In this document: positions 1 through 64,000 of the stretch, piece by piece
Position numbering within the stretch: position 1 is the stretch's first letter
How the letters are laid out: the number at the start of each line of letters is the position of its first letter
Assembly: GCA_963726255.1 (NCBI GenBank)
Contig: CAVSBL010000002.1
Span: 896,001 to 960,000 of the forward strand
DNA from: Candidatus Bathyarchaeota archaeon
GTDB taxonomy: Archaea > Thermoproteota > Bathyarchaeia > 40CM-2-53-6
DNA: 64,000 bases
Direction of reading: 5' to 3'
Translations under genes and position numbers: made by a program
The notes under the pieces: model-generated
Databases searched by the model: none
What the model was told of the DNA's origin: nothing
What the model saw: the letters and a program-made list of their open reading frames with translations, nothing else

Positions 1-437
1 CCGGATAGTGAGTAGCGTCCTTGCTCTGCGATGAGCTTCCCCTCCTTCCTCAATTCGCTCACGTGCGCCCGGACAACGTTGTCCTTCACCGACTTCCAAC
101 TCGTACCCAGTAATTCCATCAGCTTAGCATCTTCGACGGGTGATGGGTTACTGCCGTACAGAATTAGGCCGATGGCTTCCTTCGCGGAAATCCGATCGAA
201 CGGTACCGTGAAATGCAATTTTCCATCCGGAGTTGTTTCAAGAATCCCCGCTAGCTCTTCCCCTGGAACGATGGAATCAACGGATTCGGCTGCGCCGCTC
301 TGCTGAGAGAGAGTTGATGCGGTTGGTTGGGATTGGAGGAGTTCCTCAAACTTGCCTTGAACATATTCAAAGTCCCCTTCCAATTCGACTTCAAAGTTGC
401 CACGCCGAATCTTGAACCTCAACCTGCGTTCTGACAC
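1..437 (-). CDS. hypothetical protein with probable C-terminal winged-helix domain (3' end outside window)
   Basis: Manually translated open frame from GTG at 437: MSERRLRFKIRRGNFEVELEGD...KDNVVRAHVSELRKEGKLIAEQGRYSLS; not in ORF track because it has no stop in the window. Confidence 0.7.
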   Translation of the reverse strand, partial: MSERRLRFKIRRGNFEVELEGDFEYVQGKFEELLQSQPTASTLSQQSGAAESVDSIVPGEELAGILETTPDGKLHFTVPFDRISAKEAIGLILYGSNPSPVEDAKLMELLGTSWKSVKDNVVRAHVSELRKEGKLIAEQGRYSLS

Positions 438-513
438 GAGCCACGCCTGAGGCTGGAGTGGCGGGGATGGGTATAAAAAAGGAAGGTGGAGGCAGGTTCT
501 GTTAAGACTTCGG

Positions 514-720
514 GTGATTTATGTCGGTGTTAAGCGTCGGGTGCTGGCTGGCGTGTTGAATGACGGTTACCCACTTGTTTTCTCCCTCGACTTGAATACC
601 CGCCTTCGGCAATTCGGACTAAGTGAAGGCGACCGACTAGAATGGAAGATGCGGGCTCAAGGTGGGGAGATAGTTATCTTTGTCAAGCCTCGTCAATCGA
701 ATCCATCAAAGCCGGAATGA
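514..720 (+). CDS. small AbrB/SpoVT-like DNA-binding protein (putative)
   Basis: 68 aa, LRQFGLSEGDRLEWK pattern resembles the AbrB swapped-hairpin; TATAAAAA upstream at ~472. Confidence 0.45.
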   Translation: MIYVGVKRRVLAGVLNDGYPLVFSLDLNTRLRQFGLSEGDRLEWKMRAQGGEIVIFVKPRQSNPSKPE

Positions 721-735
721 GAGGAGGTGAGTTGA

Positions 736-963
736 ATGGCAATTTCGTTACTTTATGATTTGATTGTTCGTGCAATCGTCATCATTGCTCTTACCGACAC
801 AATCATATTTTACCTGATATCGGTAAACCACGTGAAGATAACGAAGATACTGAAGCTGAAATTCGGCTATGGTGTACTGACGCTCTGTGTCATTGTTGTT
901 ACGCTGATACCGCTCATCATTAACATTTGGTTCGTCCTATGGAGATACGGCGTGCTGAAATAG
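736..963 (+). CDS. small membrane protein
   Basis: Two hydrophobic segments; strong SD GGAGGTGA upstream. Confidence 0.6.
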   Translation: MAISLLYDLIVRAIVIIALTDTIIFYLISVNHVKITKILKLKFGYGVLTLCVIVVTLIPLIINIWFVLWRYGVLK

Positions 964-1086
964 GCGCAAGACCCGATGCTTAACAGTGAAAACATCACCC
1001 GTCAACTTAACAGAACCTGGAGGCACGGATACGCTGCCTATTCCACTCGTCCCGAAATGCTTCCGAAAGAAAACTGGGGTGGCGAA

Positions 1087-1638
1087 TCAGAGCAATAGAA
1101 GGATACCGGCGATCACCGCAAGAACTGCGCCGATCACGAACCCTCCGCCAATCAAGAGACTAAAGAGCGCTGTTGGAAAGATGACGAACGCTGCCATTAC
1201 CCTGAAACCAAGCATCATCAAGACAAGCGCCCCTAGCAGTACCAACCCTAGCATGATGCCAAGAATGAAACCAATAGACCCGAGACTTGCGAGCCAAGGC
1301 AAGTAGCTCCCCCAAACCGCGAAGAAGGCGGGGGATAGAAGCGCAGCACCGTTTGTGAATATCAGCGCTGCTGCAATGCCGACCAGAAGGATGGGAAGCC
1401 ACTGTGACCTGAAGAAGCTTGGGAAGAACGGGCCGTACCATCCAGGTTGCGCTGCCCCGGGATATGCGCTCACCACAGTTGGGGCCATCTGCGGAGAAGG
1501 AATCACATGGTAACAGTTCGGACAAAGAGTGAGAGCACCGTACGGTTTACTGCACGACGCACATGTTCCGCGCCCACAACGACTACAGACTCCTACAGCA
1601 GGTAGGTTCGGATGGTAAAAACACGTGTACGAGCTCAT
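1087..1638 (-). CDS. B-box-type zinc-finger membrane protein
   Basis: N-terminal CxxH...CxxC...CxxC...CxxC followed by several TM segments. Confidence 0.75.
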   Translation of the reverse strand: MSSYTCFYHPNLPAVGVCSRCGRGTCASCSKPYGALTLCPNCYHVIPSPQMAPTVVSAYPGAAQPGWYGPFFPSFFRSQWLPILLVGIAAALIFTNGAALLSPAFFAVWGSYLPWLASLGSIGFILGIMLGLVLLGALVLMMLGFRVMAAFVIFPTALFSLLIGGGFVIGAVLAVIAGILLLL

Positions 1639-1861
1639 GGAACAAGCCTAGTTTCAATCTCCTGTACATTCCACATCGATTCTTGATTCTTCGACACAAT
1701 TTAGTGTCAATTTCAGTGCCACTCAACGGCCAAGAATTCAACCATCTCGAATAACTTTCCGCACAAGTCAAAAAGGCCCTAGGAGGCGCGTGATGAGTCT
1801 AAAGTAACCCGTAAATAATCGCCGAGCCGCGATTCACTGAAATTTCGCTGGTGGTGACTTC

Positions 1862-2065
1862 ATGGATAAAGCGCTTGTCTTAGCAGGAGTTTTCTTGAGT
1901 CTGGGTGGTCTTACAGGGCTGATTTACGGCGCCGGCATCAACCTACAGGGAATGATGGCACGAGGGGCCACGGACTACTCGTTCATAACGACATACATTA
2001 CAGAATGGACTTTCGTCCTGATCGCAGGCCTAGCCCTATGTGCATCAGGCCTTCGGCGCAAGTAG
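1862..2065 (+). CDS. small two-TM membrane protein
   Basis: Hydrophobic 67 aa ORF, GGTGA SD. Confidence 0.55.
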   Translation: MDKALVLAGVFLSLGGLTGLIYGAGINLQGMMARGATDYSFITTYITEWTFVLIAGLALCASGLRRK

Positions 2066-2521
2066 TGCGAACAGATCCGAGGAGACATTGAACACGCTCC
2101 TTGAATCGTCTGGACGATAATCAATTAGTGGCGAAGGGTTTCCTGAAGGCATACAAAACCCAGACGATAAGGCTTCCATAGAGGAGAAGCGTAATCTGTG
2201 CGGAGTGCTGTACGAGGAGCCCAGTGAAACCCAACTTTCATCGTTGCGGGGTTCGGGGCGTAGTTTGATAGGTAGTTCGCATATAGAGAATTTAGAGTAA
2301 TGAAAACATGTCGTTTGACCCCCCAAGAATGGCTGCCAGCGCACGCTTGCGGAGGTGGGTAGGGGAATGGTGCAGTCTCCTGGGTCAAACGAGCTTGATT
2401 TTGCGGCTCGCGCTCATGCCCGGTCAATCATGCGTAATCAGTTTGTCATGTAGTGGTGCGACCATTGTGGCTCACTACCATTCCAAACAAAGACCCTTCC
2501 GAAAATATAGCGTAGCTTCAC

Positions 2522-2552
2522 TGTGTGTGCGCACCACTATAGCCACATAGAG
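2522..2552 (+). repeat. dispersed ~27-bp repeat, copy A
   Basis: TGTGTGTGCGCACCACTATAGCCACATAGAG aligns ungapped to copies at 3556, 17254(-), 27274, 28202. Confidence 0.7.
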
Positions 2553-2581
2553 TAGTATCCGAACCTCCCGCCTTTCGGTCA

Positions 2582-3445
2582 TCAGTCTCGAAGGAATTCT
2601 CTGAGTGTCTTCAGGTAGTTTTCCTTCTCATCCCACATTGTGAGGTGCCCGCTATTCTCAAAGACTACAAGCTTTGAGCCAGCAATTCCTCTGTGGATGG
2701 TTTCCGCGACTTTCGGGGTGACTTCATCGTACTTGCCCACCGTCACCAATGTTGGGACCTTGATCTCCCGCAGCCGAGCGGTGATATCCCAGTCTTTCAG
2801 GTTCCCAACGATCGTGAATTCGTTAGGTCCATTCATCGTCCAATAAACTGGTATGCTCATATCATCGAATGCCCGTTTAACTTCGTCAGGCCAGTCTGGT
2901 AATCTGCAAACGAAGTTTCTGTAGAAAACCTCAACAGCCTTTAGGTATTCAGGGTGCAAAAAGGCGTAGCGCGCCTCATACTTGACGAGTGTGTCTCGAA
3001 CATCTCTCGGCAGTGTCGCTTTGAGCCGGTTCATTTCCGCAATTGTCTCTGGGATACTCGCCATGCCGCCTGCGATAATGAGTTTCTTAATGTTGGTCTG
3101 ATACCTCAACGCATACTGTAGTGCCAGCGCCCCACCGTAAGAACTGCCGAAGAGATTGACTTTGCCGAGGTTCATAGCCTTCCGAAAACCTTCGACCTCT
3201 TCGGCGCCATGCTCGATCGTGAAGAGGGATGTGTCCTTTGGCTTCTCCGACGCTCCGACGCCTAACTGATCATACATGACTACCTTGAGCTTGTCATCTC
3301 CGAGTTCACCCAGCGACAAGAGATATTGGTGGGTTGCTCCTGGGCCGCCATGCAAGCAAAGCAGAATCTCCTCTCCAGTTCCGAAAATCTTGTAGAACAA
3401 CCTGAACCCTCTTACTTCGACAAACCCGCTCTGCGGAGAAGTCAT
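2582..3445 (-). CDS. pip: proline iminopeptidase family (tricorn-interacting F1-like) alpha/beta hydrolase
   Basis: HGGPG, YDQLG, GSSYGG nucleophile, MNGPNEF motif. Confidence 0.9.
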   Translation of the reverse strand: MTSPQSGFVEVRGFRLFYKIFGTGEEILLCLHGGPGATHQYLLSLGELGDDKLKVVMYDQLGVGASEKPKDTSLFTIEHGAEEVEGFRKAMNLGKVNLFGSSYGGALALQYALRYQTNIKKLIIAGGMASIPETIAEMNRLKATLPRDVRDTLVKYEARYAFLHPEYLKAVEVFYRNFVCRLPDWPDEVKRAFDDMSIPVYWTMNGPNEFTIVGNLKDWDITARLREIKVPTLVTVGKYDEVTPKVAETIHRGIAGSKLVVFENSGHLTMWDEKENYLKTLREFLRD

Positions 3446-3546
3446 GACCAGATCCTTGGATTATCTGGCACTTACATCTCTAAGTTAGCTGTTTTGGCGA
3501 TGTCAACCGTATCTGCGTCTCAGACAGATGCTGCGTAAGGTAGCAG

Positions 3547-3587
3547 TTCTGGTTATGTGCGCACCATTAGACCCACACACACCAGAA
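3547..3587 (+). repeat. dispersed repeat, copy B (imperfect inverted repeat)
   Basis: TTCTGGTTATGTGCGCACCATTAGACCCACACACACCAGAA; TTCTGGT/ACCAGAA outer arms. Confidence 0.8.
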
Positions 3588-3898
3588 TTCCGGATTCTCA
3601 AAGAATCATGGTCTGGGTCACGAAAATGGAGGTCGGCTCAAGGTTTGCCCAAACTAGAAATCGAGAAGGCTGAGGAACTTATCACTTGGAACACGTTCAC
3701 TCCACTATTAAGGCTGGACAAAGAGGCCAGTGAATTTCACCACCCAAGTCAACAGAACCGTCTTTCTTGAGGTCCAGCGAGGCTGATTCTAGCGCTGATT
3801 CTTCGTCATGTGAGTAACAGATGGGCACCGAGCAGGGCGATATTCGCAATGTCTTTCAATACCCAAACCTTAGCGCGTTTAGCTAGAGTGTTCCGATT

Positions 3899-4423
3899 AT
3901 GCCAACCCCACTACCTGACGTTCAGATTCCTAGCGAGGTTCCCATCGCTATGCATTCCTTCTCTAATTACTTCAAGGGTTTCGAGAAAATTCCGGCTGTC
4001 AGGGAGATTTTCGGGCCGGAGACTGAGAAGGTTCTCTCCGAGCTTAGGGTCGAGTTCTTCAGCTCCAAGTTCGGGTACATGGGAGTCAGCGATGAAGACG
4101 GCCACCTAATCGTCAGCGCGTATTACCTGCGCAATGGCGACCCAGTAAGCAAGTACCTGGACGTGGTCCACGAGCTTGTGCACGTTCGACAGTTCAGGGA
4201 AGGGAAGCCGCTGTTTGATGAGAACTTCGAATACCATGACCGGCCGACGGAGCTTGAAGCCTACAAACATTCGTTAGGGGAAGCCCGCAGGCTCGGCATG
4301 TCCGATGCGCAGATCTTCGAATACCTGAAGGTGGATTGGCTAGACGAGGACGAGGTCCGAAAGCTCGCCCGAAACCTCGGCGTAACCCCGCCAAAACGAA
4401 CCCGCGGGGAACGCGTACGGTAA
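3899..4423 (+). CDS. hypothetical protein with HExxH zincin-like motif
   Basis: VVHELVHVRQ...PTELEAY. Confidence 0.7.
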   Translation: MPTPLPDVQIPSEVPIAMHSFSNYFKGFEKIPAVREIFGPETEKVLSELRVEFFSSKFGYMGVSDEDGHLIVSAYYLRNGDPVSKYLDVVHELVHVRQFREGKPLFDENFEYHDRPTELEAYKHSLGEARRLGMSDAQIFEYLKVDWLDEDEVRKLARNLGVTPPKRTRGERVR

Positions 4424-4544
4424 TGGCAAGGCACTCGAATGTTGAAGTGATCATTCGGGCGGTGTCTGTTTGAACACCAGTTCGATTGGGATATCTTTTC
4501 GTTTCGCGTTAAAGTAGTCTACAGCGTAGATTGCTTCAGGCTTC

Positions 4545-5006
4545 TTGGAAGGGTTGAGGAAAATTTGTGATGAACATGGTTGCCTGCTGATTTTTGATGA
4601 GGTCAAGACGTGCGGCAAATTCTACGGCGGAGCCGAGGACGCTTTCCATGTGAAACCGGACCTCAAAGTGATGGGTAAAGCCGTAGCCGGCGGGTTACCT
4701 CTCTCGGTATTGGCAGGAAAGAAATCCATCATGGAACAGATCATGCCCGGCCAAGTTGCGCATGCGGGGACGTTCAATGCGAACTGGCGTGATTTTCTCG
4801 AGGTAGATTTCGGTAAATGGTACACGATGTATGCTGCAATGCTCAACCGCGGCATCATCCCAATGGGCACGGGCCCTGATGAGCAATGGACAATTTCAGT
4901 CCAACATTCGAAGGAAGATGTAGAAAAGTATCTCGAAGCGTTCAAAGAAGTCGCTAAGGAAATCAGCCAACCCTCACAGGCGGTCCCGCTGGTCGAAGCA
5001 CTTTAG
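4545..5006 (+). pseudogene. class-III aminotransferase (GSA-aminomutase-like) fragment, 5'-truncated and internally deleted
   Basis: LLIFDEVKT, MGKAVAGGLP, HAGTFNAN then jumps directly to the C-terminal segment; N-terminal half absent. Confidence 0.75.
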
Positions 5007-5025
5007 CACCGGTATGGCGCCGCAC

Positions 5026-5823
5026 TCAACTTTCTATCTTATCGACGCGAGAGTCGACAACTTCCTTGTCTTGCTCGGGCAATTCGTACCACTGAGCTTT
5101 TTCCCCCACTGTTGCCCTGGCCTTCCAGCGAAGCGATTTTGGCACGCGTTCTATACGATTCCTGATGTCTTCAAGCCGCTTCTGCACGAGGGCCACCGAC
5201 TCTTGCTCTAGTTCGTATTTGGGCAAGGCGCTAAGGATTTTGTCCAGGTTGATCGTGAAGGTCTTGTAAATCCCCCAGTCGTCGCTGCAAAGTGCCGCGA
5301 GGTAAGCTCCGTTGATTGTCTCAGGCTTGTCAGAATCAGCTATTTCGTGGTCTTTAACCAGCGCTATGACGTCCCTGTACTCCCTCTCGGTTATCTCGAC
5401 CACCTGGAGTTTTGTAGCGAGTAGATCGGCTAACGGTATTGTGGGATTGTCAAGAGTCAGCCGATTCTTGAAATCGAATTTGTGACACATTTCGAAAGTG
5501 TCTAAGAAGATGTCGACCCGCCGAGCGTTCTCAATGTCGTTGAATATCAGACGCTTGTCCCCTTGGAGAGCGTTGAACCTGTCCCGAGGAATATATCCGA
5601 GTTCCGCGAAAAGCTTCTTTATGTCACGCGTTTGCTTCCGGAGAGCCATGAAGTCTATGTCGACGTATTTTCTTCCGAGCGATCTGTGAGTGGCGCTCGG
5701 GCAGTGAAATCGTATAGCCAAGCCGCCGAACAGCCTAAGCATTACGTCATTCTTAACCGCGGCATCTAGAACGCGTTGCGTCTCTTGTACGATGTCGGGA
5801 AGTGGCGTATGCCATTCACCCAA
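5026..5823 (-). CDS. uncharacterised nucleotidyltransferase-fold protein (paralog of 25010..25795)
   Basis: FGGLAIRFHC...YVDIDF (GG + DxD), RVDIFLD, LLATKLQVV. Confidence 0.75.
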   Translation of the reverse strand: MGEWHTPLPDIVQETQRVLDAAVKNDVMLRLFGGLAIRFHCPSATHRSLGRKYVDIDFMALRKQTRDIKKLFAELGYIPRDRFNALQGDKRLIFNDIENARRVDIFLDTFEMCHKFDFKNRLTLDNPTIPLADLLATKLQVVEITEREYRDVIALVKDHEIADSDKPETINGAYLAALCSDDWGIYKTFTINLDKILSALPKYELEQESVALVQKRLEDIRNRIERVPKSLRWKARATVGEKAQWYELPEQDKEVVDSRVDKIES

Positions 5824-5907
5824 TCTCTGCAGTGAGGACGGTTTGTATATACGATTGCGGGCCGGTCAAAATTGCTTCGGTTACAGATGCGCAGGTTTCT
5901 GTCCGGG

Positions 5908-6246
5908 TCATGGCGCATAACCATCTAGTATCGGTGTGACTTTCTTTTGCAGCTCTTCAATTAGCTCGGGGTCGTCGCGGTAGTATCGGTCGCGTATGCC
6001 TAGGATTCTTAGTTTGTTCGGGTCACACTTGAAATGGGTGTTAACGTAGTAGGCGTGGACTGGCTCCATCACTAGGACCAAGTCCGCCCACTCGATAAGT
6101 TCCTGAGTAAGAAGCGTCCCTTCCGGGTCGGGCATGACTCCGGCAGATTTCGCCTCCCAGCGGTCATGCCAACCTTGGAAGAGGTTTTCGGCGGTTGGGC
6201 TGCGTTGAATATTTGCCGTGCAAACAAACAGAACGTGGTGTTTCAA
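5908..6246 (-). CDS. low-molecular-weight protein tyrosine phosphatase family
   Basis: LFVCTANIQRSPTAE P-loop, WADLVLVME. Confidence 0.85.
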   Translation of the reverse strand: MKHHVLFVCTANIQRSPTAENLFQGWHDRWEAKSAGVMPDPEGTLLTQELIEWADLVLVMEPVHAYYVNTHFKCDPNKLRILGIRDRYYRDDPELIEELQKKVTPILDGYAP

Positions 6247-6413
6247 GTTGGGTGCGACCTGTATCTTACCCTGTCCAGATAGGCGTCCGCCACGGCTCTA
6301 ATGTTCGCTTTGGTGGAAATGTGGAACTTTCTCCCTTTTAGACTTCTTCTCCAAGCCCCGTTAAATACCTAGACGGTTAATCTACTGCTGTTGATGTGTG
6401 GAGGTGAGTTGAG

Positions 6414-6500
6414 ATGGCGAAGAAACGCAAGGTCAAGATGAAGCTTGCTGAGAGTGGTCACGTTAAAACTGAGACCGGTCAAACCGAATACGTAGCATAA
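6414..6500 (+). CDS. 28-aa basic micro-protein (putative)
   Basis: MAKKRKVKMKLAESGHVKTETGQTEYVA*, SD GGAGGTGA, TTAAATA at 6361, GC hairpin plus T-run downstream. Confidence 0.5.
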   Translation: MAKKRKVKMKLAESGHVKTETGQTEYVA

Positions 6501-6711
6501 GAGCCCTATCGATGGCTGGGGCTGTTGCCCCGGTTTTTCACTTCCTTCTTGTTAGTTTCCGGCTTACTTCTAGACGGAGATGGTGTCCCCTACTCCCAGA
6601 AGATGGGGTCGAGGAGACCCTTCCTTTTGGGATGTGGTTATTCATGTGCGAATGTATAGGGCAGCATCCACATTCAGTTGTTGGGTGGACCCCACCCAAT
6701 GGGAGGCGTGT

Positions 6712-7933
6712 TTAGGCGTAGGCTTCTTCGCCGTGCTGGCTCATGTCGAGGCCAGTGTCCTCTTCCCTGGGGCTTACCCTGATGGGCGAGAAGATATTGA
6801 TCACCCTCAGCAGCACGTATGAGCCTACGAATGCGAAACCCGCCACGATTACGATTCCAAAGAGTTGCACGAGGACTTGATACGAGTTTCCGTAGAACAA
6901 GCCGTTTGGCCCAGCCGCATTTATGGCCGTGGATGCGAAGAGGCCGGTTGCAAAGGTTCCCAACATTCCACCGGCGCCGTGACAAGCGAACACGTCAAGT
7001 GAATCATCAAGCGTAGTCCTAGCGCGCCAGCCCGCCACGAAATTGCATACGATTCCGGCAGCGAGGCCGATGATTATCGAAGGCATGGGACCAACGTAGC
7101 CTGAGGCCGGGGTAATCGTTGCCAGGGCGCATACGGCTCCAACAGAGATCCCTACAGCGGATGGCTTTCCCTTCCGCAACCATTCCGTGAACATCCAACC
7201 CACGGCGCCCCGCGGCTGCCGCTAGGTTCGTCACCACTAACGCGTTAACGGCGACGTTGTCCGCGGCGAGGGCACTCCCGGCGTTGAAGCCGAACCAGCC
7301 AAACCAGAGAATGGCTGCACCGAGAATCACGTATGGAATGTTGTTCGGCCGTTCATTTCTCCTTACTCCTCTCCTCCTGCCGATGACGAGGGCGGCAGCT
7401 GCGGCGGAAACACCAGCAGCCGTATGCACGACCAGTCCTCCGGCAAAGTCCACCACTCCCATCGCTCGCAGGAACCCACCAACGGCCCAGACCCAGTGCG
7501 CGATTGGGGCATAGATGAGAGTGACCCAGAGAACTACGAAAATCAGTAACGACTTAAATCGGATTCTTTCGGCGAAGGCTCCAATGATGAGCGCTGGGGT
7601 TATGGCTGCGAATTTTAGTTGGAAGGCAAAGTACAGCAGTTCCGGGATGGCTGAAGAGTAGCCAGGATTAGGTGCGTATCCAACATTATTCAAGCCTAGG
7701 TCGGCTAAGTTGCCGATAATACCTCCAACAGATGCGCCGCCCAAGGCGAGGGTGTACCCCCAGAGAGCCCACACGAGGCTGATTACTGCGAAAATTGCAA
7801 GACACTGCACAATCGTGGAGACGAGGTTCTTGAGCCTGACGAGCCCGCCGTAGAAGAAGCCCAAGGCAGGAGTCATTATCATTACTAAGGCGGTGGCAGT
7901 CATAACCCACGCAATGTCACCTGAGTTGAACAT
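6712..7933 (-). CDS. amt: ammonium transporter (one apparent frameshift at ~7210)
   Basis: GDIAWVMTATALV, DFAGGLVVH, LWFGWFGFNAGS, DDSLDVFACHG; removing one base from CCCC at 7208-7211 joins the two ORFs. Confidence 0.9.
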
Positions 7934-8150
7934 GTTTGGAGCACCGAGTTGGAGCGTCGGGTTACCGGGATGGTTGTATATTTGGTTAACCATTCCAATA
8001 GTAATTATTCTAAATTGCATCCTGTTCAGCAAATTACTTGCATACTTCTATGCGGCCCAACTCAATAATCATTGGGCAGACCATCTTGGTGGGCCCGGCT
8101 TACACGTGTATAACAACTGCTAGACATCATTTTCTGAGGCTGCGCTATGC

Positions 8151-8669
8151 TTAGGGGGCTGTCTGGCCGGCGAAGGCGCCTTCATATTTGGTTGCTCCGC
8201 GTGCTTCTTCGATGATTACTTGGCATATGGCGGTGCCAGGGTGCAGCGCCAAGGGTAGCGGCGAGACATTCAGAATCTCCAGGACCACTTTACCTGTGCT
8301 GCCGGGTTGAATGAAACCGCTGCTTAGGTGGATTAGGAGGCCTAGGCGTGCGAATCGGGAGCGCCCCTCGATTCGGCCGCTCAGGGTCGATGGTAGGGTG
8401 AGGGTTTCCTCCGTTATGCCTTGCACAAGTTCGTTCGGCATGATGAGGAAGGAACTATTCCGCTCAACCTTCACGGCCCTAGTGAGCTGCTTGTAATCCG
8501 CATCCTCACGAACATGGAAAACATCACGAGTCTTCTCGAAGACGCGAAAATTGTCGCCAAGGTGAAGGTCAATCGAAGCAGGGCCAATCTGCGATTCCCT
8601 AAAGGGTTCAATTCTCATCGACCCATCCCTGATGAGTTTTAGAAGCTCATCCTTCCCCATAGTTGCCAT
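8151..8669 (-). CDS. dcd: dCTP deaminase
   Basis: PASIDLHLG, GRSRFARLG, IQPG...VLEI. Confidence 0.85.
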   Translation of the reverse strand: MATMGKDELLKLIRDGSMRIEPFRESQIGPASIDLHLGDNFRVFEKTRDVFHVREDADYKQLTRAVKVERNSSFLIMPNELVQGITEETLTLPSTLSGRIEGRSRFARLGLLIHLSSGFIQPGSTGKVVLEILNVSPLPLALHPGTAICQVIIEEARGATKYEGAFAGQTAP

Positions 8670-8722
8670 TTCTGCTCACGATAACTAGGTCAGGATGATC
8701 GTTAAAAGCTGGGACAACAGGC

Positions 8723-9679
8723 TTGACGCGGGGCATTGCAAAAGGCATGCTGGAGACGAAACAAGAATACCGTTCAATGGAATCCGTGACCCCAGCTGAG
8801 TACGCGCAGTTTGCTAAGAGAAATAAGAAGATCCAGATCGAGGAAAACGAGGTTCAAATTGGCAAGCCTTGGAGCATATCAAGCTTTGGCCCGCCTAAGG
8901 ATTACGCATACGAGACAGAAACCGTCTGGAGCTTTCCCGACCGCGGTAGCTGGGCTACGCACGTCGGAAACTACCGTGGCAACTGGTCACCATATATTCC
9001 TAGAAACCTAATTCAGAGGTTTACAGAGGTCGGAGATGTAGTACTGGACCAGATGTGCGGTAGCGGTACGACTCTCGTCGAATGCAAGCTTCTGGGCAGA
9101 AACGCAATTGGCGTTGATATCAACCGCGACGCAATAATGGTTGCATTGGACAGGTTGAACTTTTCTTTCGAAACCCTTGACGCCAAATATCCTAGTATTT
9201 CAATTGATACCTATGTCGGCGATGCAAGGAGATTGAATGCTCTACACGATCAATCTATCGATCTGATCGCAACACATCCCCCATACGCATACATAATTCC
9301 GTATGCTCCCCGCATCGAGGGAGACATTTCGGCACTAAGAAAACTGAGCGACTTCCTTAAAGCAGTCCGAGAGGTCGCAGATGAATCCTACCGAGTCCTA
9401 AAACCCGGAAAACACTGTGCGATTTTGATTGGCGATACTAGAAAACACAAGCACTACATTCCTATTTCGTACCGCGTTCTCCAACAGTTCCTCGACTCAG
9501 GATTCGTCCTCAGAGAAGACATAATCAAACGCCAATGGAAGACGAAGACCACGCGAGAGCGGTGGCGGAGTTCGAAATTAGATTTCTACAAAATCGCCCA
9601 CGAACACCTCTATGTTTTCCGAAAACCAGCCTCTGATGAAGAGAGACGGAATTTGAAATTGAGTTCGAAATGGTGGTAG
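8723..9679 (+). CDS. amino (N4/N6) DNA methyltransferase
   Basis: VLDQMCGSGTT (motif I), ATHPPY (motif IV), RVLKPG. Confidence 0.85.
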   Translation: MTRGIAKGMLETKQEYRSMESVTPAEYAQFAKRNKKIQIEENEVQIGKPWSISSFGPPKDYAYETETVWSFPDRGSWATHVGNYRGNWSPYIPRNLIQRFTEVGDVVLDQMCGSGTTLVECKLLGRNAIGVDINRDAIMVALDRLNFSFETLDAKYPSISIDTYVGDARRLNALHDQSIDLIATHPPYAYIIPYAPRIEGDISALRKLSDFLKAVREVADESYRVLKPGKHCAILIGDTRKHKHYIPISYRVLQQFLDSGFVLREDIIKRQWKTKTTRERWRSSKLDFYKIAHEHLYVFRKPASDEERRNLKLSSKWW

Positions 9680-9751
9680 GAGATGAGCAAGAGGCATAGC
9701 CAGTTTGAATCACCCAGATAGAGCGCGGGCAGAACATAGCTTGCTTGGAAT

Positions 9752-10903
9752 TTATGGTCCTTCGGAAACCGCCATGCTTTCTAGCGAAGGTAGCGAACGG
9801 CGAAATAATTCAAGGTTCAAGAGGAATGGATAGTCAGACTTCTCAACTTCCCTTTCTTTTCGTTCAAATTCGAACATTCCGCGAACTGATTTGGCCAGAG
9901 CGAACCATCCTAATCCGTCCGTTACATACAAGAGACGATACCGACCACGGCAAAGCTTGCGTAGCTCTTTGAAATGAGCGACAACTTCACGAATCTTGGA
10001 CATAGAAGTAGTGAAGTAGTTCAGCTCCACCACATACTGAATATGACGATTTGCCAGAAGAACATAATCGAATCTCTTGTCCTCACTCTTCCAAAGTTTC
10101 TCTTTGGTGTACCACCACCCCCTGCCAAGACGCTTGGCGGCTTTCTCCACTTCCCCAAGCTCAGTAATTCCAGATAACTTCGTAAATCGAACTCCCTCAT
10201 CTTCAAGGACATTCTCAATCCTGCGTGCTGCATAGTCTCCTCTGGCACGTTTCACCAATTCGACGTTAACAATTCGAAGGCTGCGACGCAGGGCAGGAAT
10301 GACCTGTTTGTCACGTATCAGTTCTCCAAGATCTTCCGAACCGAGTAGGAAGGTAATTATTCGCTCAGCCACTGAGGCATCATGCTCGATTCTAGACCGC
10401 CATAGTGGCCAGCATGACTTAACAGGCCCCGCATAACGCGAAACTGCTTTCTTGTATGAGGCTAGTTTCTCAAGATCCGTGGGCTGATGTGCAAATGACT
10501 CTCGCCTTAGCCCTACTCTAACTATCTGACTCTGAAATTGAGGATCACTGACCGCCACTGCCTCATAATATACAACCTCATTAAGTCGCGAGTGGTCAAA
10601 GAAGAAATTCACCAATTCCGTGTTTGTGAAGCGGATTTGACGATGCAAATGCATAAGCACCAGAAACAATGACGGTTCCCCTCGAAGGAGAGAGCTTAAT
10701 CTCTTCGCTAGGTTAGCACGGTCTTTTGCTGTTGACTCTTCGTCCTGAACTTTCTGGGCCATGATCCAAAATACTTCTTCGCTCCCGAAGACCTTAGTTA
10801 AGAAAATTGGAAAACTCCATGCGGATTTCTCAATAGAAGTTCCCTCTGCACCAAGGTCGAGCGTAGCGAAGAACTCGACTATCCTCTCTTCGATGTCGCT
10901 CAC
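9752..10903 (-). CDS. DpnII-family type II restriction endonuclease
   Basis: C-terminal KRFDYV...VELNYFTTSMSK...YVTDGLGW matches the DpnII PD-(D/E)xK pattern; GTG start at 10903 preferred over 10999. Confidence 0.75.
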   Translation of the reverse strand: MSDIEERIVEFFATLDLGAEGTSIEKSAWSFPIFLTKVFGSEEVFWIMAQKVQDEESTAKDRANLAKRLSSLLRGEPSLFLVLMHLHRQIRFTNTELVNFFFDHSRLNEVVYYEAVAVSDPQFQSQIVRVGLRRESFAHQPTDLEKLASYKKAVSRYAGPVKSCWPLWRSRIEHDASVAERIITFLLGSEDLGELIRDKQVIPALRRSLRIVNVELVKRARGDYAARRIENVLEDEGVRFTKLSGITELGEVEKAAKRLGRGWWYTKEKLWKSEDKRFDYVLLANRHIQYVVELNYFTTSMSKIREVVAHFKELRKLCRGRYRLLYVTDGLGWFALAKSVRGMFEFERKEREVEKSDYPFLLNLELFRRSLPSLESMAVSEGP

Positions 10904-11078
10904 GGCCAGGATCCCTGAACAAGAAGCTTGATAGTGGACAGTACCGTCACGCTGGAGAAAACACTTTCGACTGGACGCCGTCTTCGGGGAAGGCAACAAA
11001 TTCTTTGGACTGGAAGATGCTGAAAAGATACGAGCCTGCGAATACTTGTCTGTACTAATCTTGCTTTCGTGCAGTTGA

Positions 11079-11115
11079 ATGGGGCCGTAATCTAGCCTGG
11101 TCTAGGACATTGCGT
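11079..11115 (+). repeat. 5'-half fragment of tRNA-Gly (att-like remnant)
   Basis: 35/37 nt identical to 29548..29584, including the first intron bases. Confidence 0.9.
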
Positions 11116-11129
11116 GAATATGCTCAGGG

Positions 11130-11282
11130 TCAGCTCTTTCTCTTCTCCTTTTCCAATTCCTCACGGAGGTGTTTCAGAGCGTAGTTGATTGCGTGGCTGT
11201 AACTGCCAAACCTTAGGTCCTTAATCTCCTTGGCCACCCACGAGTAGAGCTCGTCCTCGAGCGTGATCTGAAGTCGCTTCAT
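11130..11282 (-). CDS. ribbon-helix-helix (CopG-like) regulator, 50 aa
   Basis: MKRLQITLEDELYSWVAKEIKDLRFGSYSHAINYALKHLREE; below the ORF-track cut-off. Confidence 0.8.
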   Translation of the reverse strand: MKRLQITLEDELYSWVAKEIKDLRFGSYSHAINYALKHLREELEKEKRKS

Positions 11283-11295
11283 TCGGAATCTAGGC

Positions 11296-11366
11296 TATTG
11301 TGTATACGTTAATGTTTTATGCTGAATTATACACCTATACAGAACTATACACATCATGTATACATT
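11296..11366. promoter_or_regulatory. divergent promoter with repeated TATACA boxes (putative RHH operator)
   Basis: TATACA at 11328, 11336, 11346, 11359; inverted TGTATA at 11301 and 11357. Confidence 0.55.
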
Positions 11367-13110
11367 TCATGAACACACTGTCAAGACCGAGCCATTCAAT
11401 TCGTTCACCCTAGAACACAGGATCCAAGATTACCTTTCTCACGAACTCCCTTATGGTGAGTACCACGGGTTCTCCGCCTCCATTGAAGGTTGGCCCAATG
11501 TTGCGAGACTGGTTCGACGACTTGCGTACGTTGCGGAGTTTTACGTTGCTACAGAGACACGAAGCGCGGAGGAGCTACTGAAGGAAATCTTCTCCGATGC
11601 GCTTAACCAGGTTAATGTCCAAACATTTGTTCACGGCAATCTTGTTGCTTTCCGTTTCATAACAAATCAGTACTTCCTAGAGAAATCTCAATACGTCTCA
11701 AAACTGAGCCGAGACGAAATTGAGGTTGATCGAAACATCGAGGCTCTAATGTCGTTCCCAGTAGAGTCAATATATCGAATACCTGCCAGTGCAACGATGC
11801 AGGTCGGAAAACGGCTTGAAGATTACTTTACAATTCGAGAAGAGCCCTCGCTGCATTTGACGCATTATTTGCATCCCTACAAAGGCAAGTTTCATCCCAA
11901 GATGATTCGGGCACTACTCAACTATGTGTACCCGGATGATAATGGCCTAGTCATGGACAATTTCGCTGGAAGCGGGACACTCCTTGTCGAAGCTGTACTA
12001 ATGGGACTCGATAGCCTCGGATTGGAAATCAATCCACTTTCAGCTCTAATGTCCCAAGTAAAGTGCGAAGCACTAAACTTTGAACCGAAAGAGCTCAGAC
12101 ACGCAATCGACCGCTACCTAGAGGCGCTTGAAACTCTCATCACCGAATACAAGACACTGCTCAACGGTGACACATTGCTTGTTCAAACCAGTGTCAACCC
12201 GACTGAAATAAAGGAAATCAAGCAACAACTTCCGAAGAAAGTCTGCGTATCATTCAATGATGAAATGTCAATCGACGCAGCTGTCGTCGCTCGGAACCTC
12301 ATTAGGACATATTTCCCCGAGAAATACCGGAACTTCCTATTGTTAGCAGTGAGCGGCACGATAAGCGATGTGGCACGGAGAACGAAAAAAGACTTCGTAA
12401 CGGCGTTAGAGGAGAGGGTGAACGACCTCTATTTGCGGATCTACTTGTTCCACAAGTTGAATGAGAAATTGAAGATCGACTTGGGTAATTCACGTTGTTT
12501 CGTCGGAGATACACGTGACATGGGAAGAACGTGCTTCACTCTGGAGGGCAAGCCCCTCAACGTTGAAGGAGAAACCATTGATGCTATAGTGAATTCGCCT
12601 CCATATTCGACTGCATTGGATTACATTAGGAACGATCTTCCCCAGCTTACCATACTTGGGCTCGTTCCGTCCCTAGAGCGTTTAGAGAAGGACATGATGG
12701 GAAACCCGAACCTCACATACTATCCTGCTGAGATGTCAGAGGAGATAAAGTCCAACGCGACTGAGTTCTCGACACTGCCAGAATACGCTAGGAACATAAT
12801 CAGACAAATTCTTGATGCTGGGAGGGTTAAGGAGGCAATACGTACTTACAAGTTCTTCAAAGACATGAGGCTAACTCTCAGAGAAATGCATAGGGTACTC
12901 AAACCAAACGCGAAGGCAGTCATAATCATCGGCAACAATCACTACAAACTGAACGGCGCGATTGAGGAAGTAAAGAACGATCTGGTGATTGTCGAGATGG
13001 CGAAGGAGGTAGGCTTCTCGCTCGACCGTTCAATCACCCGAAACCTCGAGAAAAGCATGTCTGGAGAGATTCGGTACGAATCAATAGTAATTCTACAGAA
13101 AACGAGGTGA
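11356..13110 (+). CDS. DNA methyltransferase (probable N4-cytosine, SPPY)
   Basis: HPYKGKFHP, MDNFAGSGT, VNSPPY, RVLKP. Confidence 0.88.
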   Translation: MYTFHEHTVKTEPFNSFTLEHRIQDYLSHELPYGEYHGFSASIEGWPNVARLVRRLAYVAEFYVATETRSAEELLKEIFSDALNQVNVQTFVHGNLVAFRFITNQYFLEKSQYVSKLSRDEIEVDRNIEALMSFPVESIYRIPASATMQVGKRLEDYFTIREEPSLHLTHYLHPYKGKFHPKMIRALLNYVYPDDNGLVMDNFAGSGTLLVEAVLMGLDSLGLEINPLSALMSQVKCEALNFEPKELRHAIDRYLEALETLITEYKTLLNGDTLLVQTSVNPTEIKEIKQQLPKKVCVSFNDEMSIDAAVVARNLIRTYFPEKYRNFLLLAVSGTISDVARRTKKDFVTALEERVNDLYLRIYLFHKLNEKLKIDLGNSRCFVGDTRDMGRTCFTLEGKPLNVEGETIDAIVNSPPYSTALDYIRNDLPQLTILGLVPSLERLEKDMMGNPNLTYYPAEMSEEIKSNATEFSTLPEYARNIIRQILDAGRVKEAIRTYKFFKDMRLTLREMHRVLKPNAKAVIIIGNNHYKLNGAIEEVKNDLVIVEMAKEVGFSLDRSITRNLEKSMSGEIRYESIVILQKTR

Positions 13111-13116
13111 ACAGCC

Positions 13117-13230
13117 ATGCCTGCGAGAAGTAAGAAGAAAATGCGCAAGGAGGATGTCGCAAAACTGGTTCATGAAGTCGTTGGAGAAGGTGAATTAGTC
13201 TTCATAGATCCAGAAGGAGTAGCCGGCTGA
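13117..13230 (+). pseudogene. 37-aa ORF after the MTase, possibly a truncated partner gene
   Basis: SD GAGGTGA overlapping the MTase stop; ends abruptly next to the amt fragment. Confidence 0.35.
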
Positions 13231-13266
13231 AGATTCGCACGGTCTCGGTTATCATCTGCACGGCGT

Positions 13267-13638
13267 ATGGTGTTCACTGTGGCAGCGGGCGTCGTTTGTA
13301 ACTATGTGGCGGGTTGGTGTGCGAGAACACGACTAGATGACTCGCTTGATGTATTCGCCTGCCATGGCGCAGGTGGAATCTTGGGAACAATAGCGACGGG
13401 GATCTTTGCCTCCGCCGTCATCAATGCGGCTGGCCCCAACAGACTACTGTACGGGAACATGTACCAATTCATAATACAAGTATTCGGAGTAGTTGTCGTG
13501 GGATTTTTCGCCTTCGTAGGCTCTTACATGCTGTTAAGAATTATCAACGTCTTCACGCCCGTAAGAGTTAGTCGCACGGAAGAGGATGCGGGCCTGGACA
13601 TAACGCAACACGGCGACGAAGCGTACACAAACAAGTAA
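13267..13638 (+). pseudogene. amt: 3' fragment of an ammonium transporter
   Basis: LDDSLDVFACHGAGG...EEDAGLDITQHGDEAY, closely similar to the C-terminus at 6712..7203, opposite strand. Confidence 0.85.
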
Positions 13639-13670
13639 TCATGAGGCAAGTTGAACTAAAGTCAAACAGA

Positions 13671-13697
13671 TTCCTATTCTACTTGTGCGCACACACA
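13671..13697 (-). repeat. dispersed repeat, partial copy (left arm plus core)
   Basis: minus strand TGTGTGTGCGCACAAGTAGA, right arm divergent. Confidence 0.6.
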
Positions 13698-13761
13698 AAA
13701 AAATAAGTTGTAGAAGTATTCTATTTGTTGGCAGCTTGAAGAAAACGGCCGGTGATCTAGA

Positions 13762-14262
13762 GTGGAGAATGAACGCTCGGAGAAAGTCACCATTGACAGA
13801 GTTGAAAAAGATGAGTTGCAAAGCATTCTCGCGTTGCTTGATCAATGCGGACTTCCAAAAGAGAACTTAGAGCCTCATTTATCTACGACACTGGTTGCGC
13901 GGAACGATAGCAGGGTCGTCGGATGTTCAGTTGTGGAACTGTATGATGAATGTGCCTTGCTCGCATACGTCGCCGTTGAACAGTCATTCCAGAGACGAGG
14001 ACTAGGACAGCGCCTCACAAAAGAGGCACTAGATTTAGCAAAGCATCGTGGCGTCGGAACCGTGTATTTATTGACTGAAACGGCAGGCCCATTCTTTTCC
14101 AAACTGGGCTTCGAGTCTATCCCACGTTCTGATGTTCCACAGGAGGTTCAGCATTCATTCGAGTTTACCACATTGTGCCCAATTACCGCACAAGTCATGA
14201 GGACTTCATTGAAGGAAGAAATCGGTCACCAGCCCCATCCAGTTCAATCAAGAGAGAGATGA
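13762..14262 (+). CDS. GNAT N-acetyltransferase, ArsN2-like
   Basis: QRRGLG, YLLTETAGPFF, FEFTTLCP. Confidence 0.8.
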   Translation: MENERSEKVTIDRVEKDELQSILALLDQCGLPKENLEPHLSTTLVARNDSRVVGCSVVELYDECALLAYVAVEQSFQRRGLGQRLTKEALDLAKHRGVGTVYLLTETAGPFFSKLGFESIPRSDVPQEVQHSFEFTTLCPITAQVMRTSLKEEIGHQPHPVQSRER

Positions 14263-14391
14263 ATCCGCCACCAAGAATGACCCCTAGACTAGACTTCGGT
14301 TTGAATCCGAATCAGGTTCTAGCCAGATGTTCGCGGTCAAGATTTTTGTGCTTGAGTCGCGTCTCACGGATAGGAGTCTTCGACCAGTTCC

Positions 14392-15279
14392 ATGAACGCT
14401 AGATCCGTCGGGATTCTGTCTGTGCTTCTCGCGAGTCTTCTGTGGGCTTTGGAGCCTGTGCTTGCGAAGCGTTCGTATCAGAACTCAGATTTTCAGCGTA
14501 CTCTTGCCGTCAGAGCGATCCTCGTTACTCTTACGGCGTTGCTCTATGTTGTGATGACGAACAGAGGGAATCTTAGGATCGACAGACGCCAATTGTCGGC
14601 GCTTGTGTATGTTGCGTTTGCTGCGAATGTCTTCGGCGATATCGCATACTTCCTTGCTTTGACCCGAATCCCTGTAGTTAATGCTGTGCTGATTGGTAAT
14701 ATGCAGCCCATCTTCATAGTGATGATGGGGTTCTTGGTTCTCAGAGAAGAGAGGCTGAGCAAGTTTGACTACCTAGCGATCGTCGTTATGATGACAGCGG
14801 GAATTCTCATAGCAACTCGAAGCTTAGAGAACTTGATGGCGTTCAGGCTAGGAACGTACGGTGATTCGGTTGTGCTTTCAGCAACTGTCGCCTGGTCAAC
14901 AACCACTATCGCGTTTAGAAAATATCTGAAAGAAATGAACGCAGGCGTCGTAACGTTTTACGGCTTCCTGTTCGCTTCTCTCGTATTCGCAGCTTACCTC
15001 GTGTCCTCTTCAGGATTTAGGGCTGTGAACGTGTATCAGCTCATGATTGGGATTGTGGTTGGTATCGGCACGATTCTTTACTTTGAGGGCCTGAAGCGGA
15101 ACAAGGCTGCAGAAGTATCCTCTCTCGAACTCTCAACACCCCTCTTCGCCGCAGTCCTCGGCTTTCTTGTCTTGGGTGAGCTGGTCACTCAGATTCAAAT
15201 CGTTGGAATGTCTCTCCTCCTGATAGGAGTATTCCTCCTGTCGAGAAGAGAAGAACTAGTTCCTTATCGTTGTTGCTGA
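14392..15279 (+). CDS. DMT/EamA family transporter
   Basis: About 10 TM, duplicated EamA repeats (LVLREERL, LVLGE). Confidence 0.85.
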   Translation: MNARSVGILSVLLASLLWALEPVLAKRSYQNSDFQRTLAVRAILVTLTALLYVVMTNRGNLRIDRRQLSALVYVAFAANVFGDIAYFLALTRIPVVNAVLIGNMQPIFIVMMGFLVLREERLSKFDYLAIVVMMTAGILIATRSLENLMAFRLGTYGDSVVLSATVAWSTTTIAFRKYLKEMNAGVVTFYGFLFASLVFAAYLVSSSGFRAVNVYQLMIGIVVGIGTILYFEGLKRNKAAEVSSLELSTPLFAAVLGFLVLGELVTQIQIVGMSLLLIGVFLLSRREELVPYRCC

Positions 15280-15499
15280 GTATCCCCTCTTGAACTCCAT
15301 ATTCAAGAGGTGTGGCTCAAACGGAATGATTGCACGTCTAGCTGATTTGTCAAGCTCATTTTCGTGTGATTTCGTGTTCTTGTCTACGTATGGGGAAGGT
15401 AGGGTTGGGAGCGTTAGCGTGTTGCAAGCTTTCGCGTCCACGCAGTGAAACATTTTTCCCCGCGCTCACACCAACAAAACCGTCGTCCGTCAGTCGATT

Positions 15500-15515
15500 T
15501 GTGTGTGTGCGCACC
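15500..15515 (+). repeat. dispersed repeat, left-arm copy
   Basis: TGTGTGTGTGCGCACC. Confidence 0.55.
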
Positions 15516-15598
15516 TGACAGGTACTCATAATACACGAGTCGAAAATCATGCGTGCTGTTCAAATGGTGAAGGGAATAAGGAAATCGTGAGATGTAAT

Positions 15599-17137
15599 AT
15601 GACGCTGGTAATACACGGTTCAGGATTGACCGTTGAAGATGTTGTGCGCGTTGCACGTCATGGCGAAAAAGTGGAACTGCATCCCGATTCTATCAAAAAG
15701 ATCAATTCATGCCGCGCCATGCTTGAGAAAAAAGTTGAAGCTCACGAGGTCATGTACGGTGTCAATACCGGTATAGGCGAATTATCGGAGATAGTGCTCA
15801 ACGATAATCAGGTAAGAGATTTTCAGAGATATTTGATTTACAATCATGCTGCAGGTATGGGCGATCCCATGCCCATTGACTGGGTACGTGGTGCCATGCT
15901 CGGGCGCATCAATGTGCATGCACACGGGAATTCAGGTTGCCGCTTGGCGATTACTCAGACTTTGGTGGATATGTTGAACAAGGGTGTTACGCCTTACGTG
16001 TGCACGAAAGGATCTGTAGGTGCTAGCGGTGATCTAGCACCTATGGCGCAGATTGCTCTGCTCCTGATGGGTGAAGGGCACGCATATCACAAGGGTGAGT
16101 TCTTAGAGGGCCATGTGGCGATGGAACGTGCAGGCATCCCCATTCCCGGACTAGAGGCACGCGATGGTCTGGCTGCCATTAATGGTTCCAATGTGCTTAC
16201 CGCCATGTCGGCCCTAATGATATATGACAGCAACAATTGGCTCAAGCAGGCTGAAATAGCCTGTGCTATGTCGCTGGAAGCGCTGAAAGCCAACCTCAAA
16301 CCGTATCAAGAATTAATTCTTGAAGTTCGCGGTTTCCCCGGTGGCGTCCGCAGCGCGAAATCAATTCGTAAGGTAGTGGCTGGCGGTGACCTGTCTGAAG
16401 GCCGTTTAAAAGTGAAGGTGCAGGATGCTTATTCGATGCGTTCCACACCGCAGGTGATTGGTGCAGCACATGATGCGCTTGCCTTTGCCCGAGTACAGGT
16501 AGAGACGGAACTCAATGGTGTGGGGGATAATCCCATTTTCTTCCCGGACAAAAACCTCGTACTCTCAGGCGCCAATTTCCAAGGTTCGCCCGTTGCTTTG
16601 CCTATGGATATAGTAGGTGTTGCGGTAACGATGGTATGCGTACTTTCCGAGCGCCGCATGAATCGCCTGAATAACCCGGCGCTAAGCGTGGGGCTTCCGT
16701 CCTTCCTGATTAAGGATCCTGGCATGTTCTCCGGGCTGATGCTGAGCCAGTATACCGCTGATATGCAGATTGCAGAACAGCGAATCCTCTGTATGCCGGC
16801 TTCTATACAGTCAATCCCGGCTGCTGCCGACCAGGAAGACTTTGTTTCCATGGGCATGAACACCGCTCTGAAGAATTTCCAGATTCTAGACAATGCATAT
16901 GGTATTTTGGGAATCGAGTTCATGGCTGCTGCTCAAGCCCTTGACTTACGTAGAAAATATGAAACACCATATGAATTCGGAAAGGGAACACAAATTGCTC
17001 ATAACACGATCCGTAAACACGTCGAGTATCTTGATATCGACCGCCCGCTTTATCCCGACCACAACAAGATGAAGGAACTCGTCAAATCATGCGAAATCCT
17101 TGTGGACGTGGAGAAAGCCATAGGTTCCCTGGAATAA
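15599..17137 (+). CDS. hutH: aromatic amino-acid ammonia-lyase (HAL/PAL family)
   Basis: YGVNTG, GSVGASGDLAP (MIO-forming ASG), QDAYSMR, QEDFVSMG; substrate not determinable. Confidence 0.85.
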   Translation: MTLVIHGSGLTVEDVVRVARHGEKVELHPDSIKKINSCRAMLEKKVEAHEVMYGVNTGIGELSEIVLNDNQVRDFQRYLIYNHAAGMGDPMPIDWVRGAMLGRINVHAHGNSGCRLAITQTLVDMLNKGVTPYVCTKGSVGASGDLAPMAQIALLLMGEGHAYHKGEFLEGHVAMERAGIPIPGLEARDGLAAINGSNVLTAMSALMIYDSNNWLKQAEIACAMSLEALKANLKPYQELILEVRGFPGGVRSAKSIRKVVAGGDLSEGRLKVKVQDAYSMRSTPQVIGAAHDALAFARVQVETELNGVGDNPIFFPDKNLVLSGANFQGSPVALPMDIVGVAVTMVCVLSERRMNRLNNPALSVGLPSFLIKDPGMFSGLMLSQYTADMQIAEQRILCMPASIQSIPAAADQEDFVSMGMNTALKNFQILDNAYGILGIEFMAAAQALDLRRKYETPYEFGKGTQIAHNTIRKHVEYLDIDRPLYPDHNKMKELVKSCEILVDVEKAIGSLE

Positions 17138-17253
17138 AATATTCTTTCTAAACCATGCAGGTCCAGCTGAGAGTCCAATAAACTGCAGCTAATCGGAGAC
17201 TTATCGTAGCCCAGCTTGCCGATGGAATGCCCGTCGTCGTTCGTCGTTAGTAA

Positions 17254-17281
17254 GAGTGTGTGTGGATCTACTGGTGTGCAG
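17254..17281 (-). repeat. dispersed repeat, copy C
   Basis: minus strand CTGCACACCAGTAGATCCACACACACTC. Confidence 0.75.
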
Positions 17282-17395
17282 AGCAATTTGAACTCAACAT
17301 TGTCCGATACTGACCTTAACATTTTCTGTAAGATATGTGATATTCGAAGCGTGAGTCTGACGATAAAGGCTCGCCTGACGATCATCCGGTGTTCG

Positions 17396-17442
17396 CGCAG
17401 TCCCGCATAGGAACCGCGGGGGTTCAAATCCCACCCCCGGCG
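17396..17442 (+). pseudogene. degenerate 3' fragment of a tRNA-Ser-like gene
   Basis: variable-arm-like GTCCC..GGAAC, T-arm GGGGGTTCAAATCCCAC, acceptor CCCCGGC plus G discriminator; no 5' half upstream. Confidence 0.7.
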
Positions 17443-17545
17443 CTCTAGTACGAACCGCTCTATCTTGTTTGTTCCTTCCGATGCACTGTTGGAGGCTTTA
17501 CGCCTAGGCTTCATTGCGTAAGCCGGGAGTAATGACAATCGATCA

Positions 17546-18236
17546 TCATGCGCGCTCGTCAGGTACTATTTCACAGAATAGACTGGATTCGTCGACTTCT
17601 GTAATCTGCACGTCACCGATAAGGTCATGGGTCAATCTCGAGAAATCTTGAGAGCCGACAGTTGTCGCTGTGAACCCATCCTTGCACACAATGATTCCTT
17701 CCTTTGTCTTTTCGTAGTCGATTTCCCCCAATAATCCGGCCTGCGACTGAAGCTCGAACCATTTCATTCGATCTCCCCAGAACTTGTTTGAATAGCTCGA
17801 GAAAAGGATTACGCCCCTGAGCCTCGTCACTCGTATGCTTTCAGAGATCAGCGCTCGCTGGTCTACATGAAACGCGGAGATTCCGTTCTGAATGCAAACG
17901 ACACGATCAAATGTTTGATCACGATAACCGAGGTGCACTGCGTCCATCCGGGAAAGAGAGATATTTGAAATACCATGAAGGAAATTGTGAGCAAATTCTA
18001 AACTGGGAGCAGAAATATCAATTCCGGCTACCCATCTCGCGTTCTTTGCTAATTTCGGAAGAATCCGACCATACCCACAGCCTAGCTCTAATACCAGATC
18101 GGCGGGACGAATTTTCTCTAATACATGGCTCACCTCGGCATCGAGGTATTGTCTGACTCTTGGAGGTGCGATGTCGTACACCCGTTTGAGTTGTACAGCA
18201 GATAACTTATGCGAATAATACTTGCTCAGAAGAAAC
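17546..18236 (-). CDS. class I SAM-dependent methyltransferase
   Basis: VLELGCGYGR, GIDIS, MDAVHL; start uncertain. Confidence 0.85.
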
Positions 18237-18517
18237 ATCCCCACAAAACGCAAGTCATTAGAACCCGAAAGCGTATTCGTTTTTCTCGTAACAAAAGCAC
18301 GATTTTCCACATTCCAGATTTCGGCTTTTGAGAGACGGGCCCACCGGCCCCACCAATTACGCCCCAAGCATCAGACAATACATACAACCGCGGGAAATAC
18401 TGAAATTGCGGCAATAGCGCTACGATGTCACCATATCGGCGAAAGTAAGCTGAACCCGCCATAAAAGGCGTATAGAAAGCCAGAGGCTGATAGCATTTTG
18501 CAGATTTACTCAAAAGC

Positions 18518-19267
18518 CTAAGGGAATAACTTGTACACAATCAAACCGATAGCCATTAGGTCTACGGCGAGCACGATTAGTTTAAGTGATTTCTCAGGCC
18601 TCGCCAAGAGTTGAGGTGTATTCATCGTTTGTCGAGTGCCGTCCGCAAACCGCACCTCAGTCAGGGAACTTCTCCGCCTGAAATCTTTGCACCAACGTGA
18701 CAGGTTGATTTCAATGCCCGCGGTGGCCGCCATGGCTAACGCAACCAGAACGGCCTCGCTTGTTACCGTCAATGCGTTAACGTAATAGCTTATCAGCGTC
18801 GGTAGCGCTGCCCACGAAAAAGCAAACCAGATGTCACTATGGAATGCCCCACTGAAGGCTTCAGTGTTGTAGGCGAAGAGGAAGAAGGTCTCCAGGATTA
18901 TGAATGCCAGAAGGGTCAATGGGGGCACGATCGAGCCGGACGCTGCGAACAATTCGAGCATACCATAACTCCCGATAACTACCGCTGCAACAAGTGGGAG
19001 CGAAAACAGAACAGTCAACTCACGTTTCCCCAACGCCTCTGTCCAGTGGCTTACGTGCAACTCATTCAAAGCGTGCGCAGACAGCCCAAGCCCGAGAAAG
19101 TATGCCACGAGGGTGAGAACGAGCCGATCTGGGTGGAGGTTGGGTGAGACCGATGCTCCGATTAGAACGAATGAAAGTACCATTGAGGTATACGGCAAAT
19201 GCATGATCGTGTAGAACTCGCGGAGCCTACTGCCGCCCCGCGCATACCAAGCCCCATTCGCTCTCAA
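18518..19267 (-). CDS. UbiA-like integral membrane protein
   Basis: HLPYT, AHALNEL, multiple TM segments. Confidence 0.6.
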   Translation of the reverse strand: MRANGAWYARGGSRLREFYTIMHLPYTSMVLSFVLIGASVSPNLHPDRLVLTLVAYFLGLGLSAHALNELHVSHWTEALGKRELTVLFSLPLVAAVVIGSYGMLELFAASGSIVPPLTLLAFIILETFFLFAYNTEAFSGAFHSDIWFAFSWAALPTLISYYVNALTVTSEAVLVALAMAATAGIEINLSRWCKDFRRRSSLTEVRFADGTRQTMNTPQLLARPEKSLKLIVLAVDLMAIGLIVYKLFP

Positions 19268-19372
19268 ACACCCACCCCAATCATCAGCCGAAGACCAAAC
19301 AGAACCAGTCTTTCCTCCGTCGTCATAATTGAAATATTGTTATGTGAATGTCTTTGGGCTGGCTTAGTAGCA

Positions 19373-19399
19373 ATGCGGCCGCAGTCTAGCTTGGTCTAG
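19373..19399 (+). repeat. second 5' fragment of tRNA-Gly
   Basis: ATGCGGCCGCAGTCTAGCTTGGTCTAG, 25/27 identical to 29548..29574. Confidence 0.8.
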
Positions 19400-19721
19400 T
19401 TGGTTGTTTTGGTGAGGTCTTAGCGGCTTTGTGTTCTGGAGGGGCCTAGACTACTTCGGTATCCGCTAGTGGGCTTTCGTGTACTTCGTAGCTTTAATCG
19501 GGGCTCGTAGGATCTTCAATGCTCTCATAATTGCCCAATCTTTCAGCAAGGCCTATGCCCATTTTCCTGGATGGCTCGTGCTTGTGTTGCTTTCCTCTCT
19601 TTTGGTTACGCAATTTCCTTCGGGCTTAAGACGAGTTCCCCTTCTTCGCGGGAAAGCAGGAGGGCGGTGTGGGGCAGCCAAAACAAGTCTTGAGGAAGAT
19701 GTGTGCGTTCCCTTGGCATTG

Positions 19722-20615
19722 CTATTTGCTTACTTTCCCTAATGTTTTCAGTATTGATTTGAGTTGTTCCAGCTCATTCGAGCCTGGTGGCATCAACGGT
19801 CCTCTCGGTTTCCCGCCGTGCTTTCCGAGCATATCTAGCCCGGCTTTCGACAGGGCGGCAAACATGCCAGTATCCTCGAAGAGGTTTCCCATAGGCAGTA
19901 GGTTATTGTACAATTTGCTCGCTCCTCCAAGATCCTTCTCAAGAACCGCGAGCTCGTAAAGTTCTGAGCACTCTCTCGGAAGGACATTGGCTGCAACGCA
20001 GATCCAACCTTTGGCACCCATCGCAAATGATTCAAACGCCAAGTTGTCAGCTCCGGCGAAGACGGTGAGCTTGTCATTCGTTAGCTGGCGGATTTTCCAG
20101 ATTCTAGTTATATCACCGCTGCTCTCCTTAACGTGTGTTATGTTCCGAAGTTTTGAGAGCCTCTCAATCAGTTCAGGTTTCATATCCACTTTGCTCGTGA
20201 ACGGATTGTTATAGATCATTATTGGAATGTTAACGGCCTTCGAGATGGCGGAGTAGTGTTGATAGATTTCCTCATCTTTCGGTTTACTGTAAAACGGCGG
20301 GACGATGAGCAAACCGTCTGCGCCCGCATCTTCAGCAAACTTCGACATTTCAACAGTGTATTTCGTCGAGCAGTGTGCCGTCCCAGCGAGCAGAGGGATT
20401 CTACCGTTGACTTGGTCAACTGCGGTCTCAATGAGTTCCTTATGCTCGTCAGGGTGGAGCGTTGCGAACTCTCCAGTACTACCGCCAACAACGAGCCCAT
20501 GAACTCTATTCTCGATGTAGAAATCGATGTTTGACCTGAATGCGTCGAGGTCAAGGTCTTCGTTGCTCTTGAACGGCGTCACCATGACGCAAAAAGTTCC
20601 TTCAATCTTCTTCAA
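19722..20615 (-). CDS. DapA/NAL-family aldolase/deaminase
   Basis: GGSTGEF, IMIYNNP, VKESSGD. Confidence 0.9.
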   Translation of the reverse strand: MKKIEGTFCVMVTPFKSNEDLDLDAFRSNIDFYIENRVHGLVVGGSTGEFATLHPDEHKELIETAVDQVNGRIPLLAGTAHCSTKYTVEMSKFAEDAGADGLLIVPPFYSKPKDEEIYQHYSAISKAVNIPIMIYNNPFTSKVDMKPELIERLSKLRNITHVKESSGDITRIWKIRQLTNDKLTVFAGADNLAFESFAMGAKGWICVAANVLPRECSELYELAVLEKDLGGASKLYNNLLPMGNLFEDTGMFAALSKAGLDMLGKHGGKPRGPLMPPGSNELEQLKSILKTLGKVSK

Positions 20616-20726
20616 GACGAACGTACCCGGGCGACGTAGCCAGCCTCTTGCTATAAGCTTAATGTCAGAATCTCAAGGGAACTGAGAAGGACTCAGCATG
20701 AGCGGATTGCAGCAAAAGCAAACTGA

Positions 20727-21830
20727 TCACATTGAAGCGCGGTTCTCCTGGATGAGTTTCATGTCTGGGGTCATACCCAGCCCGGGGTCTGTTGGAACTT
20801 CAAGCGAGCCCCTTTCCAGCCTGATAGAATCCTTAACGGCCATCCTTTGAAATGCTAGCTCTGTGAATTCGCAGGCATAAGGCAGGTTTTCCAATGAAGC
20901 TGCGAGCTGCAGTTTCGCTGCGACTGCAACGCATGATTCAAGTTCCGTTCCAATGATGCACGGGATGCCCACCGCTTCTGCCGTTGTGTAGATGTCGAGA
21001 GAGTTCTTCAAGCCGCCAGCCTTAGTGATTTTAATGTTGATTATGTCCGCGGCTTCTGCTCTTGCAACCTTAATCACGTCCTGTGGAGTCCAGACGCTCT
21101 CGTCAACCATTACGGGGACACCCGTTGTTTTCCGTAGCCATGCAAGGCCTTCCAGATCCCAGCCGGGAAGCGGTTGTTCGATGTAACTGATTTCCTCACG
21201 CGCAAGGACCTTGAGGGCTCGGAGAGTGTCGAGGCGTGACCACCCTGCGTTTGGGTCGACTCTCAGTTCGATGTCTGAGCCTGCCGCGTCCCGAATCGCT
21301 TTGATACCCTTGACCTCATCATCGACATTTCTGCCGGCCTTGACTTTGATGACTTTGAAACCCAACTCAATGAGGCGGCGGGCTTCTCGAACCATTTCTT
21401 CGGGATCAACTATCGCTATCTCAGACGCAGCCTCTATGCTGGTTCTTTGTCTGCCACCTAGCAAGGTACTTGCTGGAACTTCGAGGGCTTTGCCCGCTAA
21501 ATCATAGAGCGCTGTATCGATGCCCGTCTTAGCGATGAATGCGGCTCCATGGATGGAATTCATGAGCGAAGTAGCCTTGCGTATGTTGAGCGGATCCTCC
21601 CCCAACAACTTTGGTCCAAGGTAATTCCGAATCGCAGCAGTTACCGTCTCCAATGTTTCTCCATAGAACCCCACAGTGACTGTGCAGGGAGCCTCACCGA
21701 AGCCAACTGTACCATTATCAGCGTCGATTTCGACGAGCACAAATTGCCCCGTCGGATAATCGGAATATGCATCACTGAACTGTCGCATCGGCACGCGGAC
21801 AGGGTATGCCTGAACTTTCGTGATTTGCAT
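20727..21830 (-). CDS. enolase superfamily (MR/MLE-type epimerase/dehydratase)
   Basis: KVIKVK, RVDPN, IEQP, VDES, NIKITKAGG. Confidence 0.9.
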   Translation of the reverse strand: MQITKVQAYPVRVPMRQFSDAYSDYPTGQFVLVEIDADNGTVGFGEAPCTVTVGFYGETLETVTAAIRNYLGPKLLGEDPLNIRKATSLMNSIHGAAFIAKTGIDTALYDLAGKALEVPASTLLGGRQRTSIEAASEIAIVDPEEMVREARRLIELGFKVIKVKAGRNVDDEVKGIKAIRDAAGSDIELRVDPNAGWSRLDTLRALKVLAREEISYIEQPLPGWDLEGLAWLRKTTGVPVMVDESVWTPQDVIKVARAEAADIINIKITKAGGLKNSLDIYTTAEAVGIPCIIGTELESCVAVAAKLQLAASLENLPYACEFTELAFQRMAVKDSIRLERGSLEVPTDPGLGMTPDMKLIQENRASM

Positions 21831-22026
21831 AAGCTAATGCTTGTGCTGTGAATGTAAATTGCTTTTCGTTCGAACGAAAACGCGGTCGTTTTGCGCGGCT
21901 TCTGTTTGATTTCAGCCAATGGCCGCGAGCATCCGACCCGCCTTGGCATCAGGCCGGAGATGGAAGTGCTGGGCAAGCGAATAAGAGTCTTAAGTAAGAG
22001 TCACAGCCGTTTAAGACTGAAGCCGG

Positions 22027-22970
22027 ATGACACACCACGGCATCACCCGAATTCTCTTTTCCGGAGACGTCCACGGATCGGAAAAGGCGTTCATGAAATT
22101 CCTCAATGCAGGAAAAATGTTTCAAGCAAACGTTTTGATCCTTAGCGGCGATCTAACCGGCAAAGTTTTGATCCCGATAATACGCGACGGCTACGAATTC
22201 AGTGCCGACGTCCTGGGCCGAATACACACTGCAAGAACGGACCAGGAGTTGTCGGAACTTCAAAAAGACCTCAGAAACGCGGGTTACTACTATTTTGACA
22301 GCACGGCGACAGAAGTCGAGAAGTTGAACAACGACAAAGTTGAAGTCGACCGCTTTTTGCGAAATTGATGGATGAGAGGATTCAAAGATGGATTCAATTA
22401 GCCGAAGAGCGCCTGAAGGATACAGACATTCGATGTTACATTAGCCCTGGGAACGATGACCGCTTCTCGATTGACAAGATTCTAAGCGGCTCGGACTTTG
22501 TGATCAATCCGGAGCATACAGTCGCGCAGATCGACGAATATCATGAGATGATTACTTTAGGGTGGAGCAACCCCACTCCTTGGAACAGCCACAGGGAATG
22601 TTCAGAGGAGGAGCTACGCAAGAAGATCGAGTCCCTTGCCTCCAAAGTTGTAAACATGGATAACTGTATCTTCAACCTCCATTGTCCGCCCTACAACTCG
22701 CATCTTGATATGGCTCCCAAGATAGAAGAGGGACTGGAAGCATCAGCTCATACAATGCCCGTTGGAAGCACAGCAGTCCGCGAAGCCATTGAAAAGCATC
22801 GACCACTCCTCGGATTGCACGGTCACATCCATGAATCAAGGGGGCATGTAAAGATTGGTCGGACTTGGTGTTTCAACCCTGGGAGCGAATACACTGAAGG
22901 TATTCTGCGAGCTTACTTGATTAACGTAGACCAGAAAGGCGTCAAAAGCTATCAGCCCGTGTCGGGGTAG
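22027..22970 (+). CDS. Icc-related metallophosphoesterase (frameshift at ~22355)
   Basis: DVHGS, GDLTGK, PGNDD, HCPP, HGHIHE, NPGSEY; two ORFs joined at a T-run. Confidence 0.85.
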
Positions 22971-23267
22971 TGACAATCATCCAATCTTAAGCTTCGAAGT
23001 AGATCGTGCGGAGTGCACCAGAAAGATCCGCCTAGGTGTTTCTCCTCTGCAAAACTTGATATGCACTGATACCAGGTTCCATTTTATGTGACGGTTCAAC
23101 CTGCGTAAATTGAAAACGACCAATGTTACGGTTTGCATCGTAGAATAGGAAAATTCACTAAGATTTTGCCCAGCAATTCGACAGATCGTTAGAAGTGATT
23201 ATTCGATGTCTGAGTAACCGTTAGAGCGCGAATTTTTTTCGATCTTATTCTCCGTTCGCTATGGGAA

Positions 23268-24941
23268 TTGTTAAATACATCAAAGAAACAACAAGCGCGA
23301 GGAAGGTTTTTGAAGAAAAGCTCTTCTTCATATTTTCTTAGGGAAGCAACAGGACTAGTACGAGAGTGGAACGTATCCGACGCCTTCATGTACTGCGTTC
23401 TCCAAGCAGCGGTACCCATATTCTTCGCCTTGGTATATGCGCAAGGAGCTTGGATGTTCCCTGCCGGCAACATGACTGCATCGACTCTTATCAGCGCAGT
23501 CGGAGCCAGCCTCACCGGGCTAATGTATGTGGCTCTAATCGCTATGATGCCTCGTAGCGGAGGCGATTACGTTTTCAACAGTAGAATCGTGCATCCTGCG
23601 TGGGGCATGATGGTCGCCGGTGGATGGACCATTGTTTGGCAGATAATATGGAATGGTGCGGTGATGCCTGGTTTCATGGCGACCTCAATTTTCGGACCTT
23701 GGTTCCTAACCTATGGAATGGTTTTCAATAACCAAGCGATGATTAGTTTAGGCAACTGGTTCTTTACGACCCCTGCCATCCCGGTGGTTATGCTTGCTCT
23801 ATTTGCCGTAGTCATCCTTCTACATGTGATAGGTATGCGTGGGTACGCTAGAGTCCAGTACTTCCTGTTCGCTTTGATGTGCGTTGCATTCATTATTCCT
23901 GTGGTGGTCTTGCTTGCGTTGGGACCGGCAGGTTGGAAAAGTGCATTCAACGAATTCGTTTCCCAGCAGTACGGTACGCAGGACGGCTATTCGGCGGTTA
24001 TCACGACTGCAGCCAAGTATGGGTTTGCCCCTTCAACTTCTATTGATTTCACGCAGACTCTGATGTTGATGCCCTTCATTTATACTCCCCTTGCCTTCTG
24101 CCAATGGATTGCGGAGAACGCTGGCGAGACCAAGGGTGCAGACAGTATGAAGGCCAATGCGAAGGCGATCTTAGGCTCGATCTGGTTCTTGGCGATCATA
24201 ATAATTGCGACGTCGCTCACCGTTGTCTACGTAATGGGTCAGAACTTCCTGGGTTCAATTGGTTACCTGTTCTTCCAAGGAGCACCCGAATACGCAAACT
24301 TCCTACCGCAACCTCCATACCTGTATTTCCTTGCTTCTATCGCCATCAGAAACCCTATAGTCATATCGCTCCTTTTCATCGGTCTGATAGCCAACAGTCT
24401 AAACATACCATATAACACGGCACTCGCCGGATCAAGGAATATGATGGCGATGTCCTTTGATCGCGTCTTCTTTGAGAAAGCGGCACACGTCAGCGACAGA
24501 TGGCACTTCCCCACCTATGCGGTGCTTGCAATGTACATTGTACCTGTAGCATTGCTTCCAATCTATCTTTTCACAAGCTTCTCGACAATCGTGGCCGGAA
24601 TCTCGGTTGGCGTCACTGGCCTCTTCATTGGCACAGGCATTTCGGCACTAATCGTTCCGTGGAAGCGCCCGGACATCTATAAGGCATCAGCAATTTCCAA
24701 ATACTCAATCGTAGGCGTTCCGCTGATAAGCATAATCGCATTGCTGTCTATGGGCTTTACCTCAGTCGATTTGTACATCTTGCTCTCAAACCCGGGTTTC
24801 GGTCTGATCAATGTCCCGTCTTACGTATTCTTGGCCGCCACCTATCTGCTCTGGGTGCCGGTCTACTTCGCCTTCAAGTGGTACAGAAAGAAGCAGGGTA
24901 TTGATGTCTCTCTTGCGTTCAAAGAGATACCGCCGGAGTAA
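23268..24941 (+). CDS. APC-family amino acid permease
   Basis: FLREATGLVRE, MPRSGGDYVF, C-terminal FKEIPPE; many TM segments. Confidence 0.9.
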   Translation: MLNTSKKQQARGRFLKKSSSSYFLREATGLVREWNVSDAFMYCVLQAAVPIFFALVYAQGAWMFPAGNMTASTLISAVGASLTGLMYVALIAMMPRSGGDYVFNSRIVHPAWGMMVAGGWTIVWQIIWNGAVMPGFMATSIFGPWFLTYGMVFNNQAMISLGNWFFTTPAIPVVMLALFAVVILLHVIGMRGYARVQYFLFALMCVAFIIPVVVLLALGPAGWKSAFNEFVSQQYGTQDGYSAVITTAAKYGFAPSTSIDFTQTLMLMPFIYTPLAFCQWIAENAGETKGADSMKANAKAILGSIWFLAIIIIATSLTVVYVMGQNFLGSIGYLFFQGAPEYANFLPQPPYLYFLASIAIRNPIVISLLFIGLIANSLNIPYNTALAGSRNMMAMSFDRVFFEKAAHVSDRWHFPTYAVLAMYIVPVALLPIYLFTSFSTIVAGISVGVTGLFIGTGISALIVPWKRPDIYKASAISKYSIVGVPLISIIALLSMGFTSVDLYILLSNPGFGLINVPSYVFLAATYLLWVPVYFAFKWYRKKQGIDVSLAFKEIPPE

Positions 24942-25009
24942 CTGATCCTCTATCTTTAGATTTCTCGTACCGTTTTCCAACCGCCCTTTTGAGTAGCGAG
25001 ACGTAGCCC

Positions 25010-25795
25010 ATGCCTGAATCCAACATGGTTGACGAGGCAATGCGAATTCTAGAGATCGCGCGCAAGCGTGGGGTGGTACTTCGAGCTTTAGGCGGCATTG
25101 GCATAAGGTTAAGCTGTGATGAAAGCACAAAACCCGAATTTGCCAGAACCTACAATGACCTTGACTTTATCGGACACCGCGAGCAGGCTCAGCAGATCAG
25201 GGGGCTCTTCACAGAACTCGGTTACCTGCCGAGCAAGACATTCAACGCTCTTCACGGAAGAGAACGCTTGATCTTCAACGACTCGGATAACAGTGGACAT
25301 GTTGACATTTTCCTTGACCGTTTCCGCATGTGTCACACTTTCGATCTGATGGACCGCTTGGAGATTTGCGAGAACTCGTTGTCACCATCCGACTTATTCA
25401 TGACGAAGATCCAAGTGGTTGTGACTGCTGAAAAAGACTTCAAAGACTTAGTCTGCCTACTGGCAAGCAAGGAGATCGGTTGCAAGGACAATGCCCATGT
25501 CATAAATATCGAACATGTAGCGGGAATCTGCGCAAGAGATTGGGGAATATACATGACCGTGACGACAAATCTTGGCAAAACACTCGATTATCTGGCCAAC
25601 ATGCCATTGACAGACGAAAAGAAAAAAGAGATTTGTTCTAAGGCAAAGAAAATGATTGATCTAATTGAGCAGAAACCGAAATCTCTAGCTTGGAGGGCAA
25701 GAGCGTGCGTCGGTACAAAGAAACGATGGTATGACCTTCCGGAAGACAAGGAGAGAAAAATCGCGAGCCAATCTACAAAGGAGAGATCAGCATAA
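25010..25795 (+). CDS. uncharacterised nucleotidyltransferase-fold protein
   Basis: LGGIGI...YNDLDF, HVDIFLD, TKIQVV; paralog of 5026..5823. Confidence 0.75.
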   Translation: MPESNMVDEAMRILEIARKRGVVLRALGGIGIRLSCDESTKPEFARTYNDLDFIGHREQAQQIRGLFTELGYLPSKTFNALHGRERLIFNDSDNSGHVDIFLDRFRMCHTFDLMDRLEICENSLSPSDLFMTKIQVVVTAEKDFKDLVCLLASKEIGCKDNAHVINIEHVAGICARDWGIYMTVTTNLGKTLDYLANMPLTDEKKKEICSKAKKMIDLIEQKPKSLAWRARACVGTKKRWYDLPEDKERKIASQSTKERSA

Positions 25796-25949
25796 TGGCG
25801 TACTGTTTAGTACTTCTTGCATACAAAATCTCAGATGACGAGTGGGTCTAGTTGTCCAGGACTTCAGAGTCTATGCGAGATTGAAATTCTCGGCTTAGCA
25901 TAAGGTCGCCGATCTTGAGTTTGCCGAAGTCTTTTCTGGCTATGGCATT

Positions 25950-26048
25950 GCTTGTTCGGCCTACCAGCATCATTCCTTCAACGCCTAGGTTTAGGATTCC
26001 CGCATTCTGATCTACTAGTTCGCCTGTGGCGGCAGCCATGATCGGCAA
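25950..26048 (-). pseudogene. fragment of an ABC transporter permease (nucleoside/sugar type)
   Basis: AATGELVDQNAGILNLGVEGMMLVG N-terminal signature, then similarity is lost. Confidence 0.7.
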
Positions 26049-26070
26049 GGCTCTAAATTAGAAACCCACC

Positions 26071-26934
26071 TCAATTCAAAATGAATTTTCTTACTGTTTG
26101 AAGATATTCATCCTGTTCCTCCCACATCGGCAGGTGGGCACTATTTTCGAAAATTCTCAATCTTGAACCTTTGATTGCGTGGTGGATTCCTTGTGCGATT
26201 CTTGGGGTCACCTCATCATGCCTACCACCAGTCACTAGTGTGGGAGCAGTAATCTGTGAAAGGCTAGCCTTGAAGTCCAGATTTTTGAGGTTTCCAAGCG
26301 CCGTGAATTCGTTTGGACCCCACATCGTGAAATACACAGGTACGCTTGTTTCGTTCAGTGTCCGAGTCACTTCCTCTGGCCATTGTGGTAATCTACAGAA
26401 GAATTCACGATAGAACACGTCAACAGCCTTCAGGTATTCTGGGTGTGAGAAGGCCCACTTCGCTTCGTACTTCGCAAGAGTTTCCTGAACATCCTTAGGG
26501 AGTAATGTTTTGAGCCGGTTCATTTCTTCGACGCATTCGTGAGTGCTGACCAAGGCGCCAGTAACTATTAGTTTCTTAATGTTCTGTTGGTATTTCAGCG
26601 CACACAATAGGGCTAGCATGCCACCCCACGAGGATCCCATGAGGTTTATCTTGCCAAGGCCAAGGGTCTTCCTGAGTTCCTCGACCTCATCCACGTAATG
26701 ATCGGCTGTGAAAAGAGTGGTGTCAAGTGGTTTCTGTGATTTTCCACAACCAAGCTGATCATACAAAATGACTCTCAGATTTTCATCGCCTAGCTTTGCA
26801 AGGGGGAGCAAATAGTCGTGCATTGCTCCCGGTCCACCGTGGAGACATAGCAGAACGTTACTGCCTTTGCCGAAGACTCTATAGAAAAGTCTGAATCCCT
26901 TGACGATTACATAGGCGCCGTTTTCATTCTCCAA
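26071..26934 (-). CDS. pip: proline iminopeptidase family hydrolase
   Basis: HGGPG, YDQLGCG, GSSWGG, GPNEF; paralog of 2582..3445; SD GGAGGTG. Confidence 0.9.
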   Translation of the reverse strand: MENENGAYVIVKGFRLFYRVFGKGSNVLLCLHGGPGAMHDYLLPLAKLGDENLRVILYDQLGCGKSQKPLDTTLFTADHYVDEVEELRKTLGLGKINLMGSSWGGMLALLCALKYQQNIKKLIVTGALVSTHECVEEMNRLKTLLPKDVQETLAKYEAKWAFSHPEYLKAVDVFYREFFCRLPQWPEEVTRTLNETSVPVYFTMWGPNEFTALGNLKNLDFKASLSQITAPTLVTGGRHDEVTPRIAQGIHHAIKGSRLRIFENSAHLPMWEEQDEYLQTVRKFILN

Positions 26935-27273
26935 TTCCCGACACCTCCTCTATGAGATCGTTAGCTTTCTCACAGGCTTCCATAGTCTGTTGGAGCTCGA
27001 ATCTGTTCCATTCGTCATACTCTATTACCAATGTGCGCCATCCGCTCGATCAAATCATTAGTCAGACTCACAATGAACTAGCCGTCTTTCCTTCCACTCC
27101 TACTACTCCTCATACAAAATAGTTTGACGGTCGATTCACCACTACGGATTCGTTGTAGCTGTTCCGAGCAATGAATATACCAAAACTAGCGATATTTCGT
27201 CTTTTCAGGCAATTTTTGTCCAGACTTTGATGCAAAGCGGGAAGATTGAAGAGATCACAAAAATAGCTCAGAC

Positions 27274-27300
27274 TGTGCGCACGACTAATACGACACACAC
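27274..27300 (+). repeat. dispersed repeat, copy D
   Basis: TGTGCGCACGACTAATACGACACACAC. Confidence 0.7.
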
Positions 27301-27414
27301 GAAAAACCGCAAAAGACTTGAGCAACAGCCGGCGAATACGGATAGTGCCGGGTTGGGATTTGGGCCCGCGAGGCAATTCACTAAGATGCATGCTAGTTCT
27401 CGCACTAGTTCCCG

Positions 27415-28151
27415 GTGAGGAATCGTTTGCCTGATTCTCTTGCGGTCCCCATTCTCAGACAGCTGATTCCTAGTGGTATCGATTACGGATCTTCCTTGCT
27501 CATTGAATTCGAACCCGACTCGATGTGGTATGAAACTTCGATGAGCATCGCAGCTCAAGCAGTGCGGGAAGGAATAAAGACCGTTTATCATGTCTATGCG
27601 CATCTGCCCAGCGGGGGAGGGGTACCTTCAGTCGTTTGGGCTTAGACACCAGGAAGTTGGAGGAACAGGAAGTCTTCGAACTTGTCGACAGCTACACGGT
27701 TCAAACTGGAATCGGCGGACCAGAGAAAGAATACGCCATAACCAAGTCTCTCAAGCTCTCTGAAACAAGCATCTTCTATTCGCAGGCCCTCAAGAGTGGC
27801 AAGATCCCTAAGGATTGGAAACGCTGGTTACACGTGGATGACGACGCAACGATTCAGCTGAAATACAATTCTGAGAGTGCAATAATCGAATTCCAACGAA
27901 CCAGAGGGCTCCCTGTGTTGGCAGCGTATGAGGAGATACAGTTGAATCCGATCTTGAAAGGTGTCGCCTCCGCAGCCTTCTACAAGGAGATGGAGTCACT
28001 CTCGACCGGAGTACTGGACGTCAAGAGCGAAGAGAAAGAGGGCGCCATCGAGAGCTATTTGAGAGTGAGGGCCTTGAGGGGGAAGAAGTTCGACTCACGA
28101 TGGCACCAACTGCAGCTTCAGGATAACGGAGAGGTTGCACTTGCCGACTAG
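27415..28151 (+). CDS. RAD55/KaiC-like RecA-superfamily protein with degenerate P-loop (frameshift at ~27615)
   Basis: [44 protein letters not shown]; break in a G-run. Confidence 0.65.
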
Positions 28152-28201
28152 TTTTCGTGTATGCCCCCAAATTCAGACTGCTGTTCAGGCCTCGATTTAC
28201 A

Positions 28202-28228
28202 TGTGAGCACCATTAGACCCACACACAC
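28202..28228 (+). repeat. dispersed repeat, copy E
   Basis: TGTGAGCACCATTAGACCCACACACAC, 26/27 identical to copy B. Confidence 0.85.
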
Positions 28229-28469
28229 CAAGAACCGGAAATCCACAACCGGCGGTTCTTCACTTGATGTGGACCATTGGTTAATGAGTTGCACCTACTT
28301 GTGCGGCAGAATCTGTAGGTCGAAGCGCCCTCCACCGAATCAAGAGGAAGGAGGCGTTTCATTCCTACTCATGAGCATTTGGAGCACGGAGTACACGAGT
28401 CTTGAAACAGTGTGAGCACGGCCCAAGGTCCAAGTTTATCTCCACGTGCGAAACTCTAGCTTGGACCAA

Positions 28470-28958
28470 ATGCACGCAACTACACGCTGCCCTCGCTGCG
28501 GATACGTTCTAAATTACAACGGCTACGCCTACTACTGCAGTTTCTGCGGGTACCCTCAGACGCGCGAAACATTGGCTGGGGCTCTCTATTCTCTGGAGAA
28601 GCGCATAAGTGGCGGCGTTAGACGTGTTCTTGCTGAGCTCAAACCGAAGACCGCACAGATGGGCTACTACCCAGTTAGCGTTACCATGCAGGCTTGCACA
28701 AATTGCGGTCTCATCTTTCCGCGCGGCTTCCAACGCTGCCCTTCCTGCGGGACGCAGCGGCCCATAATGGCTCAGGGTACCACGACAACTATGCCTAGGG
28801 AAGCGACGGATCTTGACCGGCGAGTATTTGATTATATTAACTCTCATGGCGGGACGATCTCGATATCCCATGCGGCGCAAGACCTGGTTATCGATCAGGA
28901 ACTTCTACTTTCGTCAATCGAGCGTCTGAAATCCGCTGGTTACCTTACTCAATCTTGA
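28470..28958 (+). CDS. double zinc-ribbon protein with C-terminal winged helix
   Basis: Four CxxC pairs; VFDYINSHGG...SIERLKSAGYL. Confidence 0.75.
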   Translation: MHATTRCPRCGYVLNYNGYAYYCSFCGYPQTRETLAGALYSLEKRISGGVRRVLAELKPKTAQMGYYPVSVTMQACTNCGLIFPRGFQRCPSCGTQRPIMAQGTTTTMPREATDLDRRVFDYINSHGGTISISHAAQDLVIDQELLLSSIERLKSAGYLTQS

Positions 28959-29069
28959 ACGTCTACCCATAGGCGCAAGAGATGTTACGGCGGCCGTAGA
29001 GTTTCACCAAAATAAGTAAGCGTTAAGTGCACGTCAGGCTGCACGAAGGCAATTCGGTCGTTATTTGAC

Positions 29070-29393
29070 ATGATGTTCTGTGCGAAATGCAGTTTAGCTA
29101 TGTTGCCCATGCAAAAGGAAAAGTCGATTGTGCTAACGTGCCCAAAGTGCGGCCAAGAATCTACGCGCTCGAACCCATTAGTACAGAAATTTGACAAACC
29201 AAGAGAATCCATCGTCGTTATCGGTAATGAAGGGAAATCAATACAGACTCTGCCGAAAATGAAAGTTATCTGCCAAAAATGCGGGCATGGTGAAGCGTTC
29301 TACTGGATGGTGCAAACGCGCGGAGGCGACGAGGCATCTACACAGTTCTTCAGATGCACCAAATGCGGACGAACATGGCGAGAGTATTCATGA
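29070..29393 (+). CDS. tfs: transcription factor S (TFS/RpoM)
   Basis: FCAKC...CPKC, CQKC, QTRGGDE...FFRCTKC. Confidence 0.95.
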   Translation: MMFCAKCSLAMLPMQKEKSIVLTCPKCGQESTRSNPLVQKFDKPRESIVVIGNEGKSIQTLPKMKVICQKCGHGEAFYWMVQTRGGDEASTQFFRCTKCGRTWREYS

Positions 29394-29549
29394 AACTCGA
29401 ATAGTAGCTCATCCCATTTTCCCTAATCGATTCTTCTCGTCGGCATTAGGTGGGTGAAGAAACGCTAGGCACCCTGGGGGAGGACAAATGAACCAAGCTT
29501 ATTATCTGAAGTCGGAAAGTACGGTTTGCCTCACGAATCGTGAGGCCAT

Positions 29550-29644
29550 GCGGCCGTAGTCTAGCCTGGTCTAGGACATTGCGTTTACGCGTCCATTGGC
29601 CTTCCAAGCCAACGACCCGGGTCCGAATCCCGGCGGCCGCACCA
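29550..29644 (+). tRNA. trnG: tRNA-Gly(TCC) with 17-nt non-canonical intron (29580..29596, position 27/28)
   Basis: Acceptor GCGGCCG/CGGCCGC, anticodon arm TTGGC-CTTCCAA-GCCAA after splicing, encoded CCA; GGAC/GTCC helix with two ATT bulges. Confidence 0.93.
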
Positions 29645-29721
29645 CTTCTTTCCGACTGAAACGCTCTCTCGTTTCCCAAAAGACTTAAACTGACTCATCT
29701 TTCAGCTATTGTCGGATCTAG

Positions 29722-30222
29722 ATGACCAGTCAACTCTCGCTTCAGCAGAATGCCCCCGCCGCAAGGCTTCATTTCAAATTGAATGGGAAGCCCGTTTCAA
29801 TTCGAGCGCCCCGGGCAAAAACCCTTCTTCGCCTGCTGCGCGAGGATTTCGACCTGACGGGTGCAAAGCCCGGTTGCGAAGCCGGTGAATGCGGAGCATG
29901 CACTGTTCTTCTAGACGGTAAACCAGTCACCTCATGCATGGTGCTCGCCGCTCAAGTGGATGGACGCGAGGTGACGACCGTTGAAGGGCTTTCGAGCGGA
30001 CGAAGGGTTGATCCAATAATTCAAGAGTTGGTGACCCAGGGGGCGGTGCAATGCGGATATTGCATCCCGGGTATCGTGGTCGCGGCCAGGGGATTGCTCA
30101 ACGAGAATCCTCACCCCACACTTGGCATGATCCGTCTCGCTCTTTCCGGAAATGTTTGCAGATGCGGCGGTTACTCAAAAATCGCGGATGCCGTCGCCAG
30201 AGTCGCACGCGAAGCTAGATGA
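29722..30222 (+). CDS. xanthine/CO dehydrogenase family 2Fe-2S subunit
   Basis: GCEAGECGAC, QCGYC, NVCRCGGY. Confidence 0.92.
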   Translation: MTSQLSLQQNAPAARLHFKLNGKPVSIRAPRAKTLLRLLREDFDLTGAKPGCEAGECGACTVLLDGKPVTSCMVLAAQVDGREVTTVEGLSSGRRVDPIIQELVTQGAVQCGYCIPGIVVAARGLLNENPHPTLGMIRLALSGNVCRCGGYSKIADAVARVAREAR

Positions 30223-31103
30223 CGGGAGGACTTCATATTCTCTACTCTCACGTGGAAGTCATCTCTCCCGAATCGGTCGTAGATGCGCTCGAAGCGCTAG
30301 ATCGTTACGGCGAAGACATTCGGATAGTTGCGGGTTCGACGGATATTTCCGTCATGTTGAAAGATGCGCACATACGGGAAAGCAAATTTCTCGACCTTTC
30401 ACACCTTGATGACCTCCGGTACATCAAAGTCGGAAAAGATGGAATGATCCATATCGGCGCTTTAGCAACCTACGGAGACTGCACCAGAAACCGCGTCTTA
30501 CGGAAGCGGGCTCGAATATTACTTGACTCAGTCGAGACGATCGGATCGCCGCAGATCCGAAATCTTGCGACGGTGGCTGGAAATTTGGGGAATGCCTCAC
30601 CAGCAGGAGATGCTCTACCTCCCCTATTCGTTTTAGACGCGAAAGTAGTGCTCGAGAGCAAGTCTGAAAAACGTGAAATCTCCATCGAACAATTCTTCTC
30701 GGGATACCGCAAAACCGTTCGTAAACCAAACGAGCTAATCGGCGAGATCAACTTTCATCCCATAAAACAGGGGGAACTCACATTCTTCAGGAAACTCGGA
30801 GTTCGTCACGCAAACGCGATAGCGGTCGCGAGTGTGGCCTTTTGGGGGAAAAGAGAGGAAAACACATTTAGCCAGACAAGGATTGCGTTGGGCGCCGTGG
30901 CTCCAACGGTAATACGAGCTAGGCGAGCCGAAAAGATGCTGGTGGGAGCAACGCTGACGCCCGAGAAAATGAGAGAAGTTGCCAAAACCTGCGCAGAAGA
31001 ATCCTCTCCGATATCCGACATTAGAGGGACTGCCGCCTACCGACGGCAAGCAGTCGAAGCGTTAACATACATAGGTCTCATGGACACAACTCGCGCATCG
31101 TGA
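30219..31103 (+). CDS. xanthine/CO dehydrogenase family FAD subunit
   Basis: AGSTD, IRNLATVAGNLGNASPAGD, SDIRGTAAYR. Confidence 0.92.
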   Translation: MTGGLHILYSHVEVISPESVVDALEALDRYGEDIRIVAGSTDISVMLKDAHIRESKFLDLSHLDDLRYIKVGKDGMIHIGALATYGDCTRNRVLRKRARILLDSVETIGSPQIRNLATVAGNLGNASPAGDALPPLFVLDAKVVLESKSEKREISIEQFFSGYRKTVRKPNELIGEINFHPIKQGELTFFRKLGVRHANAIAVASVAFWGKREENTFSQTRIALGAVAPTVIRARRAEKMLVGATLTPEKMREVAKTCAEESSPISDIRGTAAYRRQAVEALTYIGLMDTTRAS

Positions 31104-31160
31104 GACTGAACAAGCCTCGCATTACAATCCGAAGAGATCCTGTAGCCGAGTAAGGACGAA

Positions 31161-31724
31161 ATGAAGCAAATCATAGTGGCCATAACAGGAGCCAGCGGAG
31201 CAATCTACGGAGTACGCCTGCTCAAGGCGCTCAAAGACGCAAAAGTGACCGTGCACCTCACAATCTCACCCGCCGCAGAAATCAACCTCAAACTTGAAAC
31301 AGGAATGACAACAGACGAACTCTCAAAACTCTCCAAGCACGTCTACCCGGCAACCGATTTAGCAGCTCCCATCTCCAGCGGCTCCTTCCCCATTGATGGA
31401 ATGGTGATCGTCCCCTGCAGCACGAAGACATTGGCAGCGATCGCGAATGGTTATTCAGACAATCTGATTACCCGGGCCGCAGACGTAACGCTGAAGGAAC
31501 GACGAACACTGGTCCTAGTTCCCAGAGAAACCCCGCTGAATCAAATTCACCTCAAGAACATGCTAACACTGGCCAGGGCGGGCGCGATAATTTTACCAGC
31601 CAGCCCAGGCTTCTACCACACCCCCAAAAAGATAGACGAACTGGTTGACCATATCGTAGGCAAAATAATGGATGCCCTCCATATCGAACATAGTCTCTAC
31701 AAACGTTGGACCGGGTCACCTTAG
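31161..31724 (+). CDS. ubiX: flavin prenyltransferase
   Basis: AITGASG, APISSGS, RAADVTLKERR, PRETPL. Confidence 0.93.
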   Translation: MKQIIVAITGASGAIYGVRLLKALKDAKVTVHLTISPAAEINLKLETGMTTDELSKLSKHVYPATDLAAPISSGSFPIDGMVIVPCSTKTLAAIANGYSDNLITRAADVTLKERRTLVLVPRETPLNQIHLKNMLTLARAGAIILPASPGFYHTPKKIDELVDHIVGKIMDALHIEHSLYKRWTGSP

Positions 31725-31731
31725 AGATTTG

Positions 31732-32841
31732 ACTTTGTCAAACACATCTAAACCTCAAAGGCTGATCGTAGACGCCCACGAGGACATTTCGTTCAATTCG
31801 GTCGTACTGGGGCGTGATTTTCTCAGCTCGGCTTATGATAAACGGGCCCGCGAGAGACCGCCTAACCCACAAGTGGGAACCGCAACCCTCGGCCTTCCGG
31901 ACCTGTTGCAGGCGAACGTCAGAGTAGTTTTCGCATCAATCTGGCCCGTACCCTGCGATTATCCAGACCTGAAAGTCACCCCATGCTACACGACAAAGAA
32001 ACAGGCGTATGCCCAAGCAAAGAAGCAATTGGAATACTATCTCTCGCTTTCGAAAGACCCACGTATCCAACTGATAACCGCTCACGAAGACATTGAAGCC
32101 GTGATTAATGCAGGCGGCGGAAGGTTAGGATTGGTGTTGTCCATTGAGGGAGGCGATTCAATCCCCACACCCCAGCACGTTCACGAATGGTGGGCCAGCG
32201 GAGTACGCATTATCGGCCCAGCTCACCGGAGAACGCAGTACGCTGGCGGCACAGGTCAACCAGGTCCGCTCACCCCAGCAGGCCGACAACTGCTTTCGGA
32301 AATGGCTCGCAGGTCAATGATTCTTGACGTATCACATATGGCTGAAGAGAGTTTCTTTCAAGCCCTGGACCAGTTTCAAGGCCCTGTGATCGCCAGCCAT
32401 TCCAACTGCCGCGCTTATCTGCCAACCGACCGGCAGCTCAGCGATGAGATGATTCAGCTTTTGGTCAAACGCGGCGGGGTAATTGGTGTGGTGCCTTACA
32501 ACGACTTCTTGCTCGCGGACTGGAAGAAGAACCACAGACCAAAGACAGACGTTACCCTAGCTGCACTCGTCAAGCATATTCGGCACATGTGCGACGTGGC
32601 GGGGGACACGATGCACGTGGGCATAGGGTCGGATTTCGACGGGGGCTTGGGTATGGAAAGCATTCCACTCGAAATGGATACCGCGGCCGACCTTCCAAAG
32701 ATAGCTGACGCACTTGCACAAGCTCATTTTGCCGACAAAGAGATCGACAACATATTGGCCGGCAATTGGTTAAGATTCATTCAAGAATCGCTGCAGCCTC
32801 GAACCTCCCGTCAGAACGAAAGTCACGTTCGACTAACGTAG
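31732..32841 (+). CDS. membrane dipeptidase (peptidase M19) family
   Basis: DAHED, LDVSH, ASHSN, GIGSDFDG, GNWLR; start uncertain. Confidence 0.88.
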   Translation, partial: TLSNTSKPQRLIVDAHEDISFNSVVLGRDFLSSAYDKRARERPPNPQVGTATLGLPDLLQANVRVVFASIWPVPCDYPDLKVTPCYTTKKQAYAQAKKQLEYYLSLSKDPRIQLITAHEDIEAVINAGGGRLGLVLSIEGGDSIPTPQHVHEWWASGVRIIGPAHRRTQYAGGTGQPGPLTPAGRQLLSEMARRSMILDVSHMAEESFFQALDQFQGPVIASHSNCRAYLPTDRQLSDEMIQLLVKRGGVIGVVPYNDFLLADWKKNHRPKTDVTLAALVKHIRHMCDVAGDTMHVGIGSDFDGGLGMESIPLEMDTAADLPKIADALAQAHFADKEIDNILAGNWLRFIQESLQPRTSRQNESHVRLT

Positions 32842-32882
32842 CCAACGAGCCGAGTCCGAATCCCGGCGGTCGCACCACTTCT
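32840..32882 (+). repeat. 3'-half fragment of tRNA-Gly (attR-like)
   Basis: 40/43 nt identical to 29607..29649. Confidence 0.9.
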
Positions 32883-32967
32883 CTAGAGACTGATTGTGCA
32901 CAATGGAAACAGAATTTTCAGCAACTCTTATCTATGCTCCCTCGCTTCAACAATCGCCGTGAGTTCT

Positions 32968-33360
32968 ATGGTGACCGAGAAAGTCATGCGATTTCAAGGA
33001 AAGAACAAAGATCTAAGTCAACTGTCGCAGCAAATTGCCCAAAACCTTCAGAACGAAGGGTACAAAGTACAAAGCACTTCTTCGGTGAGTCCTCCGGGGT
33101 TTGTAATTCAAGCACAGAAGGCCGGGATTCTGCGCGATATCATAACCGCTGATAGATGTTTCACAATTGCAATGAACGGGCAGCCAAACGATTTCACGGT
33201 GAAAATCGGGATAGGAAAGTGGGTGCAGAACCTAGCGGTTGCAGCCGCTGAGGCGATTCTGCTATCAGCCCTGTTCCTAGCCGTCGATGTCCCTGAAATG
33301 CTTTGGACCGTGCACATTGAAAACGGAATCGCAAAGAAAATAACCGAAACGATCGGCTAG
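32968..33360 (+). CDS. conserved hypothetical protein
   Basis: IQAQKAGILRDIITADR...GIGKWVQNLAV; start uncertain. Confidence 0.65.
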   Translation: MVTEKVMRFQGKNKDLSQLSQQIAQNLQNEGYKVQSTSSVSPPGFVIQAQKAGILRDIITADRCFTIAMNGQPNDFTVKIGIGKWVQNLAVAAAEAILLSALFLAVDVPEMLWTVHIENGIAKKITETIG

Positions 33361-33427
33361 CGCCCTCGCAAAGACAGCGCTGTTAACGGAGAGAGCGCTG
33401 TGTAAAATGGCGCTGGTGCCCTAACAG

Positions 33428-34045
33428 ATGAAGCATATTCTTGTAGTCAACCTCTTCCTCGACCGTAAACGTAAGTTAAGCTTCAACAAACTCGTTGCGA
33501 GAGTTAGGGAAGCGGGTGGGGAGGTCTCAACTGCTGACCAGGGAGCCTTGTCTAGCTCAGACCTGTCGGTTCTCAGCAGGTCCTGCGATGGCATTATCCT
33601 TAGCGGCACCGAAGCCTTGCTCACCCGTACGGCTGACCGAAAACAGTTCGAGAATCTCTTCGAATTCTTACCAAGGGTCGATGTCCCAATTTTGGGAATA
33701 TGCGGCGGCCATCAAGCAGTTGCGATTGCGTACGGTGGCGAAGTGGCAAAGTCGGCGCGCCATGTTGATAGCTTTCGGACGGTTGAACTCGAAGATAAGG
33801 ACCATCTGCTAGCCGGCCTGACGGCGAAGATCAGGGTAATGCAGAGTCACTATGAAGAAGTAAAGCGCCTACCGCCGAAGTTCGTGCGAATTGCAAAATC
33901 AAAGGACACGAAAATCGAAGCAATGAAACATGAGGAGAAACTTGTGTACGGCGTGCAATTTCACCCAGAGAGATGGAACGAAGAGAACCAAGCGGGCAAG
34001 CGAATTCTAGAGAACTTCATTGAAAAAATAGCTGCAAAACAGTAG
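33428..34045 (+). CDS. class I glutamine amidotransferase (GuaA A-subunit-like)
   Basis: PILGICGGHQ, GVQFHPE. Confidence 0.88.
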   Translation: MKHILVVNLFLDRKRKLSFNKLVARVREAGGEVSTADQGALSSSDLSVLSRSCDGIILSGTEALLTRTADRKQFENLFEFLPRVDVPILGICGGHQAVAIAYGGEVAKSARHVDSFRTVELEDKDHLLAGLTAKIRVMQSHYEEVKRLPPKFVRIAKSKDTKIEAMKHEEKLVYGVQFHPERWNEENQAGKRILENFIEKIAAKQ

Positions 34046-34142
34046 GTCGTTTATCAGAAGTGGAAGGCAGGCTAAGCGCCTGGGTCTTAGAACATAAAGC
34101 CTCTTCGGAAAAAAGTTGTGGGCGTGAGTCAGGGTGCAACCT

Positions 34143-35453
34143 TCACGCAATATCCTCATGGAGGTAAGGGTTCGAAGGGCTAAGTAAGTATGTGAAGCCT
34201 GCCCCACTCGCCATGAATAGACCGGCGACAATGAAGGTTACGTAGAATCCTAGGTAGAAGGAGATGAACCCTGAGATGAATGAGCCTACCATTGTTGCGA
34301 AACCAACGAATGCGCTGTAGATCCCCAAAGCGGACCCCTGCCCACTCCGGCCGAGCGTGTTGAAGACCATCACATTGGAAGCCGCGTAGTAGACCGCGTA
34401 CGCAAGCCCCGCGGCCAATGTATAGAACACTGTCGTATACGCGAAGAACGGAAGTCCTACGAAGAAGAAAGCGGCGACTCCAATCGCCAGATAACTGAGT
34501 GAGCGTAACACGAGCCCTCCGACGGCGCTCTGCCTCAAGTTTTGCTCATTCATACGTTTCCCATAGTAAATGAACGAGATTGTTTGGACGATCATGGAAA
34601 CTAGGGATACGAGGAAGACTTCGCTCTTCGAAACATTGGCTTTGTACAAGGATGGAACGAGGGACGTGTTGAATATCCCGCTGGCAAAGTAAAATGCTGC
34701 AATAGAACTGTAGAGCAGTACGGGTTCCCTTGTCAAGGGAGATTTTCCGCCCTTGAAGAATCGCCTGAAATCCATCAAGCTCGGTAATTTCAAGAAAAAC
34801 AGCGGCAACGCTAAGAGCCGGTGGAAGAAACTCCGGCTGAACATCACGATCATTTCGCGTTCAAAGACAAAGCCAGGCTCCTTGATCATAACGGCCGACA
34901 TTGCAGCCGAAAGCACTGAGAGCGCGCTCAACGGGATGACGAGAAGGGTGAACGGTAGGAAATCACCCCAAGCAACACCGAGCAGCAACCCAACGACAAC
35001 GCCGACACTTGACATCATCGACAAGCGAGCGAAAACCAAGGCCCATCGTGATTTCGGCTGAGTCTCCATTATCAGTAAGTTCAACGGCGTCGCGGCCGCA
35101 GATGACACAAGTGAGAAGATTGAGTAAAGGACGTCCACCCCATAGATCGTCCGGGCTGTGAGAAATAGAATCAGGGTTCCCCCAACAGCAGCGTAGCTCA
35201 GAACTATGATCGGTTTCCTTCGCTCAGAACGGTCTGTTGCGAACCCCCAGATTATTGCGGCTGGGATTGTCACCGCATTGAATAGTGTAGTTGCAAGGGC
35301 AATGTCGATCACTGACCCATGAAGTGTCAAGATGTACAATTGAACGAACGTCGATACCGGACCAAGTGCGATGTTGATGGGTAAAGTGGAATAGATCCAA
35401 TCGGCCTTCATCTCGCTTGGTTTCGAGTTATCAGTTGAGGAAACCACTTTCAA
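34143..35453 (-). CDS. MFS transporter
   Basis: About 12 TM, WGFATDRSERRKP motif A. Confidence 0.85.
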   Translation of the reverse strand: MKVVSSTDNSKPSEMKADWIYSTLPINIALGPVSTFVQLYILTLHGSVIDIALATTLFNAVTIPAAIIWGFATDRSERRKPIIVLSYAAVGGTLILFLTARTIYGVDVLYSIFSLVSSAAATPLNLLIMETQPKSRWALVFARLSMMSSVGVVVGLLLGVAWGDFLPFTLLVIPLSALSVLSAAMSAVMIKEPGFVFEREMIVMFSRSFFHRLLALPLFFLKLPSLMDFRRFFKGGKSPLTREPVLLYSSIAAFYFASGIFNTSLVPSLYKANVSKSEVFLVSLVSMIVQTISFIYYGKRMNEQNLRQSAVGGLVLRSLSYLAIGVAAFFFVGLPFFAYTTVFYTLAAGLAYAVYYAASNVMVFNTLGRSGQGSALGIYSAFVGFATMVGSFISGFISFYLGFYVTFIVAGLFMASGAGFTYLLSPSNPYLHEDIA

Positions 35454-35913
35454 TCCCCATGGCCGGCGCCACCAGGCTGATGGCTAGTTAGGCAATGAGC
35501 CCAAACGCTACGTCTAGCTCTTTACTGTGTTGTTTCCAATTTGCGATAGTTAGCGAACTATTCCGTGGATTGTTTTCTCATGGGCCCTAAGCTCCTCCAA
35601 CGTTTCGAAGAATCGCTTGCACGCGGGACAGATGTAAGTTCCCACAAATACTGGTTTATCCGTCGCCATGGGCTCCATCTACTGGTGGTCTGGTGTTCTT
35701 GCGCAACCATAAATGCGTATACTAGATTCAGACCCGAGAGTCGCCGCCTGTCACTTATACGAGAACTCCAAGGCATTGCACTGAATTCACGTCGCGCGTT
35801 GGTCTGTTATTTCAAAGTGTCGTGAGTCACCGGAGCACACGATACATCGTGATATCTTCCATTCCGATTTGCGCCTGAAAGGATTATACACACGTTTCGA
35901 TAACGCGCCATTT

Positions 35914-36705
35914 ATGGCACTGACGATTTTCCATGTGGACGCATTCACAGAGAAGCCCTTCGCTGGGAACCCTGCCGCAGTCTGCATTCTACCGGAACCG
36001 CGTGAAGATGGTTGGATGCAAAATGTAGCCCGGGAAATGAACCTGTCCGAGACCGCTTTTCTTCAGAGGCGGGGAAACGGGTTTAACCTCCGCTGGTTCA
36101 CGCCGGCTGTCGAAGTGGACCTTTGTGGGCATGCGACCCTCGCAAGCGCTCACATCCTTTGGGAGCAGGAAATTCTGAAGTCGGACGAGGCGGCTCGGTT
36201 TCACACTCGCAGTGGCCTTCTATTGGCGCAGCGCCAAGGTGAGTGGATTGAACTCAATTTCCCATCCCTCCCGGACAAGCGGACAAAAGTCCCCCGCGGC
36301 CTTCCTAAGGCTCTTGGGGCAAAGCCAAGGTACGTTGGCAGAAGTCGGTTTGATTACATTGTTGAAGTGGGATCGGAGAAAACTGTCAGGGGATTGAGGC
36401 CTGACTTCACCCGCCTTTCGGCTCTACCAATCCGCGGGCTTATCGTGACCGCCAAGGCAACAACCAAGCCATATGATTTCGTTAGTCGCTTCTTTGCGCC
36501 TAGGGCCGGAGTCAACGAGGACCCCGTAACGGGCTCAGCACACTGTGTCCTAGGCCCTTTCTGGTGCGACCGGCTAGGCAAGAACGAGCTACTGGCCTAC
36601 CAAGCCTCGGCTCGCGGCGGCGTAGTACGCGTTCGGGTCGGCGATAAACGGGTGTACATCGGCGGCCAAGCCGTCACTGTTTTACGAGCAGAATTCCGCG
36701 AATAA
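35914..36705 (+). CDS. PhzF family isomerase
   Basis: VDAFT..GNPAAV, NLSETAF, LCGHATLA, EDPVTGSAH. Confidence 0.92.
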   Translation: MALTIFHVDAFTEKPFAGNPAAVCILPEPREDGWMQNVAREMNLSETAFLQRRGNGFNLRWFTPAVEVDLCGHATLASAHILWEQEILKSDEAARFHTRSGLLLAQRQGEWIELNFPSLPDKRTKVPRGLPKALGAKPRYVGRSRFDYIVEVGSEKTVRGLRPDFTRLSALPIRGLIVTAKATTKPYDFVSRFFAPRAGVNEDPVTGSAHCVLGPFWCDRLGKNELLAYQASARGGVVRVRVGDKRVYIGGQAVTVLRAEFRE

Positions 36706-37011
36706 TTCCCTAGAGAGACAATACGCGAGGCCTCTTGCCCACTTATCACGACGATTCGTTTCAACCGACCTGCCGTTCTTTCCATTCTCTCCACCACCAA
36801 CTATATTGCTTAACACGGGCACGTATGCTTCAAGAAACGCTGGTTCAAACAGGGTCTTGGAGGTGAATTGAATGACAGTAAACATAACAGTAGCCAATTT
36901 ACCGACTTGTAGGAAGTGTTCTGAGGGTACTCTGCTCCCGGTTGCGGATACCTGGAAATGCTCCAATCCCGACTGTGACTTCGAATTGTAGTGCATCGGC
37001 GATGGAACGGC

Positions 37012-37049
37012 AAAAAACCCGGTGGCGCCCCTCTGCGATTGGGGCGTTT
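37012..37049 (-). terminator. hairpin plus U-tract after the DoxX gene
   Basis: CGCCCC/GGGGCG stem followed by TTTTTT on the minus strand. Confidence 0.4.
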
Positions 37050-37488
37050 ACTTGTTTGCTTTCTTGGCAATGAGCCCGTCAATGCTTAGTAGGGAGCTTC
37101 CATTCGCGAGTAACACAAGTGCCCCAGCCATCAGGCCGTAGTCCTTGGTTAGTGCGCCTATTCCCCCCATGAGGCCTACGCTGCCAGTGATGGCGAATTC
37201 TACGACCGGCCATACAGCTGTTAACCTTGTGAGTAGACCCAGGATCAGGGCGATCGCTCCAAGAGTTTCAAGGGTTGTGAAAAGATAGGAGAGGGGCACT
37301 ACCATGCTTGGCCCAAATAGGTTTCGAACAAGCCCGTTTGCTTGCGGATTTCCCGCGGCCAACGCAATCCAGCGTGGAATGTCGGAGTTGAGCCAAAACC
37401 CAGCTATGGCAAGTCGAAGGGCGACAAACGCGTACTGGCCCCGACCAGTGGGCTTAGGAAACAGAAATGAAGCTAACTTGGAATTCAA
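37048..37488 (-). CDS. DoxX family membrane protein
   Basis: LRLAIA, E..G.IALILGLLTR, LSID. Confidence 0.8.
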   Translation of the reverse strand: MNSKLASFLFPKPTGRGQYAFVALRLAIAGFWLNSDIPRWIALAAGNPQANGLVRNLFGPSMVVPLSYLFTTLETLGAIALILGLLTRLTAVWPVVEFAITGSVGLMGGIGALTKDYGLMAGALVLLANGSSLLSIDGLIAKKANK

Positions 37489-37539
37489 CGAAAAACCAGT
37501 CTGGCTTCATTTAGGCGACCGGATTTAAGCCTAACCCTT

Positions 37540-38037
37540 TCATTCGCGTAGTTCTTCAATTGTGTCACCTTGCGCGGCTTCGCCTTCCTCTTCTACGCTC
37601 GCGTACCAGCCCCTCCGCTGGTAGAGGGCTTTCACAATATCATTGTCCTTTCCAGCGTATGAAAGCACGTATAGGTTTGAGCACGGGTCGCAAGGCTTGG
37701 TGATCTTAATCACAGCTCGCCCAATTTTGTATCGCTTCCCCGGAGCGAAGCTGCTGTATGGGATTCGTGACGTTGTGAAATTTTCGCCAATATCTCCCGG
37801 TTTGATCGGCCAGCCTTCCCTGTTGAGTTCTTGAATTGTCTCGATGGGCATGAGAAGCACAGCCATCGCAGGGTCATCGTGCGCTTCCTCATGCCGCCAT
37901 CTGTTGAAGTCGCCTACAAGCCCATTCCGTTTCACTAACACACGATCAACCGGCCTCTTCGGGAGTCCTCTTTCACCATGCGCCTCCGCTTTGACATTGA
38001 TTTGGCGCACTTCACCTATGGCCCGTTCAGAATTCAT
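37540..38037 (-). CDS. MOSC domain protein
   Basis: GLPKRPV, GLVGD, GENFT, KPCDPC, RGWYA. Confidence 0.88.
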
Positions 38038-38620
38038 GATGCTCAGCCGAGCTTTTGCGTCTTGAGTGAGATTTAATGATTGACTGGGCGCTTACGCCGA
38101 CCGGCGACGCCCCCTCTAGGTTCAGAGCCTTCTCGTAAACTTCGTAGTCGGATTGCGAGAAGCAGACAAAGATAATCTTCTCGATGCTCTTCGTATTCTC
38201 GATGGCCTCGCTCACAGTTCGGGCGGCGATCGGTGCAGCTCTTTCGATCGGGAAGCCGTAGGCGCCTGTGCTAATAGAGGGGAAAGCGGTTGTTTTGACT
38301 CCATTATCTTCTGCCAAGTTCAATGAGTTTCTGTAGCAGTTTCGAAGGAGCTCGTCTTCACCTGCTTTTCCGCCTCGCCAAACCGGGCCCACCGTATGGA
38401 TCACGTGTTTTGCTTGTAGATGGTACGCTTTGGTGATTCTTGCTTCTCCGGTGGGGCAGCCGCCGATTCTGCGGCATTCCTCCAAGATTCCAGGGCCAGC
38501 GGCCCGGTGAATGGCACCGTCCACTCCACCACCACCTAGCAGAGTCGTGTTGGCAGCGTTCACAATTGCGCCAACCTTTTGCTTCGTAATATCGCCGAGC
38601 ACTAGCTCAATCTTCGCCAA
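38027..38620 (-). CDS. ymdB: macrodomain O-acetyl-ADP-ribose deacetylase
   Basis: [30 protein letters not shown]. Confidence 0.92.
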
Positions 38621-38667
38621 CCCGCTGTCCCCAATACGATCTTCTTCGCCTGTTATTCGGTTCTACC

Positions 38668-39174
38668 CTAGTCTAATCCGTAGGGCTTAAGGAACGTGAC
38701 CACACGCTCCTTTACGGCAAAGTACAAAATCGAACCGAGTATGCCTATGGCTATAATGCTCCCCAGCATGACTTCAGCCCAACCGGTTACGATGGGAATT
38801 GCAAAAAGGTAGCTAAGGTAACTGCCTACAATCAGGCTGACTACGAGGATCTCGACAGCTACCCCAACCATTCCCCATGATTTGGATTTGTGGCGTGCTA
38901 TACGCCATGCAATGAAGGTTGCCAGAAAGTTAGCGATCGCTCCGCCCACCATGTCAACGGGCCCCAAGCCTCCGAAAATATTGGCGACCAAGGCACCAAG
39001 CGACAAACCCACAACGGCTGGCCAACCAAAAAGCATGGCGAGCGGCAGAAGTGCGTCTGCTACTCTCACTTGGAATGGCAGGAAACTAATTTGTGCGAGA
39101 ACCACTACGCCCACTGCGTAAACGGCTGCGAACACCGCCGTCAAAGTGACAGATACCGATTTCTTGCTTTTCAC
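38668..39174 (-). CDS. queT: QueT-family transporter (COG4708)
   Basis: AVFAAVY...ISFLPFQVRVADAL...GLSLGALVANIFGGLGPVD. Confidence 0.85.
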   Translation of the reverse strand: MKSKKSVSVTLTAVFAAVYAVGVVVLAQISFLPFQVRVADALLPLAMLFGWPAVVGLSLGALVANIFGGLGPVDMVGGAIANFLATFIAWRIARHKSKSWGMVGVAVEILVVSLIVGSYLSYLFAIPIVTGWAEVMLGSIIAIGILGSILYFAVKERVVTFLKPYGLD

Positions 39175-39177
39175 TAC

Positions 39178-39245
39178 GTAACCTCCCTACTCCGGGGTTT
39201 TGTTCGGCGCAACGGGTGGGAGGCCCCACTCATGCGCCTCTATGG
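39178..39245 (-). promoter_or_regulatory. structured 5' leader of queT, candidate riboswitch
   Basis: P1 GGCGCA/UGCGCC, loop GGGG able to pair with CCCC after AACAAAA, anti-SD GGCCUCCC; TATA-like CTTAATT about 25 nt upstream. Confidence 0.6.
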
Positions 39246-39309
39246 CGCAAACAAGGTCAAATCAGAATTAAGTCTTTCCGACACTGCGGGAAGGTTAAGA
39301 AAAATGTAG

Positions 39310-39329
39310 GAAAGGCCGCTAGGCCTTTC
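39310..39329. terminator. GC hairpin downstream of the 49-aa ORF
   Basis: GAAAGGCC-GCTA-GGCCTTTC perfect stem. Confidence 0.5.
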
Positions 39330-39338
39330 AGAAGTCGT

Positions 39339-39488
39339 CTACGCGACGGCTGCGCGGTTCTGTAGTTTTTTGCTCGCTTCTAGCAGCTTCTCGCGTGTCT
39401 TCGAGTTGCCGAGGACACCGGCTACGACTGCGCCGATTGCGAAGGATGCGAGGGCTAGGGCGAAGCTTCGTCTGGATTCTGCACTCAT
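39339..39488 (-). CDS. 49-aa single-TM protein (YtxH-like layout)
   Basis: MSAESRRSFALALASFAIGAVVAGVLGNSKTREKLLEASKKLQNRAAVA; SD AGGAGGT. Confidence 0.7.
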   Translation of the reverse strand: MSAESRRSFALALASFAIGAVVAGVLGNSKTREKLLEASKKLQNRAAVA

Positions 39489-39721
39489 TTGTTTTCTTAC
39501 CTCCTGTGATTGCGATTCGAGAGTGCAGTTAGTGTTTGAGGTATATTAATGTACCATAAATGAAACATTCATATACCAACAACCATGTAAGGTCTGGTCA
39601 TGGCAACCCGCCCGGTTGGACATGGTGGAATAGTCATAAGCCCGAAATCCTCCTCAACCCCACCAACCCATTTCTCCATGCCCACCGTCGGGCCGCCAAT
39701 GCGCGAAGAGGTGAAATTCTC

Positions 39722-39883
39722 TTGGTGAAATGTCTCAAATGCGGCGGCGAAGTTGCAGGACCAGCGAAAGAATGGGATATGCATCCCAAAGATGGACGAG
39801 GACCGGCGCTACACATCAAGCACTTCTCCTGCCCCCAATGCGGGAAGAAATTCAGGCTGGCAACGAAGTTAGCAGGCGCCTGA
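39722..39883 (+). CDS. Cren7-like small basic chromatin protein with two CxxC motifs
   Basis: PAKEWDMHPKDGRG..HIKHFSCPQCGKKFR resembles Cren7 P.K.W.LAPKG.KG..I..F.DP.TGK.FR; SD GAGGTGA. Confidence 0.65.
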   Translation: MVKCLKCGGEVAGPAKEWDMHPKDGRGPALHIKHFSCPQCGKKFRLATKLAGA

Positions 39884-39929
39884 CATGGAGTCCCCGCCCC
39901 CATCCTTTTTCCCGACTTCACTTGTTCGC

Positions 39930-40904
39930 TTAGACAGGTGGCGCCTGTAGCCTTCGTTTCTCACGTGGAAGCTCCGTCCATTTCACAAACTCCCGCGATG
40001 GCGGATCTTCTTCATACAGGCGTTCTCGTTGAGATTCAAGCAACTTTGGGCGGTCGCCCAAGTACCCGGCTGCGGTAACCAATTCATGCCCGGCTTCTGA
40101 GCTGGCCTGAAGCACGGATTTCGCTTCGTCCTCCCACTTCTCAGAGCGTAGCACATGATGTTCGAATATTATCTTCGGGGTTTTCCCAGCTATTCTAGAG
40201 GCGTTCTCTAACCCCTTGTGGATGGAAGCTTTGTCGACTCGGACGCCTTCCAAGTACAACGGCGGCCCTCCTAGGATTAGGGTGCCGGGTTTCTCTTTCA
40301 ATATCAGCCGAGTGGTCAGCTTAGACATAGGACCCTGAACGTCCGACGCGTGAAGCACCTTCTCCCCCTGAGATTCAATCGTCGTCATGAGAACCCACCC
40401 GAGTTCCGTTTCGTCTTCCCCGTGCGGGACCGGTTGAGAAATCTTCACCGTCGTGGCGCCAAATTCATAATCCCTGCCATCAGCCACCTCGCATTTGCTC
40501 CCGATCCGCTTCACAAACCGCTGGAACATCCATCCCCTCCTGCGCTGGTTGAAGTTGATAGCGTTCCGAATATCCTTCACAAGAACAAGCTTGTCCCGAT
40601 AGATTTGCTCAGATTCTTCAGCACTGCTCCCAAGCCAGACAGGTTCGGTGTAGTTCGGTGTGTGGTGGTCGTTGTGGTAGTGGGAGATGACTACGACATT
40701 AGCCTTCGCCGCATATTCCCTGATCCGCTTACGACATTGGTCCCGCGCACGATACTCCTGCGGGTGGGGTAGTTTTCGGAAACGTGGGCCCAACGCGACG
40801 CCTGCGTCGACCAAGATTCTCACGTCGGGCGTCTCGATGAAAGTGCACATCGACCTGACGCCTAGACTTTCAAACCCGACGGGCACTATTCGCACCGCAG
40901 GCAA
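39930..40904 (-). CDS. metallo-beta-lactamase fold hydrolase (UPF0282)
   Basis: ESLGVRSM, SHYHNDH, ASDVQGP, EHHVLR. Confidence 0.88.
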   Translation of the reverse strand: MPAVRIVPVGFESLGVRSMCTFIETPDVRILVDAGVALGPRFRKLPHPQEYRARDQCRKRIREYAAKANVVVISHYHNDHHTPNYTEPVWLGSSAEESEQIYRDKLVLVKDIRNAINFNQRRRGWMFQRFVKRIGSKCEVADGRDYEFGATTVKISQPVPHGEDETELGWVLMTTIESQGEKVLHASDVQGPMSKLTTRLILKEKPGTLILGGPPLYLEGVRVDKASIHKGLENASRIAGKTPKIIFEHHVLRSEKWEDEAKSVLQASSEAGHELVTAAGYLGDRPKLLESQRERLYEEDPPSREFVKWTELPREKRRLQAPPV

Positions 40905-41122
40905 TTTTTCGCATCAACCTTCATTCAGAGATTCTAGGTGCGACTACTGGCCGCGTTGAACATAAGCTTGCAAATTGCTTGTGTTAGATATGCAAATTAG
41001 CGGGTGTTATGCTAGCTCTATTGGCGGGCGATGACGAGTCTGGCCCAATTGATCGTAAAGTGAGATGGATCTTGAGTGCGGGAGCCCGCAGTTACTGCTA
41101 TCCTGAAGTGTAAAGCGGCGTG

Positions 41123-41599
41123 CTATTTTCCTATCATCGCTTCAGTTTCTCGAATCTGATCCTCGTAGATTTTTCTGTCTTCTTCGTCCAGTCCGGTCAA
41201 TCGGTCGAGCTGTTCGCGAGCTTTATCGAGGTGGTTCTGGGCAGCTTTGCAATCCCTGCCAATTGCATATGCCCTCGCGATAGCCTCGTACGCCGTATGC
41301 AGAGTGTCTGACAGGCCCTTTTTCTCGCAGATTTCTAGGGAGGATTTGGCGAAATGGAGGGCGAGTCGCGGTTCGTTGAGGGCTGCGTAGATTCGGGAAA
41401 TCTGCCAGTCACTAACGGCCAGGTTTCGGGGGGTTCCGACGAACGTCCAATGGTAGCGGAAGGCATGTGCCAGATGTAGCATTTGCTGCTCGTCATTAGC
41501 GTCTCTATGTTTCTTGTCCATGTAGTCCCAAGCCGCGTTGAAGCATTCCTTGGCCATCTTTCGATGAAAGTCAAGTTCACTTTTCGACATGCTGGACAC
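41123..41599 (-). CDS. conserved helical hypothetical protein
   Basis: FNAAWDY...AHAFRYHW...WQISRIYA...AYEAIARA. Confidence 0.75.
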   Translation of the reverse strand: MSSMSKSELDFHRKMAKECFNAAWDYMDKKHRDANDEQQMLHLAHAFRYHWTFVGTPRNLAVSDWQISRIYAALNEPRLALHFAKSSLEICEKKGLSDTLHTAYEAIARAYAIGRDCKAAQNHLDKAREQLDRLTGLDEEDRKIYEDQIRETEAMIGK

Positions 41600-41680
41600 T
41601 GCCTTTCGCAGCCCGCGCAGGAAGAGTCGAAAACTATTGGAAAGTTAGGCAGACAGTTTCGTGAGTGAAGCGCTCTTGCA

Positions 41681-42022
41681 CTATTCCCCGAAAAGCCAGA
41701 ATTCGTTTCCGTCGGGGTCCTTGAACATCGCGTGGTAACCCCATTCCTCTTTCTTCGGTTTCACTGTGAACTCGACCCCTTTACCGCTCATCTCCTTGTA
41801 GGCCTTGTCCAAGTCGTCCACCTGAAACGCGATGCCAGTGTTCCCCGGCTCGAGCGGCTTTGTCTCGCAGAGGTGAAGAACCGGATCGTAGCCCTTTGGG
41901 GCGACCGTAACCCAGTGGCCTTGCTTGTCGCGTATTTCTAGACCCAGTTTTTCCTTGTACCAATCAGCAGATTTGTTTGCGTCGGACACGATAACGGCTA
42001 TGTCAATTATCGACTTAATCAT
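41681..42022 (-). CDS. VOC/glyoxalase family protein
   Basis: IAVIVSD, IAFQVDDLD, FKDPDGN. Confidence 0.9.
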   Translation of the reverse strand: MIKSIIDIAVIVSDANKSADWYKEKLGLEIRDKQGHWVTVAPKGYDPVLHLCETKPLEPGNTGIAFQVDDLDKAYKEMSGKGVEFTVKPKKEEWGYHAMFKDPDGNEFWLFGE

Positions 42023-42096
42023 TCAACAATCCTCAACGCACACTTATTGAGAGTGATTACTTAAAGGATGACGTGCCTTCCAGAGCTTGGTAGAAG

Positions 42097-43119
42097 ATGC
42101 CGCGTTTCAGGACTGGAAAGATTCCAACTGAGGTTCTCGTACATAATGTGTTTCGTTACAGGGGCGTCAGAGACCGCGCGGTGATCATGGGCTCCTCCGT
42201 AGGCGAGGACGCTGCGCTAGTCTCGCTGGGAAACAACGTACTCGTCTTGACAACGGATCCGGTCACGGGGACGGCGTCTGATATCGGATGGCTCGCGGTC
42301 CACGTTAACGCGAACGATGTGGCCTGTAGAGGTGCTAGGCCAAGATGGTTTCTGTGCGACCTCCTGCTCCCTGAAAAGTCTGGCGTCACTTTGGTGAGCA
42401 AGATTATGCGACAGGTCGACAAGGCTGCGAAACAGGTGGGCGTCGCCGTTGTCGGAGGACATACCGAGGTCACTCCTGGCCTGAAACGCCCGATTGTGGT
42501 AGGCTACATGGTTGGTGTCGTCCCGAGAAATCGTTTCGTAACATCGAGCGGTGCGCGGCCAGGCGACCAGCTCATCATGACGAAGACAGTAGGCATCGAA
42601 GGAACCGCTGTGCTAGCCTCGGACTTCGCTCACAAACTTAGGCCGAAGATAGGTGGGAAACTACTCCAGCGGGCAAAACTCATGAAGAGCTCGATTGGCG
42701 TTGTTGAAGATGCTCTAGTCGCTGTCCGGGCGGGGGGAGTTAGGGCAATGCACGACCCCACGGAAGGCGGCTTGCTTCAGGGGGTCTGGGAACTTGCGGA
42801 AGCATCCGGCGTTGGTTTCCTGATTCACGAGTCACGTATCGCAATTCGTCCGGAAACGAAACGAATATGCTCCGCATTGAAAGTGGATCCGCTGCGGCTG
42901 ATGAGCTCGGGTTGTCTACTCATATCTGCCGACAAACGGAGGAGCTGTCTGATCTTACGTCGTTTGAAGGCGAATGGGATTCAGGCTTCTATCATCGGAG
43001 TGATGATGCAACGCAGGCGAGGGAGGAAGCTGATCTTACATAACGGGAAGGCTAAGGGGATTCGTGCGTCTGAGCGGGATGAACTCTACAGGGTTATCGA
43101 ATCTGACCGAACCAAATGA
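42097..43119 (+). CDS. AIR synthase-related (HypE/PurM-like) protein
   Basis: GEDAA, NANDVA, GGHTE, MHDPTEGG. Confidence 0.88.
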   Translation: MPRFRTGKIPTEVLVHNVFRYRGVRDRAVIMGSSVGEDAALVSLGNNVLVLTTDPVTGTASDIGWLAVHVNANDVACRGARPRWFLCDLLLPEKSGVTLVSKIMRQVDKAAKQVGVAVVGGHTEVTPGLKRPIVVGYMVGVVPRNRFVTSSGARPGDQLIMTKTVGIEGTAVLASDFAHKLRPKIGGKLLQRAKLMKSSIGVVEDALVAVRAGGVRAMHDPTEGGLLQGVWELAEASGVGFLIHESRIAIRPETKRICSALKVDPLRLMSSGCLLISADKRRSCLILRRLKANGIQASIIGVMMQRRRGRKLILHNGKAKGIRASERDELYRVIESDRTK

Positions 43120-43206
43120 TGAATTGTAGTCAATCAGTTTCACCCGGCTCTCCTGTTTTTATCGCATCGGAGAACAAAAGCAGATAAGATGGGGGTAGGC
43201 TAAGCC

Positions 43207-44457
43207 ATGTCGAGAGTAGGGGCTCTCGTTCAATTGTCTTCAGATATTGTTAAGGAGACTTTGGAAAGGCCCACAGTCTTCAAAGACGAAGCGCCCCTCT
43301 CACTGGAATACATACCCCGAAAACTTCCCCACCGCGACGAGCAAATGCGTTTTCTCACCCAACTCTTCCGCTTCACGCTCGACAGCCCCTTCTCCACAAG
43401 CCAACGCGTCCTCATCACGGGCGACGTAGGAACCGGCAAGACTGTACTCGCCCAACGTTTCGGAACAGACCTTGTCAAGGCTGCGAGAAACCGCAAGGTC
43501 AACCTTCACTATGTTCACGTGAACTGCCGCGAAGCGAAAGGCAGCCTCTTCATGATCATAAAACGCGTCCTAACCCAATTCGAACCTGAATTTCCGAAAC
43601 GCGGCTTCGCACCTGAGGAACTGCTCCACACCCTCATGGACATGCTCGACGACAAGAACATACACCTCATACTCGCACTCGACGAACTCGAGCACCTAAT
43701 CAGAGTGGAAGAATCCACCCCAATCTACAACCTAACCCGCATCCAAGAGGAAAGGGTTGGCAAACCAATACGGCTCTCACTAATCTTCATACTCCGCGAA
43801 ATTGAATACCTCCAAAAACTCGACAAGAGCACCATCGACACGCTGCAACGGAATATCGTTAAACTCGACAAGTACAATTCCCGACAACTAATCGACATCC
43901 TCAAAGACCGTATTGGGTTAGCTTTCAAAGAGAACACCGTGGCCGACGAGGCGCTTCAACTCGTCGCCGACATAAGCGGCCAGAGCGGTGACGCCAGGTA
44001 CTCAATCGAACTACTCTGGCGCGCCGGAAAATACGCCGACTCCGAAAACGCGAAACACATTCTAGCCGACCATGTGCGGAAGGCTGCCGGAAGCGTTTAC
44101 CCGATGCTCCGCGGCGAATACATAGCCGCCCTATCACCACACGAAAAATACATGCTCCTCGCCCTAGCCAGGGTTCTCGGGGAATCACAGGAAGCCTACG
44201 CTACCATAGGCGTCGTTGAACGCGAGTACAAGGCCGTTTGTGAAGAATATAATGACCAACCCAGAAAGCACACTCAAATCTGGAAGTACGCGCGCGGCCT
44301 AGGCGCCATTGGCGTAATAACGGCCGAAAAATCAGGCGAAGGCGTACGCGGAAAAACAACATTACTCGGCCTACAAAACATACCAGCCTCAACCATGCGC
44401 GAGCAACTAGAAGCCGCCCTAACCACAACACGAAAGAAACGTATACCACGAAAGTAA
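43207..44457 (+). CDS. cdc6: Orc1/Cdc6 replication initiator
   Basis: YIPRKLPHR, GDVGTGKT, HVNC, LDE, GDAR, C-terminal wHTH GVRGKT. Confidence 0.93.
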   Translation: MSRVGALVQLSSDIVKETLERPTVFKDEAPLSLEYIPRKLPHRDEQMRFLTQLFRFTLDSPFSTSQRVLITGDVGTGKTVLAQRFGTDLVKAARNRKVNLHYVHVNCREAKGSLFMIIKRVLTQFEPEFPKRGFAPEELLHTLMDMLDDKNIHLILALDELEHLIRVEESTPIYNLTRIQEERVGKPIRLSLIFILREIEYLQKLDKSTIDTLQRNIVKLDKYNSRQLIDILKDRIGLAFKENTVADEALQLVADISGQSGDARYSIELLWRAGKYADSENAKHILADHVRKAAGSVYPMLRGEYIAALSPHEKYMLLALARVLGESQEAYATIGVVEREYKAVCEEYNDQPRKHTQIWKYARGLGAIGVITAEKSGEGVRGKTTLLGLQNIPASTMREQLEAALTTTRKKRIPRK

Positions 44458-44820
44458 ACCCGCTCCCAGTGACCGGCTAGAATCATGCCTGTAGTCGTCA
44501 AGGCTCGATTCGAGTATCACAAAGTTTCAAGGTTTCAATGCTACCGGGGCGTCATTAGAACCCACAGTGCGGATGCAAATGGCGGCAGGCGCGTGACTCA
44601 TTGGCTAAGCGGCGTGGACACACTACTACGGGAGCAAGGTTGCAGTTGTGTTCATGTAGATCCACATGGCTTCGCCAGGAAACCACCCCCACAGATAGTC
44701 ATGAGCCGAAATCGGGTTAAACGCCAGGACTCGGAGTCGTGATTTGCGGCAACAATAGCCCCGGACACGGCACAAGGGCTAATTTGCCCGCACGGTCTTA
44801 ATGTCAGGCGTGAGGTTTGT

Positions 44821-45270
44821 TTGCAAATGCGCCGTTTCTCCATGGTAGACATCTCACCGAAGGACGCAATAGTTAGAGAGGCAACAGCGGTCGGCGAGAT
44901 TGTGCTGAAAACAAGCACAATTTCACGCATTAAACGCGGCCGAATCGCGAAGGGCGACCCAATTGCCGCCGCAGAGGTCGCGGCAATAATGGCCGCGAAG
45001 CGCACGCCCAATCTACTTCCTTTCTGCCACTCGATTCCGATAACAGCAGTGCGAACCGAGCACTCTTTGGCGGGCAATGTGCTAAGGGTGGAATCGTACG
45101 TGAAGGGACTGGCGAAAACCGGGGTTGAGATGGAAGCGCTAACAGCTGCCGCAACCTATCTTCTCACGATTTGGGACATGGTGAAACAATACGAGAAAGA
45201 CCCCAAGGGCCAATACCCGACAACCACCATCACAAACCTCAAAGTAACAAAGAAAATCAAGCGAACATAA
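44821..45270 (+). CDS. moaC: cyclic pyranopterin monophosphate synthase
   Basis: MVDISPK, KGD, LPFCH, TGVEMEAL, IWDMVK. Confidence 0.95.
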   Translation: MQMRRFSMVDISPKDAIVREATAVGEIVLKTSTISRIKRGRIAKGDPIAAAEVAAIMAAKRTPNLLPFCHSIPITAVRTEHSLAGNVLRVESYVKGLAKTGVEMEALTAAATYLLTIWDMVKQYEKDPKGQYPTTTITNLKVTKKIKRT

Positions 45271-45804
45271 ATGACCGAAGTCCCGGAACTTCACAAGTCA
45301 TCCGCACCGAAATCGGTCGGAATCTACATCATCACCTGTAGCACATCAAAATTCAAAGAACTCAACGCTGGCCAAGAACCCAACGACACCTCTGGAGACA
45401 TAATCGAGAAGCTTGCCCGAGGCGCAGGCCATAGAATTGAAGGACGCCAATTGATTTCCGACTCTAAACCAATGATAACCAAAAGAACAAAACACGCCCT
45501 CAGGACCCATGGGGTTGACGCGGTGATCATAACCGGCGGGACAGGCTTGTCCCCGAGGGACGTTACCCCTGAGAGCATCATACCCCTAGTTGATAGGGAG
45601 ATTCCTGGTTTTGGGGAACTCTTCAGAAAAATCAGCTTCGAGACTATCGGTCCCCCTGCCCTTCTCAGCCGCGCATTCGCGGGAACGAGTAAGGGGAAAG
45701 CGATATTCTGTCTTCCCGGCTCACCGGACGCCGTTCAAACGGCCATGGAGAAGTTGATTCTTCCAGAACTTGGACACATCATCGGCGTAGCTCACGAGCA
45801 TTAA
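45271..45804 (+). CDS. moaB: molybdopterin adenylyltransferase MoaB/MogA
   Basis: TGGTGLSPRDVTPE, PGFGE, LSRA, LPGS. Confidence 0.93.
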   Translation: MTEVPELHKSSAPKSVGIYIITCSTSKFKELNAGQEPNDTSGDIIEKLARGAGHRIEGRQLISDSKPMITKRTKHALRTHGVDAVIITGGTGLSPRDVTPESIIPLVDREIPGFGELFRKISFETIGPPALLSRAFAGTSKGKAIFCLPGSPDAVQTAMEKLILPELGHIIGVAHEH

Positions 45805-47597
45805 CGCTTCTTACGGGCAGGTGCCCGCTTAGCTGTCCTAGCCGGTCTACCAGGCTTAACCTTCGCTGGCGGGGCAGCGGGGCTGCTCTTTGCTACGTAC
45901 TTCTCGTAAGCTTTCGGATCTGCGAGTGTTTGATTGCATATGCAGAATTTCAGAGAGGGGATTAGATGGCTGGGGCAGTTCTCAACAAACTCACATTCTT
46001 CACATGTGATCTTCTGCCCGTCCACGTAGCATTCCTTAATGATCTTACCCTCCACTTCAGCCGCAGCTTGCTCAGGGCGCCGGAATTTGATAGGCCTCGC
46101 CATTATGTCCGATAGCCTTTCTTCAACCGAGTCTAGGTTATCGAGCCGGCGGACAGCAAATTTGCCGCCGCTCCGATCGTAACTAATGCCCGCCCGCATG
46201 ATTTGGATGAACTTGTCCTTGCCCATGTAAGGCAACTTGAAACCTGTCGGGTCAAGAACCGCTTCAGGGCCTTTCACGGCTGGTTGCGCCTTAGATTCCG
46301 AAACCAGGAAATCTATGTCCCGTTCCTCCGCTTCCAGGCTCAGGGCAATTTCCCGCCCACGTTCCCCATCAGAGCTGAAAATGGCCACTAGGAACGGGAC
46401 AACTTCATACAACGCCTTACGTTTCGACATGTGGCATGTCCTGGCTATCCTGCGGCACAGGTGGTCCAACGCCCAAAGTCGGTACTGATAACGATCCACG
46501 ATTTTCCTCGAGAGCAATGGGGCTACATCCATCGCATGCTCTATGTCGTTATCGACCGGCTCCGTTCCCACTGAGGCCAATTCGTTCAACGCGACGGGGA
46601 GTAGACTCCATTCCGGCACAGCATCCCTGCGCGGCTGGTTGAAAGGAGGCGGCATCATCCCACGAGAACGGCTTGCACCAACTCTCCCATACCCGATATC
46701 TGCGCGGGACAAGCTGTCGTAGGCTTTCGCCAATTTGCTAGGCGTGGTGTACAGGTAGGGGAGCAAATCGTGAATGAGCAATAGCAACTCGTCGCGGTAG
46801 AGTGGAATCTCAGTCTCGTTGAGGGCCTTTCGAGCTTCGCCGAATCCGCGTGAAGCGAACAGGCCCCTTATGGTTCCTTTTTCATCCAGCTCCCTCGTCC
46901 GTTCCGGACGCAGGGTTGCTGCGCCACTGGTTGCGATGGTTTGAATATCATTGACGGCGGACCTTATGTCCCCGTGACTCTCGCTGGCAACTCGTTTCCT
47001 TACTTTCTCAGGAACTGAGCGCTCCTCTTCGGCGAGGATATGATTAGTCAGCATGAGTAGCAGGCGGGGGCGAATTTCAACAAGCGGGACGACGATGCAG
47101 GCCTTCTTGAGGTCGTCAAATTTTTCGTCGTCTACGTTGTTAGCCGTTAGGACTATTGGTACGGGCGACTGCTTGATTACTGCAAGAATTGCTCCCAATC
47201 CTCCGCGGTCTTCTCGCCCGAAGACGCCGTCCACCTCGTCCATGAGAATCATATTTCCTCGACCATCGGCGGTGAAGCTGTCGAGCGTTGAAGAGGACCT
47301 TGCGGGGGCAAGCAGGTTCTTGATGGCTTTTTCAGTCCGAATGTCGCTTGCATTCATCTCAAGCACTCGGAAGTGGAAATCGTTCGCGGCGGCTCTAGCG
47401 AGCGTTGTTTTCCCGACCCCAGGCGGCCCGACTAGGAGGCATGCCTTCGTGGGTTTCTTCTTCAAGGTCCATTGCTTCATCCAAGCCTTGAATGCTTCGA
47501 CTGATTCCTCGTTGCCTAGAAGCGTTGCTGTGGACAGGGGACGGTACTTCTCAGTCCAAGCAACTGTCTGGAGCGTTTGCACTCTACTTTCTTCCAA
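45801..47597 (-). CDS. rfcL: replication factor C large subunit
   Basis: WTEKYRP, GPPGVGKTT, EMNASD, DEVDG, GDIRSAVND. Confidence 0.92.
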   Translation of the reverse strand: MEESRVQTLQTVAWTEKYRPLSTATLLGNEESVEAFKAWMKQWTLKKKPTKACLLVGPPGVGKTTLARAAANDFHFRVLEMNASDIRTEKAIKNLLAPARSSSTLDSFTADGRGNMILMDEVDGVFGREDRGGLGAILAVIKQSPVPIVLTANNVDDEKFDDLKKACIVVPLVEIRPRLLLMLTNHILAEEERSVPEKVRKRVASESHGDIRSAVNDIQTIATSGAATLRPERTRELDEKGTIRGLFASRGFGEARKALNETEIPLYRDELLLLIHDLLPYLYTTPSKLAKAYDSLSRADIGYGRVGASRSRGMMPPPFNQPRRDAVPEWSLLPVALNELASVGTEPVDNDIEHAMDVAPLLSRKIVDRYQYRLWALDHLCRRIARTCHMSKRKALYEVVPFLVAIFSSDGERGREIALSLEAEERDIDFLVSESKAQPAVKGPEAVLDPTGFKLPYMGKDKFIQIMRAGISYDRSGGKFAVRRLDNLDSVEERLSDIMARPIKFRRPEQAAAEVEGKIIKECYVDGQKITCEECEFVENCPSHLIPSLKFCICNQTLADPKAYEKYVAKSSPAAPPAKVKPGRPARTAKRAPARKKR

Positions 47598-48563
47598 TCA
47601 CGCTCAACTGGGCCAGCATGGCACTGAGCTGAATATCCTCATTTGCACCTTGCGTCAACCTGAAATCACATTCACCGAGTGCACGCACAACCTCCGCCTG
47701 CTTGTCACCCTTAACCTCTGAGACGCGGCTAATCTCCCGGTTCGCTCCGCGGATAATCTCTCTGCCGCTCACACCATGCTTGCCCATCAACTCGTACATG
47801 GCATCTCGTGCCTTCATGAAATCCCCTTGAAGTGCAAGCTTCAGCATTTCACGAATGAGTTCACCCTGGGCTTCTGGCATGACCCTCTCGAGGGTCGCCA
47901 GGTCTAACTTTCCGCCCTTCGTGCTTGTGGCCCCAACCTGGAGGTAGTTAATCGCCCTACGAAGGTCACCTTCTGAGAGTTCGAAGACTCGTTCAACAAC
48001 TTTGGGACCTGCGTCGATTTTTTCAGATTTGCATATCTTTGCCAAGTATTCGATAGCTTCGGCTTCTTCCAATCGCCTGAATCGGAAGACTGAGCATCGG
48101 CTTTGGATGGGCTCTATGATGCCGCTTTGATAGTTGCAAATGAGAATGAAGCGGCAGGTTCTGGATGACGTTTCCATTATTCTCCTAAGCGCGGTTTGGG
48201 CGTCTCTTGTCATCTCGTCGCATTCGTCGAGGATCACAAGCCCAAACTGAACGCCCGATGGGGTGGTTTGGATTATCTGGGAGAACCCTTTGATTCTCTC
48301 GCGAACGACGCCGATACCACGTTCATCGGACGCGTTCAACTCCAACACTAGGCTGCGAAAACTTTCACCCATCAATTGACGGGCTATGCAAAGGGCAACT
48401 GTACTCTTCCCAGTCCCAGGCGGGCCCGCGAAGAGGAAGTGGGGCATCGTTGCAGGCGTTTTGAGCAACGCTTTGATTCCGTAAACTGTTTCCTTTTGAT
48501 TGACGACCTCATCGAGAGACCGAGGTCTATACTTCTCGATCCACATGACGTTGGCTTGGCTCA
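47584..48563 (-). CDS. rfcS: replication factor C small subunit
   Basis: WIEKYRP, GPPGTGKS, ELNASDERG, IQSRC; start uncertain. Confidence 0.95.
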
Positions 48564-48825
48564 ATGCTTCTCCACCGCGCGCAATTGCACGTTCGATTTC
48601 CAGTGCAGCTGAGTTTACGAACCACATTCAAAAGCCTTGGCCCAAGCAGAGCTGCGGGTACTCGCTGCACGCGAAAACGCCCTTCATACTTTCATCCTTC
48701 TCTCCCGATGCGCAAGTCGCTCCAATGGAAATCTCGACTGAATGGAAAAAAGAATTCGAGTTAAAGCATTTAACTTGGAAAAGGGCGGTTACCGGTTTGG
48801 TGTTTCATTCTTGGCGGAAGCCTTG

Positions 48826-49371
48826 ATGTCAGTCGGCGACATAGACTTTGACTTTGAAAACTCTCAGATCCGGGTAGTTGTGACCCGGGAGTTGCCTGAA
48901 ACGTCCAGGATGCCGAAATTATCCTCGGCGAAAGTCGGGCAGGAACTTGAAGTTCCTTATTGGACAGCCAAGGAACTTGTGCAGCTTGGGTACGCTAGGT
49001 TCAGGGAGGAGGATGTCCTCAACTATAACTCGATTTCAAAAATACATTGGCGAGAAACCATTCCTGCGTCGAGACAATTACCTGCGCTCCAACCGAATTT
49101 CTACTGCATGCTCAGGCGGCACCTAGGTGAACTTCGTCAAAAGAGCAAACAGGACCAGGTGAAGCTTCGGGAACTTGAGAGGACCGAAAGCTTAGTGCGC
49201 GACATTGTTAACTGTAGAGTTCGAAAGATCGTCTCCATCGCCGCATCCCCAACGCCCTCAGAGGAACTCATTCAAGGTTTGACGTACGAAGAGCGAACCC
49301 TCTATTCAACTCTCAACAGGACCATTGAGGATTGGAAGTCGAAGCTCCTTGGACAGGAATTAAACGCTTGA
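48826..49371 (+). CDS. gins23: GINS23 subunit
   Basis: EVPYWTAKEL, RVRKIV, LTYEE; stop overlaps the mcm start. Confidence 0.8.
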   Translation: MSVGDIDFDFENSQIRVVVTRELPETSRMPKLSSAKVGQELEVPYWTAKELVQLGYARFREEDVLNYNSISKIHWRETIPASRQLPALQPNFYCMLRRHLGELRQKSKQDQVKLRELERTESLVRDIVNCRVRKIVSIAASPTPSEELIQGLTYEERTLYSTLNRTIEDWKSKLLGQELNA

Positions 49372-51407
49372 CCACGCTACAGAACCCCGAGGAACGTTTC
49401 CAGGACTTCCTCAGGTCTTTCCTGGCTGAAGACGAATACAAATATCGAAAACGCCTTGGCCACGTTGCCCTGACTGGCTCAAGGTCTATCGTGGTCGACT
49501 TCGAAGACCTGATAGCTCACGACGCAGACCTAGCGCGTTCGATTCTTGACAAGCCAGACGAATACCTCGAGTATATGGACCGCAGTGCGTGGGCCCAACT
49601 GAAAATTGAGGACCCAGAATATGCCGAAGTCATAAAACGGCTTCGCGTCAGGTTCAGGAAACTTCCGGAGAAACACTTACTCCGCAAGATTGGCGCGGAG
49701 AACATTGGCAGGTTACTCTCGATCGACGGAATAATTGTGAGGTCAACGTCGGTCAAGCCCCTTCTCATTAAGGCCGCGTTTCAATGCCGCAAATGCAACG
49801 CGATGACTTACGTCGAGCAGGCAGGAACTCTGATGCGCGGGCCGGAGTCTGCCCACATTGCCGAAGCAAAGTGTTCGAATTCATGGAAAAACAGTCCACC
49901 TTCATGAACTCACAGGATATCCGAATCCAAGAACGGCCTGAAGACCTCCCTCCAGGCCAACTGCCCAGGGCCATCGACATCAAACTCGCTGAAGACCTGG
50001 TCGATATCGCACGGCCAGGCGACCGTGTATCCATAACTGGGATAGCGAGGGGCCAGCAGGAATACGTTGGGAGAAAAGCTAGGCTTCGCACCTTCGAACT
50101 GCTCCTCGACGCAAATTACGTTGACGTCGTCGGGAAGGAGGTTGAGGTTGTTGAGATCACGCCTGAGGATGAGAGGGCGATAAAAGAGCTAGCGAAAGAT
50201 CCGTTCATCCACCGCAAACTCATAGCCTCGCTCGCGCCGTCCATTTACGGTTACGGCGACATCAAAGAGGCCGTCCTCTACCTCCTATTCGGAGGCGTCC
50301 CCAAACGACTGCCTGATGGCGTCACAATACGAAGTGAGATCAACGTCCTCCTCGTTGGAGACCCAGGAGTCGCTAAGAGCCAACTACTCCAATATGTTGC
50401 AAGGATCGCCCCGCGAGGGCTTTACACAAGCGGCCGCGGAACAACAGCCGCCGGCCTGACTGCCGCAGTAGTCCGAAAAAACTGGGGGCATGGTACTAGA
50501 AGCGGGAGCCCTAGTTTTGGCTGACAAAGGTGTAGCTTGCATCGACGAGGTGGATAAAATGCGCCCGGAGGATCGGGTGGCTATTCACGAGGCTCTTGAG
50601 CAACACACCGTCAGCGTGGCCAAGGGAGGAATTGTTGCAACCCTAAATGCTAGGGCCGCCGTCCTCGCGGCTGCCAACCCCAGTTTGGGTAGGTATGACC
50701 CTTACCGGAACATCACGGATAACATTAGTTTGCCCGTAACATTGTTGTCACGTTTCGACCTCCTCTTCATCATGAAGGACGTCCCCGAAGCTGATTCGGA
50801 CAGTAGGATGTCGGAGCACATACTCACACTCCACCGGTTGAAGACTACCCCGGAGGAACCACCACTTCTACCGGAGCTTCTACGCAAGTATATTGCGTAT
50901 GCCAAACGCATCGAACCGGCCTTGTCGGATGAGTCTGTGAACGAGATTAGGCAGTATTATCTGAAGATGCGTTCAATGTCCGGCTCTAGCGAGTCGCCCA
51001 TAGTCATAACCCCGAGGCAGCTTGAGGGATTGGTTAGGTTATCTGAAGCTAGGGCGAAGAGCTTTTTGCGTGACCGGGTCGAGGCGGAAGACGCTCGTGC
51101 AATAATTCGCCTAATGACATTGTCCCTGCAGGATGTGGGCATCGACACGACGACTGGGAAGATGGACATTGACGTCATAATGACGGGCAAGCCAAAGAGC
51201 CTGAGAGACAAAATGCAGGTCGTGCTGAGCACTTTCGCTGATTTGGAGAAGCAACTGGGAATCGTCGAAGACTCGACACTATACCAGGCTTTGTCACGGA
51301 AAGTTGACATTACCGACGAAGATGCGAGAAGGCTAGTCGACCAGCTTGTCAAGGAAGGAATCCTTTATTCGCCTAAGCCTGGGCACTTGAAGCGAACAGC
51401 AGCCTGA
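49368..51407 (+). CDS. mcm: MCM replicative helicase (two apparent frameshifts, ~49840 and ~50480)
   Basis: CRKC/CPHC Zn finger, IQERPE, GDPGVAKSQ, IDEVDKM, SRFD, ITPRQLE across three consecutive ORFs. Confidence 0.93.
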
Positions 51408-51421
51408 CAGGCGCAATTTCG

Positions 51422-53689
51422 TTGCGGATCGACGAACTCCCCATCCCAGACGCTGTTAAGGCTGTTCTAGCTAAGGCCGGGTACGATGTACTATACCCTC
51501 CCCAAGAGGACGCTATCAAAGCCGGCGCCTTGGACGGGAAGAACATCGTTCTCGCAAGCCCAACGGCATCAGGCAAGACGCTTGTCGCAGAAATGGCAAT
51601 TCTCAAGTCGATACTTGAGAAGGGCGGAAAAGCACTCTACCTTACCCCGCTCCGGGCACTAGCGAGCGAGAAGTACGAAGACTTCCAAAAGTACACATCA
51701 GTCGAAAAGACGCCGGGCCGAAACGTTCGAGTCGCCGTCACTAGCGGAGATTACGACAGGTCCAACATCTATCTCGCCAACTATGATGTCATCATCTCCA
51801 CGAACGAGAAAGCCGATTCGCTCCTGAGACACCGCTCGCCATGGATTGCAGATATCTCGGTTGTTGTCGCTGATGAAATTCACCTTATCACCGAAGCAGA
51901 CAGGGGGCCAACCCTTGAGGTCGTTCTGACCCGCTTACTGAAAATCAACCCACGAATTCAAGTCATCGCACTGAGCGCCACCATCAAGAATGCTGCGGAG
52001 ATCGGCGAGTGGCTCAAAGGCATCCCCATCACTACCGAGTGGCGGCCCGTCCCGCTTAGAGAAGGCGTCTATTACGACGGTCAAATCCAATTCAAGGACG
52101 GGGCCTCTCGCTTCATCCCGCACACCGATACGAACCCGATTTTTGACACCGCACTCGACGTTGTGCGCGAGGGGGGCCAGGTCCTAATCTTCGCTGAAAC
52201 TCGGCGCACAGCTGTGGAGATGGGAAAGAAAGCTGCGGGAGTTCTCAGAAGATACCTGCCCAAGCCGGACCGTAGGGGTTTGGAGAACATAGCCCAAAGA
52301 ATCCTCGCAACCGGCGAAAGAACTCGACTAGGAGAAGTGTTGGCGGAACAGACACTGAACGGCGTTGCCTTCCACCACGCAGGTTTACCTGGAGGACACC
52401 GCAAAATCATCGAAGACGCATTCAAAGCTGGGCGGTTGAAGATTTTGTCCGCGACTCCGACCCTCGCGGCCGGCGTTAACCTCCCCGCCCGTACGGTCAT
52501 CATAAGCAGCTACGAAAGGTACGAACCTGGGTACGGACGTTACCCGATCTCCGTTTTGGAGTATAAGCAGTTTTGTGGTCGGGCGGGGAGGCCGAAGTAC
52601 GACAAGTACGGTGAAGCCATCCTCATAGCTCGAACCGAAGATGAGCAAGACTATCTTCTGAAGAACTACGCCCTCGCGGAACCTGAAAGAATCTGGTCCA
52701 AACTCGGTGCAGAGAAAGTTCTCAGGCCGCATGTGCTAGCGACCATTGCCACGCGGTTTGCTACCACTGAAGATGGGTTGACCAGGTTTTTCGCGAAGAC
52801 CTTCTATGCCTTCCAATACGACCCCAAGATGATCAAAGGAAAACTCGGCGACATACTTTCCTTCCTCCACAGAGAGCAGATGGTTGAATTCGAGGGCGAA
52901 GAGCTGAAGGCTACGAGGTTCGGCCGGCGTGTCTCCGAACTCTACATAGACCCAGTATCCGCAGTTGTCCTACGGGACGGGTTATACACACGGGCCAAAC
53001 ACGTGACCGAGACCAGCTTCCTGCATCTGATCTCGAGAACGCCCGACATTTCACCCAAATTGTACCCACGCCGCGGGGAAGATGAAATGCTCGACCTCTT
53101 CGCCAAAGAGCACCAAGACGAATTCATGTGTGAGACCCCTGAATACTACGGCGACACCAACGGCGTGACCTATGAGGAATTCCTAGCCGAAATCAAATGC
53201 GCAAGGGTTCTGTACGAATGGATCAATGAAACCAGCGAAGACGGCATACTCGAAGTTCACAAAGTTGAACCAGGCGACATACTCAGGATGGTGGACACTG
53301 CAAGATGGCTCTTGCACGCGACCTACCAGCTCGCTGAACTGTTCGGCCACAAGGACCTTCTCGCGCAGGCGTACGAACTGCAAATCCGGTGCGCTAAGGG
53401 TGTCAAAGCCGAACTAGTTCCTCTAGTCGAACTTGAAGGCGTAGGGCGCGTCAGGGCTCGTTCCCTGTTCAGCGCAGGATACAGAAACCTTGACGACCTG
53501 AAGCGCGCCTCGGTAACGGATCTGATGAACGTCCCACTGATCGGCCCGTCGCTAGCAAAGAAAATCAAGGAACAGGTAGGCGGCCTCATCAAGGCCGAGG
53601 AATGGGAAAGATTGAACTCGAAGACCGCTGAAACAACTGAACAAAGCCTGCTAACCGACTATAGAGAGGGCGATAGCGAAAGCATCTAG
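51422..53689 (+). CDS. hel308: Hel308/Hjm SF2 helicase
   Basis: PTASGKT, DEIH, LSAT, HHAGL, GRAGRP, GVGRVRAR. Confidence 0.95.
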   Translation: MRIDELPIPDAVKAVLAKAGYDVLYPPQEDAIKAGALDGKNIVLASPTASGKTLVAEMAILKSILEKGGKALYLTPLRALASEKYEDFQKYTSVEKTPGRNVRVAVTSGDYDRSNIYLANYDVIISTNEKADSLLRHRSPWIADISVVVADEIHLITEADRGPTLEVVLTRLLKINPRIQVIALSATIKNAAEIGEWLKGIPITTEWRPVPLREGVYYDGQIQFKDGASRFIPHTDTNPIFDTALDVVREGGQVLIFAETRRTAVEMGKKAAGVLRRYLPKPDRRGLENIAQRILATGERTRLGEVLAEQTLNGVAFHHAGLPGGHRKIIEDAFKAGRLKILSATPTLAAGVNLPARTVIISSYERYEPGYGRYPISVLEYKQFCGRAGRPKYDKYGEAILIARTEDEQDYLLKNYALAEPERIWSKLGAEKVLRPHVLATIATRFATTEDGLTRFFAKTFYAFQYDPKMIKGKLGDILSFLHREQMVEFEGEELKATRFGRRVSELYIDPVSAVVLRDGLYTRAKHVTETSFLHLISRTPDISPKLYPRRGEDEMLDLFAKEHQDEFMCETPEYYGDTNGVTYEEFLAEIKCARVLYEWINETSEDGILEVHKVEPGDILRMVDTARWLLHATYQLAELFGHKDLLAQAYELQIRCAKGVKAELVPLVELEGVGRVRARSLFSAGYRNLDDLKRASVTDLMNVPLIGPSLAKKIKEQVGGLIKAEEWERLNSKTAETTEQSLLTDYREGDSESI

Positions 53690-55046
53690 TCCGAAAGGCC
53701 ACGCCCTTTCCGTTCGGCCACTGTCTTCCCCACCGCAGCGTCCACAAGCTCGCCCGACAAGCCCAGGTAAGACTTGGGATTCAAAGCGGATTTGATATCC
53801 TCCTTCGTCAGATACTTTGCAATCGCTGGGTTGGCCTCCAACACTTCGGCGAAGCCTTTGTTTTTCTCCTGGCTATCGAATACGAGTTGCTGCAAGAGCT
53901 TGTGAGCTTCTAGCCGCGGCATCCCCTTGTTTACGAGGGCTATCATAACTGCCTCGGACATCATTGGGTCTTTGAATTTCTTCAAGTTCTCAAGCATTTG
54001 GCGCTCGTTGACTCGCAGCCCGCCAAGAATCCGAACCATCGAATCCAACATATGATCCACTAGTATGAAGGATTCTGGGATCACAAAGCGCTCGGAAGCT
54101 GATTGGGATAGGTCACGCTCGTGCCACGTTACAATTCCCTCCAATGCCGGGGCGACCAGGCTTCGCTCGATTTTGGCCAGGCTTGAAACACTTTCGCTTC
54201 TCCAAGGATTTCTTTTCTGAGGCATTGTGGAACTTCCCACCTGCTTGCCCACTTCAAACGGCTCACCCAACTCGTCAATCTCGGGCCTCTGCAGGTTCCT
54301 GATTTCAACGGCAAATTTGTCCAAGGAACTGGCTATGATAGCGAAAACGCAGACTAGTTCGGCGTACCTGTCGCGTTGAACAATCTGACTGGTAACCTCC
54401 GCCGCCCTAAGCCCGAGGCGTTTCATTACCAGCTCCTGAATCTTTAGAGCGTTCTTGCCGAGGCCAGCCATGGTGCCCACCGCCCCGCTCAATTTACCGA
54501 CGAGAACGCGTTCCTTGCACTGGTTCAGGCGGTCGATATGTCTGGCAACTTCACGCAACCAAACCGCAAATTTGAGCCCGAGAGTCATGGGTAACGCGTG
54601 TTGGCCATGCGTGCGGCCAATGACCATTGTGTCCCTGTACTTTCTCGACAGGGCGATGAGGCCCTCTTCCAGCCTGTCCAGCCTAGCCTGAACTATTTCC
54701 AACCCTTCCTTCATTTGCAAGGCCAATGCGGTATCAAGAATGTCGGAGGACGTTGCTCCAAGGTGAACATACGCTCCGCCCTTCCCGGAAACCTCGGAAA
54801 GAGCTTCGACTAAGGCCGCCGTTTCATGAGCGACGACTTTCTCAATCTGACGAATCCTCTCCAACTTAACATGCTTCATAGTCGCGTGGCGTTCGATTTC
54901 CTCAGCTGCTTCTTTCGGTATTTCACCCAGCTGCCCTCTCGCCCACGCTAAAGCTGCCTCAACATCAAGCATCCTCTGGAAACGCGCCTCCTCCTCGAAC
55001 ACTGCCCGCATCTCCGGGACCCGTAACGGCCGGTATCAATGGGCAA
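53686..55046 (-). CDS. purB: adenylosuccinate lyase (apparent frameshift near the 5' end, ~55016)
   Basis: GRTHGQHA, SSTMPQKRNP, WHERDL; upstream frame encodes PIDTGRYGS. Confidence 0.93.
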
Positions 55047-55138
55047 TATTGGCAATTCTCAGCCCGAGGCCAACGTAGCGTTCGTACGTAATATAAACTC
55101 GGGTGGTTTAACGCAAATATACTCCTTCGGATGCGTGA

Positions 55139-56617
55139 TTGATGATTCGCATGCGGCGCAGCATAGTCTTCGCAATTTTGATCGCTCTTGTTCTCGCCTA
55201 TTCGCCGCATCAAGTCAAAGCAACACTGGGGCCGTGTTGCGAGTATACGTTCGTAGTCAGTGATTTGCAACCGAAACCTGGGGAACGAGTCGATTTCACG
55301 GGCGTGGTCACCGACCAATATGGTGGCGGGGATGCCAATGTGACTGTTCAGTATCAGGACACTGCGGTCAGAAATGGAACCAGCTTGAGCAATTCTACAA
55401 CAGACGCCAATGGAGCATTCTATCTGAACATCAACATGCCGGTGATCCCTAATCCAAACACGATAAGGTACACGTTGACTATGACTGATCCCGCCATTAA
55501 TTGGACCACAACCGTCGCGGGCAGCTATCCCCCGCCATCGGGTTCCCCATCAGGGGATTTTCCTGCATTGTACAATAGCCAATTGGGTGGGCGCACGAAT
55601 GCCTACCTCAACATTCAATCAGCCGGCTTTCCCGGGATCATATACATTAGTGAAGGATACGACCAGCCAATCTTGCATGGCGTTAGTTCCCTCGATCAGG
55701 GGACAACAGACCTTTTGACCGGCCTTGCAAACAAGGGGTTCAATGTGATCGCACCGATTTCGTGGTTCGTCACAGACGTCCCAGTTTTCCCCTACGAACT
55801 GGCAGCCATGCTCAAGTTCGCGTTCCACATCAGCCAAGTCTACATAATTGGCTGGAGCGCCGGCGGCACAGTGGCTGCTTGGGTCCTCACGCATGACCTA
55901 TACGGCATATTCAATCTCGGAGTCGTGATGGACGCGGAGGTGGCTGGGACATCAAATCAAACCGATACCAAGTCGTCAGTTTTCAATACCGCCCAATCCT
56001 CGGAGAGCGTCAAGATCCCGCATTTGCTCATCTGGGGCATTAGCGATGGTGGCACGACAAGCATTCAATCAGCATTCTTGTGGGCGAAGCATGTTCAAAA
56101 CAATCTTGCCCGTATCGACGCCTTCACTTATGGGCATCAATGGATCGGAACCGATGTCGAAGGCAGAATCCTGGCCGACATCCTTGCCTTCTTCAACACT
56201 CAATCTGTGGGAACCATCAGCACCCTCCAGTCAGATTATGGAACTGCACAGTTCTTGACAGACAGCCAGGTCCTTAGCGGCAACCCGTATGACGCGCAAA
56301 GCAAGGAGTATGTCTTCCAAATCACGGGCCAGAACGGCACGGTAGGTTCAATGAACCTAGCCATTCCCATCGCATCCATTGACGGACAGCCGGTCGTCTT
56401 ATTTGACCAAAATGCCCTTCCAACTGCCTACACCTCAGACGCCAACAACTATTACATCTGCTTCACCTACACGCACAGTACGCACACGATACTCGTCGTC
56501 GGGCAAAATGACATTCCAGAATTTCCAGTCAACGCGAGCATCGTGCTGGTCGCACTCTTGCTATGTATGTTCATGATGATTGGGGCTTTTGGCAGAAAAA
56601 GAACTAGGCGAACCTGA
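55139..56617 (+). CDS. secreted alpha/beta-hydrolase-like surface protein with PEF-CTERM sorting signal
   Basis: signal peptide, Ig-like N-terminal region, GWSAGG, C-terminal IPEFP + TM + basic tail. Confidence 0.75.
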   Translation: MMIRMRRSIVFAILIALVLAYSPHQVKATLGPCCEYTFVVSDLQPKPGERVDFTGVVTDQYGGGDANVTVQYQDTAVRNGTSLSNSTTDANGAFYLNINMPVIPNPNTIRYTLTMTDPAINWTTTVAGSYPPPSGSPSGDFPALYNSQLGGRTNAYLNIQSAGFPGIIYISEGYDQPILHGVSSLDQGTTDLLTGLANKGFNVIAPISWFVTDVPVFPYELAAMLKFAFHISQVYIIGWSAGGTVAAWVLTHDLYGIFNLGVVMDAEVAGTSNQTDTKSSVFNTAQSSESVKIPHLLIWGISDGGTTSIQSAFLWAKHVQNNLARIDAFTYGHQWIGTDVEGRILADILAFFNTQSVGTISTLQSDYGTAQFLTDSQVLSGNPYDAQSKEYVFQITGQNGTVGSMNLAIPIASIDGQPVVLFDQNALPTAYTSDANNYYICFTYTHSTHTILVVGQNDIPEFPVNASIVLVALLLCMFMMIGAFGRKRTRRT

Positions 56618-56679
56618 GGTCTACATACCCATCATGACCGGTTCTTGTTTGTCACTGCAGCGTACCTGATATACGACGA

Positions 56680-58109
56680 GTGGAAAAACCGAAGCGACAA
56701 AGCTTGGGTGCAATTGCCGCAGCGTTCGCCAGAAACGGGACTGATACTCAGGCGCTCGTCGAGAATATGCTCCGTTCCTTGAGCCACCGGGGAGCTAACT
56801 CGAAGACCCTGAAGATGACTGACGACGGAAACGTCAACCTGTCGGCCGGATACTCCTCTGGAAGCGCGCTTGAAGTGCATGTTTTTGAAGCTAACGGGGC
56901 TGCCACTATGCTCGACGGTTCAATCTTCCGAATTCGGCACGCGGCTCGATTCGCCCACAAACGCCTAACGAGAAGAATGTCGGTAGCCAAGGCTGCAAGT
57001 TCGCTCCTTGAGGAACCTGGCGCCTTCGCCTGCACATTTCTACAGAAAGGAAAGTTGTGTGCTTTCAGAGACCTAAACGGACTAAAACCATTGTATTATG
57101 CGAGGAGCAGAAATCTGACCGTTTTCGCTTCGGAGAGAAAAGCCCTCTGGCGGATCGGTTTGAGTCATGTTAAGAGAGTAAATCCAGGATATCTTTACTC
57201 AACTACGGACCGCAGGTTCAGCGAAACCCGCCTAGCGCATATTCCCCGGCCTGCCGTGAGAAAGATGGACATTCACCAAGCATCATCACGACTCTCTCTC
57301 CTGCTGAAGAGATCCATTCGAAAGATAACGCATGGTGTTGACAAGGTTGCCGTTGCCTTTTCAGGCGGCCTCGACAGCGCCATAACTGCACTACTTGCCA
57401 ACCAGACGCGGTCTAACGTGGAAGCAGTCAGCGTGGGCCTCCCCGCGTCCCCAGAACTCGCTGTCGTTGAACATTTCGCGCGGGAACTTGATTTGCCCAT
57501 TACAATAGAATCATTCAGTCTTGATTCGCTCGAAGAATATGTTCGGCGTGTGGTCTGGCTTATAGAGGAGCCGAACTTGATGAAGGTTAGTGTGGCTGTG
57601 CCCCTTCACTGGGCAGCGATTGTCGCCGCCAAACGCCGGTGCTCCATCATGCTTTGCGGGCAAGGCAGCGACGAACTCTACGGCGGTTATTACAAGTACG
57701 CGAGAACGCTGGATAAGAGAGGACGAAAGGCACTCGTTGCCGAGCTCTACCGCAGCGTCGTGGATTCGGCTCAAGTGAACTATGAGAGGGATGACCAGGC
57801 CACTGCCCCGCTTGGCGTAGAGCTGCGCACACCTTTCGCCGACTTGGATGTAATCAGATTTTCGTTGTCAATTCCTTCCGAATTCAAAGTTAGGCCCGGG
57901 AATGACCTTACGAGGAAGTGGGTTCTGCGGAGCGCGGCGAAAAAGATGGGGTTGCCAGAGGACATGGTATGGCGCCGCAAGAAGGCAATTCAGCATGGGA
58001 CCGGAGTAGAGAACGCCATCCGCAAGCTCGCAAAAAGCGGGGCTTAACGGCGGAAGGGTACCTTTTGAAGGTGCATGAAGAAGTCATAAGAATGGAATCA
58101 ATGCCTTGA
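56680..58109 (+). CDS. asnB: asparagine synthetase-like protein (frameshift near the 3' end, ~58035)
   Basis: RDLNGLKPLYY, FSGGLDS, GQGSDELYGGY, RKKAIQHGTG; lacks the N-terminal catalytic Cys. Confidence 0.8.
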
Positions 58110-58316
58110 GTAATGCCGTTTGGAGGATTAAGGTTCGCAAACTGAAGCTAAGGTCAGCTTAATCGTAACGTTGATTCTCATACTTGCCGCACTGTTCGTG
58201 TCTCTACAAGTTGCCGCGGTGCTGGCTACAACCTACCTCATAGTATACGCCGTTCGCAGGTTGAGAAAACAAAGAAAGAGCTGACCGACCGGTCTCATAA
58301 CGGGGCCGACTCTAAT

Positions 58317-58886
58317 TTGCCCTTGCACATTGCGGTCGATTTGGACGGTGTCCTAGCAGACACCATGGTAGCCTTTTGCAGAATCCTAAACCAACGCCAC
58401 TCGACACAATTCACGGTGAACTCCTTCGTTCAATGGAACGCATGGAAGGTAGCTCACATCACAAAGGAGGAGTTCTTTCGGACTCTCGACGAAGCATGGT
58501 TTGATTGGGAGAGCATTCCGCCCGTAGAGGAGAATATTGGGGCGCGGGTCAGCCGAATACATGGGCTCGGGCGTGTCGATGTGGTTACAGGGCGTAGTCA
58601 AGCGACGGTTCAGGCTGCGAAATCGTGGCTCGAAAAACAGAAAGTGCCGTATGACACCTTCGTCCGAACGGCCAGCACCAGAGCAAAGGCGAATCTGAGT
58701 TACGATGTCTTCATAGACGATTCTGCTGAGCTCACGTCTCTAGTAGCTTCCAGCTTCGATAGGTGGGGTGTCCTCTACACACAACCGTGGAACCGAGCCG
58801 CCAAAGAAATGCCGAGAATCTTCAGGGTCGAAAGTTGGGAACAGATACCAGCTTTATTGGAGCAGGTCTCGGCGACGAAGAAATAA
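58317..58886 (+). CDS. HAD 5'(3')-deoxyribonucleotidase (NT5C family)
   Basis: VDLDGVLAD, FIDDS, QPWN. Confidence 0.85.
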   Translation: MPLHIAVDLDGVLADTMVAFCRILNQRHSTQFTVNSFVQWNAWKVAHITKEEFFRTLDEAWFDWESIPPVEENIGARVSRIHGLGRVDVVTGRSQATVQAAKSWLEKQKVPYDTFVRTASTRAKANLSYDVFIDDSAELTSLVASSFDRWGVLYTQPWNRAAKEMPRIFRVESWEQIPALLEQVSATKK

Positions 58887-58901
58887 CGGCGCTTATGCGT
58901 T

Positions 58902-59558
58902 CTACCCTCTGAACTGGGAGATGAAGGTTAGCGTTTTTCCCCAAGCGTCTTTCGCGGCTTCAGCGTTATGGCCTTCCCAGTTCGGCCGATGGAAGGCATG
59001 CTGCGCGTTCGGGTAGAGGTGTACATCGACTCTTTTCTTATACTTGGTTGCGGCGGGGAGGAAATGCTGGTACGCCCACGGCGTTACTCTTTCATCCTCT
59101 GAAGCCAGCATGAGTTGAACGGGCCCTTTAGCACCCTTAACTTGCTCCACATTTTCGACCATGCCATAGTAGTCTACACAAAAGGCCATGTTCAAGTTGC
59201 AGGCGCCCAAGAGCGCAAAAGCTCCACCCATGCAGAACCCCATTGAACCGACCTTCGCGTCCTGGCCGAACTTCTGCACAAGAAGTTGAAGGCCTGAACC
59301 TAAGGCATCTAAGACTTCTTGCTCTTTCAAAACCGACCTGAACTTGAACCCCTCCTCAAGGGATGACGCAAGCTTTCCGCGGTAAAGATCCACTGCCGCA
59401 ACCGAGAAACCTGCTTGCGCAAGCTGCGCTGCCACGGAATCTGCATATTGGTCGAAGCCGAATATCTCGTGCACCAAGACGACTCCAACCTTAGAGCTCG
59501 CGGGATGCAGCCGAAAATCCCAGCCCCCGGAAGTGACCTTGGTTGACTGTTCTTGCAT
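58902..59558 (-). CDS. dienelactone hydrolase family
   Basis: HEIFG, GFCMGG, YPNAQHAF. Confidence 0.9.
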   Translation of the reverse strand: MQEQSTKVTSGGWDFRLHPASSKVGVVLVHEIFGFDQYADSVAAQLAQAGFSVAAVDLYRGKLASSLEEGFKFRSVLKEQEVLDALGSGLQLLVQKFGQDAKVGSMGFCMGGAFALLGACNLNMAFCVDYYGMVENVEQVKGAKGPVQLMLASEDERVTPWAYQHFLPAATKYKKRVDVHLYPNAQHAFHRPNWEGHNAEAAKDAWGKTLTFISQFRG

Positions 59559-59680
59559 ACTGAATCACTGAGCCACCTAAGATAGCTCTAATTTCCATCT
59601 TTCACAAGTGGCTAGTTGAGCCAGCCGCCCTTGAAGCCTAATTACGCTTGACCATCCGTCGTGTTTGCATGGCGGTTTAG

Positions 59681-60358
59681 ATGGATAGGAATGATGTCTT
59701 GAAACGACTCAAGTCCCACTCGAATCCTGAAGCGGTCAAGGGAATGGCCCGATTCGGAATCAACCCAAACAATACGTACGGCGTATCCATTCCCACCCTC
59801 AGAAAGATAGCAAGAGAGCTTGGTAGGAATCACTCCCTCAGCCTGGAACTCTGGGAATCCGGAATCCACGAAGCCCGCATACTCGCCTCAATGATTGACA
59901 TTCCAGAAAAAGTCACGGCAACCCAGATGGATAAGTGGGTTAGGGATTTCGACTCGTGGGACGTTTGCGACCAAACCTGCAGCAACCTGTTCGACAAAAC
60001 GAAAGCAGCCTACCAAAAAGCATTCGAATGGAGTTTACGGGACGAAGAGTTCACCAAGAGGGCAGGATTCGCTCTGATGGCTGCGCTAGCATTTCATGAC
60101 AAGAAAGCGCCGAATGCAAAATTCCTGAAATTCCTGAAAGCAATTACAAGAGAAGCCACCGATGAGCGAAACTTCGTTAGGAAGGCGGTTAACTGGGCCC
60201 TCAGGCAGATTGGAAAACGGAACCTTGAGCTCAATCGAGCAGCTGTAAGGACCGCTAAACAAATCCGGAAAATGCCCTCCAAGAACGCGCGGTGGATCGC
60301 TTCAGATGCACTGCGCGAATTGACAAGAAGTTCAGTGCAGAAGAGGCTGAGAGAGTGA
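59681..60358 (+). CDS. AlkD-like DNA alkylation repair protein
   Basis: DSWDVCD, VRKAVNWALRQIGKRN. Confidence 0.88.
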   Translation: MDRNDVLKRLKSHSNPEAVKGMARFGINPNNTYGVSIPTLRKIARELGRNHSLSLELWESGIHEARILASMIDIPEKVTATQMDKWVRDFDSWDVCDQTCSNLFDKTKAAYQKAFEWSLRDEEFTKRAGFALMAALAFHDKKAPNAKFLKFLKAITREATDERNFVRKAVNWALRQIGKRNLELNRAAVRTAKQIRKMPSKNARWIASDALRELTRSSVQKRLRE

Positions 60359-60369
60359 GAGCGCCGCAA

Positions 60370-60903
60370 TCATTTCCATTTGATTGTGCAGCCGACAGGC
60401 TTGGTCTCAGCGGTTACCGGCGTTCTCCCCGCCAGCACCGCGTCGAGGGCGTCCCGCAGAAACTTCACCTTGACAGCCGCCGGGTCATCATAGTTGTCAT
60501 CGATCACGCCATGATACCGTAGCCCACCCGCCTTATCGAACAAGAAGACCTCGGGCGTTCGCTCAGCTCCATAAGCCCGTGCTACCTCCTGGCTCTCGTC
60601 ACGCAAATATGGAAAGTTGAAATGCTTCTCCCGTGCCCGCGCCTTCATCTTCTCGAAGCTATCATCAGGATACTTCGAGGCGTCATTCGCGTTCACCGCG
60701 ACTAATTGTACACCCTTCACGCCATAACCTGCCTGTATCTGGACCATACGGTCCTCCCAAGCGCGAACATACGGACAATGGTTGCAACTGAAAATAACCA
60801 CCACCGCATTCTTTCCAGAATACTGCGCGAACGAGTGGCTCTTACCATCGACGTCGGGTAAGGTGAAAGGTAAGGCCGTATCCCCAATCTTCAAGTTCGC
60901 CAT
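60370..60903 (-). CDS. thioredoxin-fold (AhpC/TSA-like) protein
   Basis: CNHCPYV, TPEVF, GCTIKW. Confidence 0.9.
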   Translation of the reverse strand: MANLKIGDTALPFTLPDVDGKSHSFAQYSGKNAVVVIFSCNHCPYVRAWEDRMVQIQAGYGVKGVQLVAVNANDASKYPDDSFEKMKARAREKHFNFPYLRDESQEVARAYGAERTPEVFLFDKAGGLRYHGVIDDNYDDPAAVKVKFLRDALDAVLAGRTPVTAETKPVGCTIKWK

Positions 60904-60931
60904 TTTCCTCATCGCTTCATATCGTTTAGGG

Positions 60932-61261
60932 CTAGGTTCTACTCTTAAGATTCTCCTTAGCAGTACGAACGGCCTTCCGAATCATTGAGACCGATGGCAA
61001 TGGAGAGATACGCCCATCTTCAAGGGTGTAGGCTCTGCAGGCTAGAGCAAATTCAAGGCTGGGAATCGGATCGATATCATGCCCATCAATCAGAATCGTG
61101 GGCGAACCAGGAAAATGATACCGCTTCGCATCCTCGAAGGTCTCAACTCTGATAACTTCAATCTCTGCAGCTACGCCCTCCTCTTCAAGGACCTTGCGTA
61201 ACCGTTGAATCGCTTCGTCATGTGAGGGGCATTGCTCTGAATAGAGGAAACGAATCTCCAC
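60932..61261 (-). CDS. small thioredoxin-like protein (DUF2703-like)
   Basis: QCPS, FPGSPTILIDG, ACRAY. Confidence 0.75.
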   Translation of the reverse strand: MEIRFLYSEQCPSHDEAIQRLRKVLEEEGVAAEIEVIRVETFEDAKRYHFPGSPTILIDGHDIDPIPSLEFALACRAYTLEDGRISPLPSVSMIRKAVRTAKENLKSRT

Positions 61262-61437
61262 AGCTTCTCACTCAGCCTCATTGATGCTTATCGAACCGCG
61301 TCATCACTGTTGCGCATCGCAGGACATTGCCTTCGTCAACCCTCTGGTAATCTCCGGTCAAGAGAACCCATCCAAATGCGTAAGTACCTGAGTTTGTCGT
61401 CCCGAATTCGCAGTAGAAATGCTTGTGGTGTGTTCTA

Positions 61438-62880
61438 ATGTCCATCAAATTGTCTTCGGGAAAAGAAATTCCAATTGAGATGCACAAGACGCGAATGGTG
61501 CAGAAGATTACACTCGTACCCGTCGAAGAACGGCTCAAGGCGATTGGAGAAGCTGGCTACAATACCTTCCTGCTCAAGACGAAGGACATATTCTTAGACA
61601 TGCTCACCGACAGCGGAGTCAACGCTATGAGCGATAACCAGTTCGCAGCGTTCATGAGAGCGGACGACGCCTACGCCGGCAGCATGACTTTCTACGAATT
61701 CGCCGACGCAGTGCGAGATGTTCTAGGCTACAAATATGTCATGAACACTCACCAAGGCAGAGCAGCGGAACATCTGGTGTCCAAGGTTTTCATCAAACCT
61801 GGCGATGTGGTTCCGACGAACTATCATTTTACGACCACTAGGGCGCACATCGAACTTTTTGGCGCTTCAGTTCTAGAGATATACTATGATGACGCCCTGA
61901 AGACAGAGAGTACGAATCCCTTCAAGGGGAACATGGACCCACAGAAACTGAAGAACGTGATAAAGAAGTACGGGAAAGATAAGGTCGCATTTGTTCGTAT
62001 GGAAGCGACCACCAATCTGATTGGTGGACAGCCGTTTTCCATGGCGAATTTGAAAGAGATTCGTCAGATCTGCAATGAACACGGCTTAATCCTCGTTATA
62101 GATGGAAGCCTCATCTGCGAGAACGCTTACATGATCATGCAGCGTGAGAAAGGATACCAAGCCAAGACTGTTGCTGAAATAGTCCGCGAGATTTCCAGCA
62201 TACCTGACCTCTTCTACATGAGCGGCAGAAAGAACACGTCTGTTAGAGGGGGCATGATAGCGACCAACAACAAGGAACTGTTTGACAAGATCAGGCCCTG
62301 GCTGCCCGTGTATGAAGGGTTCTACACCTACGGGGGCATGTCGATGCGAGAAGTAGGTGCCATGGCTGTTGGAGTTCGAGAAATGGTGGACCCCTCGGTC
62401 GCAGGTTGTTCGGTCGAACAGATCAAGTATTTCGTGAACAGGCTTCGTGAAACCGGCGTCCCAGTCGTTACACCCCCAGGCGGGCTGGCGTGCCATCTAG
62501 ATGCCATGAAGTTTCTACCGCACATACCTCAATCCCAGTATCCAGCTGGCGCCCTTTCAGCCGCCCTTTACATAGCCTCGGGAATCAGAAGCATGGAAAG
62601 AGGAAGCGTCTCGATGGATAGAGACAAGGAAGGAAAGGAGGTCCCGGCTGACGTTGAACTAACTAGGATTGCACTTCCAAGAAGAGTCTACTCGATATCC
62701 CATATAGAATACGCTATTGACAGGATAAATTGGCTCTACAAGCACCGAGACCTTGTCAAAGGGCTGAAGTTCGTGTGGGAGCCTCCAGTTCTCCGGTTCT
62801 TCGACGGAAGACTCGAACCAATCGGCGATTGGGGAAGAAACCTATCTGACGCCTTCAAGAAGGAAGTAGGAAACAACTAG
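61438..62880 (+). CDS. tnaA: tryptophanase / tyrosine phenol-lyase family PLP enzyme
   Basis: DMLTDSG, HQGRAAE, MSGRK, YEGFYTYGG, RIALPRRVY; Trp versus Tyr specificity uncertain. Confidence 0.85.
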   Translation: MSIKLSSGKEIPIEMHKTRMVQKITLVPVEERLKAIGEAGYNTFLLKTKDIFLDMLTDSGVNAMSDNQFAAFMRADDAYAGSMTFYEFADAVRDVLGYKYVMNTHQGRAAEHLVSKVFIKPGDVVPTNYHFTTTRAHIELFGASVLEIYYDDALKTESTNPFKGNMDPQKLKNVIKKYGKDKVAFVRMEATTNLIGGQPFSMANLKEIRQICNEHGLILVIDGSLICENAYMIMQREKGYQAKTVAEIVREISSIPDLFYMSGRKNTSVRGGMIATNNKELFDKIRPWLPVYEGFYTYGGMSMREVGAMAVGVREMVDPSVAGCSVEQIKYFVNRLRETGVPVVTPPGGLACHLDAMKFLPHIPQSQYPAGALSAALYIASGIRSMERGSVSMDRDKEGKEVPADVELTRIALPRRVYSISHIEYAIDRINWLYKHRDLVKGLKFVWEPPVLRFFDGRLEPIGDWGRNLSDAFKKEVGNN

Positions 62881-62910
62881 CTTCTCCAAGCAGCAATTAC
62901 TTCGGCGTCC

Positions 62911-62936
62911 TCTACGCAGCTTACTCGCTGCGTAGG
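62911..62936 (+). terminator. hairpin downstream of tnaA
   Basis: CTACGCAGC-TTACTC-GCTGCGTAG perfect 9-bp stem. Confidence 0.45.
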
Positions 62937-63020
62937 CTTGTCCAATGATTCACAAATGCGACTCGTGCCGAGTATGTTCAAGTATCTCACCCACCGACGA
63001 ACAACAGACGCGAACCAGCC

Positions 63021-63794
63021 ATGAGCGATCTAGTCGGGTTGATTGGCCTATTTCTTGCCGGCATGCTTGCCGGCGGCATCAACTCCGTGGCTGGTGGTGG
63101 AACTCTGATCTCCTTCCCTTCCCTTGTAGCCTTCGGTGAACCAGAGATCGTCTCCAACGCTACGAACACAGCCGCGTTGTGGCCTGGCTCCCTTAGTGGT
63201 GCTCTCGGATACCGAAAGGATACACCAGTCGAGCGCGGCTTGTTCATAATGCTCGCCATCCCCAGCCTTATCGGGGGACTCGCGGGAGCGGCGGTTCTTG
63301 TGCTTACGGCGCCTGAGCTTTTCAGACGCGTCGTCCCATTCCTGGTTCTCTTCGCGACCTTAATGCTTGCCTCACAGGACCTGATTTCCAGGAGACTTCG
63401 ACACACCTCCGCTGACGTCGAGCGTGTGACGAAGATAGGGCGCATATGGGGCGTCGTCTTTCAACTGTTCGTGGCCGCATACGGCGGTTACTTTGGGGCG
63501 GGGATAGGGATTTTGATGCTGGGCTCATTCAGCCTCATGGGCCTACGCGACATACATAAAATGAATGCGATGAAAACGCCCCTTGCTGCAATCATAAACG
63601 TAACAGCGTTCGTTTTCTTCGCGTTCAAAGGACTGGTGGTCTGGTACTTGGCGTTTCTCATGATGGCAGGCGCGATTATCGGCGGATACGCAGGCGCACG
63701 CCTTGCGAAACGCGTTAACCCACGCCTTCTGCACCTGACTGTCGTTGCAATCGGCTTGGTTGTATCAGCTTGGTTCTTCACCAAATCTTTCTGA
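63021..63794 (+). CDS. TauE/SafE sulfite exporter family
   Basis: INSVAGGGTL, YGGYFGAGIG. Confidence 0.9.
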   Translation: MSDLVGLIGLFLAGMLAGGINSVAGGGTLISFPSLVAFGEPEIVSNATNTAALWPGSLSGALGYRKDTPVERGLFIMLAIPSLIGGLAGAAVLVLTAPELFRRVVPFLVLFATLMLASQDLISRRLRHTSADVERVTKIGRIWGVVFQLFVAAYGGYFGAGIGILMLGSFSLMGLRDIHKMNAMKTPLAAIINVTAFVFFAFKGLVVWYLAFLMMAGAIIGGYAGARLAKRVNPRLLHLTVVAIGLVVSAWFFTKSF

Positions 63795-63870
63795 CGAAAT
63801 TCCTCCATCGTTGAGTAGTCAATAAATAGCTAGAACCCGGCTCTCTCCGCTTAACAAGCGAGGCACGGCC

Positions 63871-64000
63871 ATGAAACTCGGAGTCTTGGGAACTGGGATG
63901 GTTGGGAACACAATTGCTACGAAACTGATTCAATTGGGCCACGAAGTGAAAATGGGTTCTCGCACGTCAGGAAACGAGAAAGCTGTCCAATGGGCCAAAG
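63871..64000 (+). CDS. NAD(P)-binding oxidoreductase (F420-dependent NADP reductase-like), partial
   Basis: [12 protein letters not shown]...GHEVKMGSR; runs off the window. Confidence 0.8.

Follow-up and report, generated by a model that had tools for sequence, protein, structure and literature searches.

The attC sites of integrons have the architecture R''-L''...L'-R' with a GTTRRRY box and a length of 55-140 bp, and neither IntI nor attI is required for a CALIN. Xer/dif and pdif systems use a 28-bp site, in which two 11-bp arms surround a 6-bp spacer, plus the Xer recombinase of the host. CIME/ICE accretion in streptococci leads to tandem arrays by site re-use, like archaeal 'gene capture', and REP elements depend on a Y1 HUH transposase (RAYT) that is encoded in the genome and often REP-flanked. 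Passages of published work report integrons in Archaea (PMC9668308), arrays built by tyrosine-recombinase elements through site re-use (PMC6563490) and, for Thaumarchaeota elements, att identities that can be short, down to 8 bp (PMC8371274).

Here we analysed a stretch of 64,000 nt (the window) from a Candidatus Bathyarchaeota genome (G000), in which an initial annotation had noticed a dispersed palindromic repeat next to accessory genes. A relative of about 95% identity (G033) served for comparison. A full-text literature search with four 17-nt motif strings returned 0 papers; a keyword search yielded general archaeal integrase and integron work and nothing on the repeat.

According to alignments and a weight matrix in G000, the invariant parts of the repeat are CGCACCA, a variable 3-nt spacer and GACCCACACAC. 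The right arm reads GACCCACACAC(ACGAAAA). The left arm comes in two forms: in class a it is (TTTC)GTGTGTG, a palindromic mirror of the right arm, and in class b it consists of a decayed tRNA T-loop and acceptor strand in a register that fits tRNA G53-A76. The imperfect palindrome described at first is a property of some copies, the copy at 17254(-) having a tRNA-like left arm. Among 18 class-a and 21 class-b copies aligned, the conserved span is 25-45 bp with arms GTGTGTG/CACACAC, and a GTTRRRY box is absent. Information content falls at the three bases 3' of CCA (arms fixed, spacer free). The consensus TGTGCGCACCAYTAGACCCACACAC is ungapped; the hyphens in the version first given are separators, and that pattern with N at the hyphens has 0 matches. 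TGTGCGCACCAYTAGACCCACACAC matches the window at 3556(+) with 0 and at 28202(+) with 1 mismatch (0 in 100 shuffles), and fuzzy matching genome-wide adds 17258(-), 2526(+) and 27274(+) with 4, 5 and 6 mismatches in 25 positions.

Table 1. Features of the window discussed in the text (positions refer to the whole stretch).
Feature	Position	Strand	Details
Degenerate class-a site	2526..2550	+	5/25 mismatches; weight-matrix score 26.1
Alpha/beta-hydrolase (pip-like) candidate cassette gene	2582..3445	-	Pfam Abhydrolase_1 8.7e-29
270-bp segment absent from G033	3553..3822	+	begins 3 nt before site 3556
Perfect site	3556..3580	+	0 mismatches; weight-matrix score 44.7
37-nt copy of 5' part of tRNA gene at 29550	11079..11115	+	
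Half site, left arm and core	13671..13693	-	13683-13693, 1 mismatch in 11-mer
GNAT acetyltransferase and EamA transporter module	13762..15279	+	Pfam; between two half sites
Half site GTGTGTGTGCGCACC and unique DNA (attR-like)	15500..15516	+	left border of HAL module
Aromatic amino acid (histidine) ammonia-lyase (HAL) candidate cassette gene	15503..17137	+	Pfam Lyase_aromatic 1.1e-160
Class-b site: tRNA-like arm GAGTTCAAATTGCTCTG, core, right arm	17254..17300	-	
Degenerate class-a site	27274..27298	+	left border of KaiC/RAD55-like module
KaiC/RAD55-like ATPase paralogue (candidate cassette gene)	27636..28151	+	paralogue clustering
Class-a-like site	28202..28226	+	1 mismatch; right border of KaiC/RAD55-like module
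Intron-bearing tRNA gene ending in GGCGGCCGCACCA	29550..29644	+	Rfam tRNA 48.1 bits; ARAGORN
43-nt partial copy of window-tRNA 3' end	32840..32882	+	G033 homology stops at 32834

Five full copies and two clear partial ones lie in the window (Table 1). Fuzzy matching and the weight matrix recovered all full copies that had been proposed (2526, 3556, 17254, 27274, 28202). Of the proposed partial copies, 13671(-) and 15500(+) are real as left arm plus core, the latter with 1 mismatch in the 11-mer at 15506-15516(+), and the one near 2450(-) is a 10-nt core match by eye with a weight-matrix score below 8. This left-arm and core 11-mer has 6 matches in the window vs 1.09 expected. A weight-matrix scan of 29-64 kb found no full site, as had been stated, but the core is present there, namely at the 3' end of the tRNA gene and in the copy at 32840-32882. 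A MITE proper, in contrast to the repeat, lies at 495-1017.

Genome-wide, G000 contains 69 core matches at ≤5 mismatches vs 4 in the reversed genome, and 87 weight-matrix matches at score 12 vs 5 in the reversed control. Genomes with the repeat carry about 90 sites at about 25 separate loci. No site is present on the four small contigs of G000. Crude ORF calls cover 85% of the contig and leave 56 of the 69 core matches outside. The repeat occurs in two of the five genera of the family (g1 and g15), and the spacer differs between them, being mostly TGA in g15 and YTA in g1. Adjacent sites have a common spacer in 7/22 pairs (3.1 expected, P=0.02) and the same orientation in 13/22, without an orientation rule. 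In the cluster at 438-493 kb, on the 3' side of the tRNA gene at 500.77 kb, 11/15 sites are oriented like this tRNA. Two pairs of tandem sites about 50 nt apart without cargo were seen at 871039/871089 and 1774570/1774519.

Class-b sites lie 3' of a same-strand gene in 18/21 cases, which suggests a preferred polarity of cassettes. The same placement, together with strong sequence conservation across two genera and the recurrence of TBP paralogues (3/4) and KaiC-like genes (5/9 within 2 kb) beside sites, would also fit a regulatory or RNA element (transcription factor site, promoter/terminator module or tRNA-like 3' processing signal) that travels with stress and accessory genes. However, no fixed distance or orientation relative to gene starts is seen, class a is found in all four gene contexts and the tRNA is the sole Rfam match of the window at gathering score. 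By eye, the class-b T-stem is paired at 1840842 and 1561417 but unpaired at 449630 and 249652. Moreover, a regulatory role does not account for the fixed position at which arms are swapped and joined to tRNAs (see below). We regard it as highly improbable.

High copy number, intergenic position and partial palindromy are also what a self-transposing selfish repeat of REP/MITE type would show, with host homologous or microhomology recombination then shuffling DNA between copies. Some class-a copies can fold 8-11-bp hairpins (z -2.5 and -3.0 in 2/7 folded copies), the 270-bp indel starts at a site and there are tandem units. Yet hairpins are no better than shuffles in 5/7 folded copies, and target-site duplications, terminal inverted repeats and conserved internal sequence are missing. 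Unlike the copies of a MITE, 57 copies aligned here share no flank sequence beyond the arms. Unlike REP/RAYT systems, G000 has no match to the Y1/RAYT transposase family PF01797, a search whose positive control gave matches in 6/14 named genomes; an IS91-type transposase was found only in G009. The switches at real tRNA ends described below share an identity of only 7-8 bp, short for homologous recombination. A selfish repeat appears quite improbable.

The sites coincide with breakpoints. In eight G033 contigs, chosen for matching site-rich regions, 13/56 homology-block ends against G000 have a site of one or the other genome within 40 bp vs 2.3% of random positions on the same contigs; the other 43 lie away from sites. 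Block ends at sites in the window are 3552, 15502, 17280, 27274, 28236 and 29638. Both the enrichment at synteny breakpoints and the proposed role of the sites as borders of accessory modules are borne out by these data, and together with the hybrid sites described below they show the sites behaving as recombination sites. Self-BLAST of G000 reveals few duplications, and their ends (3/68 within 50 bp of a site vs 0.46% at random) lend the coincidence weak support. Sequence-run contigs contained three joints of 17250/17264/19349 to 27274/28202/28207, with sides of 20-67 nt and undetermined letters between. We read them as repeat cross-matches or a G033-like arrangement and not as deletions or circles.

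Individual modules have moved between loci and species. Site 2526, located 32 nt past the stop of the pip-like gene, is conserved in G033 (C160), where window position 3552 is joined directly to 3823. In G015 the gene is absent together with both its sites, between conserved flanks; in G004 it is found at 92% identity in another context, and each of the four pip-like paralogues of G000 has a site within 2 kb. At the place of window 9680-15501, G033 has other DNA throughout. Homology to G033 (C59) begins at 15502, and the HAL gene occurs again at 977.2-978.8 kb of G000 (90% identity) and in G014 (C40, 91% identity). Around the KaiC/RAD55-like gene, homology to G033 (C80) begins exactly at 27274 and stops at 28236, near site 28202, and the module with both its sites has different neighbours in G033. 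The gene itself has no Pfam match and groups with eight other paralogues, three of which match the Pfam KaiC ATPase. Single-gene pieces of the region 435-455 kb of G000 have changed their order in G033. Single genes are 91-97% identical to G014/G015 compared with 71-83% in syntenic backbone blocks, although this high identity could partly reflect selection instead of transfer. No sites accompany the pip gene of G004 or the HAL and MR_MLE genes of G014/G015, despite their high similarity.

The core CGCACCA also forms the 3' terminus of several tRNA genes: those of the window and at 500.77 kb, two for tRNA-Ser and that for tRNA-Gln. This identity was missed by the initial annotation, as were the two left-arm classes and the two-genus spread. 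Three kinds of hybrid sites are seen, with the switch point within CGCACCA in all of them. The first, attR-type, in G033 (C180) joins GTGTGTGTGTGCGCACCA to CTTCTTTCC, i.e. a GTGTG left arm to the window-tRNA trailer; in the G000 counterpart the tRNA ends in GGCGGCCGCACCA followed by CTTCTTTCC. The second is attL-type: in G033 (C198) an orthologous second tRNA is followed by CTAGACCCACACACAC, and in G011 (C1) this second tRNA is followed by the right arm and two tandem class-b units. A right arm directly 3' of a real tRNA is found only in these two genomes; among 29 further readable copies of the second-tRNA end, G011's alone has it. The attL- and attR-type hybrids belong to different tRNA loci, and a complete pair of attL and attR together with its empty site was not recovered from any one locus. 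The third kind lies at the HAL gene, where the class-b site at 17254 of G000 corresponds to a class-a site with identical right arm in G033, homology stopping at 17280 and the arms switching at CACCA. This arm swap and the four arm combinations in G000 (14 Lp/Rp, 17 Lt/Rp, 18 Lp/R- and 29 Lt/R- vs 0, 0, 0 and 7 in the reversed genome) bear out the earlier idea that half-conserved copies are hybrid recombination products.

Partial tRNA copies also delimit larger segments. Direct repeats of the tRNA end flank 3.2 kb at 29645-32840, and an 18-kb variable island (11.1-29.5 kb) is bracketed by the copy at 11079 and the tRNA gene. In G014 the methylase gene corresponding to window 8692-9678 lies about 1.4 kb from the window's tRNA. 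The tRNA-Ser(GCU) gene, whose trailer resembles a degenerate right arm in G000 and G033, was considered as a source of the repeat. At the other matching loci examined the trailers bear no relation to the arm, save for one in G009 that is degenerate, and the gene was dropped as main target. A primer-binding site or retroelement on the tRNA-complementary strand was also considered and set aside.

Judged from sequence comparison, the repeats are probably sites of att-type, site-specific recombination that have tRNA 3' ends as their anchor and form arrays of 1-2-gene cassettes, and the window tRNA gene would be an attB-type partner. CGCACCA would represent the crossover region, perhaps together with the 3-nt spacer after it. 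DNA bearing a site would enter either a site already present or a tRNA gene with the terminus CCGCACCA, in the latter case at its 3' end. Through further rounds of integration and exchange, arrays of 1-2-gene cassettes with full sites between them would arise, the first site consisting of tRNA and right arm and the last of left arm and old trailer, and inversions and transfers would later scatter these arrays. We infer this order of events, as well as cutting and joining by a tyrosine-type integrase in trans. It speaks against this explanation that the sites of the window lie 5' of its tRNA, a placement not expected from a simple model of downstream arrays, and that tandem sites without cargo are not accounted for.

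The tRNA anchor could alternatively mean that the sites are fossil scars of ordinary integrase elements at CGCACCA-ending tRNA genes, without a dedicated cassette system or present activity. Breakpoints would then coincide with sites only since old element borders remain visible. In line with this, 37 of the 69 core matches carry 4-5 mismatches, the 500.77-kb tRNA has the arm of a decayed integrase element as its trailer and the variable island lies between repeats of a tRNA 5' part. In G002, G032, G003 and G018, integrase genes come after the trailer of this 500.77-kb tRNA, and G000 has a C-terminal integrase fragment 2.3 kb away from it. However, many species each retain 20 to 36 near-perfect copies (≤2 mismatches in 21) although identity between their backbones is no more than 71-83%, a divergence at which scars under no selection would be expected to have degenerated. 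We consider this alternative unlikely. Moreover, G000 and G033 already differ at many site-bounded modules despite their close relationship, and arms are conserved while the spacer differs by lineage.

A cognate recombinase of the proposed att-type sites was not found among the candidates searched. A check for integrase and transposase genes beside the copies, as the initial annotation had suggested, was negative: 112 ORFs adjoining site clusters of G000 contain 0 members of the respective Pfam families, which would also fit fossil scars, and G000 as a whole has no match to PF00589, PF00239, PF16795 or PF04986. A phrog_1 search of G000 detected a divergent tyrosine integrase (C2:1967990-1969489, 499 aa), the only intact one found. 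It adjoins a fragment of a different tRNA ending in CGGCCCCACCA, as do close homologues. Neither this integrase nor a degenerate copy at 266 kb, which is devoid of the catalytic box, could be tied to the repeat, and both were rejected as cognate recombinase. Among relatives, only 3/13 integrase loci have a site within about 10 kb, and only 1/21 loci with homologues of an IMG/VR integrase has a site. On IMG/VR contig L262 an integrase begins 270 nt from a class-b site, which provides a lead. Two TnpB-like genes of G000 have no sites nearby. PF00589-based screens overlook divergent archaeal integrases, one of which was overlooked in G000.

If the att-type reading holds, the repeat offers a sequence handle on the exchange of single accessory genes in uncultured sediment and peat archaea, comprising a 21-nt core for which the crossover point is defined and the tRNA partner known. 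Class-a site and tRNA end would form a testable substrate pair for recombinase discovery, and the repeat would be a practical marker delimiting the flexible genome in two genera. Cassette-style genome plasticity would then be possible without integron integrases or attC. Only tentatively do we go further and propose a native archaeal integron-like cassette system with a candidate recombinase in trans, the universal tRNA CCA end as anchor, a 25-45-bp boundary site in palindromic or pseudo-tRNA form and a one-gene pool common to whole genera. This shared pool would include TBP paralogues, KaiC-like ATPases, hydrolases and transporters.

Compared with known systems, the repeat resembles dif and the pdif sites of Acinetobacter plasmids in its short sites with two inverted arms, its small accessory modules and a recombinase that would be encoded elsewhere. 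The likeness suggested by the initial annotation does not extend further: instead of an 11-6-11 layout there are 14 bp between the arms GTGTGTG/CACACAC (at best 11-8-11), orientation does not alternate from site to site and G000 has no Xer-type gene by PF00589. With integron arrays and CALIN it has in common 1-2-gene cassettes between short imperfect-palindrome sites, swaps among close relatives, a recombinase that would act in trans and, for class b, sites at the 3' end of cassette genes. Unlike integrons, it lacks IntI (no PF00589 match in G000), attI and attC architecture, and has shorter sites, mixed cassette orientation and a tRNA 3'-end anchor. From the att sites of tRNA-targeting tyrosine integrases it differs by about 90 sites per genome with one consensus across two genera, by about 25 loci instead of one tRNA, by 1-2-gene units without an integrase inside or beside them and by palindromic and pseudo-tRNA forms side by side. 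Like these att sites, however, it shares its identity block with the extreme 3' end of a tRNA gene and shows both hybrid types, partial tRNA-end copies and arrays beside tRNAs.

The repeat was evaluated both in the window, G000:C2:896001-960000, and in the archaeal genome that bears it (G000, 2.42 Mb, 51% G+C). By thermosome comparison, the closest named relatives of G000 are Bathyarchaeia MAGs with 60-69% identity. The initial annotation had described an imperfect palindrome of ~27 bp. Its consensus, read without gaps, matches the window at 0 and 1 mismatches and never in 100 shuffles, so that the repeat is real; with N placed at the hyphens it has no match in the window. Further full copies claimed at 2526(+), 17254(-) and 27274(+) were recovered by genome-wide fuzzy matching. 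An 11-mer consisting of left arm and core matches at the partial copies claimed at 13671(-) and 15500(+), with a total of six matches in the window vs. 1.09 expected. The resulting positions are listed in the table.

Genome-wide, the 21-nt core CGCACCATTAGACCCACACAC shows 69 matches in G000 at ≤5 mismatches vs. 4 in the reversed genome. A scan of the whole genome with a 29-column weight matrix, as the initial annotation had proposed, gave 87 matches vs. 5 in the control at score 12 and 72 vs. 0 at score 18. The observation of the repeat is solid. Outside ORFs lie 56 of the 69 core matches, according to crude ORF calls covering 85% of the contig. The copies form clusters, e.g. at 438-493 kb, 1350-1359 kb and 1839-1842 kb. 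On contig C2, three of four TBP paralogues and five of nine KaiC-like ATPase paralogues are located no more than 2 kb from a site (loci near 121, 439 and 1774 kb).

Coordinates of the repeat copies and of other features. Positions refer to the window unless a genome and contig (C) are named; G013, G014 and G017 are compared genomes, L015 and L022 are sequence stretches.
Feature	Position	Strand	Remarks
Repeat, full copy	2526	+	4-6 mismatches/25
Repeat, full copy	3556	+	0 mismatches to consensus
Repeat, full copy	17258	-	4-6 mismatches/25
Repeat, full copy	27274	+	4-6 mismatches/25
Repeat, full copy	28202	+	1 mismatch to consensus
Repeat, partial copy	13683	-	11-mer match
Repeat, partial copy	15506	+	11-mer match
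524-bp insertion	495-1017		missing from relative G033; terminal inverted repeats GGTTCTGTTAAG...CTTAACAGAACC, 8-bp duplication TGGAGGCA
pip (hydrolase)	2582-3445	-	
Aminotransferase class-III fragment	4545-5006		profile 213-292/403; extra DNA here in G033
Low-molecular-weight phosphatase fragment	5908-6246		profile 1-40/144
Ammonium-transporter gene	6600-8032		broken across two overlapping frames; one ORF = Pfam positions 1-237
Restriction-modification cluster	8723-13110		N6/N4 DNA methylase, DpnII-like endonuclease, second methylase
tRNA copy, 5' part	11079-11115		37 nt, between DpnII-like endonuclease and second methylase genes
Second ammonium-transporter paralogue	13267-13638		C-terminal piece (Pfam 280-399), 5 kb from the broken gene, other strand
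HAL (ammonia-lyase)	15503-17137	+	
Window tRNA	29550-29644	+	intron-bearing
tRNA copy, 3' end	32840-32882		43 nt
ThiF + ubiquitin domains / UQ_con domain	G000:C2:128862-130696		L015:10862-12696; adjacent genes
Recombinase copy	G000 ~265.7-266.8 kb		without catalytic box
Recombinase fragments	G000 471506-471739, 498148-498417		
tRNA paralogue	G000 500.77 kb		ends in CGCACCA
Two tandem sites	G000 1773.7-1775.4 kb		between TBP and KaiC-like genes
Tyrosine recombinase	G000:C2:1967990-1969489		499 aa; L022:4990-6489
Integrase-gene run	G013:C16:1240-12959		six PF00589 matches, one strand, 12 kb
tRNA-Ser(GCU) 3' end, exact copies	G014:C7:29907, 37455		7.5 kb apart
tRNA-Ser(GCU) 3' end, exact copies	G017:C2:330437, 409287		79 kb apart; integrase matches near both

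Among relatives the core (≤2 mismatches) was detected in 17 of the 18 genomes sampled from the genus and in none of 12 genomes from nine other families of the order; a reversed control pattern matches in no genome of this sample. Within the family it occurs in genus g1, to which G000 belongs (20/22 plus G000), and in g15 (10/10), and was not found in g12 (0/22), g13 (0/1) and g14 (0/3).

The invariant part of a site consists of CGCACCA, three poorly conserved bases and GACCCACACAC, often followed by ACGAAAA. In class a the left arm, (TTTC)GTGTGTG, mirrors the right arm. In class b it reads GACGGTTCAAATT, about four bases and TGCY, a layout in exact register with the T-loop, T-stem and acceptor strand of a tRNA that terminates in ACCA. 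CCA is gene-encoded in G000 tRNAs, and CGCACCA also terminates real tRNA genes of this genome, among them the window tRNA and its paralogue, two tRNA-Ser and a tRNA-Gln. ARAGORN predicts 35 tRNA genes with introns allowed vs. 7 without, only 2 of the latter having a normal anticodon. All four arm combinations exist in G000 (14, 17, 18 and 29 cases; 0, 0, 0 and 7 in the reversed genome). The spacer is mostly TGA in g15 and YTA in g1, and neighbouring G000 sites share it in 7 of 22 pairs vs. 3.1 in shuffled data (P=0.02). Only two of seven folded copies form a better hairpin than their shuffles; hence hairpin formation does not characterise the sites in general. That the sites represent a regulatory or RNA element is very unlikely, as their position relative to genes is not fixed in the manner of a transcription factor site, Rfam matches nothing beyond the tRNA in the window, and the arm swaps would be left unexplained.

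Compared with G033, a genome of ~95% identity to G000, homology blocks in the window stop at 3552, 15502, 17280, 27274, 28236 and 29638, each of these ends coinciding with a site or with the 3' end of the tRNA. Other block ends lie away from sites (494/1018, 4531, 9679, 18475 and 19349). The enrichment at synteny breakpoints, for which the initial annotation had suggested a check, was found: disregarding contig ends, 13 of 56 block ends are no more than 40 bp away from a site in G000 or G033 vs. 2.3% of random positions, based on eight G033 contigs picked for matching site-rich regions and a random control from those same contigs. Breakpoints at sites are likewise supported by three further observations. 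The flanks of pip are contiguous in G015, where the gene and both sites are missing; the region 435-455 kb of G000 consists of single-gene pieces whose order is changed in G033; and single genes share 91-97% identity with G014 or G015 at positions out of synteny, with syntenic backbone blocks at 71-83%. Sites are missing beside some similar genes, namely pip in G004 as well as HAL and MR_MLE in G014/G015.

The 524-bp insertion in the window looks like a MITE, and related copies occur at multiple locations in G015 and G014. The ammonium-transporter regions are of intact length in both of these genomes.

Hybrid sites are the strongest evidence. The window tRNA terminates in ...GGCGGCCGCACCA|CTTCTTTCC, whereas contig C180 of G033 reads GTGTGTGTGTGCGCACCA|CTTCTTTCC, with homology continuing beyond the junction. 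A second tRNA with the same end has four different following sequences: CTAGACCCACACACAC in G033, a right arm followed by a tandem pair of class-b units in G011, CATTTCAGACTAGAATC... in G000 and G015, and yet another sequence in G014. The trailer in G000 and G015 represents the start of an integrase element, since an identical one precedes integrase genes in G002, G032, G003 and G018. The right end of HAL carries a class-b site in G000 and a class-a site in G033, with an identical right arm and the switch at CACCA. Partial copies of the tRNA lie on either side of it. In G014 a methylase gene is located ~1.4 kb from the tRNA, and we therefore regard 11.1-29.5 kb as an island situated at a tRNA hot spot. 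A selfish REP- or MITE-like repeat combined with host recombination appears quite improbable, given that RAYT and target duplication are absent and the identity in the tRNA hybrids is just 7-8 bp.

Integrase or transposase genes next to the copies, as looked for on the suggestion of the initial annotation, were not detected: none of 112 ORFs adjoining G000 site clusters matches such families, and PF00589, PF01797, PF00239 and PF16795 have no match in G000. PF00589 integrases occur in 19 of 23 genomes of the genus. Seven of 13 integrase loci of relatives lie by tRNAs and only three have a site within ~10 kb. G000 does encode a divergent tyrosine recombinase, which was detected only by phrog_1 in a PHROG scan and by distant homologues. 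PF00589 misses it as protein and in a six-frame genome search, although homologues at 36-40% identity carry this domain; hence absence by PF00589 is unreliable here. R217, H325, R328 and H351 are invariant and Y375 is the candidate catalytic tyrosine. The protein and its close homologues sit directly after a tRNA or tRNA fragment ending CGGCCCCACCA, and for this reason we read it as the ordinary integrase of another tRNA. An IMG/VR contig whose G+C content matches offers a lead to a candidate enzyme: its zinc-ribbon integrase (L262:4635-5726) begins at a distance of 270 nt from a class-b site, and a KaiC-like gene lies on the opposite side of this site. Homologues exist in g1 (10/22), g15 (3/10), g14 (1/3) and g12 (0/22), and a site is present at only one of 21 such loci. 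Further candidates would be the integrases following the GGCGGCCGCACCA tRNA, e.g. G002:C46:20248-21216, and the G000 recombinase itself.

Fossil scars of ordinary elements would be compatible with the lack of an integrase and with the large number of degenerate copies. We consider this rather unlikely in view of the near-perfect conservation of sites across species of 71-83% backbone identity and of the differences at site-bounded modules that G000 and G033 show at 95% identity.

Additional observations were made outside the window. No copy of the repeat was found in the first 20 kb of G013:C16, the contig with the unusual integrase-gene run. The paired tRNA-Ser(GCU) end copies probably are the ends of integrated elements. 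The ThiF/UQ_con genes resemble a ubiquitin E1/E2 pair of eukaryote-like type. The small G000 contigs C1 and C5 are nearly identical in ORF order and sizes. Strain variation or a duplicated region may explain this, with possible consequences for the contamination estimate of 9%.

Taken together, the copies are likely recombination sites, and their pattern agrees with attP x attB exchange at the 3' end of a tRNA. If it took place repeatedly, this reaction would generate arrays whose internal junctions resemble the element's own site. Such arrays would account for the same-strand gene preceding class-b sites (18 of 21 cases), for the 438-493 kb cluster, where 11 of the 15 sites share the orientation of the tRNA on whose 3' side the cluster lies, and for the tandem class-b units that follow the tRNA in G011. 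A passage in PMC8371274 gives att identities as short as 8 bp for Thaumarchaeota elements, and one in PMC6563490 describes integrase elements that build arrays through re-use of one site. No paper in our literature search contains the motif strings. The repeat lacks the features that define attC, dif/pdif, REP/RAYT and MITE. In how they appear to work, the sites resemble integron or pdif cassette boundaries and the att sites of tRNA-targeting integrases.

Follow-up and report, generated by a model that had tools for sequence, protein, structure and literature searches.

A conserved pseudoknot-forming leader of archaeal queT genes is a likely riboswitch for a 7-deazaguanine

Results

A structured leader precedes queT

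The window analyzed here is a 64,000-nucleotide stretch of DNA from a Candidatus Bathyarchaeota archaeon (contig CAVSBL010000002.1, positions 896,001 to 960,000). We found that its queT gene is preceded by a structured RNA leader shared with many other archaea, and we consider it likely that this leader represents an undescribed archaeal riboswitch class, most likely sensing a free 7-deazaguanine, probably preQ0. An earlier note, made from the sequence alone, had pointed to a structured leader in front of queT as a candidate riboswitch. When we re-read the sequence, each of the elements it had listed was present on the minus strand in the order given, and together they occupied positions 39279-39172, directly 5' of queT (Table 1). 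The first base of P1 lies 24 nt past the TATA-like box. A check by coordinate indicated that all pairs of P1, P2 and P3 are Watson-Crick in the window, where P3 consists of 11 such pairs with two one-base bulges and has a calculated energy of -15.1 kcal/mol. The string AACAAAAC of the window was not conserved as a whole; its conserved part is only AAA followed by the C-rich CCCGG, and the AAA with two C's of the linker were invariant among the 30 relatives described below.

Table 1. Elements of the queT leader and their positions in the window
Feature	Position	Strand	Basis or remark
BRE/TATA-like box (purine-rich, then T/A)	39279-39265; A/T-rich core 39278-39266	-	sequence
Putative start of transcription, a few nt before P1	39245-39240	-	TATA spacing
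Whole conserved RNA motif	39243-39173	-	covariance-model match, 81.7 bits, E ~1e-23
P1 5' strand	39238-39233	-	pairs with 39211-39206; covaries
Junction UGAG, nearly invariant	39232-39229	-	UAGG, UGG or UGGG in a few lineages
P2 local hairpin, 5 bp, loop GCCU, holds the anti-SD	39229-39216	-	-7.8 kcal/mol
G-run and CCUCCC	39228-39218	-	sequence
Anti-SD CCUCCC	39223-39218	-	complementary to 39187-39182; co-varies with the SD
CCCGU	39216-39212	-	sequence
Invariant CCG, 5' half of the pseudoknot core	39215-39213	-	68/68 and 61/61 rows
P1 3' strand	39211-39206	-	pairs with 39238-39233; covaries
A-rich linker L3 ending in AAA and the C-run	39205-39195 (linker with CCCC 39205-39194)	-	
Invariant CGG, 3' half of the pseudoknot core	39194-39192	-	68/68 and 60/61 rows
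P3 3' strand, including the SD	39194-39182	-	pairs with 39223-39213; bulges 39191, 39188
SD GGGAGG	39187-39182	-	sequence
GTG start of queT	39174-39172	-	sequence
queT CDS	38668-39174	-	PF06177, 99.1 bits, E 3.7e-28

To follow the leader through related genomes we located QueT homologues by protein search, which found one in 43 of the 61 genomes. The same leader lay just 5' of the start codon in all 30 of the QueT loci that were fetched, down to a protein identity of ~40%, and a covariance model (R1) was built from these 30 leaders. In the 2.4-Mb genome that contains the window, R1 had a sole credible match at 81.7 bits, and the runner-up scored 13.2 bits. These two results, the 30 of 30 relatives and the single match of the model, bore out the leader as a conserved element. 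On comparative grounds the leader is a real, widespread, structured cis-element, far beyond chance. This verdict stands because of the comparison across relatives and not because of single-sequence folding, in which the leader gave an MFE of -31.3 kcal/mol (z = -0.93), 32 of 200 shuffles were as good and the pseudoknot was missed.

We also scanned one genome per prokaryote species with a loose three-block sequence pattern, and at least 120 stretches matched. Among the 120 matches listed, 40 scored 48.9-87.7 bits with R1 and all of these carried archaeal titles, while the other 80, mostly bacterial, scored 14.6 bits or less. None of the bacterial loci that we looked at carried the motif; in the collections searched it occurred in archaea only. 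It was present in 89 of 151 sampled genomes of the class to which the window belongs, and in 69 of the 94 that are of high quality. A sample of the phylum gave the motif in 28 of 151 genomes, 16 of them outside the class; 15 of these were credible, and one match outside the class, L207, at 22.5 bits, was set aside as noise. Several of the carriers outside the class are closed 1.5-Mb genomes. In a second, Asgard-labelled phylum (Promethearchaeota-titled record) we found the motif in 10 of 121 sampled genomes, in some cases on megabase contigs, and these carriers were concentrated in two small classes, in which every genome of the collection had it (7/7 and 3/3).

The upstream regions had a common arrangement as well. 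Across 111 of them we detected an A-rich block at -40 to -35 and a T/A-rich block at -34 to -26, counted from the first P1 base, and the usual spacing between an archaeal TATA box and the start of transcription is ~26 nt. The box of the window presumably acts as a promoter. Since a promoter-like box stands at a fixed distance from P1 and the spacing is the usual one, the transcript is expected to begin a few nucleotides before P1, in which case the mRNA would carry the motif at its 5' end. A GCGCC at 39248-39244 (minus strand) is complementary to the 5' strand of P1. An anti-P1 hairpin formed by this element was considered and dropped, as the GCGCC was kept in only one or two close relatives, in one of them in a different form, and probably sits at or before the transcription start. 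Further upstream lies an ORF on the same strand (39339-39488) that encodes 49 aa with one hydrophobic stretch, has its own SD and returned no significant Pfam family. It ends in a terminator-like GC hairpin with a T-run (39329-39300, minus strand) just before the queT promoter box. Contigs from two soil metatranscriptome runs, ~97% identical to the window, covered 39266-39492 only, that is, the upstream ORF, and two wetland metatranscriptome runs contained no matching contigs. Downstream of queT, on the same strand and after short gaps, are genes for a Macro-domain protein (38027-38620) and a MOSC-domain protein (37540-38037).

Covariation supports three helices, two of which are mutually exclusive

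We examined the helices in three sequence sets: the relatives found by protein search (A1), 68 sequences of which 40 were found by pattern (A2), and the set found with the model (A3). Because the search pattern behind A2 fixed the three blocks GTGAG, CCGTT and AAAYCCCGG, the invariance of these blocks is best judged from A1 and A3. The P1 helix drawn in the earlier note proved correct, and it covaried. In 29 of 68 sequences of one alignment and 13 of 61 of the other, G-C replaced its innermost C-G pair, and its outer pair took five forms. Of 129 rows, 128 had G-U as the closing pair; only the window has A-U there, and its copy also carries one extra linker base. The P2 hairpin, which lies inside the P1 loop, varied in length and was absent from the minimal form L226; three of its pairs showed two-sided changes in both alignments. 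Taken together, P1, P2 and the core had 98.3% and 97.8% of cells paired with six double-change pairs, and none of 500 shuffles was as good, a significance that these shuffle controls overstate since the sequences are kin.

The third helix, P3, joins the CCG and anti-SD (39223-39213) to the stretch from CGG through the SD (39194-39182) and crosses P1 as an H-type pseudoknot, in which the linker L3 would cross P1. In two alignments that had not been fitted to P3, the combination of P1 and P3 had 95.3% and 95.9% of cells paired. Between 7 and 9 of its 17 pairs were changed on both sides, with 8 and 9 such pairs counted in the two alignments, and none of 500 shuffles reached the covariation score, a comparison that kinship likewise inflates. 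When the P3 partners were slid by 1-3 columns, only 37-63% of cells paired. RNAalifold, run on a plain MAFFT alignment of the protein-found relatives, predicted P3 de novo with 5 of its 10 pairs compensatory. Both strands of P3 were rewritten with compensation in L202/203, L205/206, L219, L224/225 and L226, the last being a 59-nt compact H-type knot with a P3 of eight contiguous base pairs. The anti-SD/SD duplex had an energy of -13.23 kcal/mol within a sequence as compared to -12.12 kcal/mol across sequences (0 of 500 permutations). By these alignments P3 is the best supported conserved helix of the leader.

P2 and P3 overlap at eight bases (39216-39223), and both of them covary. Since they share these eight bases, they cannot fully coexist. 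The energies calculated for the window were -20.0 kcal/mol for P1 with P2, -9.9 kcal/mol for P1 and -15.1 kcal/mol for P3, so that the P1+P2 and P1+P3 states are predicted to be similar in energy before any knot penalty. The long helix that the earlier note had described as a competitor was found to be real and able to bury the SD; it is, however, the core pseudoknot P3, and the competing element is P2, to which the note had given no name. The same note had drawn a pseudoknot between GGGG and CCCC. We found 89.4% of its cells paired, with two U-A exchanges in its favor but 12 mismatches at one pair, and since it clashes sterically with P3 the two cannot coexist.

The core of P3 behaved differently from its flanks. 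No covariation of the CCG:CGG pairing was observed in ~130 sequences; as these triplets never vary, they are consistent with pairing, without covariation behind it. Two weak-scoring variants of the QueT leader, L204:1501-1565(+) and L229:107-200(+), keep the CCG, but from the C-run to the SD they have a stretch of A's where the CGG would be, which hints that the CCG may do more than pair. Some 15 invariant unpaired bases flank the P1/P3 junction, namely UGAG, the U's beside CCG and P1, and AAA with the C's that follow. The motif has three general features of riboswitches: a covarying structure in a probable 5' leader, coherent genes in diverse lineages and mutually exclusive structures.

Genes downstream of the motif belong to one pathway

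To determine which genes follow the motif, the two model alignments were pooled, and their 131 rows reduced to 112 unique loci. QueT was recognized by Pfam at 97 of these and at four more (L061, L159, L186 and L196) once a mis-picked or broken frame was resolved, so that it lay downstream at 101 of the 112 loci in all. Three loci had a QueE-like radical-SAM protein, for which the top five NCBIfam matches were all QueE, below the curated cut-offs. Five had a 232-aa multi-pass membrane protein that matched neither Pfam nor NCBIfam, and one (L157) a fragmentary copy of the same membrane gene. Of the remaining two, one was cut by a contig end (L038) and one was a duplicate (L099, identical to L199). 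The genes next after the three QueE-like genes encode QueC, a glutamine-amidotransferase-QueC fusion or GTP cyclohydrolase I, and queT-queC operons were found at L196 and L219. One MAG, G316, carries three copies of the motif, in front of a queE-like gene with folE (L214), a queE-like gene with queC (L218) and queT with queC (L219). In the second phylum, too, each of the nine new loci had QueT downstream. A 7-deazaguanine riboswitch would be expected to show this pattern, in which the same RNA precedes transport genes as well as enzymes that act upstream of preQ0. The 7-deazaguanine-related context that had been proposed from the window was upheld by QueT itself, by the QueE-like genes with QueC or FolE and by the queT-queC operons.

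Some of these loci had features of their own. The G316 bin, of 1.6 Mb, holds two QueE-like and two QueC genes, which may be paralogues or may reflect a mixed bin. The 232-aa membrane protein is encoded at L055:5327-6022(-), L133:863-1549(-), L162:1568-2263(+), L174:1571-2272(+) and L177:1571-2272(+), in addition to the L157 fragment, and a small zinc-ribbon ORF follows it in several loci. We considered whether it was a diverged QueT and rejected this, as hhalign against QueT gave a probability of 17.9% that came from the first helix alone; the protein is a candidate for a new family of 7-deazaguanine transporters. At L186:1387-1520(-) and L159:1561-1700(+) the QueT frame lacks a canonical in-frame start codon and can be entered only from ACG or through a frameshift close to an A-run, which could be due to an assembly error, a pseudogene or unusual initiation.

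Discussion

Proposed mechanism and ligand

The comparisons suggest an H-type pseudoknot in which the A-rich linker would cross P1 and P3 would join the CCG and anti-SD to the CGG and SD. When the ligand is absent, P2 would form during transcription and keep the anti-SD, leaving the SD free so that QueT is made. A ligand bound at the P1/P3 junction would stabilize the CCG:CGG core, upon which P3 would displace P2, bury the SD and stop translation. The pocket is expected at this junction since the conserved unpaired bases and the G-U closing pair flank it. The OFF direction, with P3 as the bound state, follows from the logic of feedback repression and is to be taken as our inference. The earlier note had called the element a translational switch for a 7-deazaguanine. 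That call of function was upheld by the gene associations, the ability of the leader to bury the SD and the covariation, while the fold has been revised. In a few loci the arrangement differs. The QueT domain begins ~170 nt after the motif in L205/206, and ~45 codons after the motif or the first in-frame start in L202/203. P3 may miss the working ribosome site in these loci and act differently.

As for the ligand, genome G000 contains QueC, FolE and TGT. We found no QueF in it above the cut-off, the sole match being a GTP cyclohydrolase I T-fold below the cut-off, and only a weak radical-SAM match to QueE. The presence of QueC, FolE and TGT without a QueF above the cut-off fits preQ0 rather than preQ1. 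Archaea insert preQ0 directly into tRNA for archaeosine, according to the sources cited (PMC5372724; PMC11298593). We regard preQ0 as the likeliest ligand because of this direct use, because the regulated enzymes end at preQ0 and because no QueF of G000 passed the cut-off. A switch for another compound, such as preQ1, archaeosine base, CDG, queuine or guanine, is a rather unlikely alternative. In its favor, preQ0 and its close relatives are indistinguishable by gene context, and known preQ1 riboswitches are also described in front of queT (PMC5372724; PMC11625349). On the other hand, it has to contend with the direct use of preQ0 in archaea, with the outcome of the QueF search and with the regulated genes themselves, as FolE, the QueE-like protein and QueC all act before preQ0.

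The leader might instead be read by a protein or a tRNA, for example an archaeosine-pathway repressor or unmodified tRNA, or it might mask the SD independently of any ligand, as a thermometer would. Alternative helices can indeed mask an SD without any metabolite, and yet we judge this distinctly improbable. The same RNA stands before unrelated proteins of one pathway in two phyla, and an RNA that precedes a transporter, a radical-SAM enzyme and a membrane protein alike has the usual signature of a metabolite riboswitch. The ~15 invariant unpaired bases gathered at one junction would be needless for a simple thermometer, and no conserved neighboring regulator gene was noticed in the loci, which were inspected unsystematically. 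A further possibility, which concerns the architecture, goes back to the earlier note: the aptamer would consist of P1 and a GGG:CCC knot, and the long helix that buries the SD would be its ligand-free competitor. In agreement with this, both sequences in which the third C of the C-run has independently changed to A (L021 and L219) have a U at the partner column, a U that occurs in only ~5 of ~111 distinct sequences, and there are three U-A exchanges at the outer pair. That outer pair is nevertheless mismatched in 12 of 51 cells, many members offer two G's only, and L226 is without the hairpin G-run. The long helix, for its part, was predicted de novo and has been kept even in loci whose SD lies far from it. 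A ligand would moreover switch queT, queE and queC on, which is the opposite of feedback control. We find this architecture very doubtful. The least probable reading, and to us a highly improbable one, makes the leader a divergent member of preQ1-I, that is, an H-type knot with an A-rich L3 whose loop 1 has taken up a hairpin and whose second stem has lengthened. The order of elements and the class of gene, queT, are indeed the same (PMC11625349), and the minimal form L226 comes near to it as a compact 59-nt H-type knot. The Rfam 15 models nonetheless returned no match, the second stem has 8-11 bp as against 3-4 bp, a single variable base makes up the short loop and the junction bases differ. 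The known classes are, moreover, reported only from bacteria in the accounts cited (PMC11625349; PMC5473149).

We therefore return to the reading of the 5' untranslated leader, at 39243-39175 on the minus strand, as a probable riboswitch that would sense a free 7-deazaguanine by forming P3. We are modestly inclined to go further and regard it as a fourth distinct 7-deazaguanine riboswitch class. Such a class would be the first among riboswitches to be confined to archaea. It would sense preQ0 and not preQ1, and govern both salvage (QueT and the 232-aa family) and de novo synthesis (folE, queE and queC), and it would be widespread in Bathyarchaeia and other Thermoproteota and present in two classes of an Asgard-labelled phylum. 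Judged from sequence comparison, the leader probably represents a novel class of 7-deazaguanine riboswitch. If so, it would be a new RNA solution for recognizing 7-deazaguanines. It would also offer the first regulatory handle on the homeostasis of archaeosine precursors, extend metabolite control of SD-dependent translation to lineages that include Asgard archaea and point to a new candidate transporter family. With a length of 59-75 nt, it could further serve as a compact ligand-responsive part for archaeal genetic tools.

Comparison with known riboswitch classes

We searched the leader against Rfam 15 with cmscan. A 601-nt part of the window gave only a chance MS2 match at E<=10, and nine diverse loci gave nothing relevant at E<=1. 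The earlier note had suggested a relative of preQ1-I with a larger loop; this did not hold, as no Rfam preQ1 model matched even at E<=10. Since the model test failed and the size, helices and core differ, the motif is not a member of preQ1-I, preQ1-II or preQ1-III. The preQ1-I riboswitch (RF00522) has a minimal aptamer of ~34 nt, a second stem of 3-4 bp and a ligand-pairing C in loop 2. Our motif resembles it in the H-type topology deduced from the pairing, in the A-rich third loop, in having the 3' strand of a stem at or in the SD, in the control of queT and other queuosine-precursor genes and in the OFF logic proposed here. Unlike the ~34-nt preQ1-I, however, the motif is 59-75 nt long and archaeal, and its ligand is likely preQ0. 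Its second stem of 8-11 bp takes in the whole SD, its loop 2 consists of one base (U, C or A), its loop 1 contains a hairpin that can switch, and its conserved core is not that of preQ1-I.

In the literature searched, we found no description of an archaeal preQ0/preQ1 riboswitch; a passing mention elsewhere is possible. According to the review cited, bacteria are where the three preQ1 classes have been described (PMC11625349). A 2017 survey reports very few riboswitch classes from archaea, mainly TPP and fluoride (PMC5473149). These two are bacterial classes that archaea share, according to the same source (PMC5473149), whereas our motif occurred in archaea only in the collections searched. 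Among the preQ1 classes, preQ1-II (RF01054) is similar in that a complete SD lies in a pseudoknot helix beside the presumed pocket and in that translation of queT is controlled (PMC11625349). It is described as an HLout knot of four coexisting helices, P1-P4, whose 3' loop holds an additional hairpin, and as limited to Bacillota (PMC11625349). The extra hairpin of our motif, in contrast, lies 5' and competes with the knot, and the preQ1-II model did not match. The likeness to preQ1-III (RF02680) is that a hairpin loop presents the anti-SD, which pairs with an SD further downstream, and that the RNA precedes queT (PMC11625349). That class is given as ~100 nt long with five helices and a pocket far from the SD (PMC11625349). 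The SD helix of the archaeal motif, which no preQ1-III model matched, abuts the conserved junction instead.
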